Source of the DNA: a virus
IMG/VR virus record: IMGVR_UViG_3300046373_000196
Location: 1 to 64,000 of that record
Length of the DNA: 64,000 bases
Reading direction: 5' to 3' (one strand)
In this document: one piece after another, positions 1 to 64,000 of the stretch
Layout of the letters: each line of letters starts with the position of its first letter
How positions within the stretch are numbered: position 1 is the first letter of the stretch
The notes under the pieces: model-generated
Seen by the model: the letters and a program-made list of their open reading frames with translations, nothing else
Database searches by the model: none
What the model was told of the DNA's origin: nothing
Position numbers and translations under genes: made by a program

Positions 1-325
1 ATTCAGGCTGCATAATGTTCTCAACCTGTCTACCTGTTGGAGCGGTCAGAGCAACCTTTGTATTTTCGATCAACTCACCTTTCTCATTCCACTTTGGAGT
101 AAGGTAAAGAAAGCATACAGCAGCCACAGCGGTAACAAAGTCTTTCCCTCTTGCTGTACCACTGGCGACGCTTGTACGTGGGTTAAACTGAACAGAAGTA
201 AGAATAGCTTCTTGTTCCTTATCCAGGTTAACGCCAAGAGCTTCCCGTGCAAATTTGCACCAGTCTTTACGCCACTCGATAATTTTTGAAACCGCTTTTT
301 TCTCGTATTCTTCTACGTCCAACAT
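1..325 (-). CDS. terminase large subunit, N-terminal part (continues beyond window start)
   Basis: Frame open from ATG at 325 to the window edge, so it is absent from the ORF track. My translation: MLDVEEYEKKAVSKIIEWRKDWCKFAREALGVNLDKEQEAILTSVQ...ASGTARGKDF (Walker-A-like G-x-x-GK). Its start directly abuts the stop of the small-terminase gene. Confidence 0.6.
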   Translation of the reverse strand, partial: MLDVEEYEKKAVSKIIEWRKDWCKFAREALGVNLDKEQEAILTSVQFNPRTSVASGTARGKDFVTAVAAVCFLYLTPKWNEKGELIENTKVALTAPTGRQVENIMQPE

Positions 326-916
326 TTATTCGCTTTCAGTATCTGTGGATGAACTTTTAAGAAAGTCGTAAAACCCTTTGTTCAAAGATTCGCCTTGCGT
401 GGTATGGTCCTGCTTAATCGGCTCGTAATAACCCATCATTTTATTGATCTCAGCAGCTGCCCGGATCTTATCGTATGTCTTTACCTTTTTAATTGAACCA
501 ACATTTGCTTCGCCTACATTGAGTTCCTGACTTTCAATGCCCATGATCAATAGGGCATCGTCAGCACTTAGCTCATTGACTTTTTTGAGATTACCGTCAT
601 TATCGTAAAGACCTCTCATGTCGGCAAAAGCTATTTTAGCTACCAGTTCAAGGACGCGCTCTTTGCTGACTAAGAACTTATCTTCAAGCTTTTTTATAAG
701 TGGTTTTTGGAGTTCAGTAATGAATTCGGACACCTTCACATTACTTAACATCTGATGTGCTTGTTCTTTGGCTGTTTTAGCACTAAATCCGGCTCTTATC
801 GCACTTGCACTACCATTGAAGTCCAAAATATACTCACGACAAAAACGCTCCTGCTTAGGAGTTAATTTAGCCGCTTTCTTATCAGAGACTTCCACCTTCT
901 TTTTCACGCTTCCCAT
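326..916 (-). CDS. terminase small subunit
   Basis: LTPKQERFCREYILDFNGSASAIRAGFSAKTAKEQAHQML is the classic small-terminase (Terminase_2-like) HTH signature. It lies immediately upstream of the terminase large subunit gene. Confidence 0.8.
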   Translation of the reverse strand: MGSVKKKVEVSDKKAAKLTPKQERFCREYILDFNGSASAIRAGFSAKTAKEQAHQMLSNVKVSEFITELQKPLIKKLEDKFLVSKERVLELVAKIAFADMRGLYDNDGNLKKVNELSADDALLIMGIESQELNVGEANVGSIKKVKTYDKIRAAAEINKMMGYYEPIKQDHTTQGESLNKGFYDFLKSSSTDTESE

Positions 917-1095
917 TCTTCTAAATTAACACCCTTGACAAACCCCATCGCCTTCGCGTTTTTCAGCATTCCGGCTTTTCTTTTAAAACCTTCACTGCTT
1001 GCACCGATCGTTTCTCCATTCGGAGCTATGCACGTCCACCGCCATTCCTTTCGGGCATCGCGGTAGAATCTGAATTTGTTTGGGCGTTTTGTCAT
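904..1095 (-). CDS. YegP/DUF1508-like small protein
   Basis: FRFYRDARKEWRWTCIAPNGETIGASSEGFKRKAGMLKNAKAMG matches the YegP (UPF0339) repeat pattern. Confidence 0.7.
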   Translation of the reverse strand: MTKRPNKFRFYRDARKEWRWTCIAPNGETIGASSEGFKRKAGMLKNAKAMGFVKGVNLEEWEA

Positions 1096-1123
1096 GGGTG
1101 TGTTTGTTGTTTAGTGATTTATA

Positions 1124-2494
1124 CTACCAGCCGAACAAAGCCAACTTCGCTTTAACCCGGTTAGCCATAATCTGATAACCTCCTGTATTTAAATGCGTGT
1201 TATCTGTGGCATCATTTGCTTTTGCCCTTAAACCGAAAGGGAAAACACCATTTGCTATATCGGTCAGATCTTGCGTTGTTGGTGTGTAACCGATCTCTGA
1301 CATTTCAAGTAACGTCGGCGGTGTTACTTCTACGTACCGATCACCATATGTGCTTCTAAGAATAGCATTACAGGCAAGAATGTTAAGATATGCCTGATTG
1401 GTGCCTGTTTCCAGATAAGCATTTAAAACGCCTACGACAATATATCTACGTGGCCTGTTAAGCCTTGCCACGCATTTAGCAGTAATGCTTGGAATGTCGG
1501 TAAGTGTTGGGACATTGTTACGACCCATCCAAAACACATTGATATTATCAACCGTGTTGAATGGGTTGTCAAGTTCGATCAGAGAGCCGGCAGGTAGTAA
1601 AGAGTTTGCATTCTCGACAGGTGTGATCGTGTAAGATTCAACCTGTGATGGTGAGGTGCCTGTGGCCGTTCTTGTAATTACGTAATGCTTACCAAGAATG
1701 ACACAGGTTTCTGTGGTTGTGCTGTTACTCGACGGAGTACTAAGAAAATTAATATTCAGTGTAACGGCTACAGGTGATCCGGCAGATAATGTTACATCAG
1801 CGGCCAGGTAAATTGGCAGTGCTCCTGCACGTGCCGCAATCTGTTCTGCTTTTTGCCCGCCAATACCAAAACTATCAGCAAGTCTTTTGTTACCAACTTG
1901 TAAGAGTGCCGCAAGCGTTGAACTGCCGCCTGCCCCCGATGGTAAACTATCACCCCAAACAGTAATGGAATCTGTATAACCTCCCGGTTTATCTCCTTCG
2001 ATGAATAAATTATAAGAACTCCTTTGTTGGGTGTTGTTGACAGTCTGAACGAAACGGATATATCTAGCTACTTTTGTTCTTTGAAATTGAAAGGTTGTAG
2101 ATGCGGCAAGGGGTCCTATTTCAGTCGTCGTCAAAACAACTCCGTCAATATCTTTCACTTTAATAGCAACCCAGTTTAATAAATCATTAGATTCTTCAAA
2201 ACGGAATGTGTTTACATTGTTATTGCTTCTGTATTGTATGGAAACGCGGTTCATATTTCCTAAATCCAATATCTTAGCTGTTCCTGTTGCAAAGGAGAAC
2301 CGAAGCATTTTATTCGTCCTGCCAAGAACCGTAATGTTATCAGTTACTTCACCTGATTTTGCAAGGGTTGAAGCGTTTAGCGTAGCTTTTTCATTATCAA
2401 AATATGTGGCATCAACCTTAACCGGGAAACCCTGTTGTCCAAAGGCTGTGCTTGAAACGATTAACGCGAGTAATAATTTAAATAAATTTTTCAT
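1124..2494 (-). CDS. exported SGNH/GDSL-type esterase with N-terminal beta-sandwich (discoidin-like) domain
   Basis: Sec signal peptide MKNLFKLLLALIVSSTAFGQQ. GDS block ITVWGDSLPSG. The N-terminal part has a discoidin-like pattern (NWVAIKV...ARYIRF). Confidence 0.55.
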   Translation of the reverse strand: MKNLFKLLLALIVSSTAFGQQGFPVKVDATYFDNEKATLNASTLAKSGEVTDNITVLGRTNKMLRFSFATGTAKILDLGNMNRVSIQYRSNNNVNTFRFEESNDLLNWVAIKVKDIDGVVLTTTEIGPLAASTTFQFQRTKVARYIRFVQTVNNTQQRSSYNLFIEGDKPGGYTDSITVWGDSLPSGAGGSSTLAALLQVGNKRLADSFGIGGQKAEQIAARAGALPIYLAADVTLSAGSPVAVTLNINFLSTPSSNSTTTETCVILGKHYVITRTATGTSPSQVESYTITPVENANSLLPAGSLIELDNPFNTVDNINVFWMGRNNVPTLTDIPSITAKCVARLNRPRRYIVVGVLNAYLETGTNQAYLNILACNAILRSTYGDRYVEVTPPTLLEMSEIGYTPTTQDLTDIANGVFPFGLRAKANDATDNTHLNTGGYQIMANRVKAKLALFGW

Positions 2495-2509
2495 TAAGAA
2501 GGAAGTGTG

Positions 2510-2992
2510 TTATGGTGTGGTTACTAGATTCTTTAACTGATCAAAAGGAAAGGCGTACAAGTCTCCTTTATCCACCGCTGTGCCGATGCTATAATACATC
2601 TGAGGCTTTGCGGTTGTGCTGAAATTCGTATCGTTTAAAACCAGCACAAAACCTCGTTTTAAAGGGAATGTCAGATCGTTGATGGAGTTTACAATCACAT
2701 TACCGATCAGCGTTTGAATGTTGACTGTGCTTGGAATCAGGTTTAACTTAAACCCATCCCAGAAATAAATTGTATTGGTTATACCTATACTTTCATCCGC
2801 CTGAACAATGAACTGTTTGGGTATTCCGGGTGTGGTTCGTGTCAGCATTTCAGCGTAGGTATCTGTCCACGTAGCGACCATATCGCGGTCTTGTCTTAAC
2901 ATGGTTCTCAGATATCCTTCGGGCTGCTGCTGCGCGGTTGCTGACAAACAAAATCCAAAACAGAGGATGGGAATTAAAAAGCGAATTTTCAT
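2510..2992 (-). CDS. exported protein, stand-alone copy of the N-terminal domain of 3018..4652
   Basis: Signal peptide MKIRFLIPILCFGFCLSATAQQ. EGYLR..L...RD......DTYAEMLT...PGIPKQF.V..DE..G.TN..Y.WDGF.L is shared with the next gene. Confidence 0.6.
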   Translation of the reverse strand: MKIRFLIPILCFGFCLSATAQQQPEGYLRTMLRQDRDMVATWTDTYAEMLTRTTPGIPKQFIVQADESIGITNTIYFWDGFKLNLIPSTVNIQTLIGNVIVNSINDLTFPLKRGFVLVLNDTNFSTTAKPQMYYSIGTAVDKGDLYAFPFDQLKNLVTTP

Positions 2993-3017
2993 CTAGTGCG
3001 TGTTGAGTGTTTATTGC

Positions 3018-4652
3018 TTAATATCTTGTCATTATTACACCAGTCGGTGTTCTGTAGTATGCACCTATTGCAACATTACCTGCAGCGGCAGATGCATTAT
3101 CGGAATAGACGGGTAGAGATGAAGGTTGCGGGAATTTATTTAGATATAAATCAAGTTCTTGTGATGTTGGAACTTTACGCGATCCAATTCGATGAATTTT
3201 AAATTGTGCTGAAACTGGAAGGGTAGTGGAAGCGTCAACAAAGCTAACGCCGAAGGTTGTCACAACGATTGCGGGAACACCTCCGTTTAATTGCATTGGA
3301 GGGGTTTTGATCGTATACCTGCCTACTGGATAGTATGATAAAACAGCCGCATCTGGATAATATCCTTCCGTATATCCTAACTGAGTTGCATAGCCGGCTG
3401 TGTGTACAGTAATCTTTGGTCTTATAGCGTTAATATTGACCATGGGCGAAAGTATTTCAATATCCAGGATACCTTCAATTATATCGCCTTGCTGATAAAA
3501 TGAAGTAACGTAGTCTTGCACGACATTAAACCCTTTTCCATTTCCTGTATAATTACCTGAAATAGTAAACAACTGCTGATTTTGCCCATTAACAACAGAT
3601 TTTGATGGAGTTAATGTTGCTCCTCCTGTAAATTGCTGTGTAGAAAAGCTACTTGCTAATGTAGTACCTCCCGCTAAGGAATAGTTATTAACTCCTTCGG
3701 GGCTTATTTGATAACTTGCTGAAACGTCCTCGATTTCTGCTGCTAAAAGCTGACCCACAGATTTTCCTAACAAGTACGAACCCTGCGCATTAGGGTGTAA
3801 ACCATCGGCAAAGTAAGAAGCACTTGTCAATATTGTTTCGGCATTTACTGTACCGGTTAAATCTTTATTTGCTAAAATCCATGCATTTACATTTGCCCGT
3901 GTCGCCTCATTTGCTGTAGATAGCAAATCTGAAGGCGCATATCTTGGTGGTATCGTAATTGCAATAACCTTACACCCTATAGATAGTAGAGCCTTGTATA
4001 TAATATTCAGGTTGTTCTCTATAACCGCCTCGGATACGGATTGGCCGGTATCATTTGATCCAAGCAAGACAACGGCCATTTTTGGTCTCATAGCCAGGAT
4101 GGCGCCCAGTCGGGCTATAACCTGATCCGTTCGCTCCCCTGAGACCCCTTTATTCCCTCCAATTGGGTAATAATATTTATGACCTGCCGCAATATTTGCG
4201 TGGGTGGGATATCCTGCGCCCTGATAAAAATAGTTTGTACCATTGGCTGTAAAACCATGCTGGGTGATACTATCTCCTATGTAAACTATTTTAGAATCAA
4301 CGGGGAGTTTTTTTAGATTTAAAACCGCCGTATTGTCCGCTGCCGTATAACCAAGAGCCGTATTTATTTGACTGGCATTAATTGCAGGAGCGACTGAACC
4401 ATGCAACTCAAACCCGTCCCAATAGTAAACCACATTCGTTTGTCCGGATACTTCATCCGTTTCCACCACAAACTGTTTTGGGATACCCGGATTCTTCATC
4501 GTTAGCATTTCTGCATACGTGTCAGCCCTTTGGGCAATAAGATCGCGTCCTTCGCGCAAACCTTTACGAAGGTAGCCAGCCGGGACTTGCTGACCGTATC
4601 CGCAAAGGGATATGCTGATCAGTAGTAATGCGGAAATAAACCGTAGTTTCAT
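3018..4652 (-). CDS. exported SGNH hydrolase (GDSL esterase/deacetylase-like)
   Basis: Signal peptide MKLRFISALLLISISLCGYGQQ. SGNH blocks VYIGDSITQHG, VVLLGSNDTG and DGLHPN. The C-terminal 31 aa are shared with 36744..38312. Confidence 0.7.
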   Translation of the reverse strand: MKLRFISALLLISISLCGYGQQVPAGYLRKGLREGRDLIAQRADTYAEMLTMKNPGIPKQFVVETDEVSGQTNVVYYWDGFELHGSVAPAINASQINTALGYTAADNTAVLNLKKLPVDSKIVYIGDSITQHGFTANGTNYFYQGAGYPTHANIAAGHKYYYPIGGNKGVSGERTDQVIARLGAILAMRPKMAVVLLGSNDTGQSVSEAVIENNLNIIYKALLSIGCKVIAITIPPRYAPSDLLSTANEATRANVNAWILANKDLTGTVNAETILTSASYFADGLHPNAQGSYLLGKSVGQLLAAEIEDVSASYQISPEGVNNYSLAGGTTLASSFSTQQFTGGATLTPSKSVVNGQNQQLFTISGNYTGNGKGFNVVQDYVTSFYQQGDIIEGILDIEILSPMVNINAIRPKITVHTAGYATQLGYTEGYYPDAAVLSYYPVGRYTIKTPPMQLNGGVPAIVVTTFGVSFVDASTTLPVSAQFKIHRIGSRKVPTSQELDLYLNKFPQPSSLPVYSDNASAAAGNVAIGAYYRTPTGVIMTRY

Positions 4653-4694
4653 CTATCTTATGTAGTGTGTGATTATTACCGTAAATATAATTAA

Positions 4695-4723
4695 AAATAA
4701 ATATCTTCCTGTGATATTTATTT
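4695..4723. promoter_or_regulatory. 29-bp dyad promoter/operator element, copy 1
   Basis: AAATAAATATC-ttcctgt-GATATTTATTT. Lies upstream of the minus-strand gene starting at 4652. The -7-like TATATTTA (rc of 4682-4689) is only 5 bp from the arm, an outlier in spacing. Confidence 0.6.
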
Positions 4724-4761
4724 GTGTAATTTTTCGACCGTATGTGCGTATAGGCAACAGA

Positions 4762-5277
4762 TTAGGGAAGATTTACACAGGTTTCTGTGATGGATAGATT
4801 GCGCTTCATCCAACCGGCAAAGTATTTCTGTTTTATAGGTGCCTTATCAACGATCTTGTCGTAATAGTCAACCCGTGCCATTGCGTACTGCCAGGGAGTG
4901 ACATTGTGGATCTGCGCCATGGTCTTGTCGCCAAAGTTTCCATCTTCTTTTACGCCAATCACTTTTTGAAGAAGCTTTTTAGCTGCACCAACGCCTGCGT
5001 TAATAGCAAAATCAAGAACATGAAGCCTTATTTTAGCTGGTAAGCGGTCTGCACTGATCTCATTCCAGTAATCCCTTCGGTAAATGGCAAAAGCCTGGTC
5101 TTTGGTCAGGTTTTTAATGTCAACCTTTGGGTAAGAAGCGGCTGAAATGCCGTATTTAGTCCCTTTTAGTTCTCCTTTGCCGATCTTGCCGGTTGTCCAG
5201 TTGCCGGAATCGTCTTTATCGTCAGTAAAGGCACCTTCCTGATCAATGACGTATTTTATTGCTGTCTCGAAGTTCAT
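4762..5277 (-). CDS. endolysin, GH108-like lysozyme with PG_binding_3-like C-terminal domain
   Basis: IKYVIDQEGAFTDDKDDSGNWTTGKIG...GTKYGISAASYP...YRRDYW matches the GH108 pattern. DGNFGDKTMAQI matches the peptidoglycan-binding part. Confidence 0.75.
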   Translation of the reverse strand: MNFETAIKYVIDQEGAFTDDKDDSGNWTTGKIGKGELKGTKYGISAASYPKVDIKNLTKDQAFAIYRRDYWNEISADRLPAKIRLHVLDFAINAGVGAAKKLLQKVIGVKEDGNFGDKTMAQIHNVTPWQYAMARVDYYDKIVDKAPIKQKYFAGWMKRNLSITETCVNLP

Positions 5278-5278
5278 T

Positions 5279-5803
5279 TCAGAATAATAGTGTGTAGGAT
5301 AGAATAATCAGCCAGATGGCAAGTTTCCATAAGGCGTAAAGAAGAATGAAGGCAATGAGAATAAACGAGGCTGTGTAATAGATTGGAACGCGCTTAGGAG
5401 GTCTTTTGCCTATGAAGTCGTATTGTGTCCATCCCTGAATCGAAACCCAGCAGTGTCCGCCGTTCTTCCAGTTAGGGTAGTCGATTAGATTAAGCGTCCC
5501 GGCTAGTCCTTTGCCAAGAAAAGCCAGTTTGTCGTTCACCCAGTTCTTGCCGGTTGCTGAGCTGATCGTTTCATTCCGTGCTCCGTAGTGATAACCGCCT
5601 TTTTTAATGAACAGATCGTTTAGCATGGTTGCGTAGGCGATATTCCCATACACATCTTCTGCGTAGGCGGCATTTAAAAACGCCCTGTTAACGTAGTTCC
5701 AGCCACCTTTAAATCGGAATGCTCCGGCGATCGTGTGAAATAATGCAGGAACCTGCAATAAGTTTGATAATAGCTTTGCTAAAAGCCATAGGATGATGCC
5801 CAT
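5279..5803 (-). CDS. membrane protein adjacent to endolysin (holin candidate, atypical size)
   Basis: Hydrophobic N-terminus and a C-terminal TM pair (YYTASFILIAFILLYALWKLAIWLIILSYTLLF). There is a 1-bp gap to the endolysin gene. Confidence 0.4.
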   Translation of the reverse strand: MGIILWLLAKLLSNLLQVPALFHTIAGAFRFKGGWNYVNRAFLNAAYAEDVYGNIAYATMLNDLFIKKGGYHYGARNETISSATGKNWVNDKLAFLGKGLAGTLNLIDYPNWKNGGHCWVSIQGWTQYDFIGKRPPKRVPIYYTASFILIAFILLYALWKLAIWLIILSYTLLF

Positions 5804-5830
5804 TTATAGTGTGTGTTGTGTTTGGTTTAA

Positions 5831-6028
5831 TTATTGCAATTCTGGCACATATTTATAGCTATCGGCTATTGTCCAATCTTGAAAATTGATAACATTTCCG
5901 CTATCATTAATACATTCAAGAACCTGATCGCCTAAAATCCATAAATCACCTTTTGAATAAGGTAATGTCATTTTAAGATCGCCAATAGTGACGTTCCTTT
6001 TATAATTTAATACTTCTGTGTTAACCAT
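5831..6028 (-). CDS. hypothetical protein
   Basis: ORF track entry in an operon-like array. No motif recognised. Confidence 0.4.
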   Translation of the reverse strand: MVNTEVLNYKRNVTIGDLKMTLPYSKGDLWILGDQVLECINDSGNVINFQDWTIADSYKYVPELQ

Positions 6029-6048
6029 TGCTTAATTGATTAATGTTA

Positions 6049-6228
6049 TTAATATTTCTTATTTGGGTTAATAGCCGTTATTCTTATGTATCCATTACCT
6101 AAATCAGTGACAATATGATTATTTCTTAAATCAACAGCACCGGCAGCGCGAAGCCTATCTATCATAGGCGTATTTATCCAAGGGAATAAAAATTCGGCTC
6201 TTGTTTTTACTTTGCTTATCTTAATCAT
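6049..6228 (-). CDS. hypothetical small protein (59 aa)
   Basis: My translation: MIKISKVKTRAEFLFPWINTPMIDRLRAAGAVDLRNNHIVTDLGNGYIRITAINPNKKY. The start abuts the stop of 6229..6672. Below the ORF-track size cut-off. Confidence 0.35.
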   Translation of the reverse strand: MIKISKVKTRAEFLFPWINTPMIDRLRAAGAVDLRNNHIVTDLGNGYIRITAINPNKKY

Positions 6229-6672
6229 TTACGGTTTCGTTATAAAATCCTTAACCTTATCGAATACTGTACGCTTCGACTTTTTTTTTAAGTTGATCGT
6301 ATCAGGAAGTGACGGAGCGTTGACAACCAATGACGGATTAGAAGCAGGAATCTGCTTTACGTTTGGTGTTTTTCGGTACTGCTCGAAGCGTTCTTTCTTT
6401 TTTGCCACAGCAACGATAGCCTTTGCATTCTTCACACCCCATGCACTGTCCACCGCAACCAGACTATCAATCCTTGTCATGGATTTAGACTTCTCTGAAA
6501 GCTTAATTTGCGTACTGTCAGGAATCCTAACACCGATAACCGGGATAATGGAATCCCGAACAGTCTTTTGTTCATAAAATGAACTATGTTGTGACTTAAC
6601 GCCCATGCCCAGCAAAATAACAAGGCAAGCCAAAGGCAACAATGTTATCCAGTTTACATACTTAGTTTTCAT
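6229..6672 (-). CDS. N-terminally anchored or exported protein
   Basis: Internal Met chosen (MKTKYVNWITLLPLACLVILLGMGV...) because the upstream part of the tracked ORF overlaps 6662..7099. Confidence 0.45.
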   Translation of the reverse strand: MKTKYVNWITLLPLACLVILLGMGVKSQHSSFYEQKTVRDSIIPVIGVRIPDSTQIKLSEKSKSMTRIDSLVAVDSAWGVKNAKAIVAVAKKKERFEQYRKTPNVKQIPASNPSLVVNAPSLPDTINLKKKSKRTVFDKVKDFITKP

Positions 6673-7099
6673 TTGTTTGATTGGTTTGATTAGTAACAGG
6701 TGTTTTAATGGTTGGAATTGTTTCAGCAATTTTTTGAATACCTGCTGCATTCTTCTTACGCGATGCAATGCTTCGTTTCAGGCTTTCTTCGTAGTAGTCA
6801 AGCTTCTGTTGGTCTCTTATCGCATTAGCATCGGTACGGGTTAGTACAAGAGTGTTGCAGTCATCGTATTTTTTAGACATTGCATCAAACTTTCCTTGCC
6901 ATAGCTCAATTGATTTTGCGTCTGCGTCCCGCTGAAACTGAACGGCTGCAATTTTCTCTTCGTCTTTTGAATTCAATCTATTATTAAAGTAGAGAATTAC
7001 AGACACAAGCGATGCAATTGCAAGCAGGTAGCTTCGTATAAGTGCTTTATTGGGGTTCTTTTCCGATTCGTCGGTAATTTTATCAATGTTGTTCTCCAC
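6662..7099 (-). CDS. bitopic membrane protein with coiled-coil ectodomain
   Basis: TM segment LIRSYLLAIASLVSVILYF followed by charged helical sequence. GTG start in the ORF track. Confidence 0.45.
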   Translation of the reverse strand: MENNIDKITDESEKNPNKALIRSYLLAIASLVSVILYFNNRLNSKDEEKIAAVQFQRDADAKSIELWQGKFDAMSKKYDDCNTLVLTRTDANAIRDQQKLDYYEESLKRSIASRKKNAAGIQKIAETIPTIKTPVTNQTNQTNEN

Positions 7100-7144
7100 G
7101 CCGGTAGTGAGTTGTACTTTTGTAAGTGTGTGTGTAACTGTGTG

Positions 7145-7537
7145 TTAATTCCCGACTGCTCTTGCTATTGCAACTAATAACGTGCCAGCACCAAAGCCTA
7201 TCAGGAAGCTTTTAATTGTTTTCCCTCGCCCGGTTTTTCTTTCGGCAACAAGTGACGTCTGGCATTCAGACATTTTTGATTCATGCACGATATTGTCGAA
7301 CATGTGGGCGCGCTTTTCTGCTTCATAAGCTTCTGATTGTAATTTGTGATTAATGACTAATTGCCTCACATAAGGCTTTAAGGCTTCGTATTTAAGGGTG
7401 CTGTCCTCTAAGGCTGTCACGTACATATCTTGCAAGATTTGTGTCTTGGATTGCTGTGCGTAACTCTTTTCTTTTAAGCTGAGCCAAAGGACCGTTATCA
7501 GCAAGAGTTTTATCAAGTACTTTAAGCTTGTTTGCAT
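7145..7537 (-). CDS. hypothetical protein with signal-like N-terminus and C-terminal TM
   Basis: MQTSLKYLIKLLLITVLWLSLKEKSYAQQ ... FLIGFGAGTLLVAIARAVGN. The start overlaps the 3' end of 7392..7745 out of frame. The alternative Met at 7426 still overlaps. Confidence 0.35.
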   Translation of the reverse strand: MQTSLKYLIKLLLITVLWLSLKEKSYAQQSKTQILQDMYVTALEDSTLKYEALKPYVRQLVINHKLQSEAYEAEKRAHMFDNIVHESKMSECQTSLVAERKTGRGKTIKSFLIGFGAGTLLVAIARAVGN

Positions 7538-7745
7538 AATAAATGGCGCTATCGCCCGCTATCTTTGATTCAATGTCTTTTTTGTTTTGTTCCTGTAAAT
7601 AATATTCTAAGCTATCGACTGCATTTTGTCTGTTGCTGGGCACAACATCCGTCTGCTTGGTAAAATATGTAGCGATCACCCATCCAGCGACGCAACAAAC
7701 CAGAATAATACCAATGATCAGTACTCCTTTAAATCCTTTTGTCAT
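7392..7745 (-). CDS. bitopic membrane protein (N-terminal TM, coiled-coil)
   Basis: GVLIIGIILVCCVAGWVIATYF TM segment followed by helical charged sequence. Confidence 0.45.
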   Translation of the reverse strand: MTKGFKGVLIIGIILVCCVAGWVIATYFTKQTDVVPSNRQNAVDSLEYYLQEQNKKDIESKIAGDSAIYYANKLKVLDKTLADNGPLAQLKRKELRTAIQDTNLARYVRDSLRGQHP

Positions 7746-7766
7746 TGTGGTATAGTGTTATTGAGG

Positions 7767-8057
7767 TTATTCAGAAACTAAATCATAATTTTCAGCAAAA
7801 TAATCTGGTTTTACTGGCCAGAAGTGAACACCTAGTTCCGAGCTTTCACCTTTTACTATCCAATCTCCCGGTATAGCAGTCAATGTTCCTTCAACTGTAT
7901 CGATTTGCGTATAATTGCCTCTTAGATTATTTTCTGATGGTTCACATATGGGACTGGCATATACTTTTTTATTAGACCAAATAGATAATTCATTATCATT
8001 ATGCCCTGTGTATTGAATTGCTTCTATTACTACTGGCTTCTTTCTAAATTTTGGCAT
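7767..8057 (-). CDS. hypothetical protein
   Basis: ORF track. The KKPVVIEAIQY N-terminus is common in small phage proteins. No function assigned. Confidence 0.45.
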   Translation of the reverse strand: MPKFRKKPVVIEAIQYTGHNDNELSIWSNKKVYASPICEPSENNLRGNYTQIDTVEGTLTAIPGDWIVKGESSELGVHFWPVKPDYFAENYDLVSE

Positions 8058-8119
8058 GATCAGTTTTTTATAAGTCTATTATATCTCTCGCCTTTTAATA
8101 CTCAGCGCTTAATTTTTTC

Positions 8120-9922
8120 TTATTGCAATTTTATTTTTACGATTGTATTGATATTCCCGCCGTTCTGCCCCCATTTATTGCGGTATGGATCGCCTTTGAA
8201 CGTATCGAGCGTGTAAGTGACGGTTGGATTAGCTGGAAGCTGTGGGACGGTGTTTCCTGCCTTTACATAGTCATTCTGCAAAGTCCATAGTGCAGGAGCA
8301 AGCGTAGTAATGTTATTCCCCGCATCACCGTAGGAAAAGGCCATGGCAAAGTGAATGATCTTGCCGCCACGCTTGAAGAAAGAGGAGCCGTAATCAAGAA
8401 GTCTTTGTGAGCTGGTCGGGTTTCCGTAGTAGGTGCTTCCATCGGTTGATAAATCTTCGGGATCAAACTCAATGGCTGCTTCTGCGTTCGGGAACGTCCC
8501 TGCATTGAAATCAGCAGAATAGATTTTATCATTGACTGAATATTGGTTGCCGCCTTCGGAAGAGTAAATCACATCAACGCCTTCAAAGATTTTATTCAGC
8601 CGGTAGGTCATGTACCAGGCGGACTGCGCGCCTCCTGCATCGGCATAAAATCCGCAAACCTTGCCGCCTCCTTCGTGTACACCATCCCGGAAATAAGCGT
8701 GTACAGAGGTTAGTCCGTCGGTTATGAACTCGTACCAGTGCTTGCCGACTGTCGTATTCCACATGTCGCCTGTGGTAAAAGCATCGGTCGGATCCTGTGA
8801 AACAGGTGGAGCAGAGCCAGCCAGACCTTTGCTTGCAATGTAAGAAGCCCACGCGGTGCGCTCTGCTTGTGAATACCCTGTCAATGCAACATTTTTTATT
8901 TCATGCGTTGACGGGTTAAAGCTTTTGATGATCGGATTGTAGTACTCTTCCGTCTCTCCAAAGCCAAGTGAAATGTAGTCCGTATCATTCGGGTACTGTG
9001 CAAGTACCTGCGCCATGTGTTTGACACACTTTTTGAGCTTTTCCTTGCCGGTTTGCGAGTACAGAGCGAATTCATACTTATCATTCTCTAATATCCACAG
9101 TTCACCATTTGATCCTGTCACGCGCTCACCATCGGGTACGAAACCATCACCAATTTTACGCACTCCCCAGAAACAGACACTGAACTTTAAGCCGCGCGAC
9201 TTGCAGTAGTTCATTGCCGCAAGAAGCTTTGCATCGTTGTAGTTGTTTTCAGTCGGTTCGTAGTCCATCCAGCGGACAAGAAGCCTCACACCGTTAATTC
9301 CTGAGAAGGTAGTGCCGTTGTAGGAAAGCGTATTGAAAGCGGTAATCCTTTTTCTCCACTCTTCATTAATTCCGTACTGGTCGGTCGGGTCGAAACCGTA
9401 ACCCGTTGTGTTCATGTAGATCCGTAGCCCACTGGAAGCAACAACAGGCGGCGCAGTCAGGGTAAAGGCTACCGGATTAGGCGTTGTAGGGCACCCGATC
9501 CCTTTGATGTACAGGAAATACTCGCCGTAACCGATCTGGTTATAATTAACTGTAATTGTAGGCGAAGAGCTTGAAGCAGAGCCTTGTCTTACGATGCCTG
9601 TACCGTTTGAGATGTTCCAGACAATATCCGGTACATTCAGTCCTGACCATGTGAAAGTAAGTGAAGTCTGGCTTTTGGCTGTAATGCCTGTGATGGTTGG
9701 ACCCGAGCAGACCGGCGTTGGATTGGTGGGTGTTGTCGGATCAGTCGGATTTGTCGGCGTAGTGCCGCCTGTTGTATCGATCCGGTTCATTAAACTTTCC
9801 AAAAGTAGCTTCACGTACTCCTGTGTCGCTGCTTTTCCTCCGTTGTTAATCCGAAGGTTTACCTGACCCAAACACATGGTATGGACAAGCAAAAGGATTA
9901 TTAAACCTTGTAATTTCTTCAT
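8120..9922 (-). CDS. exported multi-domain protein: fibre-like N-motif, Pro/Thr linker, Cys-bounded Ig-like module, TIM-barrel glycosidase-like domain
   Basis: Signal peptide MKKLQGLIILLLVHTMCLGQ. ATQEYVKLL motif. TNPTDPTTPTNPTP linker. CSGPTITGI...GIGC module. LLVRWMDYEPTENNYND...SRGLKFSVCFWG resembles GH42/GH14-type barrels, recognised by eye only. Confidence 0.5.
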   Translation of the reverse strand: MKKLQGLIILLLVHTMCLGQVNLRINNGGKAATQEYVKLLLESLMNRIDTTGGTTPTNPTDPTTPTNPTPVCSGPTITGITAKSQTSLTFTWSGLNVPDIVWNISNGTGIVRQGSASSSSPTITVNYNQIGYGEYFLYIKGIGCPTTPNPVAFTLTAPPVVASSGLRIYMNTTGYGFDPTDQYGINEEWRKRITAFNTLSYNGTTFSGINGVRLLVRWMDYEPTENNYNDAKLLAAMNYCKSRGLKFSVCFWGVRKIGDGFVPDGERVTGSNGELWILENDKYEFALYSQTGKEKLKKCVKHMAQVLAQYPNDTDYISLGFGETEEYYNPIIKSFNPSTHEIKNVALTGYSQAERTAWASYIASKGLAGSAPPVSQDPTDAFTTGDMWNTTVGKHWYEFITDGLTSVHAYFRDGVHEGGGKVCGFYADAGGAQSAWYMTYRLNKIFEGVDVIYSSEGGNQYSVNDKIYSADFNAGTFPNAEAAIEFDPEDLSTDGSTYYGNPTSSQRLLDYGSSFFKRGGKIIHFAMAFSYGDAGNNITTLAPALWTLQNDYVKAGNTVPQLPANPTVTYTLDTFKGDPYRNKWGQNGGNINTIVKIKLQ

Positions 9923-9968
9923 TAAAATAGTGTGTGTAGAATACGGTCATAAAGATAATTAATTTTAT

Positions 9969-9997
9969 AAATAAATATTGTAGAATGATATTTATTC
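9969..9997. promoter_or_regulatory. 29-bp dyad promoter/operator element, copy 2 (bidirectional)
   Basis: AAATAAATATT-gtagaat-GATATTTATTC. -7 boxes TATGTTTG at 10012-10019 (+) and TATCTTTA (rc of 9950-9957, -). Confidence 0.7.
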
Positions 9998-10026
9998 TGT
10001 TGATTAATTAGTATGTTTGAGGCGTC

Positions 10027-10110
10027 AATAACGTTGCAGGTTATTAACACTCAAAAAGATATTCAAAGCCTGGCTTAGTAGCGCTGCAACCGCGAACAGC
10101 CGGGCTTTTT
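10027..10110 (+). promoter_or_regulatory. structured 5' leader: hairpin plus terminator-like hairpin with complementary 7-nt apical loops
   Basis: Hairpin 1: AATAAC/GTTATT (10027-10045) with loop GTTGCAG. Hairpin 2: AAAGCCTGGCT/AGCCGGGCTTT (10065-10108) with inner GCG/CGC and apical loop CTGCAAC (10084-10090), then a T-run. The ATG is at 10124. Confidence 0.6.
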
Positions 10111-10123
10111 GTAATTTAATATT

Positions 10124-10777
10124 ATGGAAAAAGAAAAGTATGAGACTCAAAAGGATTTGTTTTATATTCTTGAAAATTGGGTTAACGGAGATTACCAAGC
10201 CAATTATTTAAGAACTATCAATAGAGAAAACAAGAAATATTTAATTTCGGATTGCCAGCGATATGTAAAATCTTGGGATGTTCCTGGTCAGGATTACAAA
10301 TACACTTTTATATACAAGTGGGCAAGAAAGTACTTTAAAGATGATAGCGAGCTAGGATTTAGGCGTTCTATTGATAGGAATTCAAATACAGATGGTGTCA
10401 TGAATTACTCACTAGTTCAACCTTACGAAGTACAATGCAATGAAGATTTTAAAAAGTTATTTGAGGGCAAACATTTGAGTCTGTATGACTTTAATATTCC
10501 TACTAATCATCCCTTTTCTGGATGGGATTTAAAAACAGTCTCTTATCTGAAATCGCTATTTAAAACAAATGAAGTTTACGTTTTTTTTGATGATGGAATA
10601 GAAAGAAAGCCTCAATCTGACCTACATAAAACAGGTACTTTATTTCATATGAACCATTTCGGGATTGACAAAAAATTTATAAAAAACGATTTGCAGTATT
10701 ATAATAGAACTATCATTTTTTGGCTATTTGAAAACAGATTAGTTTTTAAATATGAATCGGGGAAAGATACTTGGTAG
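10124..10777 (+). CDS. hypothetical protein
   Basis: ORF track. First gene after promoter copy 2 and the leader. Confidence 0.5.
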   Translation: MEKEKYETQKDLFYILENWVNGDYQANYLRTINRENKKYLISDCQRYVKSWDVPGQDYKYTFIYKWARKYFKDDSELGFRRSIDRNSNTDGVMNYSLVQPYEVQCNEDFKKLFEGKHLSLYDFNIPTNHPFSGWDLKTVSYLKSLFKTNEVYVFFDDGIERKPQSDLHKTGTLFHMNHFGIDKKFIKNDLQYYNRTIIFWLFENRLVFKYESGKDTW

Positions 10778-10855
10778 TCATTATTAAACGCCTAGTGAGT
10801 ATTTGAGGCAGTTGATTGGAAAGGAAATTGAGAAAAGTAAAGGGAATTAAAGACT

Positions 10856-11041
10856 ATGAAAATTAAACTACCAAGAAAACGCAAGAAGCGATTTATAAAA
10901 GCTAAAAGTAGATACGATTATCATATGTGTTGTATTGCTAATGAGGTTCTGTTCGAAGAAATACCTTGGAGAAGCCGTACTAAGTTTCCTGAATTCTTGA
11001 ATGTTCCCGGTAAAAGATTGAAGGTTTTATTTAATTATTAA
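10856..11041 (+). CDS. hypothetical small basic protein
   Basis: ORF track. Confidence 0.4.
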   Translation: MKIKLPRKRKKRFIKAKSRYDYHMCCIANEVLFEEIPWRSRTKFPEFLNVPGKRLKVLFNY

Positions 11042-11045
11042 CACC

Positions 11046-11258
11046 ATGAAAATATCAGATTTACCGCCGGGATTGAAGGAGTTGGCGGAGAGGAGAAAGA
11101 GCGAATACCCATTAATATCTCAATCGAAAGATGTAACATTTGCTATTAGATGGAATAAAACACCCGAAGGGAAACATTTTTGGTTGAAGATTTCAGTTGG
11201 CAACTTCACTCCCTTCTACAACTGCAAAATTGTTAACTGTAAACCGAAAATGAAATGA
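11046..11258 (+). CDS. hypothetical small protein
   Basis: ORF track. The W..TPEGK.FW motif recurs in small phage proteins. Confidence 0.45.
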   Translation: MKISDLPPGLKELAERRKSEYPLISQSKDVTFAIRWNKTPEGKHFWLKISVGNFTPFYNCKIVNCKPKMK

Positions 11259-11656
11259 TTATGGATAAATTAAAATTTTGTTTTGGACTTTTTATTGTTG
11301 GAGGTATTCTGTTGTTTCTGGTTTTGCTCTGTATTGAAAAGGAGGAACAAGCACGATGGACTGAGTGCGGTATTGTGATTAACATGAAAGATGGTTTTGA
11401 TGTAGTAGAACATTACCACCATAAAAGGTCAACAACCGCTTCTCTTGAAAACAAACTTGTTTTGGTCATTAATTACAGTGGAGATTTCCGTACAGAAGAA
11501 GTTTCTGAAAACCTTTATTATCGCAAGCATATAGGCGATCCTATTTGTTTCACACGTCACCCAGAAGGCTGGGGGTTTGCAGTTTTTATGTCAGGTGTTA
11601 GTTTCGTTGTAATAGCTGTTATGTTCTTTTGGAATTTCATAAAACTATTTTTTTAG
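11255..11656 (+). CDS. membrane protein
   Basis: N-terminal TM (FGLFIVGGILLFLVLLCI) and C-terminal TM. 4-nt ATGA overlap with the upstream gene. Confidence 0.5.
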   Translation: MIMDKLKFCFGLFIVGGILLFLVLLCIEKEEQARWTECGIVINMKDGFDVVEHYHHKRSTTASLENKLVLVINYSGDFRTEEVSENLYYRKHIGDPICFTRHPEGWGFAVFMSGVSFVVIAVMFFWNFIKLFF

Positions 11657-11657
11657 A

Positions 11658-11942
11658 ATGGAAAAACTAACCAAAGAAGAGCAAATAGCTGTGTTGGATA
11701 TGGCTATTGAGAAGATCAAATCCAGAATTAGCCACTTCATGTGTACAGCCATAAATTTCTCTATATGTGATAAATTTTATACACATTTTAAAGATTGCGC
11801 TATCGAATGTTTCCCTGATTTGCTTGATTATAAACCTGCTGATTTGAAAGATGATAAGCAATGGTTTCCACCTCAAGAAGTTGAACGCCGCCTCGAAATT
11901 CTCACCAAAATGAAAAATGACCGGATCAATGGGATTATCTAA
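11658..11942 (+). CDS. hypothetical protein, tandem paralogue A
   Basis: Shares the pattern EQ..L..AIE...MC.AI....P.L..Y.P...WF...R..ILT with 11917..12198. Confidence 0.5.
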   Translation: MEKLTKEEQIAVLDMAIEKIKSRISHFMCTAINFSICDKFYTHFKDCAIECFPDLLDYKPADLKDDKQWFPPQEVERRLEILTKMKNDRINGII

Positions 11943-12198
11943 CGAACAAAAGAAGCCAATACTAGAAAAAGCAATTGAGCTATTGCCAAAACAATACTTA
12001 ATGTGCTCAGCAATAACCGAAGCGGCGGTTTTGTGTGGAATCCCAAAGGAGGATGCTAAGGATGCGTTTAAGGTGATTCCTGAACTGATGCTTTATATGC
12101 CAGAAGTGAAAGTGACAAAGCATATATGGTTTCACACGGATACTGAAGGGTATAATAAACGCATCAACATTTTAACCGAAATCTATAACCAATTGTAA
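11917..12198 (+). CDS. hypothetical protein, tandem paralogue B
   Basis: See 11658..11942. The start may be the second Met at 11929. Confidence 0.5.
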   Translation: MTGSMGLSNEQKKPILEKAIELLPKQYLMCSAITEAAVLCGIPKEDAKDAFKVIPELMLYMPEVKVTKHIWFHTDTEGYNKRINILTEIYNQL

Positions 12199-12200
12199 GT

Positions 12201-12581
12201 ATGAGTGTACTAAAATTAACCATTAAAAAAGAATGGTTCGACATGATAAATTCGGGCGTTAAAAAAGAAGAGTACCGTGAGATAAAACCATATTGGGTTA
12301 GTCGATTATTCAAAGCGGATTTTGGATCGCTGGACTTAAAAGAAGCACATGATTACATGAAAGAAGGTTTACGATTAGCGTACAAATTTCCAAATGGACA
12401 CTTTACAACTCCTAGATTTTCAACTATAGAGTTTAAAAATGGATATGCAAAAGATGCTCCAACTATTCATGTGGTATGTGAAGGAATTACAATTGGAGAA
12501 GCAAAGCCGGAATGGTCTAATAATTGGCAGGGGAAAGTTTTTGTAATTAAGCTAGGAGATATTTATAGAAACGACATATAA
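12201..12581 (+). CDS. ASCH domain-like protein
   Basis: LKLTIKKEWFDMINSGVKKEEYREIKPYW matches the ASCH N-terminal pattern. Confidence 0.6.
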   Translation: MSVLKLTIKKEWFDMINSGVKKEEYREIKPYWVSRLFKADFGSLDLKEAHDYMKEGLRLAYKFPNGHFTTPRFSTIEFKNGYAKDAPTIHVVCEGITIGEAKPEWSNNWQGKVFVIKLGDIYRNDI

Positions 12582-12582
12582 C

Positions 12583-12795
12583 ATGGCAACAACAATGTCC
12601 CGAACCAACCGCGTGAAGAAATTCAACAGCGACGAAAAAGCGATCAAACAATTGCAAAAGTGCCCGATGATGCTTTTATCGCTCGGCACTGCATTTATCC
12701 GGGAGAAACTCGGAACCGAAGCCAAACTCGTGAAGCGGGGAATATGGGTTTATGATGTAAGGGAGTATGTTAAAATTTGGGAGGAAGGGAAATGA
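12583..12795 (+). CDS. hypothetical protein
   Basis: ORF track. Its stop overlaps the next ATG (ATGA). Confidence 0.45.
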   Translation: MATTMSRTNRVKKFNSDEKAIKQLQKCPMMLLSLGTAFIREKLGTEAKLVKRGIWVYDVREYVKIWEEGK

Positions 12796-12892
12796 AAAGA
12801 GAACTATTTGAAAAAATATTTGATGACGGGGATTCTGAGTGGAAAGGAGATAATGCTTTTCATGGTCTGCTGATTATTGCAAAATACTTTGA
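12792..12892 (+). pseudogene. 5' part of a small gene interrupted by the IS21-family element
   Basis: MKRELFEKIFDDGDSEWKGDNAFHGLLIIAKYFD reads in frame up to the target site. After 12892 the ORF continues into IS sequence. Confidence 0.8.
12885..12892. repeat. target-site duplication, left copy (TACTTTGA)
   Basis: Identical 8-mer at 15518-15525, directly flanking the IS termini. Confidence 0.85.
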
Positions 12893-13012
12893 TGGATATT
12901 TCGGAGAAGTTGACCACCTGATTCCGTGGCAAATTGACCAGCAAATTAGCTGGCGGCCGGAAGCAATAAATGCTGTAGAAGCGATGTCAAAATTAGTAAA
13001 TAAAAATTATAA

Positions 13013-13762
13013 TTACAGGTAACCGTTTTCGGTCTCCGGTTTACGCTTTCTTCTCATGGATTCTCCTTTTAATTCTATGCGGTGTGCGTCATGAACAATA
13101 CGATCTAAAATTGCATCCGCAATTGTTTTTTCTCCGATTACTTCGTGCCATTTGCTTACCGGTAATTGAGATGTGATGATAAGTGATGTCTTGCCATGCC
13201 TGTCTTCAATGATTTCCATCAGCGCTGCCCTGCTTTGAGCATCGAAGGGCTGGATGCCAAAGTCGTCAAGAATTAGGAGCTGCTGCCGCTCGATTTTAGC
13301 AATTTCTTTGATATAAGATCCGTCAGCCTTAGCCATTTTGAGCTTGGCAAAAAGTTTGGGAGTACTCGCGTAAAATACGCGGTAGCCCAGGATGCATGCC
13401 TGATGGCCAATCGCAGACGCTACATAACTTTTGCCGATCCCTGTGCTTCCAGTGATTAGCAGATTCTCGTTGCGTTCAATAAAAGTACACTCTGCCAGGC
13501 GTATAACCTGGTTGCGGTCGATACTCCGGTCAGCGTGGTAATGTACATTTTCAACCATGGCCTTATAGCGGAAGCGTGCAGACAGGATCTGCCGTTCTAC
13601 ACGACGGTTATTTCGATCATCCCATTCAGCGTCAACCAGATGAGCTAAAAGCTCATCTGGTGTATAATTGTTGGTCTGCCCGGTTTCCAGGCTACTTTTA
13701 AAGGCATGGAACATGCCGAAGAACTTAAGCTTGCGTAATTTTTCTAATGTGCTGCTATTCAT
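13013..13762 (-). CDS. istB: IS21-family helper ATPase IstB
   Basis: Walker A GSTGIGKSY, Walker B LLILDDFG, and a typical IstB N-terminus (KLKFFGM...). Confidence 0.9.
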   Translation of the reverse strand: MNSSTLEKLRKLKFFGMFHAFKSSLETGQTNNYTPDELLAHLVDAEWDDRNNRRVERQILSARFRYKAMVENVHYHADRSIDRNQVIRLAECTFIERNENLLITGSTGIGKSYVASAIGHQACILGYRVFYASTPKLFAKLKMAKADGSYIKEIAKIERQQLLILDDFGIQPFDAQSRAALMEIIEDRHGKTSLIITSQLPVSKWHEVIGEKTIADAILDRIVHDAHRIELKGESMRRKRKPETENGYL

Positions 13763-13782
13763 TTTATTAATTGTTTAAAGGA

Positions 13783-15333
13783 TTATTGATAGTAATCTTC
13801 GCCTCTGATATTATCATGTTTTGGCATTTGCAATTCGTCCGCAAAAAGACTGTCTTCATATTGATCCATGTTCTTCTCCAGGATGGTCTGGATTGTCTTG
13901 TAATTATATATCCCATAACTTAAGGCCCTTTGACAGGCGCTGATCAGTCTTTGTTCACCAGCCTTTTTTGCAAAAGATAAAATGCCGATACAGGAGCGGT
14001 AGGCCTGTTCGGGGTGCTGCTTACGGTCCAGGATTTTAAGGATATACAACCTGACATCTTCGTGGATTGATGCGGCCCATTCCAAAAAACGGTCAGGTGT
14101 CCAGTCTGTTACGAAGCGGTGCGTGCTGGCCAGATGTTCTTTATCCGTGGAATAACTGTAGGGGCTTTTAACACGCTTGTGCAGGGCTATGCGCTCGTAG
14201 TGATAGTACATCTCAACAAGAGAAGTAGAATATAAAAGCTTTACTTTTTTACCAATAAAGCGGTAAGGAACGCTATAATAGTGCTTATCTACCCCCAGGC
14301 AAACGTGACCGTTCTTCATTACCGTTACATGGGCGTGCTTTTTAAACTCATACCGCAGAAGCGGAAGCGGGGCCAGCGCAGAACGCTCAACTTCTTCAAA
14401 CTGAAGCCGACGGCTGTAATTACGTCCGCGCAGGAGCTGACTGTTATGTACTTCAAGTGCCTGAAGTATCGCAGAATTTAACTCAGAAAGTGAGCTGTAT
14501 ACCTGTTTTCTCAAAGGAGCATAGATCCGGCTGTAAACGATTTTAACCGCTCCTTCAACCAAGGCTTTATCGCGTGGTCGGTAAGCACGTGCAGGCAAAA
14601 TGGTAGTGCCATAATGATCAGCAAAATCAGCAAACGATTCATTCAGGGTAGGCTCATAACGGTGACTTTTAGTAACTGCTGCCTTTAAATTATCCGGAAC
14701 AATGGCAGCTGGAACACCGCCGATATAATGAAGTGTATTCTCGCAGGCAGCTATAAAATCTTCCTTCTGCTGGCTCATAACAGCTTCTACATAAGTAAGC
14801 TGACTAGCGCCAAGAATAGCAACAAATACCTCAACGTCAGTCACTTCTCCAGTCTCTTTATCTGTTAGATTCAGCTTGACGCCAGCAAAATCAACATATA
14901 ACTTATCACCTGCCTTGTGATCCTGATGCATCACAGGATTTACCCTGGCTTTCCATTTGGTTAAATGGAAGCAGAACTGGGTATAGGCAAAACCGTCGGG
15001 AAACTCTTTTTTATAGGCTTCCCAAAGCATGCGCCTATTTACTCCGGTTCGTTTTAGCTCCTTGTCAATATGGGGAAAACAACGCTGTAAGACCAGTAAA
15101 CGGTCCTGTGATGGTGGTTCTTTAACCGTGCCGAAAAAGTCGTCAAGTTCTTTATCATTGAGGCTGTTGATCTGTTCGAATGTAAGCCCGCTCGCATCAT
15201 AGGTAGCCATATACTTCTTGGCTGTATTACGCGAGACACCGGTCTGCTCAGCAATTGAAAGTTTGCTGCGACCTTGACTGTACATCCTTAAAATCTGTCT
15301 TATCTTACTCATGCTGATTGTCGAATTAGCCAT
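13783..15333 (-). CDS. istA: IS21-family transposase IstA
   Basis: N-terminal HTH (IRQILRMYSQGRSKLSIAEQTGVSRNTAKKY). DDE-type core with DFAG...D...E spacing typical of IstA. 516 aa. Confidence 0.9.
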   Translation of the reverse strand: MANSTISMSKIRQILRMYSQGRSKLSIAEQTGVSRNTAKKYMATYDASGLTFEQINSLNDKELDDFFGTVKEPPSQDRLLVLQRCFPHIDKELKRTGVNRRMLWEAYKKEFPDGFAYTQFCFHLTKWKARVNPVMHQDHKAGDKLYVDFAGVKLNLTDKETGEVTDVEVFVAILGASQLTYVEAVMSQQKEDFIAACENTLHYIGGVPAAIVPDNLKAAVTKSHRYEPTLNESFADFADHYGTTILPARAYRPRDKALVEGAVKIVYSRIYAPLRKQVYSSLSELNSAILQALEVHNSQLLRGRNYSRRLQFEEVERSALAPLPLLRYEFKKHAHVTVMKNGHVCLGVDKHYYSVPYRFIGKKVKLLYSTSLVEMYYHYERIALHKRVKSPYSYSTDKEHLASTHRFVTDWTPDRFLEWAASIHEDVRLYILKILDRKQHPEQAYRSCIGILSFAKKAGEQRLISACQRALSYGIYNYKTIQTILEKNMDQYEDSLFADELQMPKHDNIRGEDYYQ

Positions 15334-15396
15334 ACTTCCACACGATTGGTTCGTGTCAAAAGTAAGGTTGATTCCACAGCATTTTTTGCTCTACCC

Positions 15397-15517
15397 GGTG
15401 GTCAGTTTGCTCCGAATTCAGGTGGTCAATTTACTCCGAATTCGGGTAGTCAATTTCGCCCGGAACAGGTGGTCAGCTTAAACCGAATTGAGGTGGTCAG
15501 TTACACCGAATTTTCCA
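15397..15517. repeat. five direct subterminal repeats at the IS21 right end
   Basis: GGTGGTCAGTTTGCTCCGAATTCA / GGTGGTCAATTTACTCCGAATTCG / GGTAGTCAATTTCGCCCGGAACA / GGTGGTCAGCTTAAACCGAATTGA / GGTGGTCAGTTACACCGAATTTTCCA. Multiple transposase-binding repeats are a hallmark of IS21 ends. Confidence 0.8.
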
Positions 15518-15525
15518 TACTTTGA
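15518..15525. repeat. target-site duplication, right copy (TACTTTGA)
   Basis: Identical to 12885-12892. Confidence 0.85.
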
Positions 15526-15691
15526 TGCCAAAGAAAAAGATATTCTGGTTGCAGCAGAACACGATATTATTTACAGTGTAGATATAGATGAAATTATTGA
15601 GGCTGGGATAACCGAAAAAGATGCAACTGATTTAATGTTATTGAATTGGGGTATTGATGTAGATAATGACTGTTTATATTGTTTTGTTTGA
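15526..15691 (+). pseudogene. 3' part of the gene interrupted by the IS21-family element
   Basis: Joining 12892 to 15526 restores one frame: ...IIAKYFDAKEKDILVAAEHDIIYSVDIDEIIEAGITEKDATDLMLLNWGIDVDNDCLYCFV. Confidence 0.8.
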
Positions 15692-15702
15692 ATTGTACTC
15701 TC

Positions 15703-15915
15703 ATGACCAAGCCAGCCCTACAACACCTAAAAGAATCCTTTTCTGATCTGGATGAAAAGGAAATGGATAAGATGGTTGAAGTGATGAAAAGGTATGCGAG
15801 GGAGTGTATTGTTGCTTCAATTAACGATATTATAGTAATTGCTTCGGAATATATCAAATACGAGTATGGTGAATATGCAGATAAAGTTGAAAACTATAAA
15901 ATTGAAACTCCATGA
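15703..15915 (+). CDS. hypothetical protein
   Basis: The ATG at 15703 (MTKPALQHLKE...) was chosen because it lies downstream of the previous stop. Confidence 0.45.
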   Translation: MTKPALQHLKESFSDLDEKEMDKMVEVMKRYARECIVASINDIIVIASEYIKYEYGEYADKVENYKIETP

Positions 15916-16049
15916 AAACATTTCCTGAAATATTAGATGAACAATTAGCAATAGCGCCAAAGATGTTATGAGAATAGCGAATTATATGATGATGGGTTTG
16001 CTGTCGAAATTAACAAAGGCTCCATTTTAAACACTGAAATAATACTGCC

Positions 16050-16340
16050 ATGAGTGAAATAGCAAATTTAAAAGCTATGGGTAAGAAGCAACGTCAATTT
16101 ATTGAAACTATGCTTCAACATAAAGATCGGTTCGTTCAATATGTTCAATACCAAAACGAGCATAAACAAGAATTTTTAGTGCGTGATGGTGATTCTAACG
16201 ATTGGGAATCGCTGACACTTCCTTTCTTTCAGTCTCTTATTGATAGACGTATAATTCTAAACAGTGAGAGTTTCAACGCTACTGAGCATATCGTAATTGG
16301 AAATTATTATTTGAATCATACAATTAGTTTTGATCAATAA
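16050..16340 (+). CDS. hypothetical protein
   Basis: ORF track. Confidence 0.45.
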   Translation: MSEIANLKAMGKKQRQFIETMLQHKDRFVQYVQYQNEHKQEFLVRDGDSNDWESLTLPFFQSLIDRRIILNSESFNATEHIVIGNYYLNHTISFDQ

Positions 16341-16342
16341 AT

Positions 16343-16510
16343 ATGAGAACTGTAAGCTGGGTTATTATTGAAACGGCAACAGGTAGAGCAGTTTTAGAAA
16401 CATATCAAAAATCTATCACAGAAAAGGTTAACACTGACAAGTATTTGGTTATCCCAATACTGTTATATTTACAGAATTTAAACAAAAACTATGGGATTAA
16501 CAAACTATAA
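16343..16510 (+). CDS. hypothetical small protein (55 aa)
   Basis: My translation: MRTVSWVIIETATGRAVLETYQKSITEKVNTDKYLVIPILLYLQNLNKNYGINKL. It fills the gap between neighbouring genes. Confidence 0.35.
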   Translation: MRTVSWVIIETATGRAVLETYQKSITEKVNTDKYLVIPILLYLQNLNKNYGINKL

Positions 16511-16775
16511 AGTAACCTATGAATGTGACTGTGGGGAAAATTGGGGAGATTGCGACAAAAGAAGTTTCTTTATTCTCCAATATAACAGGACTGTTGATAT
16601 CGGAACGCTTTTTCACAAGCATCATGCTGATGATGAAAATTCAAAAATGCAAGACTTAGGGGCATTTACCGATAAAGGACTTGCTGCGTTAGTAAAAGTG
16701 CTGACACAGTCGGATCCAGATGAAGAAACTAATGAAGCGGATGAAAAAGATATAAAAGAAGCAAGGGGTTATTAA
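16491..16775 (+). CDS. hypothetical acidic protein
   Basis: ORF track. Confidence 0.45.
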   Translation: MGLTNYKVTYECDCGENWGDCDKRSFFILQYNRTVDIGTLFHKHHADDENSKMQDLGAFTDKGLAALVKVLTQSDPDEETNEADEKDIKEARGY

Positions 16776-16785
16776 CCCCACAAAA

Positions 16786-16813
16786 AAAGACGAACTCAAT
16801 CAAGTTCGTCTTT
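16786..16813. terminator. bidirectional intrinsic terminator between convergent operons
   Basis: AAAGACGAACT-caatca-AGTTCGTCTTT, with an A-run upstream and a T-run downstream. Confidence 0.75.
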
Positions 16814-16841
16814 TCCAATTACAACCTAAACCCAAAAGTCT

Positions 16842-18320
16842 TTAAAGCGTTATCAATGTCGAATGAATCCCGGCACCTGAAACCACAGCGGTGTACACCT
16901 TGGAAGCGTCAAGCGGATGTTGTATCTCAATGGATTTACGGGTATTGTCAGCCCACGGGTTATAGTACATAATCGCCATTTTATTACCCAGGATACGGCA
17001 TCTTACAAAGCCGCGCTTTTCGTACCAGCAATCCACCAGATCAGCACCTACGGAAGATTTTTCAACCCAGTTTCCGCCATTGATCCGGTAACGCGCGTAG
17101 TAAGGTGTTCCGCTTGCCACCTGACCGGCTGTCTGATGCCAAAGTAAATTTCCATAGTAAGACAAATCACCGCCACCGGTTGACCACTGATTTCCGGCAT
17201 GTGGGAAATTTGGCTGTGCGCTGGTAGCTCCGTTAGGCCACCATTCGTCGCCTGGATTAAGATCAACTTTTTTATCCGGGTCCTGAAACGGGTAAACACC
17301 CCACTCAACAAAAACTTTTCCATATTCCTGCGCAAGAAAAGCCCATGCCATGTGATAAACCGGATCCAGTAAAGCTTTATCACTTTTATAGTAAATTCCG
17401 TCCGGATATGTTATTCCTTTTTTCCAGTTAGGGTTCCATTCGTGTGAACCAAATATGAAAACACCGGTATCTTTACCAAGTTTTTTCATCAGATCCATTT
17501 TAAACAGACCTCCTATAATATCCCCTAGTTCATCCGGGTTCGGCTTATAAACGGTGATAACAAACAGGTTGGTAGCACTTAACGTACCGCCTGGATGAAA
17601 CTGGGTGCGATCCCATGTGGAAGGATCCGTAGTGTACATGTTCGCATGTTCCGTCCTTGATCTTTGCCCTAAGGCCCAGGCTGAACCGCGATCAGGAACT
17701 GTACCAATACCCAGATATAAATAAGAATGACACACATAATAAGCCCGGCCATCAATAGCTTTCTGTGCTTCGTAGCGTTCTTTTAATCTTTCATAAAACC
17801 AGCCCCACATCGGGTAAGATTCAGGCATGTGATCTTCTCCTTCCGTGGTTTCTGCAATCCAGAGACTAGGCAAAGAACTTTCATTTGCTTTCTGGATTGC
17901 CTGAGCCTGATTGTAAGGGCCATTAGGCCACCACCGTTTCCAGTAACCTCCTTCGGTAATGTCCGGTCCGGTCGGGTTTAAACCAAATATCTCACGGGTA
18001 CGGGGAACGTTATTGTATTCCATGCCCGGATACTGCGCACGTACAGATGCATCCTGACCATCTCCGACGTGTCCGCGCGTCCAGTGCGTTACACCTTTGG
18101 CGAAAATCTGAGGAAGTGTCCAGCCTAATTTATTTTGATTTAATACAAAATAATGACCGCTAGGCATGGTCATATCCGGGGCAACGTCAGCCCATGTGGC
18201 AACTTGTTTGGTTAGGTCAGCATAAATAGGTATCTGACGTTTCCAGGTAATTGCAGTCTGCGCATGCACAAAGCCGGAAACAGCAAGCAGTGCAAATAAT
18301 AAACTTTTAAACTTTTTCAT
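16842..18320 (-). CDS. exported protein, possible polysaccharide-active enzyme (function unassigned)
   Basis: Internal Met at 18320 gives the signal peptide MKKFKSLLFALLAVSGFVHAQ and is preceded by a CACACAC leader. Third gene of the 20006->16842 operon. Confidence 0.55.
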   Translation of the reverse strand: MKKFKSLLFALLAVSGFVHAQTAITWKRQIPIYADLTKQVATWADVAPDMTMPSGHYFVLNQNKLGWTLPQIFAKGVTHWTRGHVGDGQDASVRAQYPGMEYNNVPRTREIFGLNPTGPDITEGGYWKRWWPNGPYNQAQAIQKANESSLPSLWIAETTEGEDHMPESYPMWGWFYERLKERYEAQKAIDGRAYYVCHSYLYLGIGTVPDRGSAWALGQRSRTEHANMYTTDPSTWDRTQFHPGGTLSATNLFVITVYKPNPDELGDIIGGLFKMDLMKKLGKDTGVFIFGSHEWNPNWKKGITYPDGIYYKSDKALLDPVYHMAWAFLAQEYGKVFVEWGVYPFQDPDKKVDLNPGDEWWPNGATSAQPNFPHAGNQWSTGGGDLSYYGNLLWHQTAGQVASGTPYYARYRINGGNWVEKSSVGADLVDCWYEKRGFVRCRILGNKMAIMYYNPWADNTRKSIEIQHPLDASKVYTAVVSGAGIHSTLITL

Positions 18321-18330
18321 CGTGTGTGTT

Positions 18331-19497
18331 TTATCTGAATATAAAGGTGGCGTAGGCTCCTGAGACGTTCCCTTGCATAAAAACTCCGGCAGCACAATCA
18401 TAATAGTATGTATTCTGGTTACAGTCTGCGATCCACTTGCCAAAGCTATCAAGGCCTATCTTACCCTGCATTTTAACAATACGGCCGGGGTTATTATTCT
18501 GGTAAGAGTAGTTGCTTAAAGGCGTGTTTCTTTTAATAATTTCACCGCCGATTACGTACGTCCACTCATAGCCAGAATTCAAAGGATAGGTTGCGATATC
18601 ATTAATGATCCAGTTCTTGGAACTGCCTGTAAATTGCAGGTTCATTATTGTAGTCTGTCCCTGATAAACAATCCTTGCCGTTACGTTGGGCTCTTCCGGG
18701 TCTGGATCAGGATCGACCGGTGTCGGATCGGTTGGGCCCGTGCTGGTTGTGACTGTAAAGGTCTTGTCTGACATCCCGGTACACAGCACACCGTAAAAGT
18801 GCAGGTTGTAGTTACCGTCAGGGATTCCCGGGTACGAAAGATTGACCGTTGATGATGTAGGCGTGATTTGCCCTGTTCTAAGCTTGATATTGGGCGTAGA
18901 AGCATTGGTTATCCACCATCCGATCTGCGTAACGCCGTTGCCGTGAAAAGTGGCTGTTAATCCGGTTTGTGTAGGGTTAACGATGGTGAGTATTGTTGGC
19001 CCTGCACTGCAATTCGGCAAGGGCTGCGTAGGATCTACCGGATCTGTGGGATCGGTAGGATCGGTCGGGTCTGGATTATCACCGCCACCAAGATTGTAAT
19101 TAAACCCTACATAGCACGTTGGACGCGCGGTTGGCCTGATGGTGATACGCACACTGTCAAGTTGTGGTACGCCTTCAATCCGCATGGTTTCACCCGTTTG
19201 ATAAGGGACTGCATTCCAAAACCACGATTTATCGTTCTTGACAATCCGGATCGAGTAGTTATTTAGTCCCTGAATCGAAGAACTCAGACCAAGTTCAATT
19301 GCTGAACCGTCCTGCACGATCGAGCTTATCTTTAAATCACAGTCAGAAATGTTATACTTCTCTAACTGATCGAAAAGATAATTCTGTACCCATTCTTCGG
19401 TCGCTACATTGCCTGATGCAGGATACGTGATAACAGACTGGGAAAATCCTGGAAGAGCCGCTACAAGTAGTAGCAGATTTAGAAAGTACTTTCTCAT
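18331..19497 (-). CDS. exported protein with fibre-like N-motif, PTDP linkers and Cys-bounded Ig-like module
   Basis: Met at 19497 gives MRKYFLNLLLLVAALPGFSQS. ATEEWVQNYL motif, DPTDPTDPTDPVDPT linker, and NCSAGPTILTI...YPGIPDGNYNLHFYGVLCTG module. ATGA overlap with the upstream gene. Confidence 0.6.
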   Translation of the reverse strand: MRKYFLNLLLLVAALPGFSQSVITYPASGNVATEEWVQNYLFDQLEKYNISDCDLKISSIVQDGSAIELGLSSSIQGLNNYSIRIVKNDKSWFWNAVPYQTGETMRIEGVPQLDSVRITIRPTARPTCYVGFNYNLGGGDNPDPTDPTDPTDPVDPTQPLPNCSAGPTILTIVNPTQTGLTATFHGNGVTQIGWWITNASTPNIKLRTGQITPTSSTVNLSYPGIPDGNYNLHFYGVLCTGMSDKTFTVTTSTGPTDPTPVDPDPDPEEPNVTARIVYQGQTTIMNLQFTGSSKNWIINDIATYPLNSGYEWTYVIGGEIIKRNTPLSNYSYQNNNPGRIVKMQGKIGLDSFGKWIADCNQNTYYYDCAAGVFMQGNVSGAYATFIFR

Positions 19498-20006
19498 TTC
19501 TTCCTTACGATAAAGTCCTCTGAATCTCTTCCGGTGCACGTGTTCGCAATTAGTGTTAGATGATAGGCTCCATCAGGCAGATTCGGATAGCCAAGTCTGA
19601 TCGTGTTGGAGGTAGGCGTTACCGATCCTTTGGTGATCGTTTCGTAGACCGGCCCAAGAAGCAGGTAATCCATCCCTTTCACATTCAAACCGTCAAACAC
19701 CACTGAAATCCCGATGGATGCATCATACGTCACTTTTGTGATCGTTGGCCCTCTGTCACAATTCGGGAGCGTTACAACCGGAGTTGTCGGAATCGTCGGG
19801 ATAGAAGGATTGGTCGGGATAATAACCGGTGGGATGTTGATTACAACGCCGGACTGCGCTTTTGCCAGTGAATCAAATTTGGCCTTGATGCGCTTTTCCA
19901 CATACTCTTCCGAGGCGATCTTTCCGGGTGGAAATGTGAGCGTAGTCTGAGCCAGTACCCCGTCATACAACAGCAGCCCAAATAAAATAAATAGTAAGTT
20001 CTTCAT
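19494..20006 (-). CDS. exported protein with fibre-like N-motif and Cys-bounded Ig-like module
   Basis: Signal peptide MKNLLFILFGLLLYDGVLAQ. ASEEYVEKRI motif, Pro-rich linker, and NCDRGPTITKV...YPNLPDGAYHLTLIANTCTG module. Confidence 0.6.
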   Translation of the reverse strand: MKNLLFILFGLLLYDGVLAQTTLTFPPGKIASEEYVEKRIKAKFDSLAKAQSGVVINIPPVIIPTNPSIPTIPTTPVVTLPNCDRGPTITKVTYDASIGISVVFDGLNVKGMDYLLLGPVYETITKGSVTPTSNTIRLGYPNLPDGAYHLTLIANTCTGRDSEDFIVRKK

Positions 20007-20101
20007 TGCCTGTACGTGTGTGTGTGATTGCTGCTCTATTACTGATCTTCAATCAATTGAATACGAGCATAGAGCATACAGACAAAGATAATTATTTTCG
20101 T

Positions 20102-20130
20102 AAATAAATATCGTAGATAGATATTTTTAT
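20102..20130. promoter_or_regulatory. 29-bp dyad promoter/operator element, copy 3 (bidirectional)
   Basis: AAATAAATATC-gtagata-GATATTTTTAT. -7 boxes TAGCTTTG at 20145-20152 (+) and TATCTTTG (rc of 20083-20090, -). Confidence 0.7.
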
Positions 20131-20161
20131 TGTTAGGAAATTAGTAGCTTTGGGGTGTACT

Positions 20162-20253
20162 AAATGGTATTTCTTTTGTGATAGGAAGTGATACCATTCT
20201 CTGGAATGGAACTTCCATCAGACCCCAAACTTGTCTATCACCTTGTTTGGGGT
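20162..20253 (+). promoter_or_regulatory. structured 5' leader: hairpins plus terminator-like hairpin with complementary loop sequences
   Basis: Hairpin AATGGTAT/ATACCATT (20163-20198) carries GTGATAG (20178-20184) in its loop. A small hairpin TGGAA/TTCCA follows. Hairpin ACCCCAAAC/GTTTGGGGT (20222-20253) carries CTATCAC (20235-20241) in its loop, followed by a U-rich tract. The ATG is at 20270. Confidence 0.6.
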
Positions 20254-20269
20254 TCTTCGTTTATTTATC

Positions 20270-20959
20270 ATGCACGATCCAAGAACACTAGCTTTCAGTA
20301 TAAAAAGTCCTTTTAAATCAAAGTCAGGCTATCAACCTTCATTAATTGATATATGGCACGTTGATCCGGATAAAGGGTATGATGATGACAGTTGTGGTTG
20401 GTTTATTCGTGAGCGTCACATGAATAAAAAGAATCTTGAATTTATCCGAAGAGATTTTGAGTATTCATACAAAGAGTGGTATTATGAATCAAATGGATTA
20501 GGTCGGTTTTCTCCCCATGCTATCGCTATAATGATGTACAATCGTGCTGTGTGGGAATTAGCAGATGGTAATACGGATTTTAAATCAAAAACGCGAGAAG
20601 TATTTATGAGAAAGTATTTGTATGATATACTTTATTTCTCAGAAAATAGTACAGATTCTATTTGCCGAACACTTACCAGTGCAACCAAAGGAGAAGTTGT
20701 TGATTTGGCTGGTATAATTGCCGCGGATGTAGCTAGAAAATTACGCCCTTGGTACAAGCACCCACGCTGGCATATTCATCACTGGGAAATTCGATTTAAT
20801 TTCTATTATGATTTTTATCGTGGTTACATTCAAAAATGCGACAATTGCGGGAAAAGGGGATGGAAAGGTGGATGGTTTAGGACTTACAAGAATGGAAAAC
20901 CATTGCTTTCATGCGGAAGGTGTCAGGAAATTGGATGTAAGTCAACGGTAAATTCTTAA
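20270..20959 (+). CDS. hypothetical protein with C-terminal Cys-rich (zinc-ribbon-like) tail
   Basis: ATG at 20270 (MHDPRTLAF...). HPRWHIHHW motif. CDNCGKRGW...CGRCQEIGC. Confidence 0.5.
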   Translation: MHDPRTLAFSIKSPFKSKSGYQPSLIDIWHVDPDKGYDDDSCGWFIRERHMNKKNLEFIRRDFEYSYKEWYYESNGLGRFSPHAIAIMMYNRAVWELADGNTDFKSKTREVFMRKYLYDILYFSENSTDSICRTLTSATKGEVVDLAGIIAADVARKLRPWYKHPRWHIHHWEIRFNFYYDFYRGYIQKCDNCGKRGWKGGWFRTYKNGKPLLSCGRCQEIGCKSTVNS

Positions 20960-21070
20960 ATATCATGACACCCCTCACCAAAACCCAAAAGTGGGCACTA
21001 TTCCTTTTAAGCATCCGAAAAGGGTCTTATGTGGTTCAGGATATTCAATAAAACAAATTACACTTCATCA

Positions 21071-21460
21071 ATGGAGAGACTAACAATTGAAGAGGAATCT
21101 TTCAGGGAAGGATTCGATAAGTGGCATTTGCGCGGCTTCAACTTTCACATAGCAATTCACAAAATATGGAAACCTGACTTTGGATTGGTTCACGATCATC
21201 CAACAGAAATCTTGACCACAATTTTAGAAGGCAGTTATTGGGAGCGTGTTTATACAGTCAATGAAGATTGCACTTGGTCTTTTGAAGATTTTCATAGAAA
21301 GAGAGGTGAAACCAGACTGATAGAAGCAACCACTATCCATGAGATTCTTTCCTTGCCCGATGGTGATTGTTACACGTTGATTCTGCCAGGTCCAATTGTT
21401 AGGCCGGATTGGGGTTTCTGGGATTTCAGTAGGGAGAAAGCGGAGTTTATTAAACGTTAA
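21071..21460 (+). CDS. hypothetical protein
   Basis: ATG at 21071 (MERLTIEE...). The HDHP motif is weakly cupin-like. No assignment made. Confidence 0.45.
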   Translation: MERLTIEEESFREGFDKWHLRGFNFHIAIHKIWKPDFGLVHDHPTEILTTILEGSYWERVYTVNEDCTWSFEDFHRKRGETRLIEATTIHEILSLPDGDCYTLILPGPIVRPDWGFWDFSREKAEFIKR

Positions 21461-21469
21461 TATATTATC

Positions 21470-21742
21470 ATGGAAATTACAAAACAGGAAATTGAATGGA
21501 TAAGCAAGTTGGATTTCACGATAAAATACATGGATCCAAAGATTAAATTATGGTTACTTAAAGCCAATCGACAGGCTGTTAAAGGTAAGTTAAATTATTT
21601 TCAGAGAAATTTTATTATTCCTGATCCATACGATCCTGAGTTATTTGGTTTTATCAAAAAAGAAATGATAAAAAGCATCAAGAAAATTAAGTCGTTGACG
21701 CGGCAAATAAGGAAGGTTAAGGCAAAAGGCGGCTTAAAATAG
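21470..21742 (+). CDS. hypothetical basic protein
   Basis: ORF track. Confidence 0.45.
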   Translation: MEITKQEIEWISKLDFTIKYMDPKIKLWLLKANRQAVKGKLNYFQRNFIIPDPYDPELFGFIKKEMIKSIKKIKSLTRQIRKVKAKGGLK

Positions 21743-21770
21743 CTCACATAATACACATCCATTTCCCCCT

Positions 21771-21801
21771 AAAACCACTACCAACCAGTAGTGGTTTTTT
21801 T
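21771..21801 (+). terminator. intrinsic terminator
   Basis: AAAACCACTA-ccaaccag-TAGTGGTTTTTTT. Confidence 0.8.
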
Positions 21802-21819
21802 ATTTGCAATTTATTTACA

Positions 21820-21848
21820 AAATAAATATCATAATACAATATTTATTT
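21820..21848. promoter_or_regulatory. 29-bp dyad promoter/operator element, copy 4 (head-tail operon)
   Basis: AAATAAATATC-ataatac-AATATTTATTT. -7 box TACATTTG at 21862-21869 (+). Confidence 0.7.
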
Positions 21849-21948
21849 GATTTTTTAATTATACATTTGTTGTGTATGATAAAAGCCAAGTTTTCATTCG
21901 ATTGAACCCTTGGAACGACAGAATACTACACACACACTTAATTATTTC

Positions 21949-22617
21949 ATGAAAGAGAAAATTTTAATCGCTCTTAAAACCAAGTATAAAAACTTGGGGT
22001 TTGGCGACAAAGCTTTTGATGGGGTTGCCGCTTTCCTCGCAACAACTATTACAGAAGAAGAAAACATTGAAACCGGCATCGCTGGGGTCGAAGGATTATT
22101 CAAAGGGTTTCAAGGTGATGTGGATAAAAGAGTTACTGACGCAGTGTCAAAAACGAAATTAGAAGCCGCTACGAACACTAAGAAAGAATCTACTACAAAA
22201 TCCGGGGGCGACGAACCCGACACTACCAAAAAAGACGAAGACGGAATACCTGCATGGGCGCAATCCTTATTGGATGCGAACAAAGCGTTAAGCGGTGAAA
22301 TAGCTACCCTTAAATCTGGTAAGACGGCGGAGTCAAGAAAAGCAATCCTTGAAACAAAACTGAAAGACGCTCAACCAAAATTCAAAGAGAAAATTCTTAA
22401 AGATTTCTCTCGGATGCAGTTTGAAAAAGATGAAGATTTTGATGCGTATGTGACTGAAACAGAAACAGACCTTTCAGAGTTTACACAGTCTTTAAGTGAT
22501 CAGGGACTTGGAAGCCAAAAGCCGCCTACAATTGCAGGTGGCAACCTAACCAAAACTGCTTTAGAAGCAGATATTAAAGGTTGGGCAGCTGCTACCGAGC
22601 CAGCGAAAGCGGTGTAA
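21949..22617 (+). CDS. scaffolding-like protein
   Basis: ATG at 21949, preceded by CACACACAC. Acidic and helical (KDAQPKFKEKILKDFSRMQFEKDEDFDAY). Lies just upstream of the capsid genes. Confidence 0.5.
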   Translation: MKEKILIALKTKYKNLGFGDKAFDGVAAFLATTITEEENIETGIAGVEGLFKGFQGDVDKRVTDAVSKTKLEAATNTKKESTTKSGGDEPDTTKKDEDGIPAWAQSLLDANKALSGEIATLKSGKTAESRKAILETKLKDAQPKFKEKILKDFSRMQFEKDEDFDAYVTETETDLSEFTQSLSDQGLGSQKPPTIAGGNLTKTALEADIKGWAAATEPAKAV

Positions 22618-22653
22618 GTAAGCATTTAACACACACACTTAATTTCTTGACAA

Positions 22654-23247
22654 ATGGGAATGAATTTCACCAAGAAGGTCGCCCTTTATGGAGTGGTGAT
22701 CTGGCAGAAAGTAATCGAGACTGCCCAGGGTGGATTTGCATTGGATGTTACAGGTTTAACCTTAGGAGACACTCTGAAAGGCGGAACACTGATTTCATTT
22801 GACGAATCAACCCGAATCGCCAAGGTTGTTAAAACTGCTACGGTTCAGGCCAATGCAGCAAACAATGCGGTAAACATCCGCGTAGCAAAAGGCCACCAGT
22901 TCAAAATTGGCGATTATGTTGCCCGTTCTATTGGCGGTGCTGCATATGCTATCACTGCAATTTCAACGACTGATCCTGTATACGATCAGATCACAATCGG
23001 AACCACACTTGGCGTTGCTCTTACTGCCGGTGATGCGCTATTTATTTCAAGTGCTACAGGTGCTTCAAATGCTGCCGTAACACTGGTTCACGGTCAGACA
23101 GGACTTTCTTACGAGGACTACGAAATCACTACGAGTACTGACATAGCTGTTGTGCTACGTGGGCGCGTATACGCCAGACGTATTCCGTCAATTACAGACG
23201 ATTTGAAAGCGAAGGTTAATTCGATCTTCTTCTCTCAATCATACTAA
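22654..23247 (+). CDS. capsid-associated protein (possible decoration protein)
   Basis: Ala/Thr/Gly-rich beta-type sequence. It lies immediately before the major capsid gene, as gpD precedes gpE in lambda-like heads. The call rests on position only. Confidence 0.35.
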   Translation: MGMNFTKKVALYGVVIWQKVIETAQGGFALDVTGLTLGDTLKGGTLISFDESTRIAKVVKTATVQANAANNAVNIRVAKGHQFKIGDYVARSIGGAAYAITAISTTDPVYDQITIGTTLGVALTAGDALFISSATGASNAAVTLVHGQTGLSYEDYEITTSTDIAVVLRGRVYARRIPSITDDLKAKVNSIFFSQSY

Positions 23248-23273
23248 TCACACACTGAAACACACACACTAAT

Positions 23274-24371
23274 ATGAGCAAGTTCAAATCCATTTTTGGA
23301 GAATATGCTTCAAACCTTCAGTTGGTGATCGACAGCAAATTAAACAGCTTCGCTCCAACCTGGTATCCGAAGTATTTCGGATGGTCGCCAACTCAGCAAT
23401 CTTTAACGTTCCAGTCAGCAATTGGCCGCGCACGTATAGAGGCTATGGCATCCATCGTTAACCGCGATTCTACCACTCCGCTTCGTAGCCGTCAAGGTCT
23501 TGAAAAATTGTCTGGTGAAATTCCGGCAATTAAGGAGATGTTTAAAATGCAGGAAAGCGACTATCGCGAATTCCTGTCATTGCAAAACATGCCTGTAGAT
23601 GACAACACCAAGAGAATTCAACTTTTAGATTTCCTTTTCGGGGATGTTAAAAAAGTAGGTGATGCAGCCCATAAACGTCTTGATGCAATGGCATTGGAGG
23701 CAATCTCTACGGGTTTTATCACGGTAACAGTAGGCAATAACCCTGATGGTTTGGTGCTTACTTCGGCTGTCCCTCTTGGGATGCCACCTGAAAACTTCGT
23801 ACAAAGTCCTTTTACCTGGGCAAACCCAACAACGGCTACTCCAATTTCAGATATTGAAACTGTAAATCAGTTGGCGTTTGAAAAAGGCATTGGACTTGAA
23901 AAAGTTCTTATGTCCATGGCGTTGTTCCGCAAGTTCAAGAAAGCAAAAGAAGTACTGGACACGCTGCAAGCTTTCTATTACAGCTCGAAGCCAGGCGGAT
24001 CTTTCAATCCTGTTGCGATCACAGCACTGGATAAAGTGAACGAAGCATTGCAGGCGCAGGGACTTCCTTACATCGAAATCGTAAACGAAGCGACTGGTAT
24101 TGAAAAAGATGGTTCAATTACTGTATTCCGCGCATTCAACGAAAACAACGCAGTATTTGTACCAGGCGGTCAGCTTGGAACGATCAAAAACGCTCTTGCA
24201 ATTGAACAATTCCGCCCTGTTACGCAGGTAGGTTATGGTAATTACAACCGCGCTGTGATTTCTAAATGGTCTGAAAACGAACCTTTTGGAGAGTGGACTA
24301 AGGTTGAGCTTAATGCTTTTCCTGCAGTTGAAGCGATTGATAGCATGTACATCCTGACAGCTTCATTCTGA
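23274..24371 (+). CDS. major capsid protein (gpE-like by size, position and pattern)
   Basis: 365 aa, strong CACACAC leader, lies between the scaffold and head-tail connector genes. Confidence 0.65.
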   Translation: MSKFKSIFGEYASNLQLVIDSKLNSFAPTWYPKYFGWSPTQQSLTFQSAIGRARIEAMASIVNRDSTTPLRSRQGLEKLSGEIPAIKEMFKMQESDYREFLSLQNMPVDDNTKRIQLLDFLFGDVKKVGDAAHKRLDAMALEAISTGFITVTVGNNPDGLVLTSAVPLGMPPENFVQSPFTWANPTTATPISDIETVNQLAFEKGIGLEKVLMSMALFRKFKKAKEVLDTLQAFYYSSKPGGSFNPVAITALDKVNEALQAQGLPYIEIVNEATGIEKDGSITVFRAFNENNAVFVPGGQLGTIKNALAIEQFRPVTQVGYGNYNRAVISKWSENEPFGEWTKVELNAFPAVEAIDSMYILTASF

Positions 24372-24380
24372 TAAGATATC

Positions 24381-24710
24381 ATGGCAACAATTCAGGATTT
24401 TGTAGTAGCGAAGCTGGAACGATACAATATCGAACTAACACCGGTGGAATTGGAAGTGATGTTAACTGACGCAAATCTTGTGGCAACCGACACCTATACT
24501 TCCGGGCACCTGGTGCAAATAAAGACAGCTTTCGTCTCTATAATCCCTGAATTGTTGCTAAGACCTGATATCACAGAAGGCGGTTACTCTGAAAAGTACG
24601 ACAAAGCAGCGATCAGGACTTTCTATTCAATGCTTTGCCGGGAAATCGGAGTGCCTGATGTATTCGAGGTTGGTCAGCCCGAGATCCGAAACGCTTCCAA
24701 TCTCTGGTAA
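24381..24710 (+). CDS. head-tail connector/adaptor protein
   Basis: Size and position directly after the major capsid gene. Confidence 0.45.
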   Translation: MATIQDFVVAKLERYNIELTPVELEVMLTDANLVATDTYTSGHLVQIKTAFVSIIPELLLRPDITEGGYSEKYDKAAIRTFYSMLCREIGVPDVFEVGQPEIRNASNLW

Positions 24711-24712
24711 TC

Positions 24713-25036
24713 ATGGTAAGACAATATCCCTACGAGCTGTATCTTTTCACTGCCGGTGGTGGTGGACAGGATGTAAACGGGAACTTCATTCCGCAGACCA
24801 ATAGCGAGTGGGTAAAACTTGGCATGTGCCGCGATGAAGTCAACTCGAAAGGCTCACAGGTGATGGTCGCTGATGGAACATCCTACGTCTTTGATTCGCT
24901 TATTCAGTGCCCTAAAAGTATCAGGAATGTTCATGTGGGCGCAAAGGTGCAGGTCAGGTCAGGTAGTGAAGTCAGGGTTGAAGGAACGGTTAGCCGGTTT
25001 GATCCGTCGCAAATGCACTCACGGATATGGGTTTAA
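24713..25036 (+). CDS. head closure / head-tail adaptor protein
   Basis: Size and position. Beta-rich pattern resembling head-tail adaptor proteins. Confidence 0.45.
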   Translation: MVRQYPYELYLFTAGGGGQDVNGNFIPQTNSEWVKLGMCRDEVNSKGSQVMVADGTSYVFDSLIQCPKSIRNVHVGAKVQVRSGSEVRVEGTVSRFDPSQMHSRIWV

Positions 25037-25470
25037 CTCCAAATTTTACTGCTGAATCTTTCCGAAAGGAGTTGGAAAAGCGTGCTGCCAACATCGAACG
25101 CGCGATCATCCTGCAACTTCAGGCGCTAGGCGAAGAGCTTGTAAACCATGCCCGGACACTTAACACATACAAAGACCAGACTGGAAACCTTCGGGCTTCT
25201 ATCGGGTATGTGCTGATCGTAAACGGCGTGGTATTCAATCACAACTTCGTGACCACCAAAGCAGGTGCATCAACTGGAAGGCAGCTAGCTGATGAACTGG
25301 CATCCAAGGCAAAGAAAGGCTTCGCTTTGATTGTAGTGGCCGGAATGGATTACGCGGGTGCTGTGGAATCAAAAGGATACGATGTGCTGGCTTCGGCTGA
25401 AATGCTTGCATCAAGCGAGTTCCCAAAGCTGAAAGCCAAAATGATGTCCAAAATCCAAAACATGAAATGA
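25027..25470 (+). CDS. HK97 gp10-like tail component
   Basis: The KDQTGNLRASIGY motif (TG.LR.SI) is typical of the HK97 gp10 family. Confidence 0.55.
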   Translation: MGLTPNFTAESFRKELEKRAANIERAIILQLQALGEELVNHARTLNTYKDQTGNLRASIGYVLIVNGVVFNHNFVTTKAGASTGRQLADELASKAKKGFALIVVAGMDYAGAVESKGYDVLASAEMLASSEFPKLKAKMMSKIQNMK

Positions 25471-25889
25471 AGACAGTACTCGATCAGAGCACAGCGATTT
25501 ACAAGGTTTTAAAAGCTCAATCCACGATTGCTTATGCAATATCAGGAGGAATTTACAAGACGCTAAGACCGGCAGACTCAGTGCTTGAAGATATCGTAGT
25601 CAACACCATTACGCTAAGCGATGGAAGTCTTCAAAGAGGCGTTTCAAACGTCAACATTCATGTGGCAGACATTCAGCAGACGATTGGAGGTAAACAGTTC
25701 TACGCACCGAATGAAGCCAGGTTAAACACGTTGACGAATTTGGTAGCTCCACTTTTGAAAAGCTACTTCAGTGATGATTTCAGCTTTAAGCTTGCTAATA
25801 CTTCATTGGTCAGGGAACCAGAAATCAATCAGCATTACGTGAATCTTAGAATCAATTTTATATTCGAGGATTTGGAAGCATTTAATTAA
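25467..25889 (+). CDS. tail completion/terminator-like protein
   Basis: Lies immediately upstream of the major tail protein gene. ATGA overlap with the previous gene. Confidence 0.45.
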   Translation: MKTVLDQSTAIYKVLKAQSTIAYAISGGIYKTLRPADSVLEDIVVNTITLSDGSLQRGVSNVNIHVADIQQTIGGKQFYAPNEARLNTLTNLVAPLLKSYFSDDFSFKLANTSLVREPEINQHYVNLRINFIFEDLEAFN

Positions 25890-25913
25890 AATACTTAAAA
25901 AACACACACTATA

Positions 25914-26435
25914 ATGGCAGTAACACGAGGAACCAGCGATGTTTTTATTGCGCCTATTGCATCGGACGGCGGTGTAGGTACGGCATGGGCGTCTATCGGT
26001 GCTATTTATGCTGATGAAACAGCAGCCTTAGCCCAGGCAGACCCAACAACCAAGGAGTTTAAATCTATTCAATCCGACCAGCCGCTTGACAAGGATATTA
26101 CACAAGGAGCTATTACAGTTCAATTGTCCCTGATGAATGTGACTGTCGATGATCTGCTTCTTCTTATGGGTGGTACGGTGACAGGAACAACCGAAGCGAA
26201 CAAAGTATGGTCAGCACCTTTACAGGCGGTAACGATTGAGAAATCACTGAAAATCGTACCTAAAAAAGGCAAGATTATTACGTTCGTACGTATGCAGCTT
26301 TCTTCAAAATCAAGCTTCAACCTTCAGCCGGATGGACTTTATCTTGTACAGGTACTTTGTTCTGTTCTTCAACCGACAAAACCAAATACTCTGCCTTACA
26401 CATTCGGTCCTGATGTATCAACATTGGTCGCATAA
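25914..26435 (+). CDS. major tail protein
   Basis: 173 aa, with a CACACAC leader, followed by a terminator hairpin, the chaperone pair and the tape measure gene. Confidence 0.6.
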   Translation: MAVTRGTSDVFIAPIASDGGVGTAWASIGAIYADETAALAQADPTTKEFKSIQSDQPLDKDITQGAITVQLSLMNVTVDDLLLLMGGTVTGTTEANKVWSAPLQAVTIEKSLKIVPKKGKIITFVRMQLSSKSSFNLQPDGLYLVQVLCSVLQPTKPNTLPYTFGPDVSTLVA

Positions 26436-26457
26436 CACCACACACTTTGAAATTATG

Positions 26458-26486
26458 AAAAAAGCCTCTTAACCGGGGCTTTTTTT
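26458..26486 (+). terminator. intrinsic terminator-like hairpin after the major tail protein gene
   Basis: AAAAAAGCCTC-ttaacc-GGGGCTTTTTTT. Confidence 0.65.
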
Positions 26487-26497
26487 GAATACACACT

Positions 26498-27004
26498 ATG
26501 GAAAATTTAGAATTCGATCCTATTGCCGCTGAAAGGAAGGAGTTAGACCTACTGAATAATAACGGGATGTTCTTTTCGGTCAACAAGCGATTTACAGGCT
26601 GGTTAAGCAAGAAAAAGACAAGAGAGTTTACGATTAAAAGCTTTCCGCTCGGTGTGATGGACCGGCTTAGCGGTGAATATATTCGGCTGGACCTTGATGA
26701 AGAGTTGATTAACATCAACCCACTTTATGAAGCTAAGGTATTGACTAAAAAAAATGCCTTAAGGTGCGCTAGGATCGTAGCTATTGCTGTGCTTAGCAAC
26801 AGCCCACTATATGCCTTTTTGGTCACTTTCCTAACCGGATATTTCTACATGCGTGTAACGCCAAAACAGTTATTTCAACTTACAGGCATCATCAATGGAA
26901 TGGCTAATTACAAGGATTTTATCAACTCTATCAGATATCTAAGGACTCAGACGACGACAAAACCGCAGCTGATAGAGAAAAACGAGCCAAGCAGCAAGGA
27001 TTAA
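26498..27004 (+). CDS. tail assembly chaperone (gpG analogue)
   Basis: Lies between the major tail protein and tape measure genes. A start-less downstream frame in -1 register follows. Confidence 0.6.
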   Translation: MENLEFDPIAAERKELDLLNNNGMFFSVNKRFTGWLSKKKTREFTIKSFPLGVMDRLSGEYIRLDLDEELININPLYEAKVLTKKNALRCARIVAIAVLSNSPLYAFLVTFLTGYFYMRVTPKQLFQLTGIINGMANYKDFINSIRYLRTQTTTKPQLIEKNEPSSKD

Positions 27005-27222
27005 AATCCACTTTCGGCTCACGCGGTTCTATTAGAAACCATTTACATCTAACCCGACATGAGATGCTATGGGAATATCCCTATGCTGAGATTATGCGCA
27101 TGCTAATCGATCAGCCATCCTTCGAAACCGACGATAAAACTTCCCCGCAAAAAGAAAAAGTAGTCGATCACGACGGGTTGATCGCTTCGCTAATGAATTT
27201 TCAATCTAATCTTCCCCGGTAA
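26941..27222 (+). other. -1 frame extension (gpT-like) reachable by programmed frameshift from the chaperone gene
   Basis: The -1 frame is open from at least 26941 (KDSDDDKTAADREKRAKQQGLKSTFGS...MNFQSNLPR) with no start codon of its own. It ends at a TAA overlapping the tape-measure ATG (TAATG). A-runs at 26959-26962 and 26978-26982 lie in the overlap. Confidence 0.6.
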
Positions 27223-30200
27223 TGAATAATAATAGCGGTGCTTTATCATTTGATGCGATTGTAGACGATGCTCAATGGTCTGCCACATTTAGGCGAATGA
27301 ATAATGATGTTCGGGGGTTAACAAATACTGCTACTACTGAAACAAATAAAATAGATGCGGTTTTCAGGCAGCTGGCAACCGTTGCCGGAGGAGCCTTCGC
27401 CTTTACTCAACTAGCATCACTTCCTCAAAAGCTTATCCAGGTTCGCGGTGAATTCCAGCAATTGGAAATTGCCTTTGAAACAATGCTTGGCAATAAAGGC
27501 AAGTCTGATGCCTTGTTTGCTGATGTGGTTAAGCTGGCGGCTACAACACCCTTTAATCTAAAAGAAGTCGCTACCGGCGCAAAACAGCTCCTTGCGTATG
27601 GTGTAGCCAGTGAAGATGTAACCAAGACCATGACAAAGCTTGGTGATATCGCAGCCGGACTTTCGATTCCTTTAAATGATCTTACTTATCTGTACGGTAC
27701 AACACGGACACAGGGACGGCTATTCACAGCAGATTTAAACCAATTTGTAGGACGTGGTATTCCATTGATCCGGTTATTATCAGAACAATTTGGTGTAGCA
27801 GAATCCGAGGTTAAGAACCTGGTGGAAGCCGGTAAAGTTGGTTTTCCGGAAGTTGAAAAGGCAATCAATACGCTGACACAATCAGGCGGGATGTTCTCTG
27901 GTTTAATGGAGAAACAAAGTAAATCACTTACAGGTCTTTACTCCAACTTTCAGGATTCGGTTGATCAGGCATTCAACAATGTTGGTAAAAGTCAGGAAGG
28001 GTTACTTGCTTCGGGTATTGGCTTTGCAACTACGATGGTTCAGAATTATGAACCGATCCTGGATGTATTAAAAGTCCTTGTTGCTACCTATGGAACGTAC
28101 AGAGCTGCCATCATTGCAACCGCTGCCGTTCAAGGTTTAGCTGCTAGCGCAGGATCAATAAAAACATTCTTCGAACTTTCAAAAAGTATTAAATCTGCTG
28201 CCGATGCTCAGGCGTTATTCAATCTGGTAACAGGTCTAAATCCTTATGTGGTTGCCGGTGCTGCATTGGTCGGTTTGATCACCGCCGTAGCTTTGTTCCG
28301 GGACACAACCACAGAAGCCGAAAAAGCGCAGAAGCGCATGGCGAATGTCAATGACACGGTTTCTCAATCCTTGGCAGGTGAGCAGGCGAAAATACAGGTA
28401 TTAACCGCACAGATCAAGAACGAAAGCGTTTCAAGAGAAGAGAGAAATAATAAGCTTCGTGAATTAATATCCATTCAGCCACAGCTTTTAAGTGGTCTGA
28501 CACTTGAAAATATTGCCACAGCCGAAGGGACAAAAGCAATCAACGGCTACATCGAAGCACGTAAACGCCAGATTGAAACAGAGCAGTTAAAGAACGAGTT
28601 GGACGAAAGTATCAAACGCCAGAACGATGCAAAATCCGGCAAAAAAGAAACCGGCGTTGTAGCTACGGTTTTAGGTGCAGCTTTATCGGTGGGCAATGCA
28701 GTTGCATCCGCTACGTCCGGCGTTGATCTGGCTAAGATTCAGGCGGCTAATACTAAGGCGGCGAATAAGGAAATAATAAAAAGTGAGGATGAACTTCAAA
28801 AGACAATCCTTGCCCGCGTAACCGCCTTACAGTCGGTTGATGCAGCTACTTTAAAATCAGGTGACAGTACCAAAGAAGTTGTTAAAAAGAACGTCAAGTA
28901 CTACGATGATCTAATTAAAGCCAAAAAGGATTCACAGGAAAGCGCAACGACCAATGCGGAATTCAATAAGCTTGAAGCCGAAATCAAAAACCTGGAAGCG
29001 CAGAAAGCCAGGATCACCGGCGCAATATCCAAAGAAGCCAAAGTAGCCAGCAAAGCATCGGCAAAAGAGGCTGAAAAATCAGGTCCATTCGGTTCAGTGG
29101 CTTACTGGGACTACATCGCAAGCAAGGCCAAAGAAATCCTTGATAAAACACCGGTTAGCAATACAGGTCAAATAGCTAAACAGCAGGCTATTCTTACCGA
29201 TGCTGAAAGAAATGCAGCATTAGCGCGTAAAAAGCTTGCCATTCTCACCTTCGACGAAGAGCTTGAACAAAAGAAAAAGAATTACGAGGCTTATCAGTTA
29301 TGGGTTGATAATCTAGGCACAAAAGCTGCTGATGAACACTTCGACGGACTGATCACGCAAGGTAAGTCTTACGCGGAGTATCTCAAACAGCAGATCGACC
29401 AGTTTCAATCCGTTCATCCTGAATCGTTAACCGGCAAAGAGCAGGATCAGCTAGTTAAACTTAAAGTTGAGTATTCCGATGCAACCAATGCGCAGAAACC
29501 GATGGAACTGTTTCAAAAGCGTTTGGATGATGCCAGAACGTCGGCTACTTCTTTAACGGATGAGATTGAACGGCTTAAAAAGATTCAGTCGGAGTTATCC
29601 CCAACGGATTTATCTCCTGATACCACAGCTAAAAAACAGGCTACACAGGAACAAATCAATGAGGCGACCGCGCAGCGTAAACTTGAATTCCGAAATTACC
29701 TTCTCGACGTTGCCGGATCAGAACAAAAACGCCTTGAAATCGAAAACCGCTTCAAAGACCTAAGGGTTGAACTGGAAAAGCAGTACGGCAAAGAAAAAGG
29801 TGCCGCCTACCTTAAAGCTTTAAAACAACTTCAGGAAGACGAAAAAGAGGCATACAAAAATCAAGACGTTCAATCTGCTGAAAAATCAAAGGAATTCAAG
29901 GAGTTCACAAAAATTGCCAAGCTTTCCAATGATGAAATAGGGCGGGATAAAGTCATTCAGGCGCGAAAAGACTTTGCTGAATTCACTAAAAATCTCGATA
30001 AGGAATCCGAAGAGTACCGTCAACACCTTGAAACGCTTCGTGGTATTGAAGAAAACTACAAAGAGAAAAGTATTACGTATTGGGATCTTGTAGCCGGGGC
30101 TATTGGGCAGATTAGCGAAGTGCTACAAGAAATGGGCGGCGGAATTGGTCAGGTAGGCTCTGCTTTATCTAGCTTGAGTGGCCAGTACGGAAATATTAAG

Positions 30201-31508
30201 CAGGCTTTCACTACGAATAAAGATGGTTCAACTAGTATGAACCAATATGCTGCTGCTATTCAAGGAGTTATAACAATTATTGGTGGGCTGACTGCTGCAT
30301 CTAAACGCAGACACGAAGAAGAAAAAGCGTTTGCAGCCGCTCGTTTGGGTTACGAACAAGACTACCAACTTGCCTTAAATCAAGAGCTAGGAGATTCTTA
30401 CAAAAAGAAAGAAAATCCTTACGTCAATGATATTCAGGCTAAAATAAAATCCGGTGTCGACCAATATAAGGACGCGCAGGAAAAATACCAGGCTGCAATA
30501 GATAAACTCGACGAAGGCCGATCTAAAAAGAATCAAAAGAATGTCGTTGACGGCAAGTCAGTCGGACAATTAGCAGGTGCAGGAGCGGCGGCCGGTGCCG
30601 TCATTGGTGGAATTGTCGGAGTTGGAGTGTTTTCTGTTGCTACGGCGGCAGTAGGGGCAGTTATCGGTGGCGCAGTCGGTGCGATATCCGGACTTTTTGC
30701 CAAGAAAAAGAAAGATGTTTACGGCTCTCTTTTAGAAGAGTATCCGGCACTGATTGATAAAAGTGCGGATGGTTGGGAAACGCTGAATGTGGCAATGGCG
30801 AAGTCATTAATTGCTAACAACCAATTAGATGATAAAACCAAAGAGCTAGTACAAACCGCTATCGAATACAATGAACAGCTTCAGGAAGCTAAACAGCAAA
30901 TCGAAGATGGAATTGTAGAGCTGACTGGGCAAATGGGTGATAGTATCCGTAACGCTCTGATCACTGCTTTTAGGGATGGAACGGATGCGGCGTTAGCCTT
31001 TGGGGATGCCGTTGGTGATGTAATTGGCAATGTTGTAGAGCAGTTATTGTTTGCAAATTTGATGCAACCGGCTTTGGATAGATTCCTTGAAGAAGCTACT
31101 CAATCATTAACTACGGGTGATGGATCTATTGTAGATGATCTTAACCGTTACAAAGACTATGGCAAAGCAGGTGCAGATGCTTACACTCAGGGATTAGCAG
31201 AGCTTGATCAGTTCTTGAAAGACAATGGGTACTCGAAAGGATTTGGCAAAACAGGATCAACATCAGCCAGCCCAATGCAGGGAGCTATTGCCGGAGTTTC
31301 CGAGCAAACAGCCGGCGTTCTGGAGGGAAATATCACAGCAATCAGGATCGGTCAGGCAGATGCCAATGTGATCTTACGGAATTCTTTGTTTCAACTTACT
31401 GCCATAGCTCAAAATACGAGTTATAATGTGCTTTTAGTAGATATCAATAAAAAGCTGGATAAACTTAATCTGCTTGACACCAATTACAACCGTCAATACG
31501 GCGGATAA
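27222..31508 (+). CDS. tail tape measure protein
   Basis: 1428 aa. TP901-type TMP core near the N-terminus (AATTPFNLKEV...GIPLIRLLSEQFGV...GGMFSGLMEKQ), long coiled-coil, and a Gly-zipper TM-like segment (GAGAAAGAVIGGIVGVGVF...GGAVGAISGLF). Confidence 0.9.
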   Translation: MNNNSGALSFDAIVDDAQWSATFRRMNNDVRGLTNTATTETNKIDAVFRQLATVAGGAFAFTQLASLPQKLIQVRGEFQQLEIAFETMLGNKGKSDALFADVVKLAATTPFNLKEVATGAKQLLAYGVASEDVTKTMTKLGDIAAGLSIPLNDLTYLYGTTRTQGRLFTADLNQFVGRGIPLIRLLSEQFGVAESEVKNLVEAGKVGFPEVEKAINTLTQSGGMFSGLMEKQSKSLTGLYSNFQDSVDQAFNNVGKSQEGLLASGIGFATTMVQNYEPILDVLKVLVATYGTYRAAIIATAAVQGLAASAGSIKTFFELSKSIKSAADAQALFNLVTGLNPYVVAGAALVGLITAVALFRDTTTEAEKAQKRMANVNDTVSQSLAGEQAKIQVLTAQIKNESVSREERNNKLRELISIQPQLLSGLTLENIATAEGTKAINGYIEARKRQIETEQLKNELDESIKRQNDAKSGKKETGVVATVLGAALSVGNAVASATSGVDLAKIQAANTKAANKEIIKSEDELQKTILARVTALQSVDAATLKSGDSTKEVVKKNVKYYDDLIKAKKDSQESATTNAEFNKLEAEIKNLEAQKARITGAISKEAKVASKASAKEAEKSGPFGSVAYWDYIASKAKEILDKTPVSNTGQIAKQQAILTDAERNAALARKKLAILTFDEELEQKKKNYEAYQLWVDNLGTKAADEHFDGLITQGKSYAEYLKQQIDQFQSVHPESLTGKEQDQLVKLKVEYSDATNAQKPMELFQKRLDDARTSATSLTDEIERLKKIQSELSPTDLSPDTTAKKQATQEQINEATAQRKLEFRNYLLDVAGSEQKRLEIENRFKDLRVELEKQYGKEKGAAYLKALKQLQEDEKEAYKNQDVQSAEKSKEFKEFTKIAKLSNDEIGRDKVIQARKDFAEFTKNLDKESEEYRQHLETLRGIEENYKEKSITYWDLVAGAIGQISEVLQEMGGGIGQVGSALSSLSGQYGNIKQAFTTNKDGSTSMNQYAAAIQGVITIIGGLTAASKRRHEEEKAFAAARLGYEQDYQLALNQELGDSYKKKENPYVNDIQAKIKSGVDQYKDAQEKYQAAIDKLDEGRSKKNQKNVVDGKSVGQLAGAGAAAGAVIGGIVGVGVFSVATAAVGAVIGGAVGAISGLFAKKKKDVYGSLLEEYPALIDKSADGWETLNVAMAKSLIANNQLDDKTKELVQTAIEYNEQLQEAKQQIEDGIVELTGQMGDSIRNALITAFRDGTDAALAFGDAVGDVIGNVVEQLLFANLMQPALDRFLEEATQSLTTGDGSIVDDLNRYKDYGKAGADAYTQGLAELDQFLKDNGYSKGFGKTGSTSASPMQGAIAGVSEQTAGVLEGNITAIRIGQADANVILRNSLFQLTAIAQNTSYNVLLVDINKKLDKLNLLDTNYNRQYGG

Positions 31509-31533
31509 TAGTTTATATGTGTATACAAATAGT

Positions 31534-31567
31534 AAAAAGGCTGATACCAATGGTGTCAGTCTTTTTT
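31534..31567 (+). terminator. intrinsic terminator after the tape measure gene
   Basis: AAAAAGGCTGATACC-aat-GGTGTCAGTCTTTTTT. Confidence 0.8.
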
Positions 31568-31585
31568 GTTGATGGAGTGGATAGT

Positions 31586-32410
31586 TTAAAATTTCCTTAT
31601 TGGCCTAACTCTACCATAGAAAGCACCTTTCTCGTAATTAGTACCGGTTAATGCAACAAAATTAAGCCCATAAGCTTTTGTGGCTGATGTTTCGGTAGAT
31701 GACCAGTACAATCCACTAGAAAATACAGTTGAGAAACCTCCAATAATAGATTTGTTATCTCGAAGTAATTCTAACTCATCAACTGACGGAATGTACCAGT
31801 CCTTATAACCATTTAAGTTTAATTCATTTTTAAAAGGATATGCGGCATAGTATGTTGATCCCGACACTACGGCCATTTTCTTTGTATTACTTTGCCCATC
31901 ACTATCATTTGTACCTACCAAGTTGGAGGGGCCCCAAAAGAATGTTTCATATCCATTAACATCTCTAAGGTTTTCTTTGGAAGCAATTAATCCAGTTTTT
32001 CCATCCTGGTTAATAAAAAATATTTTACCACCCCTATATTCATCACCAATTAATAATTTTATAGAGAATTTCGATTCTGACTTAAACTCATTGTTTTTAT
32101 CTGAGGTTGCAACAACAGTTAACGAATGTTCGCCACCATCAACATCTTTTGGCGTCCACTTGAAATTATAAGGTGACGCTATGACTGAGCCGATACTAGA
32201 GCCATCGACGAAATATTCAACTTTTTTAACGGGGTTGCTTGTAGTTGACTGGAATTCGTAATCTACATTGTTGTTTAGTATCTTATTCGCAGTCGGCGAA
32301 ATAATTGAGACTGTAATATTTTCTACTGGATCAGGATCAACAGTGTTATCTTTAGAAGGGCATCCAAAGCATAAAAATGAAATAGCAATAATAGGAAGAT
32401 ATTTTTTCAT
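31586..32410 (-). CDS. lipoprotein with Ig-like domain and DUF1566 (Lcl C-terminal-like) domain
   Basis: Lipobox LCFGC. The Ig-like segment VKKVEYFVDGSSIGS...YNFKW resembles a bacterial Ig domain. DWYIPSVDELELL and GLYWSSTE match the DUF1566 pattern. Confidence 0.65.
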   Translation of the reverse strand: MKKYLPIIAISFLCFGCPSKDNTVDPDPVENITVSIISPTANKILNNNVDYEFQSTTSNPVKKVEYFVDGSSIGSVIASPYNFKWTPKDVDGGEHSLTVVATSDKNNEFKSESKFSIKLLIGDEYRGGKIFFINQDGKTGLIASKENLRDVNGYETFFWGPSNLVGTNDSDGQSNTKKMAVVSGSTYYAAYPFKNELNLNGYKDWYIPSVDELELLRDNKSIIGGFSTVFSSGLYWSSTETSATKAYGLNFVALTGTNYEKGAFYGRVRPIRKF

Positions 32411-32539
32411 TTGTCAGAGGTTTATTTTTACAATGATACTGAATATCAGTGAATAAAAAAACGACCTCGAAATGAAGCCGTTTTTGATACTACACACACT
32501 ACTGAATCTTTTACTATTTTTAGTTTTTTAATATTCTCT

Positions 32540-32671
32540 TCAAACCTTTTTGAATTTATTTCGTTCGTCTTCCCTGCCCCAATTAGTTCCCCTTAAATAC
32601 CCTACTAAATAACAGAAAGAGCCAAAAGAAATAAGAGGTACCACTTTCATGAAAAATGTATAACTCGTCAT
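32540..32671 (-). CDS. 43-aa hydrophobic peptide, paralogue 1
   Basis: My translation: MTSYTFFMKVVPLISFGSFCYLVGYLRGTNWGREDERNKFKKV. The ATG overlaps the upstream stop (ATGA). Paralogue at 35516..35647. Confidence 0.55.
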   Translation of the reverse strand: MTSYTFFMKVVPLISFGSFCYLVGYLRGTNWGREDERNKFKKV

Positions 32672-32853
32672 GATTTTTTGGATTTATTTTGCTCTTCTAA
32701 GTGCATAAAAAAGAATTCCAGCGCCTTATAAGCGCTAAGTTCTCTATTGTGACAAACCTTAAAATAGTCGATATTGTCAAATATTTCCTGGGGTTTATAG
32801 TCATAGTCTTCATTCCTGGCTCCTAAAAGGAACATGTATTGATAGAATTTCAT
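32668..32853 (-). CDS. hypothetical small protein
   Basis: ORF track. 4-nt overlaps with both neighbouring genes. Confidence 0.45.
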   Translation of the reverse strand: MKFYQYMFLLGARNEDYDYKPQEIFDNIDYFKVCHNRELSAYKALEFFFMHLEEQNKSKKS

Positions 32854-33353
32854 TGGGTTGTGGGTAGGCTACATGGATAGAAATTATATACATTTTCAAA
32901 AGACTGCCTCACTTTCTTGCCATTCTCACCCTCCCAATTAGGCACAAAATTACAAATAGCAAAAGTTGTCCCTTGATGGAAGTTTTTAAGATGCTCTTCA
33001 ATAAAAGGTATAATTGAAGCTTGCTTTATTTCGCAATTACCCGGACAAAATCTTTCTAAATCTCCATGATCTACACCGATAAACTTTTTGTGGTTTTTAA
33101 AAAAATAGCTTTGAGGATTATAGGCGCAACCAAAATCAATTACTGTAAAGCTTAAAGGAATTAGTCTGGCCAGTAAATAATAATGATTAACAAATCCTAG
33201 AAAACTAGGATCAATGTCGCAGTTCTTTTGATTTAGTACCCTGTCAAGCTCACTTCCAGGTATTTCATCTAACAGCCAATCGGTAGCTACTTTAAATAGT
33301 TCGTCATCATCTATTCTAACGGATACTTTTGGCTTTGGTATAAAACTTCTCAT
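32850..33353 (-). CDS. hypothetical protein
   Basis: ORF track. VIDFGCAYNP faintly resembles methyltransferase motif I, which is not enough for a call. Confidence 0.45.
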   Translation of the reverse strand: MRSFIPKPKVSVRIDDDELFKVATDWLLDEIPGSELDRVLNQKNCDIDPSFLGFVNHYYLLARLIPLSFTVIDFGCAYNPQSYFFKNHKKFIGVDHGDLERFCPGNCEIKQASIIPFIEEHLKNFHQGTTFAICNFVPNWEGENGKKVRQSFENVYNFYPCSLPTTQ

Positions 33354-33442
33354 ATTTAAGACTTAGGCGATTTTTCTAATTAATTCTTCTTTAATAGATG
33401 ACTCTTATTAGTATTGAAGATGGGACTGTTGATTATTATAAA

Positions 33443-33706
33443 TCAATTTTTGTTATTTGGATTAACCAAGCTTCCTACTGTCTTTTTTAAACGTTTGTTT
33501 TCAAATGCTTCAAATTCTTCTGGACTATCCGGGGTTGCCTCTTTTGCTGATTTGGTAACCAATATAACAGCTTGGCAATACATAGTTCCCGTGTAAATGA
33601 CACCCCCAGTAGCATGATATCCTTCTTCCAGAGCTAAATTAACTTCTTCTTGTAATTCCTCCAGTGTATCACCTGTGATTACTTGATAGTGAGAATGTTC
33701 TTTCAT
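33443..33706 (-). CDS. DUF1737-like small protein
   Basis: The Met at 33706 gives MKEHSHYQVITGDTLEELQEEVNLALEEGYHATGGV, which fits the DUF1737 pattern. Confidence 0.5.
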   Translation of the reverse strand: MKEHSHYQVITGDTLEELQEEVNLALEEGYHATGGVIYTGTMYCQAVILVTKSAKEATPDSPEEFEAFENKRLKKTVGSLVNPNNKN

Positions 33707-33732
33707 GATTTTTATGTTAAAGGTTAAATTAT

Positions 33733-34707
33733 TTATACCAAATCTTCCGGCTCCCAAATAAAGCCAATTTCATTCAGCTTATATACTTCAAAGTCAGACA
33801 ATAACTTATCTTTAAATAATGATCTCATTCTGTTTGCCCAACTGTAAAGTGTTTTTTCTGCTAATGGAAAATGAATCAATCCGTTATGTCTGTAAAACTT
33901 ATCCGCTTTTTTAATCATTACCATGAATTTCTGTTCCTTATCGGTAAGAATATTGGCAGATATGTATTTTTCAATTTTATTTATTTTATGCTTGCTAAGC
34001 ATTTCCCTGTTAACCTTTGAATATTTTGCAATCCTGATGGACTTATCTTCGGGTATGGTAAATTCCTGTTTCTTAGCTGAGCCAATTTGCCAGGAAAAAT
34101 TAATGTCATTCAGTTTTCTAATTTTATCTCTGTCAAGAAGATTCTCATTTCTCAAGTCCCTTTGTTTAGTCAACCAAACACTAAGGAGTGAGTCTTCTTC
34201 TTTCAATATAATTCTTCGTGTTTTATCATAAATAGCCTTGGCCGTATTATACATTTCCAACCATTCAGAATTCACTTTATTACGGTTACTAACGCTTATT
34301 ACATGATCAAGATCGGTTTGTGTACGTTCTGCCGTAATCAACAAAACCTGAGACTTAATTTTTAGATTCGGATCATTTGGTTTGATGATAGTTGGCAGTT
34401 TTTTATCCCTTCTTTCAAAAGGCTTCATTTCGTAGCCCAAGGATCTGATATAATCAACGATTTCAAAGTCAGTTCTGATTACGTAATCTTCTCGGTCGCC
34501 CGGAAAATTACGTGTAATTAAACCCAATCCGTCGTACCTGATCCAAAAGTTATGACCATATTGAATAACAAATCCATCAGACAAAGGAGTGTACGAAACG
34601 CTTTTTACTATTGCAATCCCTGTAATAAAATTGAAAAGGTTTTTTGCATCGGCTTCGGTTATTTCCAGTAATGGTTTTAGGTCAATTTTCTCCATACATG
34701 CTTTCAA
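33733..34707 (-). CDS. protein with two helicase-associated (HA) domain-like repeats
   Basis: LSVWLTKQRDLRNENLLDRDKIRKLNDINFSW and LYSWANRMRSLFKDKLLSDFEVYKLNEIGFIWE fit the HA-domain pattern. Confidence 0.5.
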   Translation of the reverse strand: MKACMEKIDLKPLLEITEADAKNLFNFITGIAIVKSVSYTPLSDGFVIQYGHNFWIRYDGLGLITRNFPGDREDYVIRTDFEIVDYIRSLGYEMKPFERRDKKLPTIIKPNDPNLKIKSQVLLITAERTQTDLDHVISVSNRNKVNSEWLEMYNTAKAIYDKTRRIILKEEDSLLSVWLTKQRDLRNENLLDRDKIRKLNDINFSWQIGSAKKQEFTIPEDKSIRIAKYSKVNREMLSKHKINKIEKYISANILTDKEQKFMVMIKKADKFYRHNGLIHFPLAEKTLYSWANRMRSLFKDKLLSDFEVYKLNEIGFIWEPEDLV

Positions 34708-34987
34708 TTCCCATAGTTAGAAATAATCTGTAAAAATACCCTTTTTCATCCTTCTTTAAGTGAACAAAGCGCACCTTCATTATTTCTTCAAAATATCGAT
34801 TATCGGTATGCCTTTCAAATAAAAGACGTAAATCAGCTTCGGTAAGAATACAGGCCATATCTACATGTTCTCCAACTCTGGGTATTATAGGCAAATCAAT
34901 CCAATACTTTTCAAATATCGACCACTCGTCACCCTTGAAATCTTTATCATCATAATAAAAGAAATCTATGTCTAAATGTACTCTCAT
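34682..34987 (-). CDS. hypothetical protein
   Basis: ORF track. Confidence 0.4.
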   Translation of the reverse strand: MRVHLDIDFFYYDDKDFKGDEWSIFEKYWIDLPIIPRVGEHVDMACILTEADLRLLFERHTDNRYFEEIMKVRFVHLKKDEKGYFYRLFLTMGIESMYGEN

Positions 34988-35000
34988 GGTTTTATTTAAC

Positions 35001-35410
35001 TTAAACAGCAGATTTCTTACTCTTTATAAATTCCTCCTTTAATTCTTGCAAAGAAACCATCAGTTTACCTGCCGTTTCCTCTGTCATGCCGCTAATGGCA
35101 TGTTTTAATTTCCCTATCATATCAAATGCCGCCAGTGCATTAAATACTCCCCCGGAGCGGTCATATTCTCGATTGCCCTATCAATTGTAGCCAAGCCAAC
35201 TGCTTCAAGTTTACCAACTTCTTCAATTGACAAACCCAATACTTTAGCCACTTCTGCATAAATAGGAACTCCTAAGCCAGCTAATGCTTTAATGCCATCT
35301 TTTGATGCAAATCCTTTTTCTTTAATTGATCTATAAACGGGCATAATAAAACCATTATTACCTGTTCCGGCTTCAATGTCCTGAATCTGAATTGTTTTTT
35401 GAATGTTCAT
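35001..35410 (-). pseudogene. tape-measure-core-like fragment split by a frameshift at a G5 run
   Basis: GLGVPIYAEVAKVLGLSIEEVGKLEAVGLATIDRAIENMTAPG parallels TMP GRGIPLIRLLSEQFGVAESEVKNLVEAGKVGFPEVEKAINTLTQSGG. The similarity (GGVFNALAAFDMIGKLKH...) continues only in the -1 frame after the C5/G5 run at 35149-35153. Confidence 0.55.
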
Positions 35411-35515
35411 TTTGATGTATGTTTAGATTGTGTTTAATTTTTAAATACAATTGATAGGTATAATACAAGCCAGAGAATACAAGAATAAGAGTTGAACTAA
35501 TGTCTAAGAATTGCC

Positions 35516-35647
35516 TCATAGATTTCTAAGTTTATTCCGTTCATCTTCGCGTCCACAACTCATGCCTCGAAAAAATCCTATCGAATAACAAAAGGAACCA
35601 AAAGAGACAAAAGGTAGAACTTTCATAAAAAATGTGTAAGCCATCAT
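35516..35647 (-). CDS. 43-aa hydrophobic peptide, paralogue 2
   Basis: My translation: MMAYTFFMKVLPFVSFGSFCYSIGFFRGMSCGREDERNKLRNL. It starts 5 nt after the stop of 35653..36417. Confidence 0.55.
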   Translation of the reverse strand: MMAYTFFMKVLPFVSFGSFCYSIGFFRGMSCGREDERNKLRNL

Positions 35648-35652
35648 AATTG

Positions 35653-36417
35653 CTATTGATTTAACTTTCTTGCCGGCGAAGTGTATCCATCTTTCTGAAA
35701 ATCGTTAATCCAAATCAATTCTTTCGTCCACTCACCATCTTTCTTTTTTGGTTGCAAACGGAAGTGTCCACGAACTTTGAAAGCATCGGATTTAATAAGA
35801 GTAGTGAACCATTTACTGTCAAGGTGGGTGATAGGTAGCTTGGTGTCATTAAGGTAATTGCAGTTCATGATACTTACCTTTTTCGATGGAGGTAAGTAAT
35901 CGGTTTCTACTGAAGCATACTTTATAAAATAATCAATAATAACAACAGATAATAAATAGCTATCAACAGTGGCGTTGGGGCTAACACCATTTTTAGATAT
36001 GAATGAATATTTTATATGAGCTCCATAAGTAAAAAGGAAAAACAATAAGCTACCTGACTTACTGAATCCGAAAATACATATTTCATCCGATCCTTCTTTT
36101 GATAAGTAATTAACCATCAAAACCAAGTTTTTTGTAACATATGTTCCAGATACATTAATTTGTTCACCTTCCTTTAAGTCGGATAAATATAAATCCTTAA
36201 GTTTTTCCTTAGATAAGTTAACTGCCTCAATAAAAGGGTCAGTGACATAAAAGATTTTGCTCTTATAATCATCTGTATTCTTTTTAAAATTTTTAAATAA
36301 AACACTGTGATTCATCTCGATCCATTCTCTATCGCGCTCGCCAAAAGTTAAATTGTCTGAGTTTAACCCGTCAATTAAAAATTTAAGAGCAGGGTGCGTT
36401 CTGTAACTGATTCTCAT
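35653..36417 (-). CDS. hypothetical protein (254 aa), middle gene of the RHH cassette
   Basis: ORF track. C-terminal FKVRGHFRLQPKKKDGEWTKELIWINDFQKDGY. No family recognised. Confidence 0.5.
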   Translation of the reverse strand: MRISYRTHPALKFLIDGLNSDNLTFGERDREWIEMNHSVLFKNFKKNTDDYKSKIFYVTDPFIEAVNLSKEKLKDLYLSDLKEGEQINVSGTYVTKNLVLMVNYLSKEGSDEICIFGFSKSGSLLFFLFTYGAHIKYSFISKNGVSPNATVDSYLLSVVIIDYFIKYASVETDYLPPSKKVSIMNCNYLNDTKLPITHLDSKWFTTLIKSDAFKVRGHFRLQPKKKDGEWTKELIWINDFQKDGYTSPARKLNQ

Positions 36418-36450
36418 AAAAAAATTATTTTAATTAGATTTATGACCTTA

Positions 36451-36618
36451 TTAGGAGGCTGTCTCAATTTTTCCACTATTCTTGCGAGCCTTTTTAAGTT
36501 CTCTTGTAATCAGCTCCCTCAAATGCTCACTTGGCGTTGTTTCATTATTTTCACACAAGTCGGTGAACTCTTTTTTGACGTTGGCGCTTACCCGAACCGG
36601 TATCATTTTGTCTTTCAT
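36451..36618 (-). CDS. ribbon-helix-helix (CopG/Arc-like) DNA-binding protein, 55 aa
   Basis: My translation: MKDKMIPVRVSANVKKEFTDLCENNETTPSEHLRELITRELKKARKNSGKIETAS. This shows the beta-strand then two helices of the RHH pattern. It lies directly downstream of promoter copy 5. Confidence 0.6.
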   Translation of the reverse strand: MKDKMIPVRVSANVKKEFTDLCENNETTPSEHLRELITRELKKARKNSGKIETAS

Positions 36619-36666
36619 ATTTACGTGTATTATTTATGTATTACAAATGTAGGTTTTTTATTTCTA

Positions 36667-36695
36667 AAATAAATATCATCCTTAAATATTTATTT
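36667..36695. promoter_or_regulatory. 29-bp dyad promoter/operator element, copy 5
   Basis: AAATAAATATC-atcctta-AATATTTATTT. -7 box TACATTTG (rc of 36644-36651, -). Confidence 0.7.
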
Positions 36696-36697
36696 CA

Positions 36698-36725
36698 ACA
36701 AAAAACCGCCAGTCTCCCAGCGGTT
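36698..36725 (-). terminator. intrinsic terminator after 36744..38312
   Basis: On the minus strand: AACCGC-tgggagactg-GCGGTT followed by a T-run. Confidence 0.7.
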
Positions 36726-36743
36726 CTAAAATCAAAGCAAATC

Positions 36744-38312
36744 TCAGTACCTAACCTTTATATCCCCTGTGGCTGTTCGGTATCTGGCACCTACTGGAAG
36801 TCCAGCGGATGTTGCAGCGGTGTTATCTGTATAAACACGAAGGATCTGTTCAAACCCAAACAATTGAAATGTGTTATTTGAAGCAGGCTTCTCTGAGCCA
36901 TTTTCCAGCGCGTAGGAGAATGAATACATCGAAGATGAACTATTGTTCGGATCAAGCCTAGCGGTCTGAATATTGGTGAAATGAACATTGGTTGTTCCCC
37001 ACTGACGAACAGTGACCTGATTAGGCGTAAAGTTTGCATCACCTTTCATCGGGATCTCACGAAAGATCATTTTATCAAAGTGGATGTTGTTGGAATTACC
37101 GATAAAGACAGCGCATTCATTCTCTCCCCAGCCATCACCACCATACTGATTTTTTAATGGTGAATTCCGGTTTGCTCCTTGCAAGATACCGCCTGTAAAA
37201 GTGAGGTTGTTGCAGAATCTTAGCTGAATACAGCCCGAATCCGAATAATCATACCAATTGGCTGTAAAATCAGACGTGAACGAATTCTCCACGTACAAAG
37301 GAATGGGTGCCGGTGTTTTAAAGTCCCCGGAAATGTAGTTGTGATCAAAACGTGAATTCCCAAATGATTGAAGCTCGACAACGCGCGTGAACTTACTGTC
37401 TGCCTGCATTCTGGTTCCGTTGTACTCATAGCCGCCACCTCCGAATTTATTGGAAATAATATCGCAATCGGAAGCGCCTAATTTAAGGCATCCTTGCGGC
37501 ATAAAGTTGAAATAGTTGTTACGAAGATCAACCAGGATTAAAAACAGGTCAATTGTTTTGAAGTACCGAAACCCGTTGAACTGGATCGTGCTATTTCTGA
37601 TTTGTGACTGACCACCTTTGCTGAATGGAGGAAGAAAACCAACGGACATATCCTGTTTGCCAAAGAAACCGATTCCCTGAATCGTAATATCGTCCAGATC
37701 CGCACCATTGTAGGTGTTATCGACTTCATTGTAATAAAACATTGTTGTTCCCGGTGCCCCCTGATACGTCCAGCTGCAAAGGTTCCCGTTTTCATTGGCT
37801 ACTCCGTTGGACCCGTTTAACTTCACGCCCGAAAATAAAGGAAGCGGAACTGTCGTGATGTATGCGCCTAGCCCTGCATTGATCGGTACACCTTTTGGAT
37901 ACCTTCTGTCAGGCGATCCATTGATGTTGGCCTGCATAATCCTTCTGGCTTCTGTAAACATGTTCACAAGTGCAGGTGTGTCAAACGTTGGCGACTGACC
38001 ATCACCTTTCGCACCCCATTGATGCGGATTTAACCCTAAACTTTCGTTTTGAATAAGAATCCACCTACCAGCTCCTTTGATCGTTTTAGGTGCCTGAATT
38101 GTGCCGTTATTATCAGCTTCTGTGGATTTACTATCGTAGATATACTTTGCTCCGCCACCGTCGCCGGGTGTCCAGTAACCTGCTGTATTCGCAATCGTTC
38201 CGTTGGTTGGCGGTTTAACTGCTTCGAGTGCCGCAATTGTGGGATAATCCCTTGTCGTGCCGAATGAACTGCCTGAAATAAACAGGAGTGAAAGAAAAAG
38301 AAACCTTTTCAT
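36744..38312 (-). CDS. exported right-handed beta-helix (pectate-lyase-superfamily / tailspike-like) protein
   Basis: The Met at 38312 gives the signal peptide MKRFLFLSLLFISGSSFG. NPHQWGAKGDGQSPTFDTPALVNMF matches the Pectate_lyase_3 N-terminal pattern. C-terminal motif YTDNTAATSAGLPVGARYRTATGDIKVRY. Confidence 0.6.
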   Translation of the reverse strand: MKRFLFLSLLFISGSSFGTTRDYPTIAALEAVKPPTNGTIANTAGYWTPGDGGGAKYIYDSKSTEADNNGTIQAPKTIKGAGRWILIQNESLGLNPHQWGAKGDGQSPTFDTPALVNMFTEARRIMQANINGSPDRRYPKGVPINAGLGAYITTVPLPLFSGVKLNGSNGVANENGNLCSWTYQGAPGTTMFYYNEVDNTYNGADLDDITIQGIGFFGKQDMSVGFLPPFSKGGQSQIRNSTIQFNGFRYFKTIDLFLILVDLRNNYFNFMPQGCLKLGASDCDIISNKFGGGGYEYNGTRMQADSKFTRVVELQSFGNSRFDHNYISGDFKTPAPIPLYVENSFTSDFTANWYDYSDSGCIQLRFCNNLTFTGGILQGANRNSPLKNQYGGDGWGENECAVFIGNSNNIHFDKMIFREIPMKGDANFTPNQVTVRQWGTTNVHFTNIQTARLDPNNSSSSMYSFSYALENGSEKPASNNTFQLFGFEQILRVYTDNTAATSAGLPVGARYRTATGDIKVRY

Positions 38313-38405
38313 TATAGTGCCTAAGTTAGTGTGTGTGAGCAATAAAGGTACTAAATGATCGGGTTTTTGGGAAGGGAAAAGTGGGATTTATTCTACAAGG
38401 CGTAT

Positions 38406-39434
38406 CTAGTTAAATCCAATCGTTTTATTCTTAACCAACGAGAAGTTTATTTCTTCTTGATTGTACAAATCACTCAAAGTCATTGGTGTTAAAATCGGTT
38501 CTGAATTATTTAAGCTTTTATTTATAGAGTTACATTTTTCTAATGCCAACTCTTTAAACTCGTACTTGGCTATAATTCTTCCTTTTCTCAGTAAAGCTTT
38601 GTCAATTGTAGTTATGTCAGAATTAAACGTGCATAGTATTTGTATGTTTAGAATATCAGAAAGCAACCCATCACTTAAATTTAAAAGATTAGACACCGAA
38701 TTGCTATTTCCTAATTGTCGATCCATAATAACATTTTCAGCATCTTCGATAACCAAAATAGAATTAGGATGTTGTATTAAAAAAGTAATAAAACTGGGAT
38801 CGGTTAATGATGGAGTTAAACTTGGCGGAATAAATATGATTTTTTTTCTTATATTGTTAATTAAATGTCTAATATAAGTCGTTTTACCGGTACCTGGTTT
38901 TCCGTATAATAAAACAACTCCTTTACTACCATTACTATTAAGCCTGCTATTAATCAAGGCATGCACATCAATAAAATCATCATTATAGTTTTTATAAATA
39001 TCTAAACCTATGGTAGGTATCTCAATGCTTTGTAGATAAAGTCCGCCACTATTAGCACACACAATATTGATATTAGAGGTCTTGAATTTAATTGGATTTT
39101 TTAAAATAATTTCCTTTAATCGACTGGTGCATTCACTTTCATTATTGAAAAATATATTCACTTCTGAATATTCTTTATCGAAAGATAAGTAAATAAGTAC
39201 TTGTTCTTTAGTTAACTTAAGTAAAGATGTATATGAGGTTATAAAATCACTGTCCACAAAATTTTCAGTTGTTTTAATAACTTCATATTCAAACTCTGAA
39301 ATAATTTCATTCTCAATATCAATGGTATTGACATTACTTTTGAAATATATACTAGGAATAATTCCGAAGGAATGGTGATAATATTTGTGTAATGATAATG
39401 CGCCGTAATTATCGTATAAATCTGAATTTTTCAT
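38406..39434 (-). CDS. AAA+ ATPase with unassigned N-terminal domain
   Basis: Walker A LLYGKPGTGKTT and Walker B ILVIEDAE, followed by a sensor region. Confidence 0.8.
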   Translation of the reverse strand: MKNSDLYDNYGALSLHKYYHHSFGIIPSIYFKSNVNTIDIENEIISEFEYEVIKTTENFVDSDFITSYTSLLKLTKEQVLIYLSFDKEYSEVNIFFNNESECTSRLKEIILKNPIKFKTSNINIVCANSGGLYLQSIEIPTIGLDIYKNYNDDFIDVHALINSRLNSNGSKGVVLLYGKPGTGKTTYIRHLINNIRKKIIFIPPSLTPSLTDPSFITFLIQHPNSILVIEDAENVIMDRQLGNSNSVSNLLNLSDGLLSDILNIQILCTFNSDITTIDKALLRKGRIIAKYEFKELALEKCNSINKSLNNSEPILTPMTLSDLYNQEEINFSLVKNKTIGFN

Positions 39435-39467
39435 AAAATTAATTTTAAATATTTTACTTCACTCCTT

Positions 39468-39680
39468 TTAAACCTCCCTAACCAAATCATCACCCCACTT
39501 CTGCAAATAACCATACACCGTTCCATCCCGGTAGTAAGCATTCCCTGACACTCCAACAAAATCCCGGTCACCACTTCTATCCTCCTTGATGATCGTGTCC
39601 TGAACCGGCCAGCCCATAAATATGCAGAAATCCGGGTCTCGGACTGAGTAGGTGTGGTTGAGTTTTAGGAGGATTGGCAT
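39468..39680 (-). CDS. hypothetical protein
   Basis: The internal Met at 39680 (MPILLKLNH...) avoids overlap with 39685..39963. Confidence 0.4.
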   Translation of the reverse strand: MPILLKLNHTYSVRDPDFCIFMGWPVQDTIIKEDRSGDRDFVGVSGNAYYRDGTVYGYLQKWGDDLVREV

Positions 39681-39684
39681 GGGG

Positions 39685-39963
39685 TTATTCCGAATCGCTA
39701 AGATGAAAAAACACACTTCCGGCTTTAAATACCACTTTTGCTTCATCGCCATAATATTCTAAATATTCCTGAAATTCTTCTTTACTTATTGCGTCTTTTG
39801 GAAAGGCACCATCTTCGCTAAACCAATGATCTTTATCAAATTCACTCAATGCGATTTTACCGCCCGAAAAGCCATTATCTTCATCCACCATAATCAAAGC
39901 TTCCTGCTCTAACTGGTCGTCAGTGAGCGATTCTAGGTATTCTTTTACGTCTTTTAGTTTCAT
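39685..39963 (-). CDS. hypothetical strongly acidic protein
   Basis: Visibly D/E-rich sequence: LESLTDDQLEQEALIMVDEDN...EEFQEYLEYYGDE. Confidence 0.45.
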   Translation of the reverse strand: MKLKDVKEYLESLTDDQLEQEALIMVDEDNGFSGGKIALSEFDKDHWFSEDGAFPKDAISKEEFQEYLEYYGDEAKVVFKAGSVFFHLSDSE

Positions 39964-39971
39964 AGTTTTAT

Positions 39972-40238
39972 TTATTTCACAAATTTATAATTCCTAAACA
40001 ATCCATTATAAGGCTCAAATTTAGCGTCACCAGTAAACTTTTCCAGTTCAGGGTCGTAATATTTAAACCCGTTCATGAAAACATGGTTAATCGTGTTATT
40101 TGCTATGCGAAAATCTACTTCCTGCTGAATCTGCATGCAAGTTTCGTAGTCTTCAATTTTCAAAGCATTTCGGTGGTTAATAGCCAATTCCCACTCGTTC
40201 ATTTTCTTGTAGTAGCGAGGGTCGCGGAGTGGTCTCAT
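39972..40238 (-). CDS. hypothetical protein
   Basis: ORF track. ALKIEDYETCMQIQQEV is weakly UVR-motif-like. Confidence 0.4.
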   Translation of the reverse strand: MRPLRDPRYYKKMNEWELAINHRNALKIEDYETCMQIQQEVDFRIANNTINHVFMNGFKYYDPELEKFTGDAKFEPYNGLFRNYKFVK

Positions 40239-40247
40239 AGCTTGTAA

Positions 40248-40595
40248 TCAATACTTGAAAGGAAAGTACTTTTTAATAAAGTCTGCTTGTTTTGTCGAAT
40301 CTTTCTTGAATTCTTTAACAACATTATCAACCTTTAATTGAATTTGTTTTGATTCGTTATAATTACTATCTGCAATTACCCTGTACTTAATCATTTCACT
40401 TGTATTTCCATAGCTCATATTTGACATACTCATATTGAATATGGCCGTGTTCATAATTTCTGACTTATCGTTCATGAGTTCTTTCCATTTGTTAAAACGG
40501 TTAGATGACACGAAACTTCCCGGTTTAGCAATACAAATCCATAAAACTAAGTAAACGCCAATTATTGATCCAATTGTAATTAGAGTAACTCTCAT
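40248..40595 (-). CDS. N-terminally anchored membrane protein
   Basis: VTLITIGSIIGVYLVLWICIA TM segment. First gene after promoter copy 6 and the leader. Confidence 0.5.
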   Translation of the reverse strand: MRVTLITIGSIIGVYLVLWICIAKPGSFVSSNRFNKWKELMNDKSEIMNTAIFNMSMSNMSYGNTSEMIKYRVIADSNYNESKQIQLKVDNVVKEFKKDSTKQADFIKKYFPFKY

Positions 40596-40616
40596 AAAAT
40601 TAATTTTTAAATAAGA

Positions 40617-40704
40617 AAACCCGCATCAAGTGAGGTTGACGCGGGTTTCTATGAATTTCCATTCATTGAATGGTATTGAGGAGCCTCACTTCGCCAATAC
40701 CATT
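40617..40704 (-). promoter_or_regulatory. structured 5' leader (minus strand): hairpin plus terminator-like hairpin with complementary loops
   Basis: RNA sense. Hairpin 1: AAUGGUAUUG/CAAUACCAUU (40669-40704), loop containing AGUGAGG. Hairpin 2: AAACCCGCGUCAA/UUGAUGCGGGUUU (40617-40648), apical loop CCUCAC, then a U-rich tract. The ATG is at 40595. Confidence 0.6.
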
Positions 40705-40733
40705 TAGTATGTAGCAAAGGTAATAAAATCTCA

Positions 40734-40762
40734 ATAAAAATATCGAATAAAGATATTTATTT
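40734..40762. promoter_or_regulatory. 29-bp dyad promoter/operator element, copy 6
   Basis: ATAAAAATATC-gaataaa-GATATTTATTT. -7 box TACCTTTG (rc of 40715-40722, -). It starts 10 bp after the argH stop. Confidence 0.7.
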
Positions 40763-40771
40763 AAACAAAAT

Positions 40772-42106
40772 CTATTCAAGCAACTTCTCAAAAGCCACTT
40801 TCACATTCTTAAACTCAAATTTGGATATCTCCGCCATCATCCGGCCATAGATCAGATCATTCTGCAAGTTTCCGATACTGCCTTCGTGCGTATGTTTCAG
40901 TTGACGCGGCGGAACATAACTTCCATCACCAATTTCTGCTCCAACCTGACGGTACGCATCACGGAAAGGAACGCCGTTGATTACCAGCTCATTCACCCTT
41001 TCCACACTGAAAAGTAGATCGTATTTAGGGTCGTCAAGCAAATTTTGTTTTACCTTGATATTTTCAAGCATAAAGGCTGCAATATCCAGACAGTCCAGTA
41101 TTTCGTCAAAAGCCGGCATCAGGATTTCTTTCAAAAGCTGCATATCACGATGATAACCTGATGGAAGATTACTCAAAACCATTGTTATTTCCATTGGCAA
41201 AGCCTTCATCCGGTTCGTTTTGGCACGAAGCAATTCGGCTACATCCGGATTTTTTTTGTGCGGCATAATGCTGCTTCCGGTCGTTAGATCATCTGGCAAA
41301 ATAATAAAGCTGAAATTCTGGCTGTTGTACAAACAAACATCCATCGCAAGTCTTGAAACCGTAGCAGCTAAGGAAGAAATGGCTGTTAGCGCAGCTTGTT
41401 CCGTACGTCCACGGCTCATTTGTGCGTAAACAACATTGTGGTGCATTCCTTCAAAACCCAGCAATTCCGTTGTCATAGTCCTGTTCAACGGGAAGGAAGA
41501 ACCGTAACCGGCACCCGATCCCAGCGGATTTCTGTTTGCCAGACGGTATGCAGCGTTTAATTGAATTACATCGTCGATCAAACCTTCGGCATAAGCACCA
41601 AACCATAATCCGAAAGAGGAAGGCATGGCAATCTGCAAGTGGGTATAACCTGGCAAAAGATCATTTTTATGTTCTTCTGATTTGCTGATTAAAACATCGA
41701 AAAGTTTTTCCGTAGCTTGTACAACCTGAAAAAGTCGGTCACGGGTATAGAGTTTCATATCAACCAGAACCTGATCATTACGGGAACGACCGCTATGGAT
41801 TTTCTTGCCAATATCACCCAATTTGCGCGTCAGCATTAATTCAACCTGTGAATGAACATCTTCAACGCCGTCTTCAATGATAAATTCGCCTAGCTGAATC
41901 TGCGCATAAATTTCTTTAAGTTCCGCTTTCAATGCAGCCAGATCATCAGCCGTTAGCAAACCAATTGTTTCCAGCATAATCGCATGTGCAAGATTTCCAA
42001 GCACATCAAATTCTGCCAAATGCAGATCCATCTCACGATCACGACCTACGGTAAAACGTTCTATTTTTTCAGAAGTAACGGTATTTTCTTTTTGCCAGAG
42101 TTTCAT
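40772..42106 (-). CDS. argH: argininosuccinate lyase
   Basis: MKLWQKE start (ATG at 42106). Fumarate-lyase signature GSSIMPHKKNP. Full-length ArgH-like sequence throughout. Confidence 0.9.
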   Translation of the reverse strand: MKLWQKENTVTSEKIERFTVGRDREMDLHLAEFDVLGNLAHAIMLETIGLLTADDLAALKAELKEIYAQIQLGEFIIEDGVEDVHSQVELMLTRKLGDIGKKIHSGRSRNDQVLVDMKLYTRDRLFQVVQATEKLFDVLISKSEEHKNDLLPGYTHLQIAMPSSFGLWFGAYAEGLIDDVIQLNAAYRLANRNPLGSGAGYGSSFPLNRTMTTELLGFEGMHHNVVYAQMSRGRTEQAALTAISSLAATVSRLAMDVCLYNSQNFSFIILPDDLTTGSSIMPHKKNPDVAELLRAKTNRMKALPMEITMVLSNLPSGYHRDMQLLKEILMPAFDEILDCLDIAAFMLENIKVKQNLLDDPKYDLLFSVERVNELVINGVPFRDAYRQVGAEIGDGSYVPPRQLKHTHEGSIGNLQNDLIYGRMMAEISKFEFKNVKVAFEKLLE

Positions 42107-42129
42107 AGTCCTAAAATTAGGCTGCAAAC

Positions 42130-42336
42130 TTACTTTATTTTATGAATTAGTCTGGCATCAAATGTTGTTTGTGGTAAGGTTCCGCCATTATATCCCTGAA
42201 GCACGTATCTTGGCTCTGTTATAATTTCATATCTATCTCCGGCAATCTCAATCACTTGACCATAATAAAGGGAATCATCCGGATCAACGCAAATTTGAAA
42301 TAGATCATCTTTTAAAGGAAATATGCCTGGATTCAT
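42130..42336 (-). CDS. hypothetical small protein upstream of argH
   Basis: ORF track. 23 nt upstream of the argH ATG. Confidence 0.4.
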   Translation of the reverse strand: MNPGIFPLKDDLFQICVDPDDSLYYGQVIEIAGDRYEIITEPRYVLQGYNGGTLPQTTFDARLIHKIK

Positions 42337-42388
42337 TTTTTTTAGGTTTATGTGAAATTAAAAATACTAAACTTTCGCGTATCCGCAC

Positions 42389-42421
42389 AAAAAAAAGCGA
42401 TCACCAAAGGCAGCCGCTTTT
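42389..42421 (-). terminator. intrinsic terminator (minus strand) upstream of the argH unit
   Basis: On the minus strand: AAAAGCG-(15-nt loop)-CGCTTTTTTTT. Confidence 0.6.
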
Positions 42422-42448
42422 CTAAAACACACACACTATTTATTAATC

Positions 42449-42670
42449 TTAAAATAATCTTAGTTGAACAAATTCTCTTTTTAAAACAACCGGAAAGCAT
42501 ATGGGACACCTTTCTTTTTCTTCGGTCACATCCCATGCTCTTTGATTAAGAGAAGGATTACATTTAATATACTTGTTTTTAACCTCATGAAGCACACCTT
42601 CGATAACGACTGAGCCAGAAACCCATACGTTTCTACCTGATGAACTATCGAAAGTGTTTGTTGGCTTCAT
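42449..42670 (-). CDS. hypothetical protein
   Basis: ORF track. Confidence 0.4.
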   Translation of the reverse strand: MKPTNTFDSSSGRNVWVSGSVVIEGVLHEVKNKYIKCNPSLNQRAWDVTEEKERCPICFPVVLKREFVQLRLF

Positions 42671-42963
42671 GGCTTAATTCCGTGTTTGTGAAAAATGTCA
42701 AGGAGTTGCTGGTGGTAGATGTCTTCGTTGGAGCAATATAAATCAAAAATATCAATCCAAAAACTATGTTTCTCAATTGTGAAACTCCATGAATTGAAGC
42801 AAATTATAAGGCTTGCACAATCAAGTTCGTTAAAATTTTTACTTGGCCTTAAAAGAGATAGATAGTCTTTAATATAATGATAATTCAATTGCTCCATCAA
42901 CCGTCTCGAAATAATTGCAGGAAACCGGTTTAAGTAAATTAATTTCTTTTCTTCGATTGTCAT
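42667..42963 (-). CDS. hypothetical protein
   Basis: ORF track. 4-nt overlap with the downstream gene. Confidence 0.45.
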   Translation of the reverse strand: MTIEEKKLIYLNRFPAIISRRLMEQLNYHYIKDYLSLLRPSKNFNELDCASLIICFNSWSFTIEKHSFWIDIFDLYCSNEDIYHQQLLDIFHKHGIKP

Positions 42964-43127
42964 ACTGTCACCGTTTTACTTCCAATTACCAACTCCCATT
43001 CATCAAACCCATTTTTTACCATATACTCCGTGGCTAAGTCAAAAGCCTTTTCTTCGCTGTCAGTCTTAAAATCCTCTGTCGAGCAGTAGATTTTCTTTTT
43101 GTGGAATTTAAAGGTGTACCTCTTCAT
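42960..43127 (-). CDS. hypothetical small protein (55 aa)
   Basis: My translation: MKRYTFKFHKKKIYCSTEDFKTDSEEKAFDLATEYMVKNGFDEWELVIGSKTVTV. ATGA overlaps at both ends. Confidence 0.4.
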   Translation of the reverse strand: MKRYTFKFHKKKIYCSTEDFKTDSEEKAFDLATEYMVKNGFDEWELVIGSKTVTV

Positions 43128-43360
43128 CCTTTCTCAATTTTAACAATCTTCAAGTTCTTAGCAACAATCCCGGATTCGCGTAGTACAAAATCAACCAAGA
43201 CCTGATTAACTTCTTTGGATTCTTTGATCTGATCGGGCGTGTAATTTGAGCTTAACTCTGTTTCTCCCTGCTTCTTTACTACTTTCTTGCCTTCCTGGGT
43301 CTCGAAAGTGTAGTGGACGTGGTGTTTGTTTGGCATATTGTTAGTTATATGGGTTTGCAA
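43124..43360 (-). CDS. hypothetical protein
   Basis: ORF track. Confidence 0.45.
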   Translation of the reverse strand: MQTHITNNMPNKHHVHYTFETQEGKKVVKKQGETELSSNYTPDQIKESKEVNQVLVDFVLRESGIVAKNLKIVKIEKG

Positions 43361-43820
43361 CTAAATTATGAACACTTACAGCTAATCCTTTATCAATAAG
43401 TCTAAATACATCAAACTTCATTGAGCAAAGTTTATCGAAAACACACCATTCAATTGTTGTCTGGCTTAAATCCTGCGAATGCATCCATTCACTCCAAAAT
43501 GATTCAAAATTTGGTGAGTTAGGAAATTCTGTTAAAATTTCGTTAACCACTTCACTTCCCACGTCGGACATCGGCCAAAGGATAGGTTTAACCAAACTCT
43601 CTTTACTCTTCCTTATTTCGTAATCCGCAAACTCAAAATGTCCGTCAGCTTTTCTTTTCATTTCAATTACCAAGTTGCCATTTCCACCGATTGAAAGACC
43701 TCTAAGGTCCAATACGAAATTACCCAACTTATAATGAAAGGAAACCGATGATTCAATGCCTTGCATTTTCAGCCCATACGGCAAATAGGCCGATAAATGT
43801 TTAATTTCTAACTCAATCAT
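43341..43820 (-). CDS. hypothetical protein
   Basis: ORF track. Confidence 0.45.
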   Translation of the reverse strand: MIELEIKHLSAYLPYGLKMQGIESSVSFHYKLGNFVLDLRGLSIGGNGNLVIEMKRKADGHFEFADYEIRKSKESLVKPILWPMSDVGSEVVNEILTEFPNSPNFESFWSEWMHSQDLSQTTIEWCVFDKLCSMKFDVFRLIDKGLAVSVHNLVANPYN

Positions 43821-44089
43821 GCCATCACAATTTTAGTGTTCACAATATTTTCAATATCCACAATGCAGAAGTGCTGATCCGGGTGCATTTTAATCGCTTT
43901 GGCGGTGTCCCGGGCTTTTTCAAGTGTCGCAATGGTCGTTGCTTCTGAAAACCTGTGAGCAGCTAATTGATTAGCTTCCCGAATCGTTCTTTCTGACCGG
44001 CTGTTCTTCTCGTAATAGTATTTCCACGATGCGCATGAGTTTTCACGGGCAATATCTTCCAGGTGGTCGGTGAAGGTTTTTAGTTTCAT
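43817..44089 (-). CDS. hypothetical protein
   Basis: ORF track. 4-nt overlaps with both neighbours. Confidence 0.45.
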   Translation of the reverse strand: MKLKTFTDHLEDIARENSCASWKYYYEKNSRSERTIREANQLAAHRFSEATTIATLEKARDTAKAIKMHPDQHFCIVDIENIVNTKIVMA

Positions 44090-44274
44090 AGTTTAATTTT
44101 TGGATCTTCGATAAGAGTATATGATACATGCAATTGCTTGATAACTGTGATTTTACCAAAACCTTTAAGCATTAAATGAAGCATTTCGTGTTGTTCTTTG
44201 GTTAGGCCTACCGCATGTGCAACACCTTCACCATTATATACAAGAGAGAATTCTCCCGGTTTTGCTTCTGTCAT
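44086..44274 (-). CDS. hypothetical small protein
   Basis: ORF track. Confidence 0.4.
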   Translation of the reverse strand: MTEAKPGEFSLVYNGEGVAHAVGLTKEQHEMLHLMLKGFGKITVIKQLHVSYTLIEDPKIKL

Positions 44275-44277
44275 GAC

Positions 44278-44676
44278 TTAAACTGAATGAAGGAATAATT
44301 TGTCCGCATTTGTTTCTATGTAATCTGCAATTTCTAACCAGGTTTTACCAGTATCATTCATAACAGCTAAACTATTTGAGCCATCTTCAATGCTGCCTAC
44401 ACTATTTCTTAGCCCAAATTCACTATAAGAAACAGATAAAGTGCTGCCTGATTTTAAATGACCTTCGCCATCATAAATTGATCCATATTTTAATTCTTCA
44501 CCTCTCAATTCTTTATTGCACAATAATAGTTGACCCAAACAGCAGCAAGTAATTAACCCATGGCCTCCAACATAGCCAAGTGTTTCTCTATGCTGGCGTT
44601 CTGGATATTTCCTTAAAGTTTCAACCCAAAGCTTTTGCAATGGACCCAATTCGAACTTTTCTTTTTTGTTTGACAT
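44278..44676 (-). CDS. hypothetical protein
   Basis: ORF track. Confidence 0.45.
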   Translation of the reverse strand: MSNKKEKFELGPLQKLWVETLRKYPERQHRETLGYVGGHGLITCCCLGQLLLCNKELRGEELKYGSIYDGEGHLKSGSTLSVSYSEFGLRNSVGSIEDGSNSLAVMNDTGKTWLEIADYIETNADKLFLHSV

Positions 44677-44736
44677 ACTTTCTCCTGTTAAGACTTTTCT
44701 CGAAGCCAGATGAATGATTGATAAATGATGTGATGG

Positions 44737-45345
44737 TTATTTTAAAGAGTTCAAAAAGTCTTCAACCCATTTGTTTGATTCATTGCAACGTTTTACTTCT
44801 TTTTTAAGCTCTTCGGAATGATAAATCAAGTCTTTGTTAGCTACCCTTTCTAAATTCTGGCGTATTTTATCTGGATCCATATTTTCTAATTCCAGATTAA
44901 TTTTAGCTAACTCTTCTTTATGATAATCTGCATTGTTATCAAAAGAAATAGTTTGCTTAATCTGATCAATCATAAAATCTTTAATTCCTACATGTTCAGA
45001 AGTGGGTGGAGTAAATGATTCAGCTTTAATGAGAAATTCATTTAATTTTATTTGCCCTGCAATACATTTGTCAAGTGCTTCTTCATGATAAGATTTAGAT
45101 TTAAGTAAATCAACTCTTCTTTCCTGAATTATAACCTCGTTTGACTTTTTATTTTTAAGTATTGACTTAGCTTTTTTAATTTCTTTCTTATGATAATCGC
45201 CCGGAATGCGTTTTTGATACTCAATTCCCATGTCTTCATCTCTCATATGAATAGTAGTACCGAACGCCCTCATACAATCCTTTGCGAAGTCTTCAAATGT
45301 TTTTGTTGTGCCGTCAATAATTCCGGCTGTATATCCTGTTGGCAT
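44737..45345 (-). CDS. hypothetical protein
   Basis: ORF track. Helical, charged C-terminal half. Confidence 0.45.
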   Translation of the reverse strand: MPTGYTAGIIDGTTKTFEDFAKDCMRAFGTTIHMRDEDMGIEYQKRIPGDYHKKEIKKAKSILKNKKSNEVIIQERRVDLLKSKSYHEEALDKCIAGQIKLNEFLIKAESFTPPTSEHVGIKDFMIDQIKQTISFDNNADYHKEELAKINLELENMDPDKIRQNLERVANKDLIYHSEELKKEVKRCNESNKWVEDFLNSLK

Positions 45346-45387
45346 ATTGGTGTTATGATTAATAACTGTTATGTGTATACGATTACT

Positions 45388-46104
45388 TTATGCTGCTACT
45401 TGCTGAACATATTTCTTTGTCCAAATCTCCCTGATGTATTCCATCAATGCGGTGAATGATTTGATAAATCCGGCATCAATGGTGAAGGCCAAATTATTTT
45501 CAAGGCGTTCCAATTCTTTTAACTGCTCTTCTGTGCCAGTATTGCGAATACCCGTTTCATGTCTTCCAAAAACAACATGGTTTAATGCCTTAGATAAAGA
45601 AGCGTAATCAACATCTTTAAATTTGGAAACAGCCTTGGATAAATCCTTATACATATTACCGGCTTCAATTCTGTTGAGAATTAACTTGTCGGTCAACCAA
45701 GTAACGACTTCGCCATATAGCATAGGGTTCATTTCCATCGCAATCAACACCCATATATAAGGGTTACACGATGTACTCTTATCTGCTCTACGTCCACGGG
45801 TGACATAACAGTTGATAGATTTCAAAACCTTTGTAAGTCCGTCTTTTTTAACCATTTCCATAAAAGCGGGAAAACCCGTTTTTATGAATCCTTGCTTTTC
45901 AAGTATGTAGTAGGCGCGTTCTGCATTGTTTACTGACGCAAGAATGTCGCTAACTCTTTTATCACTCCATCCATGCAAAGACCTTGCAGTTGCATAAGCA
46001 TCTTGCAAATCTGAAAGATTCAAAAATCCAGTTTTAGTTTCTTGTCTAATCGTTATGCCGAACAAATCCCTGCTTTGGCTTGAAAGTGTTACATTGGTTT
46101 TCAT
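45388..46104 (-). CDS. KilA-N domain-like DNA-binding protein
   Basis: LFGITIRQETKTGFLNLSDLQDAYA fits the KilA-N N-terminal pattern. Confidence 0.5.
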   Translation of the reverse strand: MKTNVTLSSQSRDLFGITIRQETKTGFLNLSDLQDAYATARSLHGWSDKRVSDILASVNNAERAYYILEKQGFIKTGFPAFMEMVKKDGLTKVLKSINCYVTRGRRADKSTSCNPYIWVLIAMEMNPMLYGEVVTWLTDKLILNRIEAGNMYKDLSKAVSKFKDVDYASLSKALNHVVFGRHETGIRNTGTEEQLKELERLENNLAFTIDAGFIKSFTALMEYIREIWTKKYVQQVAA

Positions 46105-46134
46105 AGAAATTTAGTTTGTTAAGAAGTGAATACG

Positions 46135-46404
46135 TCAGGCATTTAATAAATTCAGTAGCTCATTCCTTGCAACTTCCGTTTTTGACTTAATATCCTTAAA
46201 TTCCGGCTCGAATTCACGAATGATGTTTACGGATGTTTTAAGAAACAAAGCAAACTGCTCAGGACTTGGCTTTGCCCTTCCTTTTCGCCAGTGATGGACA
46301 GTACCCCTTAATTCAGGGAATACGTCATAAAATTTCTTTGTGGCTCCCGGAATGCTTTTTAGCCTGGTTAATGTAATGTCGATTAATTCTGCTGTATCAT
46401 TCAT
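46135..46404 (-). CDS. small putative regulator
   Basis: First gene leftward of bidirectional promoter copy 7. Small, basic and helical. No firm HTH call. Confidence 0.35.
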   Translation of the reverse strand: MNDTAELIDITLTRLKSIPGATKKFYDVFPELRGTVHHWRKGRAKPSPEQFALFLKTSVNIIREFEPEFKDIKSKTEVARNELLNLLNA

Positions 46405-46447
46405 TTGCTGTTAATTGATGTGCGTTACAAATGTATGTTTTTTATTG

Positions 46448-46476
46448 AAATAAATATCATAAAAAGATATTTATTT
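46448..46476. promoter_or_regulatory. 29-bp dyad promoter/operator element, copy 7
   Basis: AAATAAATATC-ataaaaa-GATATTTATTT (perfect dyad). -7 box TACATTTG (rc of 46428-46435, -). The plus-strand ATG at 46493 is only 17 nt away. Confidence 0.7.
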
Positions 46477-46492
46477 TTACAATTAATTATTT

Positions 46493-47101
46493 ATGTCCGA
46501 ATTCCCGATTGAATTACAGGAACTGATTAATCAAAAATCCATTGGCGGGAAGTATTTGGGAGATAAGCTTTTAGAAATGCAGCGGTCATTCCCTGAATTT
46601 AATTTTTACTGGGATAAACCAAGTTGGCTATCAACTGGACATTATCTAATGGCTGAAAAACCTGTTCCGTTCAAACTGTACAACATTTACGGACAAGTGA
46701 AGCGTTGGTTTTTAGATGTGATCACCAAGGCTCAGGAACTTGAAAAGAAAGGGGATATTGAATCAGCGATCTGGGCGTATGAGACGTTGATTGAGCACAG
46801 ATACCCTAATTATAAGCCTTATGATTTATTAATCGCTCTTTACCGAAAAAACAAGGATGTGGTCAATGAAGTACGGGTGCTCAATCATTCTATCAACTTC
46901 TTTACTGCGCTTCGTGAGAATCAAAGAATCTACGTGTTGTCCCTGGCAAAGAAGGTCTGGATGACCGAGAAGTGCCAAGAGCTTCTTAACAAAGGCGAAA
47001 AGATTCACTATTATGGCGGCTCGTTCGTGCTTTATGATCCGGTGAAGGCGATGGTGAAGTGGGAAAAGAGGTTGGATAGTTTAAAGTTGTTGGAGGAGTA
47101 G
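46493..47101 (+). CDS. hypothetical protein, TPR-like helical repeats
   Basis: GDIESAIWAYETLIEHRYPNYKPYDLLIALYRKNKD. The only plus-strand gene inside the 31.6-51.5 kb block. Confidence 0.45.
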   Translation: MSEFPIELQELINQKSIGGKYLGDKLLEMQRSFPEFNFYWDKPSWLSTGHYLMAEKPVPFKLYNIYGQVKRWFLDVITKAQELEKKGDIESAIWAYETLIEHRYPNYKPYDLLIALYRKNKDVVNEVRVLNHSINFFTALRENQRIYVLSLAKKVWMTEKCQELLNKGEKIHYYGGSFVLYDPVKAMVKWEKRLDSLKLLEE

Positions 47102-47103
47102 GA

Positions 47104-47463
47104 TTATATATCCTCAATTACAATAACTGTTTTCTGTTCGCCTTTCGTTTTCACCTTTACCTGCTTGTATTCTCGCTCTGAAATTATGCTTTCTTTGTCA
47201 TCTAATATCACTCTAGCAAGTACAATGCTATCCACCGGTATCTTTCCTGTTGAAACTAAATTGTCATAGTCGAGAGGTTGTGTCAAGTAGTACCGCGTTA
47301 AATTAAGCTTCACTTTGCCTTGGTGCCTATTTTTAGTTAAGACTTTAACTAGCCATGTAAATTGGTCACGAAGTTTATTCCTTGCAGTCCAGTGCATCCT
47401 TAAAAGCCCTTTTGACCCATTATTACCAGGCAGAACGCCGGGAAATATCAATTCAGTTTTCAT
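47104..47463 (-). CDS. RusA-like Holliday junction resolvase
   Basis: About 120 aa. LDYDNLVSTGKIPVDSIVLARVILDD matches the RusA D.DN...K...D....DD pattern. Confidence 0.5.
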   Translation of the reverse strand: MKTELIFPGVLPGNNGSKGLLRMHWTARNKLRDQFTWLVKVLTKNRHQGKVKLNLTRYYLTQPLDYDNLVSTGKIPVDSIVLARVILDDKESIISEREYKQVKVKTKGEQKTVIVIEDI

Positions 47464-47480
47464 AGTGTGTGTTCAATTAT

Positions 47481-47702
47481 TCAGCCTCTTAAATACTGGT
47501 AGGTAATAACACCTTTTTTAAGTGCGCTGGCTGCAATTCCCAAATAGAATACCTTAATTTTACTTTGATCATCCGTCCATCCATATCCAAGATCATCTGG
47601 ATTTATGGTACGAACATCTTCCTCTGATTCTGCACATCCGACAAATTCAGTAATTTTATCCCAATCGTCTTCGTGGTACGCTTTTACAAGATAAAGGTTC
47701 AT
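47481..47702 (-). CDS. hypothetical protein
   Basis: ORF track. Confidence 0.4.
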   Translation of the reverse strand: MNLYLVKAYHEDDWDKITEFVGCAESEEDVRTINPDDLGYGWTDDQSKIKVFYLGIAASALKKGVITYQYLRG

Positions 47703-47719
47703 AGTTGATTGTTTTAAAT

Positions 47720-47962
47720 TCAGGCATTATACCGTTCAAAGTCTTTACGGCTTAGTTCAATGATGTTAGTAAGGATAATACCAGTAAAGCTTTTATTGCT
47801 ATTTCTGATATAAGTAATCATTTCTTTAAATGACGGATAGAGCTTTTCTGATTGCATTACCGTCGATCCCTCTGAAAGACCCTGACCGAATTGACCTTCA
47901 GCCTTAAAGAACAGAATGAAATATCTTTTCCTGTTAAACAGGTTTTTAATGAATTGTAGCAT
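47720..47962 (-). CDS. hypothetical protein
   Basis: ORF track. Confidence 0.4.
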   Translation of the reverse strand: MLQFIKNLFNRKRYFILFFKAEGQFGQGLSEGSTVMQSEKLYPSFKEMITYIRNSNKSFTGIILTNIIELSRKDFERYNA

Positions 47963-47973
47963 GTGATTTTAGT

Positions 47974-48408
47974 TTATTTCCGTTCAACTCCGGCAGCAAT
48001 CCGGAAAATATCAGTTCCTAGTTTTTCGACTACTTTGTCAATGACTTCGCTCGTATTAGCTGCAATTTGTATCTGAGAGTGTATTTTTGACGCTTTTTGT
48101 GCAATACTCAGCCCAATATCATTTCTGTTTTCATTGTAATACCAGTAATATTTCCATAGATCTTTCGTATCACTTGGATTTTTCTCATTTTCTTCCTGTA
48201 TTGCCTGATTGATCGTGCTCAGAGCCAGTGTGTCAATCTTTTGAAGATAAGGCCTTTCAAGATGCTCTCTGGCTTTCTCGATAATCTCCCAATCCGATAA
48301 TTCCTTTTTCACTTCTTCGACCACAAGCATTTTATACTTCTTTCCTTCATACTCTTCAAAAATGAAGGTTCCTAAAATTTGGTTACCCGGACTTGTTATT
48401 GTTTCCAT
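47974..48408 (-). CDS. hypothetical protein
   Basis: ORF track. Confidence 0.45.
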   Translation of the reverse strand: METITSPGNQILGTFIFEEYEGKKYKMLVVEEVKKELSDWEIIEKAREHLERPYLQKIDTLALSTINQAIQEENEKNPSDTKDLWKYYWYYNENRNDIGLSIAQKASKIHSQIQIAANTSEVIDKVVEKLGTDIFRIAAGVERK

Positions 48409-48562
48409 TATTTCTGAATATAAAATAAAATACGATTGGTAAATAAATTACTGAAAGCATGGACATTGTGAAGGCTCTGGGATCGTCAATCAACCACCAG
48501 CACAACGCAGTGAAACAAACAGTGAGTAAAAATGACATCAGGACTGAACGAATCTTACTCAT
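48383..48562 (-). CDS. small two-TM membrane protein (59 aa)
   Basis: My translation: MSKIRSVLMSFLLTVCFTALCWWLIDDPRAFTMSMLSVIYLPIVFYFIFRNNGNNNKSG. Confidence 0.4.
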   Translation of the reverse strand: MSKIRSVLMSFLLTVCFTALCWWLIDDPRAFTMSMLSVIYLPIVFYFIFRNNGNNNKSG

Positions 48563-48565
48563 ATT

Positions 48566-48745
48566 TTAATTTCCCCAGTTAGGTAGGTAGCTAATGTACC
48601 ACTTTCCTATCGTAATGCACTTTCTTAACTTGTTACGCTCCGAAAACAGCAGCTGATGTTTTTCCAGGTTCTTCCATTTGAAGCCTATGCTAAATATTCG
48701 TATCCAGCCGCCGCCGTTGTAGATGTAGTAGGAGAAATTTCTCAT
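48566..48745 (-). CDS. hypothetical small protein (59 aa)
   Basis: My translation: MRNFSYYIYNGGGWIRIFSIGFKWKNLEKHQLLFSERNKLRKCITIGKWYISYLPNWGN. Tightly packed between neighbouring genes. Confidence 0.35.
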   Translation of the reverse strand: MRNFSYYIYNGGGWIRIFSIGFKWKNLEKHQLLFSERNKLRKCITIGKWYISYLPNWGN

Positions 48746-48754
48746 AATTTTATT

Positions 48755-49117
48755 TCAATAATTACCCCATGAATACCCAAATACTGTATAAATCAATTTC
48801 AATTCTCTTTCTGATCGCCACCAATTGCGACGTAACCTCCATTCATATCGAACCAGCCAATAAAACAAAATGATGATTGAAGGATTTCTTAATTGGGGAA
48901 AGTTTTCATTTCCTAAAACAGATATTAAATCATTAGAATATTTATTAATAAAGGATTCCAGTCTTTCAATCTCCACCGGATATTCATTATAAAAGGCGGC
49001 TACTTCGGTTAATAACTGAAAATGTTCTGCATTCTCAACAAATGGTTTTCCTGTTAACTTTTTAAAGGCATCATAGATAACCGGGATTACATAATCTTTT
49101 TGATCTGGTGCTATCAT
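48755..49117 (-). CDS. hypothetical protein
   Basis: ORF track. Confidence 0.45.
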   Translation of the reverse strand: MIAPDQKDYVIPVIYDAFKKLTGKPFVENAEHFQLLTEVAAFYNEYPVEIERLESFINKYSNDLISVLGNENFPQLRNPSIIILFYWLVRYEWRLRRNWWRSERELKLIYTVFGYSWGNY

Positions 49118-49419
49118 TTCCCCATCTTTAAATACTCCCCAAAACCAATACTGTAATCACTCATTTCACTTATATATTCCATCCACTCCCATATCTTACC
49201 TTTGGGCACATCGTTATCAATATCGTAGCGTATGTCCTCGTATTGAAAATATTGTCCAGCAATGTGAATCGTTTCGCCCGTTTTATCTGCTACCCAAAAT
49301 CCACTTTGCACATTATTTTTCCTGCAAAACTGCTCCACGTAGGTGTTAGCCAGTTTATCGAAGCGGTCTTTGAGAGATGGGGTTTTTGGTGCTGACATGT
49401 TAGTTTCCTGTACTGCCAT
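49114..49419 (-). CDS. hypothetical protein
   Basis: ORF track. Confidence 0.45.
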   Translation of the reverse strand: MAVQETNMSAPKTPSLKDRFDKLANTYVEQFCRKNNVQSGFWVADKTGETIHIAGQYFQYEDIRYDIDNDVPKGKIWEWMEYISEMSDYSIGFGEYLKMGK

Positions 49420-49873
49420 ATCCTAACCCACGACCATATTCAACCAATTCATCCACTGCTTCAAATTCAATCGGAATGACTTCTTCCAAATAAATTTGAC
49501 CTATGCGATCACCTTTTTTGTAGGGGAATGGTGAGATTACTTTAGAGAATAAATTAAATAAAGAGAACATATCAAATAGTTGACGCGAAACAGGTAAACA
49601 CCTAAATCTTAGCTGATATTCTTCTGTGAAGTCACAATCTCCCAATCCTGGTGAGTTCTGAATTAGCCAAGGTGTTTTCGTAATTGAGCTACGAGGGACC
49701 AACGTTACTTTGTATCCTACTGGCGGCTGCATGGCAAATCCAAGCTTACAGATAACATACCCCGGATACACTTCTTCAATTTCTGTAGCTACAACATCCC
49801 AACCTCCTGCATATTCAGTGGCTTGTTTTGGCATTACAGCGTCAGGGTGTATCTTTTTGATTTTTACTAGCAT
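49400..49873 (-). CDS. dut: dUTP diphosphatase
   Basis: dUTPase motifs: AGGWDV, VPRSS, GLGDCDFTEEYQ, GDRIGQ and RGLGYGSTG. Confidence 0.8.
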   Translation of the reverse strand: MLVKIKKIHPDAVMPKQATEYAGGWDVVATEIEEVYPGYVICKLGFAMQPPVGYKVTLVPRSSITKTPWLIQNSPGLGDCDFTEEYQLRFRCLPVSRQLFDMFSLFNLFSKVISPFPYKKGDRIGQIYLEEVIPIEFEAVDELVEYGRGLGYGSTGN

Positions 49874-49877
49874 GGTA

Positions 49878-50492
49878 TTATTGGGTCACTTTGGTATAAA
49901 TTACTTTTCTATTCCCCGGTTCTTCGAATTCTAATGTCCGTCGTCCCGGTAGTATTTTTAGTTTATTACTTATGTCAAGTGTAATTTTGTCGCCTGACAT
50001 CTCATAGTTAAACTTCATCGGATCTTGATTATTTCGATAATACATGTTCATTATTGTAGGCGTAAATGATAACTTGTATCCATCTTTGTTAATCCAAACC
50101 GTACCGTTTAGTGTGTTTTCTGTTTTGAGGTAAAATACCCCTTCAATCTTCAATATCGAATCAACTCTGTTATCAGAAAAATGAGTAAAATGAAAACTAT
50201 CATCTATTATTTCGTCCATAAATGCCACCGATTCTGCACGTTGCATTTTAAGCGGACTTTTATAAATAAAAGGATAAGCTAATGTGTCAAACAACTCTGT
50301 TCTGGCAAATTTCTTATGCTTTATTTTCAAAACAGCGTACTTATTCGCAAACGTTAGTGAATAGTAGACAGAATCTTTCTCTCCTTTTCGCCATACTGGG
50401 TTCGTTGCCCAAATCGTCCCTTCCAACTTATTTCCTTGTCCATACCCTACCAAAGAAGCAAATAGCAGGAATGCGAGTAAAATGTTTTTCAT
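49878..50492 (-). CDS. exported protein
   Basis: Signal peptide MKNILLAFLLFASLVGYGQG. Confidence 0.5.
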   Translation of the reverse strand: MKNILLAFLLFASLVGYGQGNKLEGTIWATNPVWRKGEKDSVYYSLTFANKYAVLKIKHKKFARTELFDTLAYPFIYKSPLKMQRAESVAFMDEIIDDSFHFTHFSDNRVDSILKIEGVFYLKTENTLNGTVWINKDGYKLSFTPTIMNMYYRNNQDPMKFNYEMSGDKITLDISNKLKILPGRRTLEFEEPGNRKVIYTKVTQ

Positions 50493-50496
50493 GATT

Positions 50497-50748
50497 TCAG
50501 ATAGTTGATTGTAACTTTATAAGCTCACCTACTGCTGATTCGTAATCGGGATGCTCCTTAGGTGCGAATCCATTGATAACCAGTTTATAGTTATTCCTGA
50601 TTTTGCTGTAATAGATGTAAAAATTACAAGAATCCGTTTCTTTAAACTTCTCGCCCCATAGGTATGTTTTAATAATATTCCAATCACCTTTTCGGTGCCA
50701 CACTAACTTCCATTCAGGAAAAAATATGTATTTGAATACTCTTATCAT
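50497..50748 (-). CDS. hypothetical protein
   Basis: ORF track. Confidence 0.4.
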   Translation of the reverse strand: MIRVFKYIFFPEWKLVWHRKGDWNIIKTYLWGEKFKETDSCNFYIYYSKIRNNYKLVINGFAPKEHPDYESAVGELIKLQSTI

Positions 50749-50755
50749 ATTATCC

Positions 50756-50989
50756 TTAAACCTCTTTAAATTGCGAATTAAACCTACTTTCAGAAACCAT
50801 ATTCCAGATCACACGTTCAGATTCTTCCCCCGATCCGTTGACCTTCGGATAAACAGTGCCTATTTTAATCACTCCATCTTTTCGGGCACACAAATACTCT
50901 TTCCCGTTATTCTGCTTCACTTTGATTGTGTCGGGGAAATTTGGAACGGAGGCGGATAGTTGGGGTTCGGTTGGTAGTTGTTCGGTCAT
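50756..50989 (-). CDS. hypothetical protein
   Basis: ORF track. Confidence 0.4.
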   Translation of the reverse strand: MTEQLPTEPQLSASVPNFPDTIKVKQNNGKEYLCARKDGVIKIGTVYPKVNGSGEESERVIWNMVSESRFNSQFKEV

Positions 50990-51016
50990 TGGTATTTTTA
51001 GTAAGATAAAAAATAT

Positions 51017-51385
51017 TTACAAACCAGATTTAGGTGTTTCTCCGTGGAAATATTCGTTAACAACAATTATCTTATCGGCTTCAAAATAAGGATCTTTACC
51101 CATTTCTGGACCACCATATAAAACGTACTTGTCACCCACCATACCAACAAAGAGAGAAGGCCAATGACCTTTATTTCCATATGTGTCGATTACATATACC
51201 AAATCACCACTTTCTGGTTTAATAAGTTCTACATCTTTCAATACAAAAACTGTTTCGTGCTTTTCAAAATCATCCTTTGAAAATGGAGTACATAAATACA
51301 ACCCTTGAAACATGGTTATAAATCTTAAAATCTTTCCTCCATCTGGATCTTTAACTAAATCTTCTGATTGCAGCTCTTTGTCCAT
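51017..51385 (-). CDS. hypothetical protein
   Basis: The internal Met at 51385 (MDKELQSEDL...) was chosen. The upstream part of the tracked ORF looks non-coding. Confidence 0.4.
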   Translation of the reverse strand: MDKELQSEDLVKDPDGGKILRFITMFQGLYLCTPFSKDDFEKHETVFVLKDVELIKPESGDLVYVIDTYGNKGHWPSLFVGMVGDKYVLYGGPEMGKDPYFEADKIIVVNEYFHGETPKSGL

Positions 51386-51541
51386 TTTACTTCTGTTTTC
51401 AATTAAATTATTAAACAATCCAGAACCCCTAGACCGGTAATACCGCCAACTACTGAGAGAATTTTTAAGTGTTGGAAAACTGAATTGTTGTTGTGGGTTC
51501 CTGCCGTGCATTCAATGAGAATGCTAGTCAACCCTATGCCG

Positions 51542-51614
51542 TCGCGAATATCAGAATTGAACTGATGACCTTTGGTTTATGAATCCAACGCTCTACCAAC
51601 TGAGCTAATTCGCA
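51542..51614 (-). tRNA. tRNA-Met/Ile2 type, anticodon CAT, with non-canonical 1:72 U.G and 31:39 A.A
   Basis: Hand-folded cloverleaf: acceptor TGCGAAT/ATTCGCG, U8, D arm GCTC-AGTTGGTA-GAGC, anticodon arm TTGGA-TTCATAA-ACCAA, variable loop AGGTC, T arm ATCAG-TTCAATT-CTGAT, discriminator A. No CCA is encoded. Confidence 0.75.
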
Positions 51615-51884
51615 TTTTCTTTGCTCAACCGGGAAGATGCGTCTAACTTCTTCCCGGCCACCAACCTTTAATCAGAACATCCACCTTGCAGACTTCTGAG
51701 CGTGATTTTTATTTCATAGATGCGCTTTCCAAGCTATAAAATTAAGGTTCGAACTAAAAAGAGGAAACCCCAATCGGTAGAAGGCGACTGGGGTTAGGCG
51801 GAACACTAATTCCGTGAAACAATGTTCGCGCCTTCTACCTCGAGGACATTGTTAATTGCTCTGTAAACATACAAATAATTTCAA

Positions 51885-51913
51885 TATAAAATATCTTTCT
51901 ACGATATTTATTT
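51885..51913. promoter_or_regulatory. 29-bp dyad promoter/operator element, copy 8 (distal tail operon)
   Basis: TATAAAATATC-tttctac-GATATTTATTT. -7 box TAACTTTG at 51926-51933 (+). Confidence 0.7.
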
Positions 51914-51956
51914 GATAAATTAATTTAACTTTGAGCATTACAACACACACACATAA

Positions 51957-53741
51957 ATGGCAATATTTCTTTCAGCAGGAGATTCCCAGTTTCAACAAAC
52001 AGGCAAGGGAGATATAAACTTTTTCAGAAACGGATTTGATACAGAGGTAAATAACATCTTTGAGGCAACCGACAAAGGAAAAGCTGGCCAGTTTATATAT
52101 AATCCCGATAGTCAGGGACTGGATGACAATGGAGGAATGTATCTTGTCAAAAACGGAAGAGTATACGAACGGACGTTTGAAGGTTATGTAAAGCCTGAAT
52201 GGTTTGGTGTTTCTCTTGCTACAACATACGTCAATGAAACTGCCCTGATGATGAAGGCGGTAGCTTATTTAATCAGTAAAGGCGGCGGTGTTCTAAGGCT
52301 TTGTAATAAGGTTTATTTCTGCAATCTGGCTTGGAGAGCAGATGATAATATTTCGATCCAGGGATCGAACGCGGAAAGAACGATGATTCAAAGCGTAAAT
52401 GAAAATCAGTTTGCTGTAAGGATAGATGGCGGTTTTTTATCTAAGGGTTCGTTTTTAAGGGATATTACCATCACAGGGCAGGGGCAGGTAAACAGAAGAC
52501 GGCACGGAATTTATTTTAACTGTGGATCTTTACCTTACCTTGACAATGTGGCTGTTGTTGATTGCGGGATTGGAATATGCCTGAACGGCACCATTGACGG
52601 TCATTTCAACCGTCCTATATTGAAAGGGAATTACGTAGGTGTTTTTATTACGACAGTTCACGGAGCCAGCGCAACAATAACCAACGTAGTAGAAGGAACA
52701 GATGAATTTAGCCTGGTTCTTTCTGATGCCGCCGACACACACCCCTCAGAGCACACTTTCATCGCTCCGGTATTTTTTGCAAACACCTTTCATTACATTG
52801 TTGACAATCACTCTACCTTCCCGGCAAACGCGAACATTAAGATATTTGGAGGCAGTATGCAGGGTTCAGCATGTGGGGTAGTGGTAGAATCAAGTCCTGG
52901 ACTTTTAGAGCAGCCGATGGTTTGGGACGGCGTATGGCTTGAAAATACATCAAGCAACCCGCAGCCGCACAAATTTAATGGTAAAACTTACGCGCCAAGA
53001 GATCTTTTGATGAATAGCGGACAGGCTTTGATTAAAGGATCTTTCATAACCAAAATGCACGCAGGGCCTGGCGCTATTATCGAATTTGATAACTGTAATT
53101 TTTATGATACTTACGAAGGACAGCTAACAACTTCGGGCAACGGCACCTTTATCGGAAAAGGCATAAAAGGCTACGGTACATTTTTACCTTTTAATTTCGA
53201 AAATGGTATAAACACTGACGCAACCCACATGCTTGGCTTTTATACCAAACCAAAAACGGTTCTAAGTAGGGCCTATTCCCAAAATAAAAGATATGCTAAC
53301 ACATTCGGGGAAACCGGCGCCAATGTTAATTCTTGGGGACAAGGAACGGTAATCAGCAAAGTTCCGGGTGGTGTCATGGATGGTACTTGCATGAACGTTC
53401 TGGTTCCTACAAGCGGTGGCGGGTTTTACGTTGATGTTCCTGTAAAACAAGATAAAATATACGCTTCGTGCTTTGCTATAAGAAGTATAGGTGATGGCTT
53501 TAAGATATCCCATGCAAACACTGGTAATATCCACTTTGGAAATACTGCTTTCAGTATAACACCGGAATGGAAAACCATTGTCATGATAGGCAGGGGTAAT
53601 GGTGAGGCTACAGCCGGGGTGCTATTAACTCAAAGCACCGGATCATCAAAAGAGTGGCAGATGTCAGGCTGGCAGATCCTTGAATTCAATAATCCTGGGG
53701 AGCTAAACCAATTCTTAGCCTCTGAGACCTTTGCAATATAA
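51957..53741 (+). CDS. beta-helix tailspike/depolymerase-like protein (pectate lyase superfamily)
   Basis: YVKPEWFGVSLATTYVNETALMMKAVAYLISKGGGVLRLCNKVYF matches the Pectate_lyase_3 N-terminal pattern. No signal peptide. Confidence 0.6.
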   Translation: MAIFLSAGDSQFQQTGKGDINFFRNGFDTEVNNIFEATDKGKAGQFIYNPDSQGLDDNGGMYLVKNGRVYERTFEGYVKPEWFGVSLATTYVNETALMMKAVAYLISKGGGVLRLCNKVYFCNLAWRADDNISIQGSNAERTMIQSVNENQFAVRIDGGFLSKGSFLRDITITGQGQVNRRRHGIYFNCGSLPYLDNVAVVDCGIGICLNGTIDGHFNRPILKGNYVGVFITTVHGASATITNVVEGTDEFSLVLSDAADTHPSEHTFIAPVFFANTFHYIVDNHSTFPANANIKIFGGSMQGSACGVVVESSPGLLEQPMVWDGVWLENTSSNPQPHKFNGKTYAPRDLLMNSGQALIKGSFITKMHAGPGAIIEFDNCNFYDTYEGQLTTSGNGTFIGKGIKGYGTFLPFNFENGINTDATHMLGFYTKPKTVLSRAYSQNKRYANTFGETGANVNSWGQGTVISKVPGGVMDGTCMNVLVPTSGGGFYVDVPVKQDKIYASCFAIRSIGDGFKISHANTGNIHFGNTAFSITPEWKTIVMIGRGNGEATAGVLLTQSTGSSKEWQMSGWQILEFNNPGELNQFLASETFAI

Positions 53742-53763
53742 TTTCAATCACACACGATAATCA

Positions 53764-55005
53764 ATGTCATTAGCAGTACATTTTCCTTTTGACGAATCGC
53801 CGGGGTCAACCGTTGCTTACGACTATTCCCCTGCCCAGTTGCATGCAAATGTAATGGGTGGCGACTTTGTAAAAGGCAGGGAAGGAAACTGTGTTTATTT
53901 TCCAGGTGCCGGCAAAGCAGAAGTGAAAGACGTTCAACCAATCAACTTTAACGGAGATTTTACAGTACACGGATGGTTTAAGGCGGAAATTAAAGGAAAC
54001 CTGCCAACGAAATCAGAAGTACGGTTCAAATTCCCTAACGTCAACGGGTGGGTTGTGCTTGATTTAAAATCCAACCTTCACAACTGGACACATATTGCTA
54101 TTACCAGAAAAGGCAATGACCTGTGTGCTTATAGTAACGGAAAACTTGCTGATTTCGGATATCAGGGACCTTATGGGCCTATCTCAGGACTTCATATCAG
54201 AACAGATTCGGCTTATTCGGGTCCGGGCTACTGCTACATTGACAATTTTATCGTACTCAATGATCAGGTGCTCACACCGCCTGATCTGATCAATATAATT
54301 TCAAACGCCACACTAGAATTGAACTTCTACATCAATGGACGAAACTTCAAGGAATTTGGGGTAGTTGTCAAACCTAATCCAAGAGGTGTTATGTCACGCC
54401 TTGAAACCAAAACCAAGGCATCTTACGACTGGACTGAATACCACGGACGAGTAGTGGATCTTTCTGATCTTCGTTTTGAGCCGCGCAAAATTGAACTGGA
54501 TTGCTATTTTAAGGCAACCGGCAAGGATGCAACCATAGATAACGTCATGGACCTTAAACAGGAACTGTCCAAGTCAGGAACTATCCGGCTTATGATTGAG
54601 CTTGGTTCAAAACCATTTGTTTATGAATGTTACATGCAGGAGGAAATGGAATTTGATGTGTTGAAATGGCGAGATAGTCAAATGTTTACCGAATTCACAT
54701 TAAAATTCATTGAGCCTGAGCCTGTGAAAAGAGTGCTGCTATTTACAGCAACGAATTCAAATAAAACCGCATCCATTACACTGAAACCCGGTAGTCTGAT
54801 CAATGTATATTGGGGGGACGGAGCGGTGACCAATGATGTTTACAGCCTTTACAATACAACTTCCGGGCTTGAAACGCCCAACACAATCACACACACATAC
54901 GCACAGAATGGCCCGTATTATATCGTAATGTCCGGAGCAATCGAGGATATAGATCAGGCCACCTTTGCCCATAACGCAGTATTAGTATGGAGCCGCTTAT
55001 TCTGA
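53764..55005 (+). CDS. distal tail protein (Dit) with N-terminal LamG/concanavalin-like domain
   Basis: The N-terminus FPFDESPGSTVAYDYS...FTVHGWFK...WTHIAITRKGNDLCAYSNGKL matches the Laminin_G_3 pattern. The C-terminal half (LNFYINGRNFKEFGVVV...RKIELDCYF...FVYECY) is siphovirus Dit-like. Confidence 0.6.
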   Translation: MSLAVHFPFDESPGSTVAYDYSPAQLHANVMGGDFVKGREGNCVYFPGAGKAEVKDVQPINFNGDFTVHGWFKAEIKGNLPTKSEVRFKFPNVNGWVVLDLKSNLHNWTHIAITRKGNDLCAYSNGKLADFGYQGPYGPISGLHIRTDSAYSGPGYCYIDNFIVLNDQVLTPPDLINIISNATLELNFYINGRNFKEFGVVVKPNPRGVMSRLETKTKASYDWTEYHGRVVDLSDLRFEPRKIELDCYFKATGKDATIDNVMDLKQELSKSGTIRLMIELGSKPFVYECYMQEEMEFDVLKWRDSQMFTEFTLKFIEPEPVKRVLLFTATNSNKTASITLKPGSLINVYWGDGAVTNDVYSLYNTTSGLETPNTITHTYAQNGPYYIVMSGAIEDIDQATFAHNAVLVWSRLF

Positions 55006-58000
55006 TCAAAAATGATGGCTCACGCTATCCGTTGCAAAGAACCAAGCTAGCGACCAACATCACCAAAGCAGAGCAGGTAAAAGAACTTTTAGGGCAGAAC
55101 GTTGTCAATATTTCGTTTGAATCATCCGGCCCTTTGGAGCTGGAAATTGGAACGAAGGTCAATGTTTTTGGCGAAGAATACCGCCTAAATTATATTCCGG
55201 AAGCAAAGAAAGGTTCTACCAAGGATTACGCCTATGATCTGGTATTCGAAGGTGCGCAGTATGATCTTTTGCGCTCCCAGTATTTTAATACCGATGCATT
55301 AGGCGTTTATACCAGCGGGGAATTCTCTTTAACCGGACTTCTGGATGTATTTATTTCCATCATTATATACAATGCCAACCGGACGTTCGGGGATGGTAAA
55401 TGGATTAAGGGAGATGTAGCGGTTTCCGAGACAAAGACCATGACATTCTCGAACCTGGATTGTTTGGCCGCGCTTCAAACCATTTGTCAGGAGTTTTCCA
55501 CCGAATTTGAGATCATTCAGAACGGCGATGGCAGCAGAACCATTAACGTCGGTAAAGTTGGACAACTTTTAAATGACACCTTCCAGTACGGGAGAAATAA
55601 AGGGCTGTACGAGCTAACCAGAAAGTCGGTCAACCCGACCGGCATGGTTAACCGTTTGTATCCGAAGGGATCAACGGAGAACATCAAAGCCGGATACCGT
55701 GGGTTTTCTGACCGCTTAAAGATTGGTGATAAAGGAAGTGATTATGTACAGAATGATGCTTCGGTTGCCGCGTTAGGCATCATTGAAGGGACGAAAATCT
55801 TTGACGAAGTAAAACCCCACCGTGAAGGGCAGATCACGGCCTTGGTGGATGGCGATATCAATTCGTTCATTGATTCGGGAATGGACTTTGATCTGAATGC
55901 ACTGGAAACAGGAAGCACGACCGATACCAAATACCTGATTGCCGGAACATCGGCTAAAATACATTTCAATTCCGGTCAGCTGGCGGGTTGGGAATTTGAT
56001 TTGCTGGATAAGACCGGATATATTGATACGACCAAGAAGTTTACGATCATCCCTTCCACAGAAAAACAAGGCGGAATAAAACCATTAGCCGCCAGTCCTT
56101 TTTTGATGGCCGTTGGTGATAAGTACGTGATTCTTGGAATCAATATGCCGGACACGTATGTGCAGGCAGCCGAAGACGAACTAAGAACCAAAGGACAGAC
56201 TTTTGTCGATGCGAACTGCTGGCCGATGGTTTCTTTTGCCTTGAAACTGGATCCGGAGTATTTAAAAAACCAAAGTTCATCCGGCGCGGTCACCAACTTT
56301 TTTTCCCTTGGTGATTATGTCAACATTAAAGATGCAGGTCTGGGTGTCGATAAAGCATCACGCGTAACGAGTTTTACCCGCCAGATTCAGAATCCTTATC
56401 AGTATGATATAGTCGTTTCTGATACGTTCCAGGTTAGTATTATTCAACGAACACTTACAGATAAAAGAGATCTTCAAACTATTATTCGCATTTGGGATTT
56501 AAGAAACCCACAGAAAGCTCGTGATAGTTACAGGAATGGCAGAGAATTGCTTGCGAGTGTATTTGACACAGACGGATATTTTGATACTGATCGAATTAAG
56601 CCCTTGTCGATTGAAACAAGTATGTTGTCTGTTGGCTCAAAATCCCAGCAGTTTATATTAAACACGGTTATTAAACCAAATTACGGAGGTGACCCCAATG
56701 TAGTTCGCTACGAAGCCGGAACATTGGTTCACTACACTATAGAAGAAGAAATCCGTAACTGGGTTTTTACTGCCGGAAACGTTCCAATTTCGCCGGAGGA
56801 TAGCGATAAGTATTTTTATATCTACGCAAGATGTAATAAATCAACTACGGCAGCATCGATTAAATTTTCAAAAGAGCAGATTAAGGTAAATGATGATGCA
56901 AATAATTATCATTTTTTACTGGGTTTGCTGCATTCCGTAACCAATAGTGTAGCGCCAGATGGTTCTTTATTATTTGTACGATGGATTAATCTAACCTACG
57001 GAGCCACAACAATCAATGGTGGCTTTATTACCACCGGCATGATTAAGAGCAATGGCGGTGATACGTACATTGACCTTGATAACAGTGAAATTGGTGGAAA
57101 CATAACCTTCAGAAGAGCGGACGGCACAAAGGGAGTTGTTGCTGATATGGAAGCTGAAATGGCTTCTTTTGTTGATACGATTACCGATTTAGTTGCAGGG
57201 ATTGATAATAAGATTGATACGTGGTACTATGCTTATGATCCAACGTTAAATAATGCGCCAGCAAATACCTGGTCAACCAATGAAATCCGAGATGCACATA
57301 TCAATGATAGTTTTACTAATACATCATCAGGAAAAAGTTTTAGGTATGTAAAGCAATCCGGAGTTTATAGCTGGGCAGCTATTTCAGATACAGATATTCA
57401 GACCGCTTTGGATTTAGCCGGAAAAGCACTGGATACGGCTGATCATAAAAGAACGGTGTTTGTTACGACGCCTTACACACCTTACAATGTAGGGGATCTT
57501 TGGAAGAATGGTAATGATCTGTTTATCTGTATTGCGGAAAGGCTTGAAGGCGCTTTCAATTCCTTGGATTGGGGAAAAGCTACCAATTACGATAATACGG
57601 TAACGACAATTAACGGTGGAGTTGTAACATCCGGATTAATCCAATTAGCGGGAATTGGAGGTTCTATTCTAGCCGGTATCTCAGGAGAAGGAACAGCAAA
57701 CACATCTGTAAGATTTTGGGCGGGTGCAGCTACCGAGAACCGGGCAGCAGCACCGTTAAGAATTTTGCAATCAGGTGAAATTGAAGCACGTAAAAAAATT
57801 GAAGTTTTTAATTCAGGTAATATCGGGATGGCCGGTATCTGTGGTTTTAATGTTTCAGGGGATGGCCCAGTGGTGGCTTTCTTCGGTGCTCCTTATGCGC
57901 AGCGCAATACAGCACCATGCCGGATTGAGCAGGATGGAACAATTAAAACCGGTGGTTGGGCCATTGGCTCGGCTGGTATTGTAAATCTTGATGGATCGGG

Positions 58001-58538
58001 TGTTTTTGTTGCAGCATCCGGAACCGGAAATAATGTTACAAAAGCCATCATTGGAGCGAATGCCGTATCCAGCGCGTCCGGAATTGTGGCAGCTGGCTTA
58101 TTTTCATCCAAGCAAACAGGGGCTAATAATGTAGGAGCGATCTTCGAGGCTTCGGGAGGTACTACGAATTACGCTTTTCAGGCTCTTTCCGGTAAGGCTT
58201 TAATCAACGAAGGATTGACAAACGGAAGGAGTTTCTTATCTGAAACGGTTCAGAATGCAACGCTTTTAGTTGATCCATCTTTGTATGATATTCTGATCAT
58301 TAATGGCGTAAAAGTTGGAAATACAATAGCCGGGGTAAAATTATCAGCACCTTCCAAACCGCTTGGCAACGGTAAGGAGTTGACCTTATTCCAGATCAAC
58401 GATTCTGCGACATTACGACTTTATCAAACGATCAGAGGCCAGGAAAATGTAGACTTAACGGGAGGTGGGATGATGAAACTTACCTACGTTGATGGATTCT
58501 GGTATATTTCTTCCTTCTACGATAATACATGGACTTAA
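54987..58538 (+). CDS. tail-associated lysin/Tal-like baseplate-hub and fibre protein
   Basis: 1183 aa. The N-terminus resembles prophage-tail/minor-structural-protein N-terminal domains. It lies directly after Dit with an overlap. Confidence 0.6.
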   Translation: MEPLILIKNDGSRYPLQRTKLATNITKAEQVKELLGQNVVNISFESSGPLELEIGTKVNVFGEEYRLNYIPEAKKGSTKDYAYDLVFEGAQYDLLRSQYFNTDALGVYTSGEFSLTGLLDVFISIIIYNANRTFGDGKWIKGDVAVSETKTMTFSNLDCLAALQTICQEFSTEFEIIQNGDGSRTINVGKVGQLLNDTFQYGRNKGLYELTRKSVNPTGMVNRLYPKGSTENIKAGYRGFSDRLKIGDKGSDYVQNDASVAALGIIEGTKIFDEVKPHREGQITALVDGDINSFIDSGMDFDLNALETGSTTDTKYLIAGTSAKIHFNSGQLAGWEFDLLDKTGYIDTTKKFTIIPSTEKQGGIKPLAASPFLMAVGDKYVILGINMPDTYVQAAEDELRTKGQTFVDANCWPMVSFALKLDPEYLKNQSSSGAVTNFFSLGDYVNIKDAGLGVDKASRVTSFTRQIQNPYQYDIVVSDTFQVSIIQRTLTDKRDLQTIIRIWDLRNPQKARDSYRNGRELLASVFDTDGYFDTDRIKPLSIETSMLSVGSKSQQFILNTVIKPNYGGDPNVVRYEAGTLVHYTIEEEIRNWVFTAGNVPISPEDSDKYFYIYARCNKSTTAASIKFSKEQIKVNDDANNYHFLLGLLHSVTNSVAPDGSLLFVRWINLTYGATTINGGFITTGMIKSNGGDTYIDLDNSEIGGNITFRRADGTKGVVADMEAEMASFVDTITDLVAGIDNKIDTWYYAYDPTLNNAPANTWSTNEIRDAHINDSFTNTSSGKSFRYVKQSGVYSWAAISDTDIQTALDLAGKALDTADHKRTVFVTTPYTPYNVGDLWKNGNDLFICIAERLEGAFNSLDWGKATNYDNTVTTINGGVVTSGLIQLAGIGGSILAGISGEGTANTSVRFWAGAATENRAAAPLRILQSGEIEARKKIEVFNSGNIGMAGICGFNVSGDGPVVAFFGAPYAQRNTAPCRIEQDGTIKTGGWAIGSAGIVNLDGSGVFVAASGTGNNVTKAIIGANAVSSASGIVAAGLFSSKQTGANNVGAIFEASGGTTNYAFQALSGKALINEGLTNGRSFLSETVQNATLLVDPSLYDILIINGVKVGNTIAGVKLSAPSKPLGNGKELTLFQINDSATLRLYQTIRGQENVDLTGGGMMKLTYVDGFWYISSFYDNTWT

Positions 58539-58554
58539 TTAACATACACATATC

Positions 58555-58896
58555 ATGAAAAAAGTAAAATTAAATGTCACCGATCGCGTATGGCTGCCCC
58601 AGATATTGCCATGTGATTCATTAAAAACCGGTCCGCTAAGATATTCGTTACTAAAAATGTCCCTTTTAGCGGATATAAAGAAAACTTTAAAATTCTCCCC
58701 GGAAGAAATAGAAATCTGTGAAATGACTGAAAATGAGATGGGGGATTTGTTGTTTTTTGACAGAATCGAAAAGGAATTTGAGTTCAGTGACAAGCAAATT
58801 GAAATTTTTAAAGAAGGAATTTTACAGGCAGATCAGGAGGAAAGAATCAGTGAAAAGATGTATGAGGCTGTTCTGAAAATTGATCCAATAGAATAA
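58555..58896 (+). CDS. hypothetical protein (last gene of the tail operon)
   Basis: ORF track. Confidence 0.45.
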   Translation: MKKVKLNVTDRVWLPQILPCDSLKTGPLRYSLLKMSLLADIKKTLKFSPEEIEICEMTENEMGDLLFFDRIEKEFEFSDKQIEIFKEGILQADQEERISEKMYEAVLKIDPIE

Positions 58897-58926
58897 GATT
58901 TTTACTTATTGATTTAGTTAATCGTT

Positions 58927-58956
58927 AAAAATGCCAGTCGGTTGATTGGCATTTTT
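58927..58956. terminator. bidirectional intrinsic terminator
   Basis: AAAAATGCCA-gtcggttgat-TGGCATTTTT, between convergent genes. Confidence 0.75.
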
Positions 58957-59382
58957 TTATTCATTCACCATTTCGCCCTGACCCGTTAAAAGCCAGTGCG
59001 CTGAAATATTATACTTTTCAACCAGGCGGGAATAGTACACTACATCCATGGCGACTTTCTCAAAATTGGTCTTAAACTGATGCAGGAACGTATACCTAAC
59101 GTTGATAGTTAGAGCCACGGCTGTTAAATTGGATGCCTGACCTGAACTGATAATATACTGAACCGCCGATAAAAACCTTTGTCTGGCAGCGATCGATTCA
59201 GGGTTATTGTTCTTGCTGCTTTTAACCGCGATCTTTTCACGGTATATCTTATTAGCCTCACCAACGGGAAGGTTTGGGTCTCTTTTCGGAATACGGACCT
59301 TTTTATCTGCTTCTGCTTTCTTAGGCCTTCCCGGTTTTCTTTTATCAGGTATTTCAAATTTTGAAGTATCCTTCTTGGTCAT
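58957..59382 (-). CDS. DNA-binding protein with AT-hook-like N-terminus and CI-repressor-type HTH C-terminus
   Basis: KRKPGRPKK motif. The C-terminus ...YNISAHWLLTGQGEM is the characteristic end of the phage CI-repressor HTH domain. Confidence 0.55.
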   Translation of the reverse strand: MTKKDTSKFEIPDKRKPGRPKKAEADKKVRIPKRDPNLPVGEANKIYREKIAVKSSKNNNPESIAARQRFLSAVQYIISSGQASNLTAVALTINVRYTFLHQFKTNFEKVAMDVVYYSRLVEKYNISAHWLLTGQGEMVNE

Positions 59383-59438
59383 CGTTTGTGTTTTGATGTG
59401 TCTAAGGTTTGCCGGACGTGCGGGTCCGGCTGGTATGT

Positions 59439-60707
59439 TTATAGTAATTGTTTAACCTGTTCTGTAGTGCCGAAAAACTGGTGGGAGAGGGTATCGCTGC
59501 TTACTACCGTATAAGGTGCCGCTTCTTCGATTTTCTTCCAGCCCATTATTTCGATTACATAATACGGATTGATCATCTTTATATTAATAATATAATTCGC
59601 CATGGTCTTTCTGGCTGTATGAAACCTGATTACCCGGTTGGACCCGATCATGTTCATGAATGTATTGAGCATGTTTGAAATCTTGACCAGGTTAAAGGGT
59701 AAATGATCTATTCCGCCGTATTCTTCCAGGATGGCTTCTACTTCTGGTCCAATAGGAACCCTGAACATAGTCCCGGTTTTCCTTCGTTTCCCGATCAGGA
59801 ATTTCCCTAATCTTAATTGAATGATTTCGCCTGGCTGAATATCTTTTGGGCTTTCCGCTTTTTTTACCAGATCATCCCTTTTTTTAGGATTCAAAAGCAT
59901 GTAATCACCAATGGATAACCCAGTATAACAGCAGAAAATGAAGGCAGCTCTGTAATGCCTGGCTTCACCCGTAAGGTTTAGATTCATCAGCGCATGCACT
60001 TCTTCCTGTTCAAGCCACGCCCTGCTAACCGGTGCCGGTACTTTGACAGTCTCTACATACTGGCAAGGGTTTTCGGTAATTTCTTTGGATTTTACAGCAA
60101 AGTTAAATGCATACTTGAAGACAGGGTAAATCCTGGCTGCTGTACCTACTGCGTATTTGGATTTAATTACATCGCGAACTCTTTCTACATCGTGTTCAGT
60201 GAAATTGCATATAGGAACAATCACCAGATCAGTTTCCTCTAAGGCCCATCTGATTATATTCTTATATCTTTTTCTGACCCGGTGCGTACCGATACTTAAA
60301 GTCTTCCCTACATCCTTTTGTTCTGCGTCAATAAATTCATCGAAAATATTTAGGTAGGTTTTTGCATCAGACGGTTGTCCGTGCTTGATCCGGTAATAAA
60401 CATTCTCAATAGACTTTTCTAAATGAGTCTTTGTGAAAATGAATTTTTTTCTTTCGTATTCACTGTGTATCCGGTTAATCTCTTGACGGATACCAACCAT
60501 GAAGTTTTGAACCTCAAAATACAAATCACATTTCTTTCTGGGGTTTTGCGTTCTGACGTCGAACTCTTCAGGATACATGGAAAAGGATTTTACAGCACAA
60601 GCGATCTGCTTATTGTTGACTGTAATCCTAACATTGAGACGCCCTCTTTTTCCTGGGACAGTAGAGGGTTTAACATAAAAATAAATAGTCACTTGATTTA
60701 AGTTCAT
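59439..60707 (-). CDS. int: tyrosine recombinase/integrase (Bacteroidota type with Arm-DNA-binding N-domain)
   Basis: N-terminus VTIYFYVKPS...RLNVRITVNNKQ. Catalytic region RRKTGTMFRVPI, HTARKTMANY and ...APYTVV. ATG at 60707, with an alternative TTG at 60734. Confidence 0.8.
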   Translation of the reverse strand: MNLNQVTIYFYVKPSTVPGKRGRLNVRITVNNKQIACAVKSFSMYPEEFDVRTQNPRKKCDLYFEVQNFMVGIRQEINRIHSEYERKKFIFTKTHLEKSIENVYYRIKHGQPSDAKTYLNIFDEFIDAEQKDVGKTLSIGTHRVRKRYKNIIRWALEETDLVIVPICNFTEHDVERVRDVIKSKYAVGTAARIYPVFKYAFNFAVKSKEITENPCQYVETVKVPAPVSRAWLEQEEVHALMNLNLTGEARHYRAAFIFCCYTGLSIGDYMLLNPKKRDDLVKKAESPKDIQPGEIIQLRLGKFLIGKRRKTGTMFRVPIGPEVEAILEEYGGIDHLPFNLVKISNMLNTFMNMIGSNRVIRFHTARKTMANYIINIKMINPYYVIEIMGWKKIEEAAPYTVVSSDTLSHQFFGTTEQVKQLL

Positions 60708-61029
60708 TATACTATTAGAGATGGGTAGCCTCAATAGTACAGAATGATTTTTATAATAAACGTTAATATTCTAATTTATTAGCATAATAAGTTTTCTACA
60801 ACTATTAGTCACAAATTAAAATAAACTAGTCACAGAACTACCAGAAAAGGCAAGTCATAGTTAATCAATCCAGTACGTCAATGAGCGACAACAATAATAG
60901 TTAAATAAGGCCCTTTTGACCTTGCTGTAGAGAGGAAGATAAACGAAATTTTCATTTATTTTTCCCGTAACTACTTGGTATTTAAACTGCTATAATTGTC
61001 ACCCGATATCTTAGTCACGGAACCAGCAT

Positions 61030-61527
61030 TTAAGCGGCTCTGTAGACGATACCTTGACCGCGCCCCACCGACATTTTAGATCTTCTTCTAGCTTCGGCAG
61101 TTGCTTTGCTGCCTTGCTCTTTTCTGATTTCTAAAAGACGGTTTGGGCTTTTGAGCGCGGTCCTAGTTTTTCCCAAGACATTAGTCTTCTGATTCCTCTC
61201 GGACATGCCAACAAGGTTCCTTATTACTGCATCTTTCAGATCCAGATCATAAAGCAACTTTTGCATCTTACCGGATTCGTCCCCAGCCCTAACTCCGGTG
61301 ATTACATAGGTAGGATCAAACTCCGGAAAGTAAAGGTGAATCTTGTGCAAAAGTAACAAGCCAGGTAAATTCCTTCCTTTAGTAATGTTTGTAAAAGTTT
61401 GAGCCGAAAACTCAACCTTATCTGCAATGGCAGTTTTGGGAGTTTTTATTTTCTCAATCTCGTCTTTGAATCGGGAGATCATCCCCAACTCTTCTTCAGT
61501 CATCACTTTTTTCTTTTCTTTTTCCAT
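61030..61527 (-). CDS. CI-like repressor (HTH)
   Basis: KTAIADKVEFSAQTFTNITKGRNLPGLLLLHKI HTH. DPTYVITGV motif. Divergent from a cro-position gene. Confidence 0.6.
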   Translation of the reverse strand: MEKEKKKVMTEEELGMISRFKDEIEKIKTPKTAIADKVEFSAQTFTNITKGRNLPGLLLLHKIHLYFPEFDPTYVITGVRAGDESGKMQKLLYDLDLKDAVIRNLVGMSERNQKTNVLGKTRTALKSPNRLLEIRKEQGSKATAEARRRSKMSVGRGQGIVYRAA

Positions 61528-61639
61528 AATTTTATATAAGTATATTTTGATAAGAAATCAACATTATTTATATTTGCATAGTTATCAACCTCACCAATCA
61601 TACAATATTTAGATATTGTGTAAACAAAGATTAAATATT

Positions 61640-61906
61640 ATGCTGAAAGAAACAAGAAAACTTTACGAGAGATTAGGAAAAAGAGCAAAATTGCCCGCAA
61701 AAGCTCTTGAATTACTCAACGCAGCAGGGTTGAAGACGCCTTATAAGAATGTTCCATACACAATCGGGAACGTTTATGCAGTCCTAAATGGTAAGCACGA
61801 AGACCGCCAGGTTGACGAAGCAATTATCAAAGCTGTCAAACAGCATATTGAAAAGGAGAAGGATTTAACTTTTGATTTAAAAGAACTGCTTCAAGGTATT
61901 TATTGA
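61640..61906 (+). CDS. small protein at the cro position
   Basis: ATG at 61640 (MLKETRKLYERLGKRAKL...). -7 box TATATTTG at 61569-61576. Confidence 0.4.
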   Translation: MLKETRKLYERLGKRAKLPAKALELLNAAGLKTPYKNVPYTIGNVYAVLNGKHEDRQVDEAIIKAVKQHIEKEKDLTFDLKELLQGIY

Positions 61907-61932
61907 CATTTTTATTAAAATCTGACAAGGTT

Positions 61933-62502
61933 ATGCAAATTTCAGAAATGGAGCTAGAGGATATAATATTCTACGAAAATTTCCATAGCAACGTTGATAG
62001 GGGGTTAATAATTTATAATCATGATAGGGTATTCCGGCAACTTGATCTTGGAAAATATGGTATACCTGATTTAGTTGGAGTTTCTTATATCTCGAAAGAT
62101 CATTTCTATGAAGATCCTGAAAGAAGTATATACATAACTGTTTATGAATTAAAAAAAGGAATTGTAGATATTACAACAATAGCTCAGGCTAACAGGTATC
62201 AATGCGGTATTAAAAAATATATTTCTGAAAGAGGCCTTTTTAAGGGTTGCCATATACATATCGATTTAGTTTTAATTGGAGCTGTAGTAGATTCCTCCGA
62301 TGATTTCATGTGCATGGTTTCCGAGTATGAAATTTACTGTTATAAGTACGCTTTTGATATTCACGGAATTTCTTTTGAAAAAATAGGCACTTACAATTTT
62401 ATTCCAGTTAAAAATGCTTGGAAAAAATATGGAGACTTAGAGAATTTAGATTTTAGGTTTATCCATAAGAATATATATAAAAAACAAATTTCCAATGGCT
62501 AG
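61933..62502 (+). CDS. PD-(D/E)xK nuclease-fold protein (DUF91/NucS-like)
   Basis: GIPDLVGV ... ITVYELKKG ... QANRY matches the D...E.K...Q..Y arrangement. Confidence 0.5.
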   Translation: MQISEMELEDIIFYENFHSNVDRGLIIYNHDRVFRQLDLGKYGIPDLVGVSYISKDHFYEDPERSIYITVYELKKGIVDITTIAQANRYQCGIKKYISERGLFKGCHIHIDLVLIGAVVDSSDDFMCMVSEYEIYCYKYAFDIHGISFEKIGTYNFIPVKNAWKKYGDLENLDFRFIHKNIYKKQISNG

Positions 62503-63340
62503 ACCCTCAAAGAATAATGCAGAGTACTTTCCGCACTATGCCGACCTTAGAAATCATAGAAAAATAAAAGTTCTAAGGAACCGATTTGGGATGGTTCTTG
62601 GATATGCCTTTTGGTGCTTGATGTTGGAGTGGCTAACAGAGCATGATGGATTAGAATGGGAATACTCTGAAATGGAAATTGAAATGTTCGCCTCAGAGTT
62701 AGGAGTTTCTGCGGCAGAAATACGTGAGATGGTGGATTTATGCTTCAAGCTGCAGCTGTTAAGCCTAACGAGCAGTAATTACGTTTATTCAGAATCCCTA
62801 AATGAGTACTTACAGCCTGTTTTTGATAAGAGAGAGCGTGAGAGAGACAGGTCAAAACAGAGGAAAAGATCTGAATCTGGCACCTATATTTCCGGAAATA
62901 TCCTAACTGGTGGAGTTTCTGCCGCAGAAATGCCACATAGTAGAGTAGAGAAAAGTAAAGAAGAAAATTTTAATGATATAGAAGAAGAAACTATTGAAAG
63001 CAATATCAAAAAAGAGCTTCACGATAAGGTTGAGAATTATAAAAAAAGCAGAATAAAGTTAACTCTTGAAGATGCCAGAAATATTTTCATAAATACAGAT
63101 GAATTAAAAAGGGTTTGCATCAAAAAGAATGAAATAAGTGAAAAGGAATATTTCCAGGCAATAGAAGACTTTATTGATACCCAAACAGCTGCGGCTTACG
63201 AAATAAAATCTGAAACAGATGTTCGCAAATATTTTATGAATTGGCTTCCTCTTTGGAAAATAAAAAAAGAAAAGGAGCGGCTTTCTAGGCCTGTTAATGG
63301 CAAAATGTCTTACCTAAATGATAAATATTCTCAAAATTAA
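62495..63340 (+). CDS. DUF4373 (Lin1244/Lin1753-like) replication-initiation/organiser protein
   Basis: MARPSKNNAEYFPHYADLRNHRKIKVLRNRFGMVLGYAFWCLMLEWL is the typical DUF4373 N-terminus. Confidence 0.65.
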   Translation: MARPSKNNAEYFPHYADLRNHRKIKVLRNRFGMVLGYAFWCLMLEWLTEHDGLEWEYSEMEIEMFASELGVSAAEIREMVDLCFKLQLLSLTSSNYVYSESLNEYLQPVFDKRERERDRSKQRKRSESGTYISGNILTGGVSAAEMPHSRVEKSKEENFNDIEEETIESNIKKELHDKVENYKKSRIKLTLEDARNIFINTDELKRVCIKKNEISEKEYFQAIEDFIDTQTAAAYEIKSETDVRKYFMNWLPLWKIKKEKERLSRPVNGKMSYLNDKYSQN

Positions 63341-63341
63341 T

Positions 63342-63707
63342 ATGAGCCGAATATGTAATTGCATTCCGGTAGAATATCCTCCCGATGCAGAAGTTTCAGT
63401 AATTTATTTAATCCCGTGTAAATTTTGTGGTTATCACACGATGATTCGTAGGAAGGGAGACTATTCACAACCGAAAAGAGTTGATGTTTTTAAAGAAGGC
63501 CACGTGAATTTAATTTTTAACTACTCGACGCTTGACCTTGATTTTTTTAAAATCCATAGCTCACTTTTAAGTATCCCCAAAAAATTGCCTGATTTTTCTG
63601 TAAGTACTGGATTTGACCCAGATAAAAGCCGGGAAATACTTTACGAAATGTTGGCTGATGGGGATATCACAGAAGATCAGTTTAATAATAAAATCTTTAA
63701 AATTTAA
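63342..63707 (+). CDS. hypothetical protein
   Basis: ATG at 63342 (MSRICNCIP...). Cys pairs suggest a zinc ribbon. Confidence 0.4.
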   Translation: MSRICNCIPVEYPPDAEVSVIYLIPCKFCGYHTMIRRKGDYSQPKRVDVFKEGHVNLIFNYSTLDLDFFKIHSSLLSIPKKLPDFSVSTGFDPDKSREILYEMLADGDITEDQFNNKIFKI

Positions 63708-63710
63708 TCT

Positions 63711-64000
63711 ATGAAACAGATTGCTCCTCCTGAAGCTCCGGCCATTGAAAAAGATGTTTTATCAGTTTTGTGTAACCGGCCAGAATTAATTCAAAGCGTT
63801 GAAGAAGTTTTAAATATTGAGTGTTTTTATAATTCAGATTATCAATATTTATTTGATGTTATCTTTAAAATACATTTAGAAGGCGGGCTGGTTTCTCAAA
63901 GCTCGATTTTGCATCAAATAATACCTTCGGGTAAAAAAGACATTCTGGCCACGTACCAGGAAATGAAGAAGTTCTTCACTACTGAAAAAAACCTACTTGT
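63711..64000 (+). CDS. replicative DNA helicase (DnaB-like), N-terminal part, continues beyond the window
   Basis: My translation: MKQIAPPEAPAIEKDVLSVLCNRPELIQSVEEVLNIECFYNSDYQYLFDVIFKIHLEGG... fits the DnaB N-terminal domain pattern (PP...E..vL...l......F....IF). Confidence 0.6.
   Translation, partial: MKQIAPPEAPAIEKDVLSVLCNRPELIQSVEEVLNIECFYNSDYQYLFDVIFKIHLEGGLVSQSSILHQIIPSGKKDILATYQEMKKFFTTEKNLL

Follow-up and report, generated by a model that had tools for sequence, protein, structure and literature searches.

The question raised by this locus is what purpose is served by a 29-bp dyad, AAATAAATATC-N7-GATATTTATTT, that recurs between the genes of a phage and faces promoter-like sequences. 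The window, meaning the whole stretch of DNA that was analysed, comprises 64 kb of the circular 79.2-kb genome of a temperate siphophage, which encodes its own integrase, DnaB and RecT and whose host probably belongs to the Cytophagales. Eight copies of the dyad, which has an 11-7-11 geometry, lie in the window with 0-3 mismatches over the 22 specified bases, and a ninth is found outside the window, elsewhere in the 79.2-kb genome. All nine are situated between called genes; the intergenic fraction amounts to 9.6%. An earlier sequence-only reading had located the eight copies, called them all intergenic, listed nine -7 boxes at 11-15 bp from an arm and singled out copy 1 for its 5-bp spacing; every one of these observations was recovered at the same positions. 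The copies and the units that they head are as follows, with the gap between arm and -7 box in base pairs.

4695..4723, unstranded: copy 1, perfect, between the genes of a GH108 endolysin (4762-5277, minus strand) and a GDSL lipase (3018-4652, minus strand); the sole -7-like box, TATATTTA, is on the minus side at an outlying gap of 5
9969..9997, unstranded: copy 2, bidirectional; box TATGTTTG at 10012-10019, plus strand (gap 14), heads the plus-strand unit 10124->16775, and box TATCTTTA at 9950-9957, minus strand (gap 11), heads the minus-strand unit 9922->4762, from a 600-aa protein to the endolysin
12903..15507, minus strand: IS21-family insertion (istA and istB), located inside the plus-strand unit that copy 2 heads, which it splits, and outside the regulon
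20102..20130, unstranded: copy 3, bidirectional; box TAGCTTTG at 20145-20152, plus strand (gap 14), and box TATCTTTG at 20083-20090, minus strand (gap 11)
21820..21848, plus strand: copy 4, after a terminator hairpin; box TACATTTG at 21862-21869 (gap 13); heads the head-tail operon 21910->31508 with the major capsid protein (23274-24371) and the tape measure (27222-31508)
36667..36695, minus strand: copy 5; box TACATTTG at 36644-36651, minus strand (gap 15); its unit begins with the gene of a 55-aa RHH-like protein (36451-36618, minus strand)
40734..40762, minus strand: copy 6; box TACCTTTG at 40715-40722, minus strand (gap 11); heads 40595->36744, including an AAA ATPase (38406-39434)
46448..46476, unstranded: copy 7, perfect; box TACATTTG at 46428-46435, minus strand (gap 12); heads 46404->40772; a 202-aa gene on the plus side starts (ATG) at 16 nt from the arm and lacks a clear -7 box
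51885..51913, unstranded: copy 8, the weakest (25.9 bits); box TAACTTTG at 51926-51933, plus strand (gap 12), stands before the unit of distal tail genes, 51957->58896; a minus-side box, TATGTTTA (gap 13), faces tRNA-Met (51541-51614) and the unit down to 47104
Outside the window: copy 9, with a -7-like box just 2 bp from the arm

The IS21 insertion accounts for the Pfam "Mu transposase" matches of this DNA, and a Mu-like transposable phage was rejected on that ground. Its rve/Mu-transpos_C_2 protein is IS21 IstA, with 36% identity to IstA-type proteins, an adjoining IstB and multiple terminal repeats; Mu-type transposase A/B genes as replication genes were not found in the phage.

No match to the motif occurred in 100 dinucleotide-preserving shuffles. 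With a symmetrised weight matrix the eight copies score 25.9-34.5 bits and no other site in the window exceeds 12 bits, which means that weaker copies are absent. The core ATATC-N7-GATAT, with at most one mismatch, is present 15 times (the eight copies included) against 2.8 expected, whereas isolated half-sites at the same tolerance are at chance level (7 against 5.8 expected), so that enrichment is confined to pairs. The arms are conserved and rich in A/T tracts, all nine spacers are different, and the changes within the arms are one-sided and not compensatory. In geometry the dyad would fit the core site of a tyrosine recombinase, in which inverted arms of 11-13 bp surround a 6-8-bp overlap (lox, FRT or dif type), and its 11-bp stem could form a hairpin or terminator in RNA; the copies are also located at module borders, which differ between relatives. 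A DNA-transaction or RNA element of this kind is nonetheless barely plausible, as strand exchange needs an identical overlap and the nine spacers all differ, while the stems are A-U only, with energies of -3.9 to -9.3 kcal/mol, some no better than shuffles, and are not maintained by compensatory changes. Separate GC-rich terminators adjoin copies 4 and 5, and the register between dyad and -7 boxes would go unexplained.

This register is the second property of the element. A -7 box of the form TAnnTTT[G/A] is found 11-15 bp from an arm at 10 of the 18 flanks, against about 0.09 (0.086) expected, with gaps of 11, 11, 11, 12, 12, 13, 13, 14, 14 and 15 bp; copy 1 (5 bp) and copy 9 (2 bp) are outliers. 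The tenth box is the minus-side one of copy 8, which had been counted among five unidirectional copies and is probably bidirectional. Across the 12 dyad promoters eight boxes are exact TAnnTTTG and four end in A. Counted upstream from the T of the -7 box, the dyad is centred at 26-30 bp in ten promoters. In Bacteroides the box is reported to be centred at -7 (PMC7366714); with that alignment the dyad centre would be at about -38 to -42 from the predicted start site. The proposal that the proximal arm occupies the -33 region was borne out: the dyad covers this region in 12 of 12 promoters, the two close-spaced outliers included, and the arm core GATAT occupies the -33 position. A TTG 16-22 nt upstream of the box is present at none of the 12. 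This absence is weak evidence, since conservation of the -33 element is low in Bacteroidota, with none detectable in F. johnsoniae (PMC7366714), and since the overlapping arm in part dictates it. The observations support an element of two half-sites and a free spacer, fused in register to Bacteroidota-type -7 boxes.

Some copies resemble each other beyond the dyad. Copies 5 and 7, whose gaps are 3 bp apart, are clear paralogs that share about 55 bp of extended identity, in agreement with the sequence-only reading; copies 2 and 3 are clear paralogs too, on both sides of the dyad. This paralogy, the bidirectionality of copies 2, 3 and 8 and the A/T-tract-rich arms could be explained by a strong promoter cassette that works without any factor, its arms serving host RNA polymerase as an UP-like or -33-region element and its symmetry being a relic of bidirectional ancestors spread by duplication. 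Such a cassette is improbable, since it would not account for the single G/C position conserved in each half-site when the spacers and most flanks are not conserved, for the lack of enrichment of isolated half-sites, or for the retention of both arms at unidirectional promoters (clearly copies 4-7, in which the distal arm is near-perfect). The early promoters of the phage itself have a normal TTG at -33, and host-type genomes lack the exact motif.

The distribution of the motif in other genomes bears on whose protein it serves. The exact motif has three unrelated matches in 596 Gb of 185,579 reference genomes, none of them in Bacteroidota; metagenome and viral contigs contain it in single copies only, and Cytophagales chromosomal loci amounting to about 34 kb contain no dyad site. 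In relatives whose tail proteins are 58-76% identical, phages of similar hosts, the orthologous promoters have different motifs, and in one relative, L084, the head promoter is a canonical TTG-N19 promoter. A site for a global regulator of the host, through which the phage is plugged into a host regulon, would suit the dyad form, typical of many bacterial transcription factors, and the fact that no binder was identified among the phage proteins, but is very unlikely in view of this distribution.

Within the phage the motif divides the genome into two parts. It heads nearly every unit outside a 12.8-kb block at 58.9-71.7 kb, and all structural, lysis and accessory units carry it. The block itself, which is devoted to lysogeny and early replication and holds the genes for integrase, CI-like and cro-like proteins, DnaB, RecT, YqaJ and a methylase, has no dyad of at least 12 bits. 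The idea of one regulon across the whole element thus holds for nearly all units with the exception of this block. Genome-wide there are only two intergenic promoters of the type TTG-N17-21-TAnnTTTG, and both of them (TTG-N19/20) are in the dyad-free block, one being the following.

61547..61576, plus strand: dyad-free early promoter, canonical TTG-N19-TATATTTG, with inverted TTGATAA half-sites on its flanks

Because the block lacks dyads and has canonical promoters, the dyad defines a second promoter class. This points to a single dyad regulon that would be separate from the CI/Cro-type switch. The sequence-only reading had argued for the operator of a dimeric regulator instead of a simple -33 element, and the first part of this proposal is now better founded: a dimeric, phage-specific regulator is favoured over a plain -33 element because of the pairs-only enrichment of half-sites, the one-sided changes in the arms, the retention of both arms at unidirectional promoters and the other motifs found at orthologous promoters of relatives. 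The sequence is compatible with repression as well as with activation by this regulator.

Our tentatively preferred reading is that the dyad is the putative site of one phage-encoded, dimeric, sequence-specific protein that replaces the -33 element and acts as a class-II-like activator of delayed promoters. A dimer bound some 40 bp upstream of the predicted start, its proximal half-site over -33, would recruit host RNA polymerase to a good -7 box that has no -33 TTG, or stabilise it there, in the style of a class II activator; the dyad promoters would then form a second class of host sigma-A promoters. The dyad-free block would be expressed first, through the CI/Cro-type switch and canonical promoters, after which an early-block product, or the 89-aa protein encoded behind perfect copy 7 by positive feedback from that copy, would switch on the remaining units together, with a timing perhaps graded by the strength of the sites (25.9-34.5 bits). 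At none of the 12 promoters does the dyad overlap the -7 box or the predicted start site, where repressors are most effective, which counts in favour of activation and against repression.

The other distinct possibility, held at lower confidence, is that the dyads are dispersed operators of a phage repressor and constitute a second immunity system. A dimeric lysogen repressor, or else a small protein of Xre or RHH type that regulates its own gene, would sit on the nine dyads, block the contacts of sigma region 4 and the alpha subunit at -33 and silence every non-early unit. Coverage of the -33 region at all 12 promoters, close-spaced outliers included, would serve this purpose, and two dyad-driven units start with genes for predicted small DNA-binding proteins. 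Spacing that is not strictly fixed counts against an activator, being more easily reconciled with occlusion than with stereospecific activation. With near-consensus -7 boxes and AT-rich DNA upstream, such promoters could fire without a factor, a further point against activation. The motif is replaced in relatives, as in heteroimmune phages, and such fast divergence is more typical of immunity (repressor-operator) pairs than of activators. The canonical head promoter of L084 likewise counts against an activator and suggests that repression may be required at the late promoters of this group. A repressor would, on the other hand, be a second one beside the CI/Cro-type switch, yet the immunity region with its CI-like and cro-like genes is without the dyad; ten sites are at nearly the same upstream position; and if the 89-aa protein were an autorepressor, the strongest site would be at its own promoter and the weakest at lysis and tail genes, which is a poor design for silencing.

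The phage proteins considered as the binder include the following.

46135..46404, minus strand: 89-aa helix-turn-helix-like protein, first gene behind perfect copy 7
58957..59382, minus strand: 141-aa protein of the dyad-free block, whose gene lies downstream of that for the integrase
61030..61527, minus strand: 165-aa CI-like protein of Xre type, encoded divergently to the early operon

The best candidate, as yet unproven, is the 89-aa protein, which has an Xre-like motif (VHHWRKGRAKPSPEQ), is named a YiaG-type regulator by JGI and is modelled as three short helices followed by a 40-residue C-terminal helix; a search of 5.8 billion proteins gave no homologue but itself, and no fold match reached significance. 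The 55-aa RHH-like protein behind copy 5 comes second as a guess, its RHH call being a Pfam match below threshold (E 0.0012). As a third candidate the 141-aa protein combines an AT-hook-like KRKPGRPKK with a C-terminal helix-turn-helix signature (...WLLTGQGEM) and a weak phrog_8 match. The CI-like proteins had also been proposed, and for the 165-aa protein this did not hold up: other, different inverted repeats nearby make it an unlikely binder of the dyad. A recognisable activator gene was not found in the early block, which is counted against an activator, and neither a Mor/C or Ogr homologue nor a protein of the CRP/FNR family was detected in the phage.

In its strongest form, in which one dimeric protein replaces the sigma-A/-33 contact at about 12 promoters and the strength of the sites, together with feedback at the regulator's own perfect site, orders a 67-kb gene set, the preferred reading is doubtful. 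If it were true, a single regulator would switch most of the phage genome together, and the unusual primary sigma factor of Bacteroidota would have its first described case of class-II-like or appropriation-like activation. The design is known from other phages, and to our knowledge none has been described in Bacteroidota.

In Mu (C and Mor), P2 and 186 (Ogr and B) and P1 (Lpa) one small phage protein turns on a set of operons, through a dyad centred near -43.5 in Mu, TGT-N12-ACA in P2 and 186, and an inverted repeat that replaces -35 in P1. The promoters described here resemble these late promoters in being dispersed and in pairing a good -10-type element with a phage-specific dyad instead of the upstream hexamer. 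They differ in their Bacteroidota sigma-A type (-7 TAnnTTTG), in a longer dyad (11-7-11) with a spacing that varies by up to 4 bp (11-15), and in driving accessory and early-looking units as well as structural genes. As in class II CRP/FNR promoters and lambda CI at OR2/PRM, the site would be centred about 40 bp upstream with its proximal half-site over -35/-33 and can serve divergent promoters; class II dimer sites are located at about -41.5 and overlap the upstream element, and the dyad centre here would range over about -38 to -42 from the predicted start, not a single position. The 5-7-5 core ATATC-N7-GATAT compares with TGTGA-N6-TCACA of the CRP/FNR type. Many copies of a short intergenic site at or near promoters are also a feature of P1 C1 operators, the conserved inverted repeats of phiC31 and the stoperators of L5 and Bxb1. 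The position of dispersed operators relative to promoters varies in P1, L5 and phiC31, and the P1 and L5 sites are asymmetric, whereas the dyad is strict, has a near-constant upstream position and is missing from the immunity region. With the canonical Bacteroidota sigma-A promoter, -33 TTTG / -7 TAnnTTTG (PMC7366714), the dyad promoters share a -7 box at or near consensus in 10-12 cases, but instead of a TTTG or TTG about 19 nt upstream they carry the arm of the dyad.

All eight copies of the two-arm element that the sequence-only reading had reported are found at its coordinates, in the form AAATAAATATC-N7-GATATTTATTT with no more than three mismatches, and none arises in 100 dinucleotide-preserving shuffles of the window. 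The copies of this dyad, numbered in window order, are the following:

4695-4723, copy 1
9969-9997, copy 2
20102-20130, copy 3
21820-21848, copy 4
36667-36695, copy 5
40734-40762, copy 6
46448-46476, copy 7
51885-51913, copy 8

Scored with a weight matrix that was derived from the copies and symmetrised, the eight reach 25.9-34.5 bits and no other site in the window exceeds 12 bits, so that weak versions of the site are absent. Lone half-sites outside the dyads (at most one mismatch) number 7 versus 5.8 in the shuffles, and enrichment is thus limited to the paired form. All copies lie between called genes, as had been claimed, in a window of which 9.6% is intergenic. When a ninth copy from outside the window is included, 10 of 18 half-sites match AAATAAATATC exactly and no copy lacks a perfect arm. 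Conservation does not extend to the seven spacer positions, although GTAGA is common to copies 2, 3 and 8, and the flanks are unlike one another except in two paralogous pairs; the paralogy of copies 2 and 3 reaches into both flanks, and the extended identity of about 55 bp between copies 5 and 7 is as it had been described.

Both arms are kept at the four clearly unidirectional promoters (copies 4-7), and changes in one arm are not matched in the other (copies 4 and 5, for instance, have C opposite A), which implies that a hairpin is not the target of selection. A terminator or RNA hairpin was rejected as the function of the dyad, the stems being formed from A-U pairs alone (-3.9 to -9.3 kcal/mol). 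Two of the five RNA folds (copies 4 and 6) are not clearly above shuffles, and GC-rich terminators separate from the dyad adjoin copies 4 and 5. That the repeats are a recombination or RNA element of some kind is barely credible.

The dyads are linked to promoters of the Bacteroidota sigma-A type, in which the -7 box reads TAnnTTTG. The nine boxes of the earlier reading are all in place and copy 1 is indeed an outlier; copy 8 had been taken as one-sided and is probably bidirectional, as a minus-side box, TATGTTTA, faces tRNA-Met across a gap of 13 bp. Throughout the genome, TAnnTTT[G/A] starts 11-15 bp from the arm at 10 of 18 dyad flanks, where 0.086 would be predicted from the genome-wide frequency of such boxes, and of the window's 11 intergenic boxes with the consensus TAnnTTTG, 8 (copy 5 included) are dyad-linked. 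All 12 promoters linked to a dyad lack a TTG 16-22 nt upstream of the box. For Bacteroides, PMC7366714 places the centre of the TAnnTTTG box at -7 and a second element at -33; by these positions the dyad centre falls at about -38 to -42 in ten promoters, which places the proximal-arm core GATAT on the -33 position. Were the promoters constitutive, the finding would reduce to a duplicated promoter cassette, and such a factor-independent cassette is improbable.

The genome was joined from the window and a 53.8-kb Logan contig (SRR35490202) that starts inside the window, passes its right end and re-enters its left end, with the overlaps checked. The result is a circular or permuted molecule of 79,200 bp, of which the window makes up 64 kb; it represents the complete genome of a temperate siphophage, obtained from a metagenome. 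An integrated prophage is excluded, as the attP-like region is intact and the 79.2-kb circle contains no flanking host DNA. A small terminase and then, just beyond the window, a large terminase and an SPP1-type portal are encoded, as are a major capsid protein, a tape measure, distal tail proteins, a tail-fibre-like protein, a GH108 endolysin, a GDSL lipase, a dUTPase, a fumarate-lyase-family protein and tRNA-Met. The early operon, from which a gene for a CI-like Xre protein diverges, comprises a Lin1244-type replication protein, DnaB, a NinB-like protein, RecT, YqaJ, a C5 methylase and DUF4494. A tyrosine integrase gene has TAGTCAC repeats upstream that are likely attP arm sites. Three features of this region and of the left half are the following:

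60807-61028, window: three TAGTCAC(A/G)(A/G)AAC-type repeats, within a gap of 295 bp upstream of the integrase gene
12903-15507, window: IS21-family insertion with istA (13783-15333, minus strand), istB (13013-13762, minus strand) and multiple TGGTCA-type terminal repeats at both ends
61540-61590, window: early promoter, TTG-N19-TATATTTG

The insertion splits the plus-strand operon driven from copy 2, and its istA/istB genes account for a "Mu transposase" Pfam match, so that a Mu-like phage with Mor/C was rejected. Pfam and PHROGs scans left most of about 70 proteins without annotation, and Rfam found the tRNA alone. The tRNA-Met gene (51541-51614) and the distal tail genes lie on opposite sides of a divergent promoter, and a minus-strand block at 31586-51511, with units 5, 6, 7 and the minus side of 8, holds about 45 small, mostly unannotated genes. 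Megablast of 25 kb gave no DNA similarity to known phages, and there is no close relative among deposited phages; the nearest named one is Riemerella phage PJN03 (capsid identity 44%), whose genome has no dyad. Homologues of DUF4494 point to Cytophagales hosts such as Dyadobacter, Telluribacter or Larkinella.

The 15.2 kb beyond the window contain the ninth copy:

71755-71783 of the joined genome (19261-19289 of L097, its outside-window part): dyad AAATAAATATCCAATAACAGTATTTATTT, directly after DUF4494, the last early gene

Only 2 bp beyond the arm of this copy lies TACATTTA. The nine dyads head about 12 units, together about 67 kb, which include all structural, lysis and accessory genes. The earlier proposal of one regulon across the whole element is supported for this part and fails for 58.9-71.7 kb, where there is no dyad. 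The dyad-free block contains the genes for a 141-aa helix-turn-helix protein, the integrase, the CI-like and cro-like proteins, and replication and recombination, as well as the attP-like region. It also holds the genome's only two intergenic promoters of the form TTG-N17-21-TAnnTTTG (61547-61576 and 65875-65905). With TTG missing from the dyad promoters and canonical promoters confined to this block, the genome has two promoter classes that are mutually exclusive in architecture and location. Inverted TTGATAA half-sites, one at 61547 and its reverse complement at 61581, flank the early promoter, and a palindrome, TTGAT-N5-ATCAA, covers the promoter's -33 element; the half-sites are probably CI/Cro operators with a specificity unlike that of the dyad.

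Between the ninth dyad and the YopX gene, a stretch of about 120 nt (L097 19300-19440) has a three-hairpin fold (-34.7 kcal/mol, z = -2.7) that ends with a GC-rich stem followed by UUUCUUCAUUUUUG. Rfam has no match for this stretch, which may be a small RNA, or else a terminator under regulation, and recalls the lambda PR'/6S arrangement.

The exact 22-base motif is all but absent from 185,579 reference genomes, with three unrelated matches, and occurs at eight single-copy metagenome loci without meaningful DNA similarity to the window. A degenerate core pattern gives 82 single-copy, chance-like matches in viral contigs, and a -7-like box is in register at only 5 of 94 degenerate-pattern sites. 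Two metagenome sequences, L092 (3234-3408) and L093 (3920-3999), carry tandem arrays, 51-73 bp apart, of sites with outer arms as in the dyad; the inner core is lambda-like in L092 (TATCAC-N5-GTGATA) and the spacer in L093 is GCTTTGC. Neither has DNA similarity to the window, and the arrays look like operator arrays of unrelated elements.

Protein searches led to three distant relatives with genomes of 78-81 kb and capsid or tail proteins 40-76% identical, all of which lack the dyad. The other two are IMGVR_UViG_2894272399_000002 and 3300049201_000035. The closest of the three, IMGVR_UViG_2894352420_000001, has a 20-nt motif of its own, ATATTTAYATTGTAAGTATA, in three copies:

L107, 1947
L108, 972, minus strand
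L109, 2367, minus strand

Its sites are orthologous to window sites at the divergent promoter between the head operon and a 170-aa exported protein, at the divergent promoter between tRNA and tail genes, and beside the homologue of a 202-aa gene. Symmetry of the motif is weak (12-14 of 17 positions) and it lies at variable distances from -7 boxes; at least two copies have -7 boxes on both sides, with the motif's TTG 17, 20 or 23 nt from the box. A tRNA-like sequence recognised by eye in this relative (L105, about 14040-14200) is arranged as tRNA-Met is in the window, with a different promoter motif. The third relative has yet another repeat at the head promoter, which contains a canonical TTG-N19. 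At orthologous promoters, by sequence comparison, the motif is phage-specific and the sites within one genome agree. This points to a trans-acting, phage-encoded specificity factor and does not fit a host factor or a generic AT-rich element; a host-factor site is accordingly very unlikely. A dimer encoded by the phage very probably binds the dyad, which would then define one regulon apart from the CI/Cro switch.

The 202-aa gene (46493-47101) starts 16 nt from the perfect copy 7 with no recognisable -7 box between. Homologues 46-64% identical occur in all three relatives at differing positions, in the closest relative beside its own motif; the distance from the tape measure to this gene is about 15 kb in the window versus about 4.6 kb there. 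Dyad-headed units behave as exchangeable cassettes.

The candidate binding proteins are few:

46135-46404, minus strand: 89-aa protein with an Xre-like signature, named YiaG-type regulator by JGI
36451-36618, minus strand: 55-aa protein, RHH-like at Pfam E 0.0012, below the family threshold
58957-59382, minus strand: 141-aa protein with AT-hook-like KRKPGRPKK and a C-terminal WLLTGQGEM signature
61030-61527, minus strand: 165-aa CI-like protein with different repeats at its own promoter
outside the window, last early gene: DUF4494, unlikely to bind the dyad

The model of the 89-aa protein is confident (pLDDT 85.7) and ends in a 40-residue C-terminal helix that, as modelled, could dimerise. It has no Foldseek match in the PDB below E = 1, its PDB sequence matches are two lectins (E about 0.25, nothing meaningful), and its homologue search returned itself alone, on a 79,327-bp JGI contig. 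The 141-aa candidate, from its motifs, would fit half-sites in which the outer part is A/T only and the inner part ATATC. Its model is unusable (pLDDT 45.6), its homologue search also returned itself alone and tblastn against phages was empty; for the product of the 202-aa gene beside copy 7 the same search gave one weak match. The PDB sequence search had no match for the 141-aa or DUF4494 proteins. The CI-like protein is an unlikely binder because of the different repeats at its promoter. DUF4494 as a Q-like or late activator was made unlikely by the family's occurrence as a lone chromosomal gene beside mutS in Cytophagales-type contigs, and the family is therefore not phage-specific. In the retrieved sequences L110-L113 it is a conserved single gene near mutS and a pseudouridine synthase gene. 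Literature searches turned up nothing relevant on DUF4494, nor on palindromic promoter elements or operators in Bacteroidota phages.

The sign of control can be argued both ways. Positive control, with the dyad as an activator site, has a little under an even chance: the upstream position is nearly constant and typical of class II sites, the dyad promoters lack the -33 TTG, and no dyad overlaps a -7 box or predicted start site. The cascade would also be economical, in that an early product would switch on all other units and, if they need it, a CI-type repressor alone would be enough to keep the prophage silent. Dispersed repressor operators are a lesser, though serious, possibility. In their favour, gap length ranges across 5 bp (11-15 bp) and two outliers are close-spaced, Bacteroidota have a weak -33 element, the -7 boxes are near consensus, small putative DNA-binding proteins come first in two dyad-driven units, and the motif diverges between relatives like immunity determinants. 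The promoter of the 89-aa gene has a perfect site and the tail promoter (copy 8) the weakest, which fits positive feedback better than autorepression.

How transcription is controlled in Bacteroidota phages dependent on host sigma-A is very poorly known. This genome presents two promoter classes side by side, canonical -33/-7 and dyad in place of -33, and is a tractable case with nine near-identical sites and a handful of candidate binders. If the proposed regulation is true, it would show how upstream recognition at promoters of Bacteroidota can be either bypassed or blocked, and it would provide a compact orthogonal regulator-operator pair for Bacteroidota genetic tools.

In mode of action, the dyads would resemble activator-dependent late promoter sets (Mu C and Mor, P2 Ogr, P1 Lpa) and class II CRP/FNR sites, or else dispersed operator sets such as P1 C1, the phiC31 conserved inverted repeats and the L5 stoperators. 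As far as testable, the system belongs to the protein families of neither the activator-type nor the operator-type systems. The context is what is new, namely replacement of the -33 element at Bacteroidota sigma-A promoters in a Cytophagales-type temperate phage without characterised relatives.

Follow-up and report, generated by a model that had tools for sequence, protein, structure and literature searches.

A full-text survey of the literature on kissing loops and terminators yields antisense-RNA attenuation, riboswitch kissing loops, the pLS20 'zipper' and 'tug-of-war' antitermination; in this literature no 5' hairpin is described that kisses the loop of its own leader terminator. In cobalamin riboswitches, the L5-L13 kissing loop connects a hairpin further upstream with the apical loop of the expression-platform hairpin, which bears the regulatory signal and is stabilized by the contact. 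Plasmids pT181 and pIP501 use antisense-induced attenuation, and a loop-loop contact in pT181 decides whether the leader terminator forms. The c4 RNAs of phages P1 and P7 and the CI RNA of P4 are processed, stable RNAs with targets that are proximal to a ribosome binding site or lie further downstream, and they trigger Rho-dependent or premature termination. In the plasmid pLS20, a 'zipper-type' attenuator has an upstream stem-loop and a terminator that are complementary to each other and flank a central stem-loop, the stem of which is lengthened into an antiterminator when the two pair (PMC13401043). A preprint on 'tug-of-war' antitermination reports that structures immediately upstream of terminators suppress termination (bioRxiv 10.64898/2026.06.17.733018).

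The leaders described here carry a 5'-terminal hairpin (H1) and a terminator-like hairpin (T) with mutually complementary loops, and the family belongs with structured cis-acting leaders and attenuators that use a kissing loop. Kissing hairpin loops are expected to share about 6-7 nt of contiguous Watson-Crick complementarity that is preserved by covariation, and the sequences of the leaders conform to this. As in cobalamin riboswitches, the predicted loop-loop helix is intramolecular and links an upstream hairpin with the expression platform at its apical loop. Unlike those riboswitches, the leaders have no aptamer or conserved core, their loops are variable and the partner is a plain 5'-terminal hairpin. 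In some leaders (L1, L338 and, with 6-8 nt, L3), the apical loops are fully complementary over 6-7 nt, as in the kissing complexes of ColE1 RNA I/RNA II (Rom). However, the partners in ColE1, pT181 and pIP501 are two transcripts from opposite strands, whereas each leader carries both loops on a single transcript, with no evident antisense promoter.

Like c4 and CI, the leaders place short complementary elements in one leader transcript of a temperate phage or satellite, and the pairs co-vary between related phages (L1 versus L338 and L131), as those of c4 and CI do between related heteroimmune elements. They differ in that the target would be the terminator's own loop. HK022 put and lambda nut/boxB are also hairpin elements just downstream of early promoters in temperate phages and act in cis on transcription, but they have conserved sequence or structure features and no described loop-loop complementarity. 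With the pLS20 zipper, the leaders share the placement of a terminator behind the promoter and ahead of the first gene in an operon of a mobile element and, in one sub-type, the order H1, middle hairpin, T. Their complementarity, in contrast, lies in loops, is bounded by mismatches, is not stacked on the middle hairpin, neither lengthens the central stem nor excludes the terminator, and forms no antiterminator. The same sub-type resembles tug-of-war systems in having a structure directly upstream of an intrinsic terminator, but the tug-of-war mechanism involves no pairing to the terminator loop and predicts less termination, opposite to the direction preferred below.

Four leaders in a temperate phage

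The window, by which is meant the whole stretch of 64,000 nt that was analyzed, comes from a JGI metagenome contig of 79 kb that belongs to a temperate, siphovirus-like Bacteroidota phage. Genes for an integrase (59439-60734) and a major head protein are present, along with those for a tape measure protein, Dit-like tail proteins and other proteins of the tail. Distant relatives are siphophages of Riemerella, Porphyromonas and Bacteroides, and the 600-aa protein adjoining L1 is 61% identical to a protein in a prophage-like region of Dyadobacter sp. 3J3. Searches with megablast and blastn give no DNA-level match to the window among GenBank phages. Bacteroidota phages are abundant, but to our knowledge their gene regulation has been little characterized; we know of no RNA-based regulation in them. 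Their hosts do without Shine-Dalgarno pairing and, as far as we know, without Hfq, so that rules from E. coli transfer poorly.

A preliminary description had placed two hairpins with complementary 7-nt loops and a T5 run at 10027-10110, shortly before an ATG, and re-reading of positions 9850-10250 agrees with it base for base (Table 1). The two loops of this leader, L1, are exact reverse complements, and the positions flanking the 7-mers form C.C and G.G mismatches, so the pairing is exactly loop-sized. H1 alone has an energy of -3.1 kcal/mol. The minimum-energy structure (RNAfold) consists of H1 and T, and in nested-only ensembles both 7-mers are 93% unpaired versus 46% for the whole leader. 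A transcription start at about 10024-10027 is plausible from the placement of the putative promoter elements.

Two more copies had been proposed. The one at 20162-20253 (L2) is present on the plus strand with loops GTGATAG and CTATCAC, and it also has a middle hairpin. The one at 40617-40704 (L3) exists and has complementary loops (8 nt, AAGTGAGG with CCTCACTT), but it is on the minus strand and not the plus strand that had been implied, since the order of hairpins, the T run and the downstream open reading frame (ORF; 40595-40248) make sense there. L4, a fourth copy absent from the preliminary description, was found by a purpose-built scanner. Its loops are complementary over 11 nt (GGTAGAAGGCG with CGCCTTCTACC), and downstream of it are tRNA-Met (51614-51541) and then an operon with a dUTPase gene. 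The idea of a structured 5' leader family that recurs downstream of a repeated promoter is thus borne out by four copies in the window.

Table 1. Leaders, promoter elements and operons of the window (promoter boxes are putative)
Unit	Feature	Position	Strand	Details
L1	Palindromic promoter-core motif	9969-9996	.	AAATAAATAT-N9-ATATTTATT; upstream of L1, -7 boxes on both flanks
L1	-7 box	10012-10019	+	TATGTTTG; assigned by its match to TAnnTTTG
L1	H1	10027-10045	+	AATAAC 10027-10032, loop GTTGCAG 10033-10039, GTTATT 10040-10045; 6-bp stem, 7-nt loop
L1	Linker	10046-10064	+	19 nt, A-rich, single-stranded; contains TCAAAAAGAWATT
L1	T and T run	10065-10110	+	Hairpin 10065-10108, -20.2 kcal/mol
L1	T lower stem	10065-10075 with 10098-10108	+	11 bp, AAAGCCTGGCT with AGCCGGGCTTT
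L1	T internal loop	10077-10080 / 10094-10096	+	AGUA/GAA, also read as UAGUA/GAAC
L1	T upper stem	10081-10083 with 10091-10093	+	3 bp, GCG with CGC
L1	T apical loop	10084-10090	+	CTGCAAC
L1	T run	10106-10110	+	T5, then 13 nt to ATG 10124 of a 217-aa ORF
L1	Operon			Nine small ORFs without assigned function
L2	-7 box	20145-20152	+	TAGCTTTG; palindrome at 20102-20128
L2	H1	20162-20198	+	9 + 5 bp; loop contains GTGATAG 20178-20184
L2	Middle hairpin	20200-20222	+	Abuts terminator stem directly
L2	T	20223-20266	+	CCCCAAAC...GTTTGGGG; loop contains CTATCAC 20235-20241, then U-rich tract; ATG 20270
L2	Operon			229-aa Cys/His-rich protein, 143-aa protein
L3	Whole leader	40705-40606	-	-7 box 40722-40715; ATG 40595
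L3	H1	40705-40669	-	AAGTGAGG at 40691-40684
L3	Middle hairpin	40666-40651	-
L3	T	40648-40617	-	CCTCACTT at 40635-40628; U-rich tract 40616-40606
L3	Operon			115-aa protein, AAA ATPase, 532-aa protein
L4	Whole leader	51853-51756	-	-7 box TATGTTTA 51871-51864
L4	H1	51853-51818	-	GGTAGAAGGCG at 51839-51829
L4	Middle hairpin	51814-51799	-
L4	T	51795-51766	-	CGCCTTCTACC at 51786-51776; U-rich tract 51767-51756
L4	Operon			tRNA-Met, dUTPase, small ORFs
Window	Operon-end terminators (examples)	21775-21794; 36723-36706; 58932-58951
Window	Structural operon 1	from 21910		Through major head protein gene to tape measure gene
Window	Structural operon 2	from 51957		Into tail genes

All four leaders are preceded by a repeated motif, AAATAAATATC-N7-GATATTTATTT, which occupies 8 intergenic sites and gives 16 strand-hits where 1.85 are expected. 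On one or both of its flanks are boxes of the form TAnnTTTG, which is the Bacteroidota -7 consensus and serves here as the basis for calling promoter boxes. Judged by this consensus, the motif resembles a promoter core that would work in one or both directions. The remaining promoters of this type lead into short unstructured leaders, often with (CA)n ahead of the ATG, and the operons with structured leaders lack the (CA)n tracts seen before other start codons. Within the window, the leaders are found only on non-structural operons, which agrees with the earlier suggestion that they precede early-like genes. The two structural operons have the same promoter type and short plain leaders.

None of the four leaders matches a family in Rfam (release 15) at the gathering threshold or at E <= 5, and tRNA-Met is the only element in the window to reach threshold. 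The earlier view that the leader falls into no named class therefore holds for Rfam and for GenBank phages.

Chance, covariation and distribution

The complementarity of the loops is greater than expected by chance. When both loops are shuffled (100,000 shuffles), P is 2.2e-3 for L1, 2.4e-3 for L2, 1.1e-3 for L3 and 8e-5 for L4, and values for all known leaders are from 8e-5 to 8e-3 each. Cognate loops in the window are complementary over 7-11 nt and non-cognate loops over at most 5 nt. A generic scanner for a hairpin, a terminator and complementarity between them returns 0-2 matches from each shuffled window and 105 mostly weak matches from 1.28 Mb of real Bacteroidota genome sequence (80 genome loci fetched with the AAA-ATPase), that is, about 5 per 64 kb on both strands. 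With such a background, raw motif counts are no evidence; the weight is carried by position, loop statistics and covariation in homologues. A first scanner based on RNAfold was dropped after it missed known copies.

The frequency of weak combinations in real genomes is what could be said for a coincidence, in which ordinary hairpins and terminators happen to have matching loops. This is scarcely credible in view of the low shuffle P for each leader in the window, the placement of all four behind the same promoter type and the compensatory changes in orthologues.

Homologues bring the known total to 8 instances in 5 metagenomic contigs. L131 (JGI 3300020045), an orthologue of L1 with loops GTTGCGC and GCGCAAC, lies beside a gene that is homologous to the 600-aa gene, at 63% identity. 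Its close relative L217 was recovered by a metagenome scan with the linker pattern, which gives at least 120 matches; among the matches listed, only L217 is real. L338 (IMG/VR, from the same sample as L131) has loops GGTGCAC and GTGCACC. It resembles the window at the DNA level only in the promoter and leader (85% over 102 nt), and its flanking genes are unrelated, which argues for a role at the level of transcription that does not depend on the gene downstream. L043 (Logan SRR13838935) has loops GTGGAAG and CTTCCAC, a middle hairpin and a T6 run, and is located 12 nt before the ATG of a gene homologous to the one that follows L2, at 51% identity.

Four of these leaders (L1, L338, L131 and L217, type A below) can be aligned. 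On the MAFFT alignment, 97.6% of the cells in the T stems and the kissing helix are paired, compared with 30-50% in a control in which the partners are slid. Five pairs are changed on both sides, and the covariation score is reached by 1 of 500 shuffles. All unpaired cells are at the seventh kissing pair and are an artefact of gap placement: in the correct register, L1 has G-C at this pair where the other three have C-G, a compensatory change. Three of the seven kissing positions are thus double-changed, with no disruption. Beyond these compensatory changes, five distinct loop pairs are found in other members.

The comparison of L1 with L338 is the most direct. Their lower stem, internal loop, upper stem and most of the linker are identical. 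Within the apical loop, 2 aligned positions are different, and the H1 loop is changed to match; the other 49 aligned columns, from the conserved core of the linker through the terminator stems, are the same. The preliminary description had let its case depend on related elements in which covariation keeps the loops complementary, and such covariation is found in the four type-A leaders, both as double changes and as the paired loop changes of L1 and L338. Judged from these alignments, the loop-loop pairing is under selection. The leader family is a real structured RNA that has not been described before.

Infernal covariance models, which had been proposed as a way to find more copies, cannot represent kissing pairs. 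A type-A model recovers its own four members, but nothing further in 0.64 Mb of loci, and type B goes undetected. The known distribution of the family is narrow. In the family of the 229-aa protein encoded after L2, a leader is present only at L043 among 58 IMG/VR loci and several Logan/ENA loci, and the closest homologues (L040, 76% identity; L036, 55%) have none. The neighboring 217-aa, 115-aa and 594-aa proteins have no close relatives in IMG/VR. No convincing leader is found in Riemerella phage RAP44, Bacteroides phage Versailles or a piece of a Dyadobacter prophage. Several other leads were rejected: homologues of the 594-aa tail-like protein turned out to be from cellular polysaccharide loci, a DNA pattern for the L2/L3 hairpin stem matched an unrelated terminator in another phage group, and the promoter palindrome gave only AT-rich chance matches in IMG/VR.

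Fold and terminator features

All 8 instances contain a GC-rich hairpin of -12 to -21 kcal/mol and, no more than 0-2 nt behind it, a U-rich tract. Together these make up the sequence signature of an intrinsic terminator. The hairpin is retained in the minimum-energy and ensemble folds of every leader. In 7 of the 8, the leader ends 11-26 nt before the first start codon; the exception is L4, with its tRNA gene about 140 nt downstream. The tracts have 2-6 consecutive T (2-5 in the window) and are shorter or interrupted compared to those of operon-end terminators in the window, which have 6-7 T. Such weaker tracts fit leaky attenuators.

The leaders fall into two sub-types. Type A has a weak H1 (-2 to -6 kcal/mol) of 5-6 bp with a loop of 7-11 nt, separated from T by a single-stranded linker in which TCAAAAAGAWATT is conserved in all four members. 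T has a lower stem of 10-11 bp, an AGUA/GAA internal loop, an upper stem of 3 bp and an apical loop of 6-8 nt. An internal loop with 5'-AGUA-3' opposite 5'-GAA-3' between helices is the consensus of the sarcin-ricin motif (PMC1865062). This loop is invariant in the four type-A leaders, which thus carry the sequence of a sarcin-ricin (bulged-G) motif. Type B (L2, L3, L4 and L043) has a long H1 (-7 to -13 kcal/mol), and only 0-4 nt separate its middle hairpin from T downstream; its members have no sequence in common. No position is conserved across both types, and within type A only the linker and AGUA/GAA are invariant. A conserved ligand-binding core, as would be expected of a riboswitch, is not found across the members. 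A leader peptide was considered for type A and rejected, as L1 and L131 have TTG-initiated frames that pass through the conserved linker in different registers.

The segments that would kiss are mostly unpaired in nested-only ensembles (0.55-0.93 in H1 and 0.73-0.98 in T, versus 0.35-0.47 for whole leaders). Exceptions are L217 and L4, where alternative folds intervene. In several members the interacting segments are apical loops of 6-8 nt (7 in both loops of L1, 6 in L338, 6-8 in L3), a geometry shared with the classic ColE1 and TAR kissing complexes. Across the family, no conserved antiterminator pairing excludes the terminator stem. Alternative pairings between the 3' half of H1 and the middle region occur in L2 and L3 (CCAUUC/GAAUGG) and in L4 (a 15-bp helix). 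These leave the terminator stem untouched, and neither type A nor L043 has them; they may point to a switch, but not to one that is general.

Proposed leaky attenuation and its alternatives

The leader probably gates transcription. The best explanation, to which we assign a probability of about 0.45, is that it is a promoter-proximal leaky intrinsic terminator ahead of a non-structural operon, and that an intramolecular kissing loop locks its fold to the 5' hairpin. The 5'-terminal H1 would fold first. The apical loop of T would then pair with the H1 loop over 6-8 bases (11 in L4) as it emerges, so that a kissing contact would tether the 5' end to T the moment that the T loop clears the polymerase. 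In the preferred direction, which is drawn by analogy with cobalamin riboswitches, this contact would lock the terminator-competent fold. Most transcripts would stop at the U-rich tract to yield an RNA of about 85-100 nt that ends 11-26 nt before the start codon, and expression of the operon would require read-through. Weak U tracts, a structure packed against the terminator or a factor that recognizes or disrupts the kissing complex might provide it. We infer the transcription start, termination itself, the direction of the kissing effect and any trans factor in this scheme.

Several observations count against this explanation. The T hairpins are stable alone and may not need the contact; the weak hairpin in type A is H1. 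The U-rich tract could be a region for translation initiation independent of Shine-Dalgarno pairing instead of a terminator tail. With the type-B middle hairpin as close to T as it is, the net effect could be antitermination. By a rough estimate of length, the type-B linker also looks too short for coaxial kissing in cis while the middle hairpin is folded. The contact in type B may therefore require that the middle hairpin opens, or may form between molecules. In addition, there is no conserved mutually exclusive antiterminator structure, and the family is known from only 8 instances in 5 contigs. The stability of T alone, the reported suppression of termination by adjacent structures and the short type-B tether are what hold our confidence at its present level.

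A different use of the same contact is suggested by the position of H1, which begins within a few nucleotides of the predicted transcription start. Kissing might clamp H1 onto the stable hairpin to produce a compact, nuclease-resistant domain without any regulated termination, while the U/A-rich stretch serves as an unstructured ribosome landing site in a host that lacks Shine-Dalgarno pairing. Type-A H1 is too weak alone and the loop duplex adds -9 to -11 kcal/mol, the base of the hairpin, 11-26 nt ahead of the ATG, would fall at the margin of a ribosome footprint, and the operons concerned have no (CA)n tracts. Nevertheless, this combined stability and translation module is unlikely. A GC-rich stem leads immediately into a U-rich tract in 8 of 8 instances, and the promoter-leader cassette is conserved independently of the downstream gene. 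Moreover, L4 precedes a tRNA gene and not an ORF, which excludes translation initiation as a general role. Docking sites for processive antitermination, of the nut or put kind, lie directly downstream of promoters (nutL/nutR, putL/putR), as the leaders do in the non-structural operons of this temperate phage. In that case the folded leader, or a protein bound to the kissing complex or to the sarcin-ricin-like loop, would modify the polymerase to read through the leader terminator and later ones in the operon, and the invariant AGUA/GAA of type A is typical of protein- or RNA-docking motifs. Such a site is very unlikely, however, when all leaders share no sequence element, type B has no AGUA/GAA, put and nut elements are not themselves terminators, and Pfam and PHROGs scans of about 50 ORFs give no recognizable antiterminator, Rop-like or sigma protein.

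The terminated leader RNA might also be a product in its own right, with loops that would pair with the complementary loop of nascent leaders, either from its own operon or from a related co-infecting phage, to set timing, dosage or immunity in the manner of P1/P7 c4 RNA, P4 CI RNA and the RNAs that control plasmid copy number. Every leader has its own orthogonal loop pair, as the low non-cognate complementarity in the window indicates, and the changes between L1 and L338 in the T hairpin and adjoining linker are restricted to the apical loop, as would fit selection for a new specificity. In type A, a 5' hairpin, an unpaired conserved linker and a terminator follow one another as in a classic small RNA, the length estimate for type B with a folded middle hairpin disfavors pairing in cis, and the integrase gene marks the phage as temperate. 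On the other hand, the partners are about 50 nt apart on one molecule, where cis pairing should out-compete trans pairing. Additional target sites in the window occur only at the level of chance, there are no known processing signals and type B has no single-stranded seed. We consider a trans-acting RNA of this kind quite unlikely. The same low odds apply to the idea that the loop pair is a programmable address, with the leaders as RNA-only trans regulators of timing, dosage or superinfection immunity that are specific to operon and phage. If that reading were true, the loop swap between L1 and L338 would represent diversifying selection for new specificities, and immunity logic like that of c4 and CI would operate on a terminator loop in Bacteroidota phages.

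If the leaky-attenuator reading is correct, a leader of about 90 nt with a 5' hairpin that kisses the loop of a pre-operon terminator would be a new design for transcription control. The promoter and leader appear to travel together as a module between unrelated genes, and one genome contains four copies that, by loop sequence, would not cross-react. This modularity and orthogonality would suit engineering parts for Bacteroidota.

Internal loop, mini-ORFs and alternative pairing in the two leader types

Type-A leaders, in which a single-stranded linker joins the hairpins (L1 of the window and the outside homologues L338, L131 and L217), carry an AGUA/GAA internal loop in their terminator-like hairpin. 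This loop is identical in all four members and fits the sarcin-ricin (bulged-G) motif consensus, and it may be a docking site for protein or RNA. Window positions 10008-10108, spanning promoter and leader, are 85% identical to L338 4038-4136. The genes flanking this cassette in the window and L338 have no detectable DNA similarity, and promoter and leader seem to travel as one unit.

Type-B leaders have a middle hairpin (L2, L3 and L4 in the window, L043 outside it). The 3' half of the 5' hairpin, H1, can pair alternatively with the middle region in L2 and L3 (CCAUUC/GAAUGG). The corresponding helix in L4 extends to 15 bp, and its stability exceeds that of H1 and the middle hairpin together. 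Such pairing may point to a conformational switch in type B. The same three window leaders contain mini-ORFs that start in the H1 5' arm and stop within the kissing sequence, such that a ribosome translating one would cover the kissing loop. These mini-ORFs are probably incidental, because no such H1 reading frame is present in type A or in L043.

Intergenic palindrome and (CA)n tracts

Eight intergenic sites in the window carry the palindrome AAATAAATATC-N7-GATATTTATTT, flanked on one side or on both by TAnnTTTG -7 boxes. The palindrome could be a shared promoter core that is bidirectional at some sites. Alternatively, it could be the operator through which one phage regulator acts on both early and structural operons. 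Operons that lack a structured leader have (CA)n tracts, for example ACACACACACTTAATT, 5-20 nt upstream of their start codons, and these may be SD-independent translation enhancers.

Features of the leaders, promoters and neighboring genes (window coordinates unless stated)
Feature	Position	Strand	Remark
AGUA/GAA internal loop	10077-10080 / 10094-10096		equivalents in L338, L131, L217
Mini-ORF, L2	20164-20181	+	MVFLL*
Mini-ORF, L3	~40703-40686	-	MVLAK*
Mini-ORF, L4	~51849-51835	-	MSSR*
Alternative pairing, L2	20194-20209	+	
Alternative pairing, L3	40675-40661	-	
Alternative pairing, L4	51832-51797	-	
Palindrome sites	4694, 9968, 20101, 21819, 36666, 40733, 46447, 51889		each ~26-28 nt
(CA)n tracts	21928-21937, 22629-22638, ~51940-51950		
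(CA)n tracts, further sites	starts 9922, 20006, 4652	-	
(CA)n tract, L131	before 2834		
229-aa protein	20270-20959	+	N-terminus MHDP
Lyase_1 (adenylosuccinate-lyase-like) gene	40772-42127	-	
tRNA-Met gene	51541-51614	-	~140 nt 3' of L4 terminator-like hairpin
Insertion inverted repeats	12903-12940 and 15399-15460		bracket insertion genes
ORF between repeats	13013-13762	-	
Transposase gene between repeats	13783-15333	-	
Insertion tandem units	15395-15507		24 nt

Genes and an insertion near the leaders

The 229-aa protein has 226 homologues across phage, metagenome and genome contigs, crAss-like contigs among them. Its DDSCGWF and HPRWHIHHW motifs and Cys pairs are invariant, and it matches no family in Pfam or PHROG. 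The end of the Lyase_1 gene adjoins the L3 promoter. The tRNA-Met gene lies downstream of the L4 terminator-like hairpin, and therefore its expression may need read-through. The L1 operon has an IS-like insertion (12903-15507) at its end.

Other leader-like candidates

At 4221-4306 (+) in the window, a weak hairpin precedes a terminator-like hairpin with a T7 run, and their loops are complementary over 10 nt (AAAATAGTTT / AAACTATTTT). The pair is antisense to, and within, a lipase-like ORF (3018-4652, -), with no evident promoter at the locus. It could be a chance occurrence or an antisense RNA. One weak match to our generic hairpin search, GTGATACC / GGTATCAC, marks a candidate leader in Bacteroides phage Versailles (L336; ON453897.1, 20260-20366). 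Its hairpin-1 portion overlaps an annotated CDS, and the terminase region lies downstream.

Follow-up and report, generated by a model that had tools for sequence, protein, structure and literature searches.

In the textbook view, tailed-phage particles are assembled wholly in the cytoplasm, and to our knowledge no tailed-phage virion protein is known to pass through Sec. The locus described here raises the question of what role a siphophage has for an operon of fibre-like proteins that carry export signals. The window analysed is a stretch of 64,000 nucleotides from IMG/VR record IMGVR_UViG_3300046373_000196, and the whole phage is a complete 79-kb siphophage genome with the soil bacterium Dyadobacter as its host. 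A single operon on the minus strand comprises P1 (19494..20006, 170 aa), P2 (18331..19497, 388 aa) and P3 (16842..18320, 492 aa), three ORFs which lie where a preliminary description of this DNA had placed them. P1 and P2 are translationally coupled through an ATGA overlap at 19494-19497, as that description had it, whereas the gap between the P2 stop and the P3 ATG, given there as 11 nt, measures 10 nt (AACACACACG). The operon adjoins the head operon and is distant from Dit and the 1183-aa Tal, which are encoded in a separate operon; Tal and Dit could suffice for adsorption, which counts against a virion role of P1-P3.

The first step is to establish whether the export signals are genuine. 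Signal peptides were called by a hydrophobicity and cleavage heuristic with which all ORFs were scanned, and which places them on the minus strand at residues 1-19 of P1 (19950-20006), 1-19 of P2 (19441-19497) and 1-20 of P3 (18261-18320). All three N-termini feature one to three Lys/Arg residues, a hydrophobic core of 10-15 residues, a small residue at -1 and Gln at +1, with predicted cleavage at VLA/QT, GFS/QS and VHA/QT; up to the cleavage site the sequences are MKNLLFILFGLLLYDGVLA in P1, MRKYFLNLLLLVAALPGFS in P2 and MKKFKSLLFALLAVSGFVHA in P3, each followed by Q. The candidate that P1-P3 are lipoproteins (SPII substrates) was rejected, as Gln and not a lipobox Cys stands at +1. Among the 130 ORFs of the 79-kb genome there are ten SPI-type N-termini, nine of them with Gln at +1, and a single lipobox protein (31586..32410, FLCFG/C), which had already been called a lipoprotein; every protein listed earlier as exported is recovered in this set by the heuristic. 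Such a number is unusual for a phage, as had been claimed; two rumen Bacteroides phages carry one or two exported proteins each (PMC5723332). Gln at +1 is known as the Q-rule for Bacteroidota signal peptides (PMC5837995), and [AGSC]Q is found in 31 of the 39 signal-bearing representatives of the P3 family. Furthermore, signal-less P3 homologues start no more than 1-3 residues from the predicted cleavage site, and wherever the unit is split every piece has its own signal (the window and loci L004, L026 and L028). Together with the Q-rule fit of nine in ten, these two observations argue that the export signals are real and selected. The earlier view of P1-P3 as Sec-exported, fibre-like proteins is supported, as far as sequence prediction goes. 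No in-frame ATG for a signal-less isoform was found within 30 codons past the signal of P1-P3. Additionally, none of the ten exported proteins matched a T9SS C-terminal sorting domain of the TIGR04183/TIGR04131 type (NCBIfam E<=1, Pfam E<=0.01); with neither such a domain nor a lipid anchor, P1-P3 would stay periplasmic.

The regulatory sequences of the operon are those of structural genes. A late promoter/operator element precedes P1 at 20083..20126 on the minus strand; its conserved block of 42 nt contains the inverted repeat AAATATC-N7-GATATTT and ends in a Bacteroidota -7 box, TATCTTTG (20090-20083, minus strand). The 42-nt pattern has three matches in the window against none expected, so the "promoter copy 3" of the preliminary description is real, and a looser core has six matches in the whole genome. 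The alignment shows the element ahead of two further operons, those of the head (21910) and the tail tip (51957); a match to the 42-nt pattern lies at 9952-9993 before gene 8120..9922, and a third minus-strand copy of the core (4682..4704) precedes the operon of an exported SGNH esterase (3018..4652, 2510..2992 and 1124..2494, minus strand; SGNH domain E 3e-18). Moreover, (CA)n leaders are found 10 nt upstream of the P1 ATG (20016..20025, minus strand), inside the P2-P3 gap ahead of P3 (18322..18329, minus strand) and before 8120..9922 (9930-9937). The sequence ACACACAC occurs 23 times in the window, where 0.99 copies are expected, and nearly all copies stand just upstream of late-gene starts, capsid and major-tail genes included. 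A terminator-like hairpin with a T-rich tail (16765..16779, minus strand) lies 63 nt past the P3 stop and is common to the P3 end and the convergent plus-strand gene 16491..16775. Since the promoter/operator element and the (CA)n leader of P1-P3 are common to the capsid, tail-tube and tail-tip operons, lysogenic conversion, one of the purposes suggested earlier, is unlikely. A lambda-type moron, which would have a promoter and terminator of its own and be expressed from the prophage apart from late transcription, does not fit, as the promoter/operator element is also that of the head and tail-tip operons.

The domain architecture of P1 and P2 is shared with a third protein, 8120..9922 (600 aa, minus strand), the first gene of an operon leading into the lysis cassette. 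In P1, the signal peptide is followed by a strand-helix "plug" at the N-terminus (QTTLTFPPGKIASEEYVEKRI, about 19872-19949), a Pro/Thr/Ile linker and one Cys-bounded FN3-like module (C83-C157, 19503-19760). P2 has an N-plug with a helix at residues 34-48 (19354-19440), a beta-sandwich A with C53 and C128 (residues 56-134, 19096-19332), a PTD linker, the Cys-bounded FN3-like module (residues 163-249, 18751-19011), another linker and a C-terminal domain, P2C (residues 274-388, 18334-18678), all these features of P1 and P2 being on the minus strand. The protein 8120..9922 consists of a signal peptide, an N-plug (GGKAATQEYV), a PT linker, the Cys-bounded module and a 436-aa C-terminal domain, which belongs to another rare family with 19 relatives, some of them fused to esterase or serine-hydrolase domains; a copy of 8120..9922 with 61% identity is found in Dyadobacter sp. 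3J3. The motif G-[KN]-x-A-[TS]-[EQ]-E-[YW]-V and the module, noted before as common to the three proteins, reflect true paralogy and not chance: tblastn of P2 against its own genome recovers P1 (E 2e-17, 36% identity) and 8120..9922 (E 1.5e-13, 41% identity) and no further paralogue, and G29, A32, V37, C163, G166, P167, I169 and C239 are invariant in the alignment. P3 stands outside this organisation, as had been implied, with a signal peptide and neither motif nor module.

The AF2 model of P2, which like the other structure models of the P1-P3 set is of moderate confidence (pLDDT 67 overall, 78-90 for the module and P2C), shows it as a chain of three beta-sandwich domains. Foldseek matched it to FN3 tandem arrays (probability 1.0, E 1e-7) and to T5 pb4 (7zn2) and the central fibre of lambda gpJ (8xci), likewise bead strings of FN3/Ig-like sandwiches (E about 1e-6 to 1e-5). 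The likeness to pb4 and gpJ is at the fold level only, with 8-11% identity and better scores for eukaryotic fibronectin arrays; unlike P2, neither pb4 nor gpJ bears a signal peptide. Pfam gave no match for P2, and the partner proteins in L026 and L028 have faint or clear precomputed fn3 matches. The P2 family counts five proteins among 5.8e9. One Dyadobacter prophage protein is 67% identical to P2 over residues 1-247 and then continues into an unrelated C-terminus; such a conserved N-terminus with a swapped C-terminus is the modular pattern usual among receptor-binding proteins. Both L004 and the Dyadobacter prophage L024 keep a P1-like first gene. The plug motif itself is present in 14 of 34 long signal-bearing family members and, wherever the N-termini of phage or prophage loci were read for it, in each of five (the window, L004, L024, L029 and L030), with a coiled-coil variant in its place in L008 and L011. 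It was not found in the chromosomal copies L020-L023, L026 and L028, among which a phage-free neighbourhood is confirmed only for L022, L026 and L028.

P3 is a member of an unannotated family resembling a TIM-barrel glycosidase with a beta-sandwich. Its AF2 model (pLDDT 70, pTM 0.73) has alternating strands and helices in an alpha/beta barrel-like domain (about residues 22-404, 17109-18257, minus strand) and a sandwich at the C-terminus (residues 405-492, 16845-17108, minus strand), and the Foldseek matches, which are weak (E about 1e-3, TM about 0.3), are to GH13, GH30, GH66 and GH27; the GH13, GH30 and GH66 enzymes also combine a barrel with a C-terminal sandwich. Enzymes of the GH-A type, with a (beta/alpha)8 barrel, have their pair of catalytic carboxylates where strands 4 and 7 end. 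The conserved residues of P3 are E157, E160, H198-x-Y200, Y258 and E294-W295; among 36 sequences, E160, Y200 and Y258 never vary, and E157, E294 and P297 hardly ever do. P3 has no match in Pfam, NCBIfam or PHROG, nor by sequence in PDB, and shows no resemblance to known cell-wall hydrolase families by sequence family or Foldseek, while tblastn of P2 and P3 against GenBank phages gave no match. The family counts 93 cluster representatives in 1.84e9 proteins. Of the earlier proposal that these proteins are polysaccharide enzymes, the enzymatic part gains some support from the predicted glycosidase-like fold of P3, and the lysogenic purpose is unlikely.

Relatives of the unit are informative on both its origin and its partners. 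In these relatives, P2C always precedes P3 or is fused to it. In L006, a 1140-aa protein that has no signal and is encoded immediately behind the baseplate hub genes has the Cys module, P2C and P3 as its C-terminal half, and in L007 and L027 a long fibre-like protein ending in P2C is followed by a signal-less P3. In L030, the order is tape measure, a 490-aa protein, a signal-bearing 853-aa plug-module-P3 fusion and lysis-like genes; the interval from the tape measure to the lysis genes contains no second candidate for receptor binding. Signal-bearing fusions stand directly before lysis-like genes in L011 and L029 too, that of L011 coming after a 1068-aa fibre-like protein. The L030 order and these fusions point to a receptor-binding slot. 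Judged by such contexts, the P2C-P3 unit elsewhere is the putative tip of signal-less tail fibres, or signal-bearing in the receptor-binding slot. On a P3-domain tree of 75 members, the signal state changes at least 15 times, about ten of these changes being forced by well-supported branches; taken with L006, L007 and L027, this argues for a fibre origin. Additionally, signal-bearing P2-like/P3 pairs and fusions occur in chromosomes with no phage genes nearby (e.g. D. jejuensis, L026 and L028), so the exported form can work without any virion. Chromosomal signal-bearing homologues are found in Dyadobacter, Telluribacter and others, one of them near sulfatases, GH127 and sugar-acid catabolism genes.

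Several known systems share part of this picture. Tailspike and tail-fibre depolymerases have a conserved N-terminal anchor and an exchangeable C-terminal enzyme, and occur as soluble free forms too. P1-P3 resemble them in the conserved N-terminus with a swapped distal domain and in the putative glycan-cutting domain at a fibre tip, and their relatives include homologous signal-less versions in baseplate and fibre modules. Known depolymerases, however, have no signal peptide and are assembled in or released from the cytoplasm, and P3 lies outside the described depolymerase families, its predicted fold being a barrel and not a beta-helix. Sec-exported phage proteins include signal-peptide and SAR endolysins (fOg44 Lys44), T5 Llp, TP-J34 Ltp and lambda Bor and Lom. 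They likewise reach the envelope through the Sec machinery of the host, but Lys44, Llp, Ltp and Bor/Lom are single small proteins with roles in lysis or exclusion, many of them prophage-expressed, whereas P1-P3 are multi-domain and under a late structural promoter. PslG, BcsZ and AlgL are Sec-exported periplasmic enzymes, encoded in EPS operons, that cut their own polymer; they offer a functional analogy for free exported enzymes, with no sequence or specific fold relation shown. The closest parallel is Cellulophaga phage phi10:1 (NC_021802), also a siphophage of a Bacteroidota host with fibre-like or polysaccharide-degrading proteins bearing small-residue-Gln signals. Its gp091-gp095, which are structural proteins, pectate lyases and a "tail fiber protein", lie at the end of the tail module before membrane-protein (lysis-like) genes; gp091-gp094 carry Q-rule signals and are all annotated from experimental MS/MS, three of the four as structural proteins, and no discussion of these signal peptides was found in the published literature. 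They are analogues and not homologues of P1-P3, with no detectable sequence similarity, with pectate lyases as their enzymes in place of a barrel-type hydrolase and with no N-plug motif of the kind defined here, and co-purification can also lead to detection by MS. Together with the fibre tips of L006, L007 and L027 and the L030 slot, they weaken the premise of the preliminary description that an exported protein is not a virion protein. In Porphyromonas gingivalis, "Nixviridae" prophages encode five predicted SPI substrates with Gln at +1, for which host-envelope modification was suggested (Matrishin et al. 2023, PMC10367356); these are likewise Bacteroidota phage-encoded, but of unknown function and with no stated fibre or enzyme architecture, tail-fibre link or demonstrated homology to P1-P3 (PMC10367356).

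It is fairly probable that real export, a fibre-derived glycan-binding and hydrolase unit, late expression and the P2C-P3 partnership all hold jointly. The fuller reading, that P1-P3 are fibre-type host-recognition and depolymerase gear which completes its maturation beyond the cytoplasm and acts together with the virion, is favoured tentatively. The operon would be transcribed late, from the promoter/operator type of the head and tail operons, and translated from (CA)n leaders. All three proteins would be exported and cut by signal peptidase I before Gln, and the FN3-like domains would fold in the periplasm, probably with one disulfide per domain. The plug of P1, P2 and 8120..9922 may oligomerise or dock the proteins, and P2C may hold the glycosidase-like P3, as strict gene adjacency and the fusions in relatives suggest. 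At lysis by the GH108 endolysin cassette, the exported fibres would meet finished particles and serve with them, attached or co-acting, as side fibres or depolymerase that recognise and cut a presumed target, the host surface polysaccharide. A more specific form, that Bacteroidota siphophage fibres and depolymerases are Sec-exported, trimmed by SPI to pyroglutamate, oxidised in the periplasm and joined to the tail at lysis via the N-plug, and may strip the receptor too, is somewhat less probable.

Somewhat more doubtful again, P1-P3, 8120..9922, the SGNH esterase and others could be free enzymes, never virion-bound, that cut host surface or nascent polysaccharide from the periplasm or envelope; receptor destruction would then prevent progeny trapping on debris and superinfection, or slime would be loosened for release. 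This is the idea of the first description minus lysogenic conversion, and it is nearly as likely as the best reading. Genuine export signals, signal-bearing homologues that work as normal exported proteins of the cell, encoded on chromosomes of Dyadobacter, Telluribacter and others, and three related phages that hold P1-P3-type genes in one block with the lysis cassette are all consistent with it. So are the separate Dit/Tal operon and the enzyme-rich exported set, with an esterase, a glycosidase-like P3 and a domain of 8120..9922 elsewhere fused to esterases. Nevertheless, lacking a T9SS domain or lipid anchor such enzymes would be confined to the periplasm, the phage-specific N-plug and the conserved-N/variable-C exchange resemble virion docking, L030 offers no other receptor-binding candidate in its interval, the phi10:1 analogues are present in virion preparations, and the signal state flips frequently inside one domain family.

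The remaining explanations fare worse. A moron or lysogenic-conversion cassette, that is, a host-derived CAZyme operon expressed by the prophage for host foraging or surface change, is unlikely: an integrase-like gene at 59439..60707 (recognised by eye), a related phage integrated in Dyadobacter sp. 3J3, the chromosomal homologues and a GC content of 0.47 in the P1-P3 region against a phage mean of about 0.40 would fit it, but structural genes are similar in GC, the promoter is of no type of its own and the capsid-gene (CA)n leader is shared, and the cassette is syntenic in three related phages, adjoining head and lysis genes. About equally improbable are lysis accessories, periplasmic enzymes against peptidoglycan, its modifications or outer-membrane-linked glycans alongside the GH108 endolysin. 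Exported genes do flank the lysis cassette, with 8120..9922 upstream and the SGNH esterase directly downstream of the endolysin, and in L011, L029 and L030 a P3 fusion with a signal comes immediately before lysis genes; yet the same position is the normal place of tail-fibre genes, P3 relatives form fibre tips, one chromosomal copy has a sugar-catabolism neighbourhood, and known cell-wall hydrolase families are not resembled. Least probable of all, the hydrophobic N-termini would go unused as signals in infection, as membrane tethers or bypassed, with tail assembly in the cytoplasm as for ordinary fibres. The ready interchange of signal-less and signal-bearing forms would suit this, and cleavage of P1-P3 is predicted from sequence only, but the tight Q-rule fit (9/10) with small residues at -1, the missing downstream ATG and the conserved Cys pairs in each domain, which suit an oxidising compartment, argue against it.

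Newly found here are the P2C-P3 partnership, the fibre-tip and exported forms, the repeated signal flips and the late regulation of the operon. A tail-fibre-tip family thus switches repeatedly between a cytoplasmic and a Sec-exported form. The P3 barrel, P2C and the C-terminal domain of 8120..9922 are domain families that lack annotation, and all three are candidate new polysaccharide-active enzymes. Q-rule signals, which mark Bacteroidota phages, offer a practical guide for predicting hosts. The Dyadobacter sp. 3J3 prophage is a testable system with a cultured host. If the exported forms act free, phages would have a way of destroying the receptor from within the envelope, with a logic like that of viral neuraminidase. 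If they are on the virion, they would represent a new assembly route with an extracytoplasmic step, which would give a reason for the mis-annotation of Bacteroidota phage fibre genes as "secreted hypothetical proteins".

Three minus-strand genes, P1 (19494..20006), P2 (18331..19497) and P3 (16842..18320), form one operon with the gene boundaries of the preliminary description, and a terminator-like hairpin lies 3' of P3. As to translational coupling, P1 and P2 do overlap in ATGA, and the gap between P2 and P3 is 10 nt rather than 11. By a sequence heuristic, all three proteins begin with canonical signal peptides in which a small residue is followed by Gln at the predicted cut (the Q-rule). 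The claim of at least 10 exported proteins also stands, as 10 signal peptidase I (SPI)-type N-termini, nine of them with Gln at +1, and one lipoprotein are found among 130 ORFs genome-wide. Exposure of Gln by most SPI substrates is a phylum-specific trait of Bacteroidota (PMC5837995); the phage N-termini are therefore more than just hydrophobic. Moreover, the motif and Cys-bounded module described as shared reflect true paralogy. A search of the phage's own genome with P2 returns P1 (E 2e-17) and the gene at 8120..9922 (E 1.5e-13) and no other match, and the motif Gly, Ala and Val and both Cys are invariant in the alignment.

The source record comprises 79,327 bp with direct terminal repeats and is rated complete, the window being its first 64 kb. 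According to PHROG and Pfam matches it is a siphophage, with a major capsid protein (23274..24371), tape measure (27222..31508), Dit (53764..55005), Tal-like protein (54987..58538) and GH108 endolysin (4762..5277); the minus strand encodes the portal and large terminase at 76.5-79.2 kb. The tape-measure gene and the Dit/Tal operon (51957..58538) lie about 20 kb apart, with minus-strand genes in between; for the tail module of a siphophage such a split is unusual. Dyadobacter (Spirosomaceae, Bacteroidota) is the very probable host, because a prophage of Dyadobacter sp. 3J3 (L024) shares the gene order and has related proteins, because chromosomal relatives of P3 occur in Dyadobacter and Telluribacter, and because the phage promoters have the Bacteroidota -7 box TAnnTTTG. 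In that prophage, the counterpart of 8120..9922 shows 61% identity, and another protein matches residues 1-247 of P2 at 67% identity.

In the AlphaFold model of P2 (pLDDT 67; 78-90 in the last two domains), the signal helix and a helix over ATEEWVQNYLFDQLEKY precede three beta-sandwich domains, between which lie Pro/Thr/Asp linkers of low confidence. Foldseek aligns the model with FN3 tandem arrays (E 1e-7), the FN3 strings of T5 pb4 and lambda gpJ among them, and therefore supports the Ig-like reading of the module with moderate confidence. The number of Cys is even in every P2 domain and in the single module of P1, and the first two pairs are conserved, which would agree with disulfides made outside the cytoplasm. 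The model of P3 (pLDDT 70, pTM 0.73), likewise of moderate confidence, alternates strands and helices before a C-terminal sandwich. Its top structural matches, with weak scores (E about 1e-3, TM about 0.3), are all glycosidases with a barrel and a C-terminal sandwich (GH13, GH30 and GH66). Among 36 diverse homologues, E160, Y200 and Y258 never vary, and E157, E294 and P297 hardly do. Clan GH-A enzymes carry an acid pair on two barrel strands and an H-x-Y motif; P3 would resemble them in both features, and its glycosidase activity and substrate are putative. No Pfam, PHROG or NCBIfam family was found for P1-P3 apart from one low-complexity linker match, and none of the 36 P3 homologues is covered by a curated family. 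Sequence searches of the PDB found no match for P3 and nothing better than E 0.2 for 8120..9922, a BFVD fold search with P3 gave no significant match, and GenBank phages yielded no DNA or protein match to the operon region, P2, P3 or a signal-less relative.

The main new evidence comes from the family contexts of P3 and the C-terminal domain of P2 (P2C). A profile search among 1.84 billion representatives found only 93 P3-family clusters; the 79 near-full-length ones divide into 39 with a signal peptide and 40 without. Stand-alone signal-less homologues begin 1-3 residues from the predicted cleavage site of signal-bearing ones, and the signal is therefore a clean add-on. In related loci, P2C always ends the protein encoded immediately upstream of P3 or is fused to P3, so P2C and P3 appear to be partners and may bind each other. 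The unit is split with signals on both pieces in the window, in the related phage locus L004 and in two chromosomal neighbourhoods without phage genes (L026, L028). Two loci (L007, L027) encode a long fibre-like protein ending in P2C, followed by P3 without a signal, the partner's N-terminus being lost at the contig end. A single 1140-aa protein that holds both P2C and P3 but has no signal lies directly after baseplate hub and wedge-like genes in L006. Signal-bearing fusions occur in four viral contigs (L008, L011, L029, L030) as well as in Dyadobacter and Telluribacter chromosomes. Wherever both N-termini are readable, the signal states of the P2C side and P3 agree. A FastTree phylogeny of 75 P3 domains requires at least 15 switches between the two states, about 10 of them forced by well-supported branches, and some entries scored as signal-less and long may be truncated gene calls. 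In L030 (IMGVR_UViG_3300023104_000127, 2335-12440), the tape measure is followed by a 490-aa protein without a family, an 853-aa signal-bearing plug-module-P3 fusion and four small lysis-like genes. This exported fusion occupies the slot where siphophages keep their receptor-binding protein.

Directly behind the signal lies a strand-helix motif, the N-plug, with the pattern Q-x-x-(I/V/L)-x-(F/L/I/Y)-P-x(2-4)-(I/L)-A-(T/S/G)-x-x-(W/Y/F)-V. It occurs in 14 of 34 long signal-bearing P3-family members. Among the N-termini read, it is present in the phage and prophage loci (window, L004, L024, L029, L030), as a coiled-coil variant in L008 and L011, and absent from chromosomal copies. Three proteins of the window phage share it while differing in their distal domains, and the Dyadobacter prophage keeps the P2 stalk with a swapped distal part. 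Such a kept N-terminus with an exchanged distal part matches the exchange pattern of receptor-binding proteins. The 861-aa protein of this prophage was rejected as a P2-P3 fusion, as it matches P2 over residues 1-247 only and reaches an hhalign probability of 1.6% with the P3 profile. Tail-tip proteins of the window phage, compared for a hint of a common docking partner, showed no similarity to those of L004-L030.

The promoter before P1 is indeed a repeated phage element. Six operons are headed by an inverted repeat built around AAATATC/GATATTT, with -33/-7 boxes behind it (4682-4704, 9952-9993, 20085-20126, 21807-21829, 46452-46493 and 51904-51926), namely those of an exported esterase, of 8120 (running into lysis genes), of P1 and of the head, one starting at 46493, and that of the tail tip. 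The repeat AAATAAATATC...GATATTTATTT overlaps the -33 region of the TAnnTTTG promoters and is likely the binding site of a phage late regulator. Additionally, the window contains 23 copies of the (CA)n tract ACACACAC (0.99 expected), nearly always on the coding strand 2-15 nt upstream of late-gene start codons (for instance at 5809-5816, 7126-7135, 9930-9937, 18322-18329, 20016-20025, 21928-21937, 22629-22638, 23260-23269, 25902-25909, 38329-38336, 47465-47472 and 51943-51952). It precedes P1, P3, 8120, 36744 and the scaffold-like, capsid and major-tail-like genes, and the late set also includes lysis genes. It resembles a translation leader specific to the phage, in a host with little Shine-Dalgarno use. 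P1-P3 look like strongly expressed late genes because they share the element with the head and tail-tip operons and the tract with capsid genes, which argues against a moron role and against the lysogenic conversion proposed earlier.

The window encodes further exported proteins. The signal-peptide protein of 1124-2494 is homologous over residues 180-456 (E down to 8e-11) to tail-fibre, minor-tail and tailspike proteins of Rhodococcus, Gordonia, Arthrobacter, Stenotrophomonas and Pectobacterium phages and has a weak discoidin (F5/8 type C) match, placing another fibre domain behind an export signal. The exported proteins of 2510-2992 and 3018-4652 have paralogous post-signal starts (QQQPEGYLRTMLRQDRDMVA / QQVPAGYLRKGLREGRDLIA). 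The latter, an SGNH/GDSL esterase (E 3e-18) encoded immediately downstream of the GH108 endolysin, may be a sugar or peptidoglycan de-O-acetylase; homology to a 1259-aa SGNH fibre-like protein of the Dyadobacter prophage was rejected, the alignment being limited to the catalytic block. The lipoprotein of 31586-32410 (lipobox FLCFG|C; Big_7 Ig and adhesin-like Lcl C-terminal domains), a candidate for a surface or exclusion role, is encoded antisense immediately after the tape-measure gene. Residues 165-600 of 8120-9922 belong to a rare C-terminal family (19 proteins in 5.8e9) without a curated family; in other proteins it is joined to an esterase (PF00756) or a beta-lactamase-type serine-hydrolase (PF00144) domain.

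P1-P3 have no T9SS C-terminal domain and no lipobox. The T9SS route to the surface was therefore rejected, and after the predicted cleavage they should be periplasmic until lysis. Export for O-glycosylation was also discarded, since D-[ST]-[AILMTV] is not enriched (0.25 per 100 aa vs 0.34 in virion proteins). A link to the virion is tentatively favoured, because of the fibre ancestry of the P2C-P3 unit, the N-plug, the receptor-binding position of the L030 fusion, the many switches of signal state and the cultured analogue phi10:1, four of whose Q-rule proteins were annotated from MS/MS proteomics. The proteins might instead act as free exported enzymes, a somewhat less probable but serious reading. 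Signal-bearing relatives function in phage-free cells, one beside sulfatases, GH127 and sugar-acid catabolism genes; the window phage has a complete Dit/Tal operon elsewhere; and enzymes abound in the exported set, which flanks the lysis cassette. The virion-linked and the free-enzyme readings are close in weight, and the remainder falls on a moron role, a lysis accessory or a signal that is not used. A dual role is possible, in which the receptor is stripped first and the proteins then ride on the particle.

Literature searches brought up no account of export signals on phage proteins of the tail-fibre-like or depolymerase-like kind. The phage depolymerases described so far are cytoplasmic, and the phage proteins known to depend on Sec are endolysins, exclusion lipoproteins or morons. 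In P. gingivalis prophages, Matrishin et al. (PMC10367356) described five Q-rule proteins of unknown function, which they proposed to modify the envelope. Cellulophaga phage phi10:1 (NC_021802, 41847-48878) bears Q-rule signal peptides on all of gp091-gp095; the annotation of gp091-gp094 cites 'experimental MS/MS proteomics analysis', and two of the five, gp093 and gp095, are pectate lyases. To these the window phage adds a switch between signal-bearing and signal-less forms inside one family, a separate signal on each piece of the split P2-P3 unit, a phage-specific N-plug, late co-regulation and a cultured host for experiments. The integrated relative in Dyadobacter sp. 3J3 (GCA_009801115.1, VTOL01000003.1 64151-85926) matches the layout of the window, with a head operon and, divergent from it, a gene like P1, one that joins the P2 stalk to a different distal domain, one like 8120, a lysis cassette and an M15 peptidase. 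This cultured strain offers a ready experimental system.
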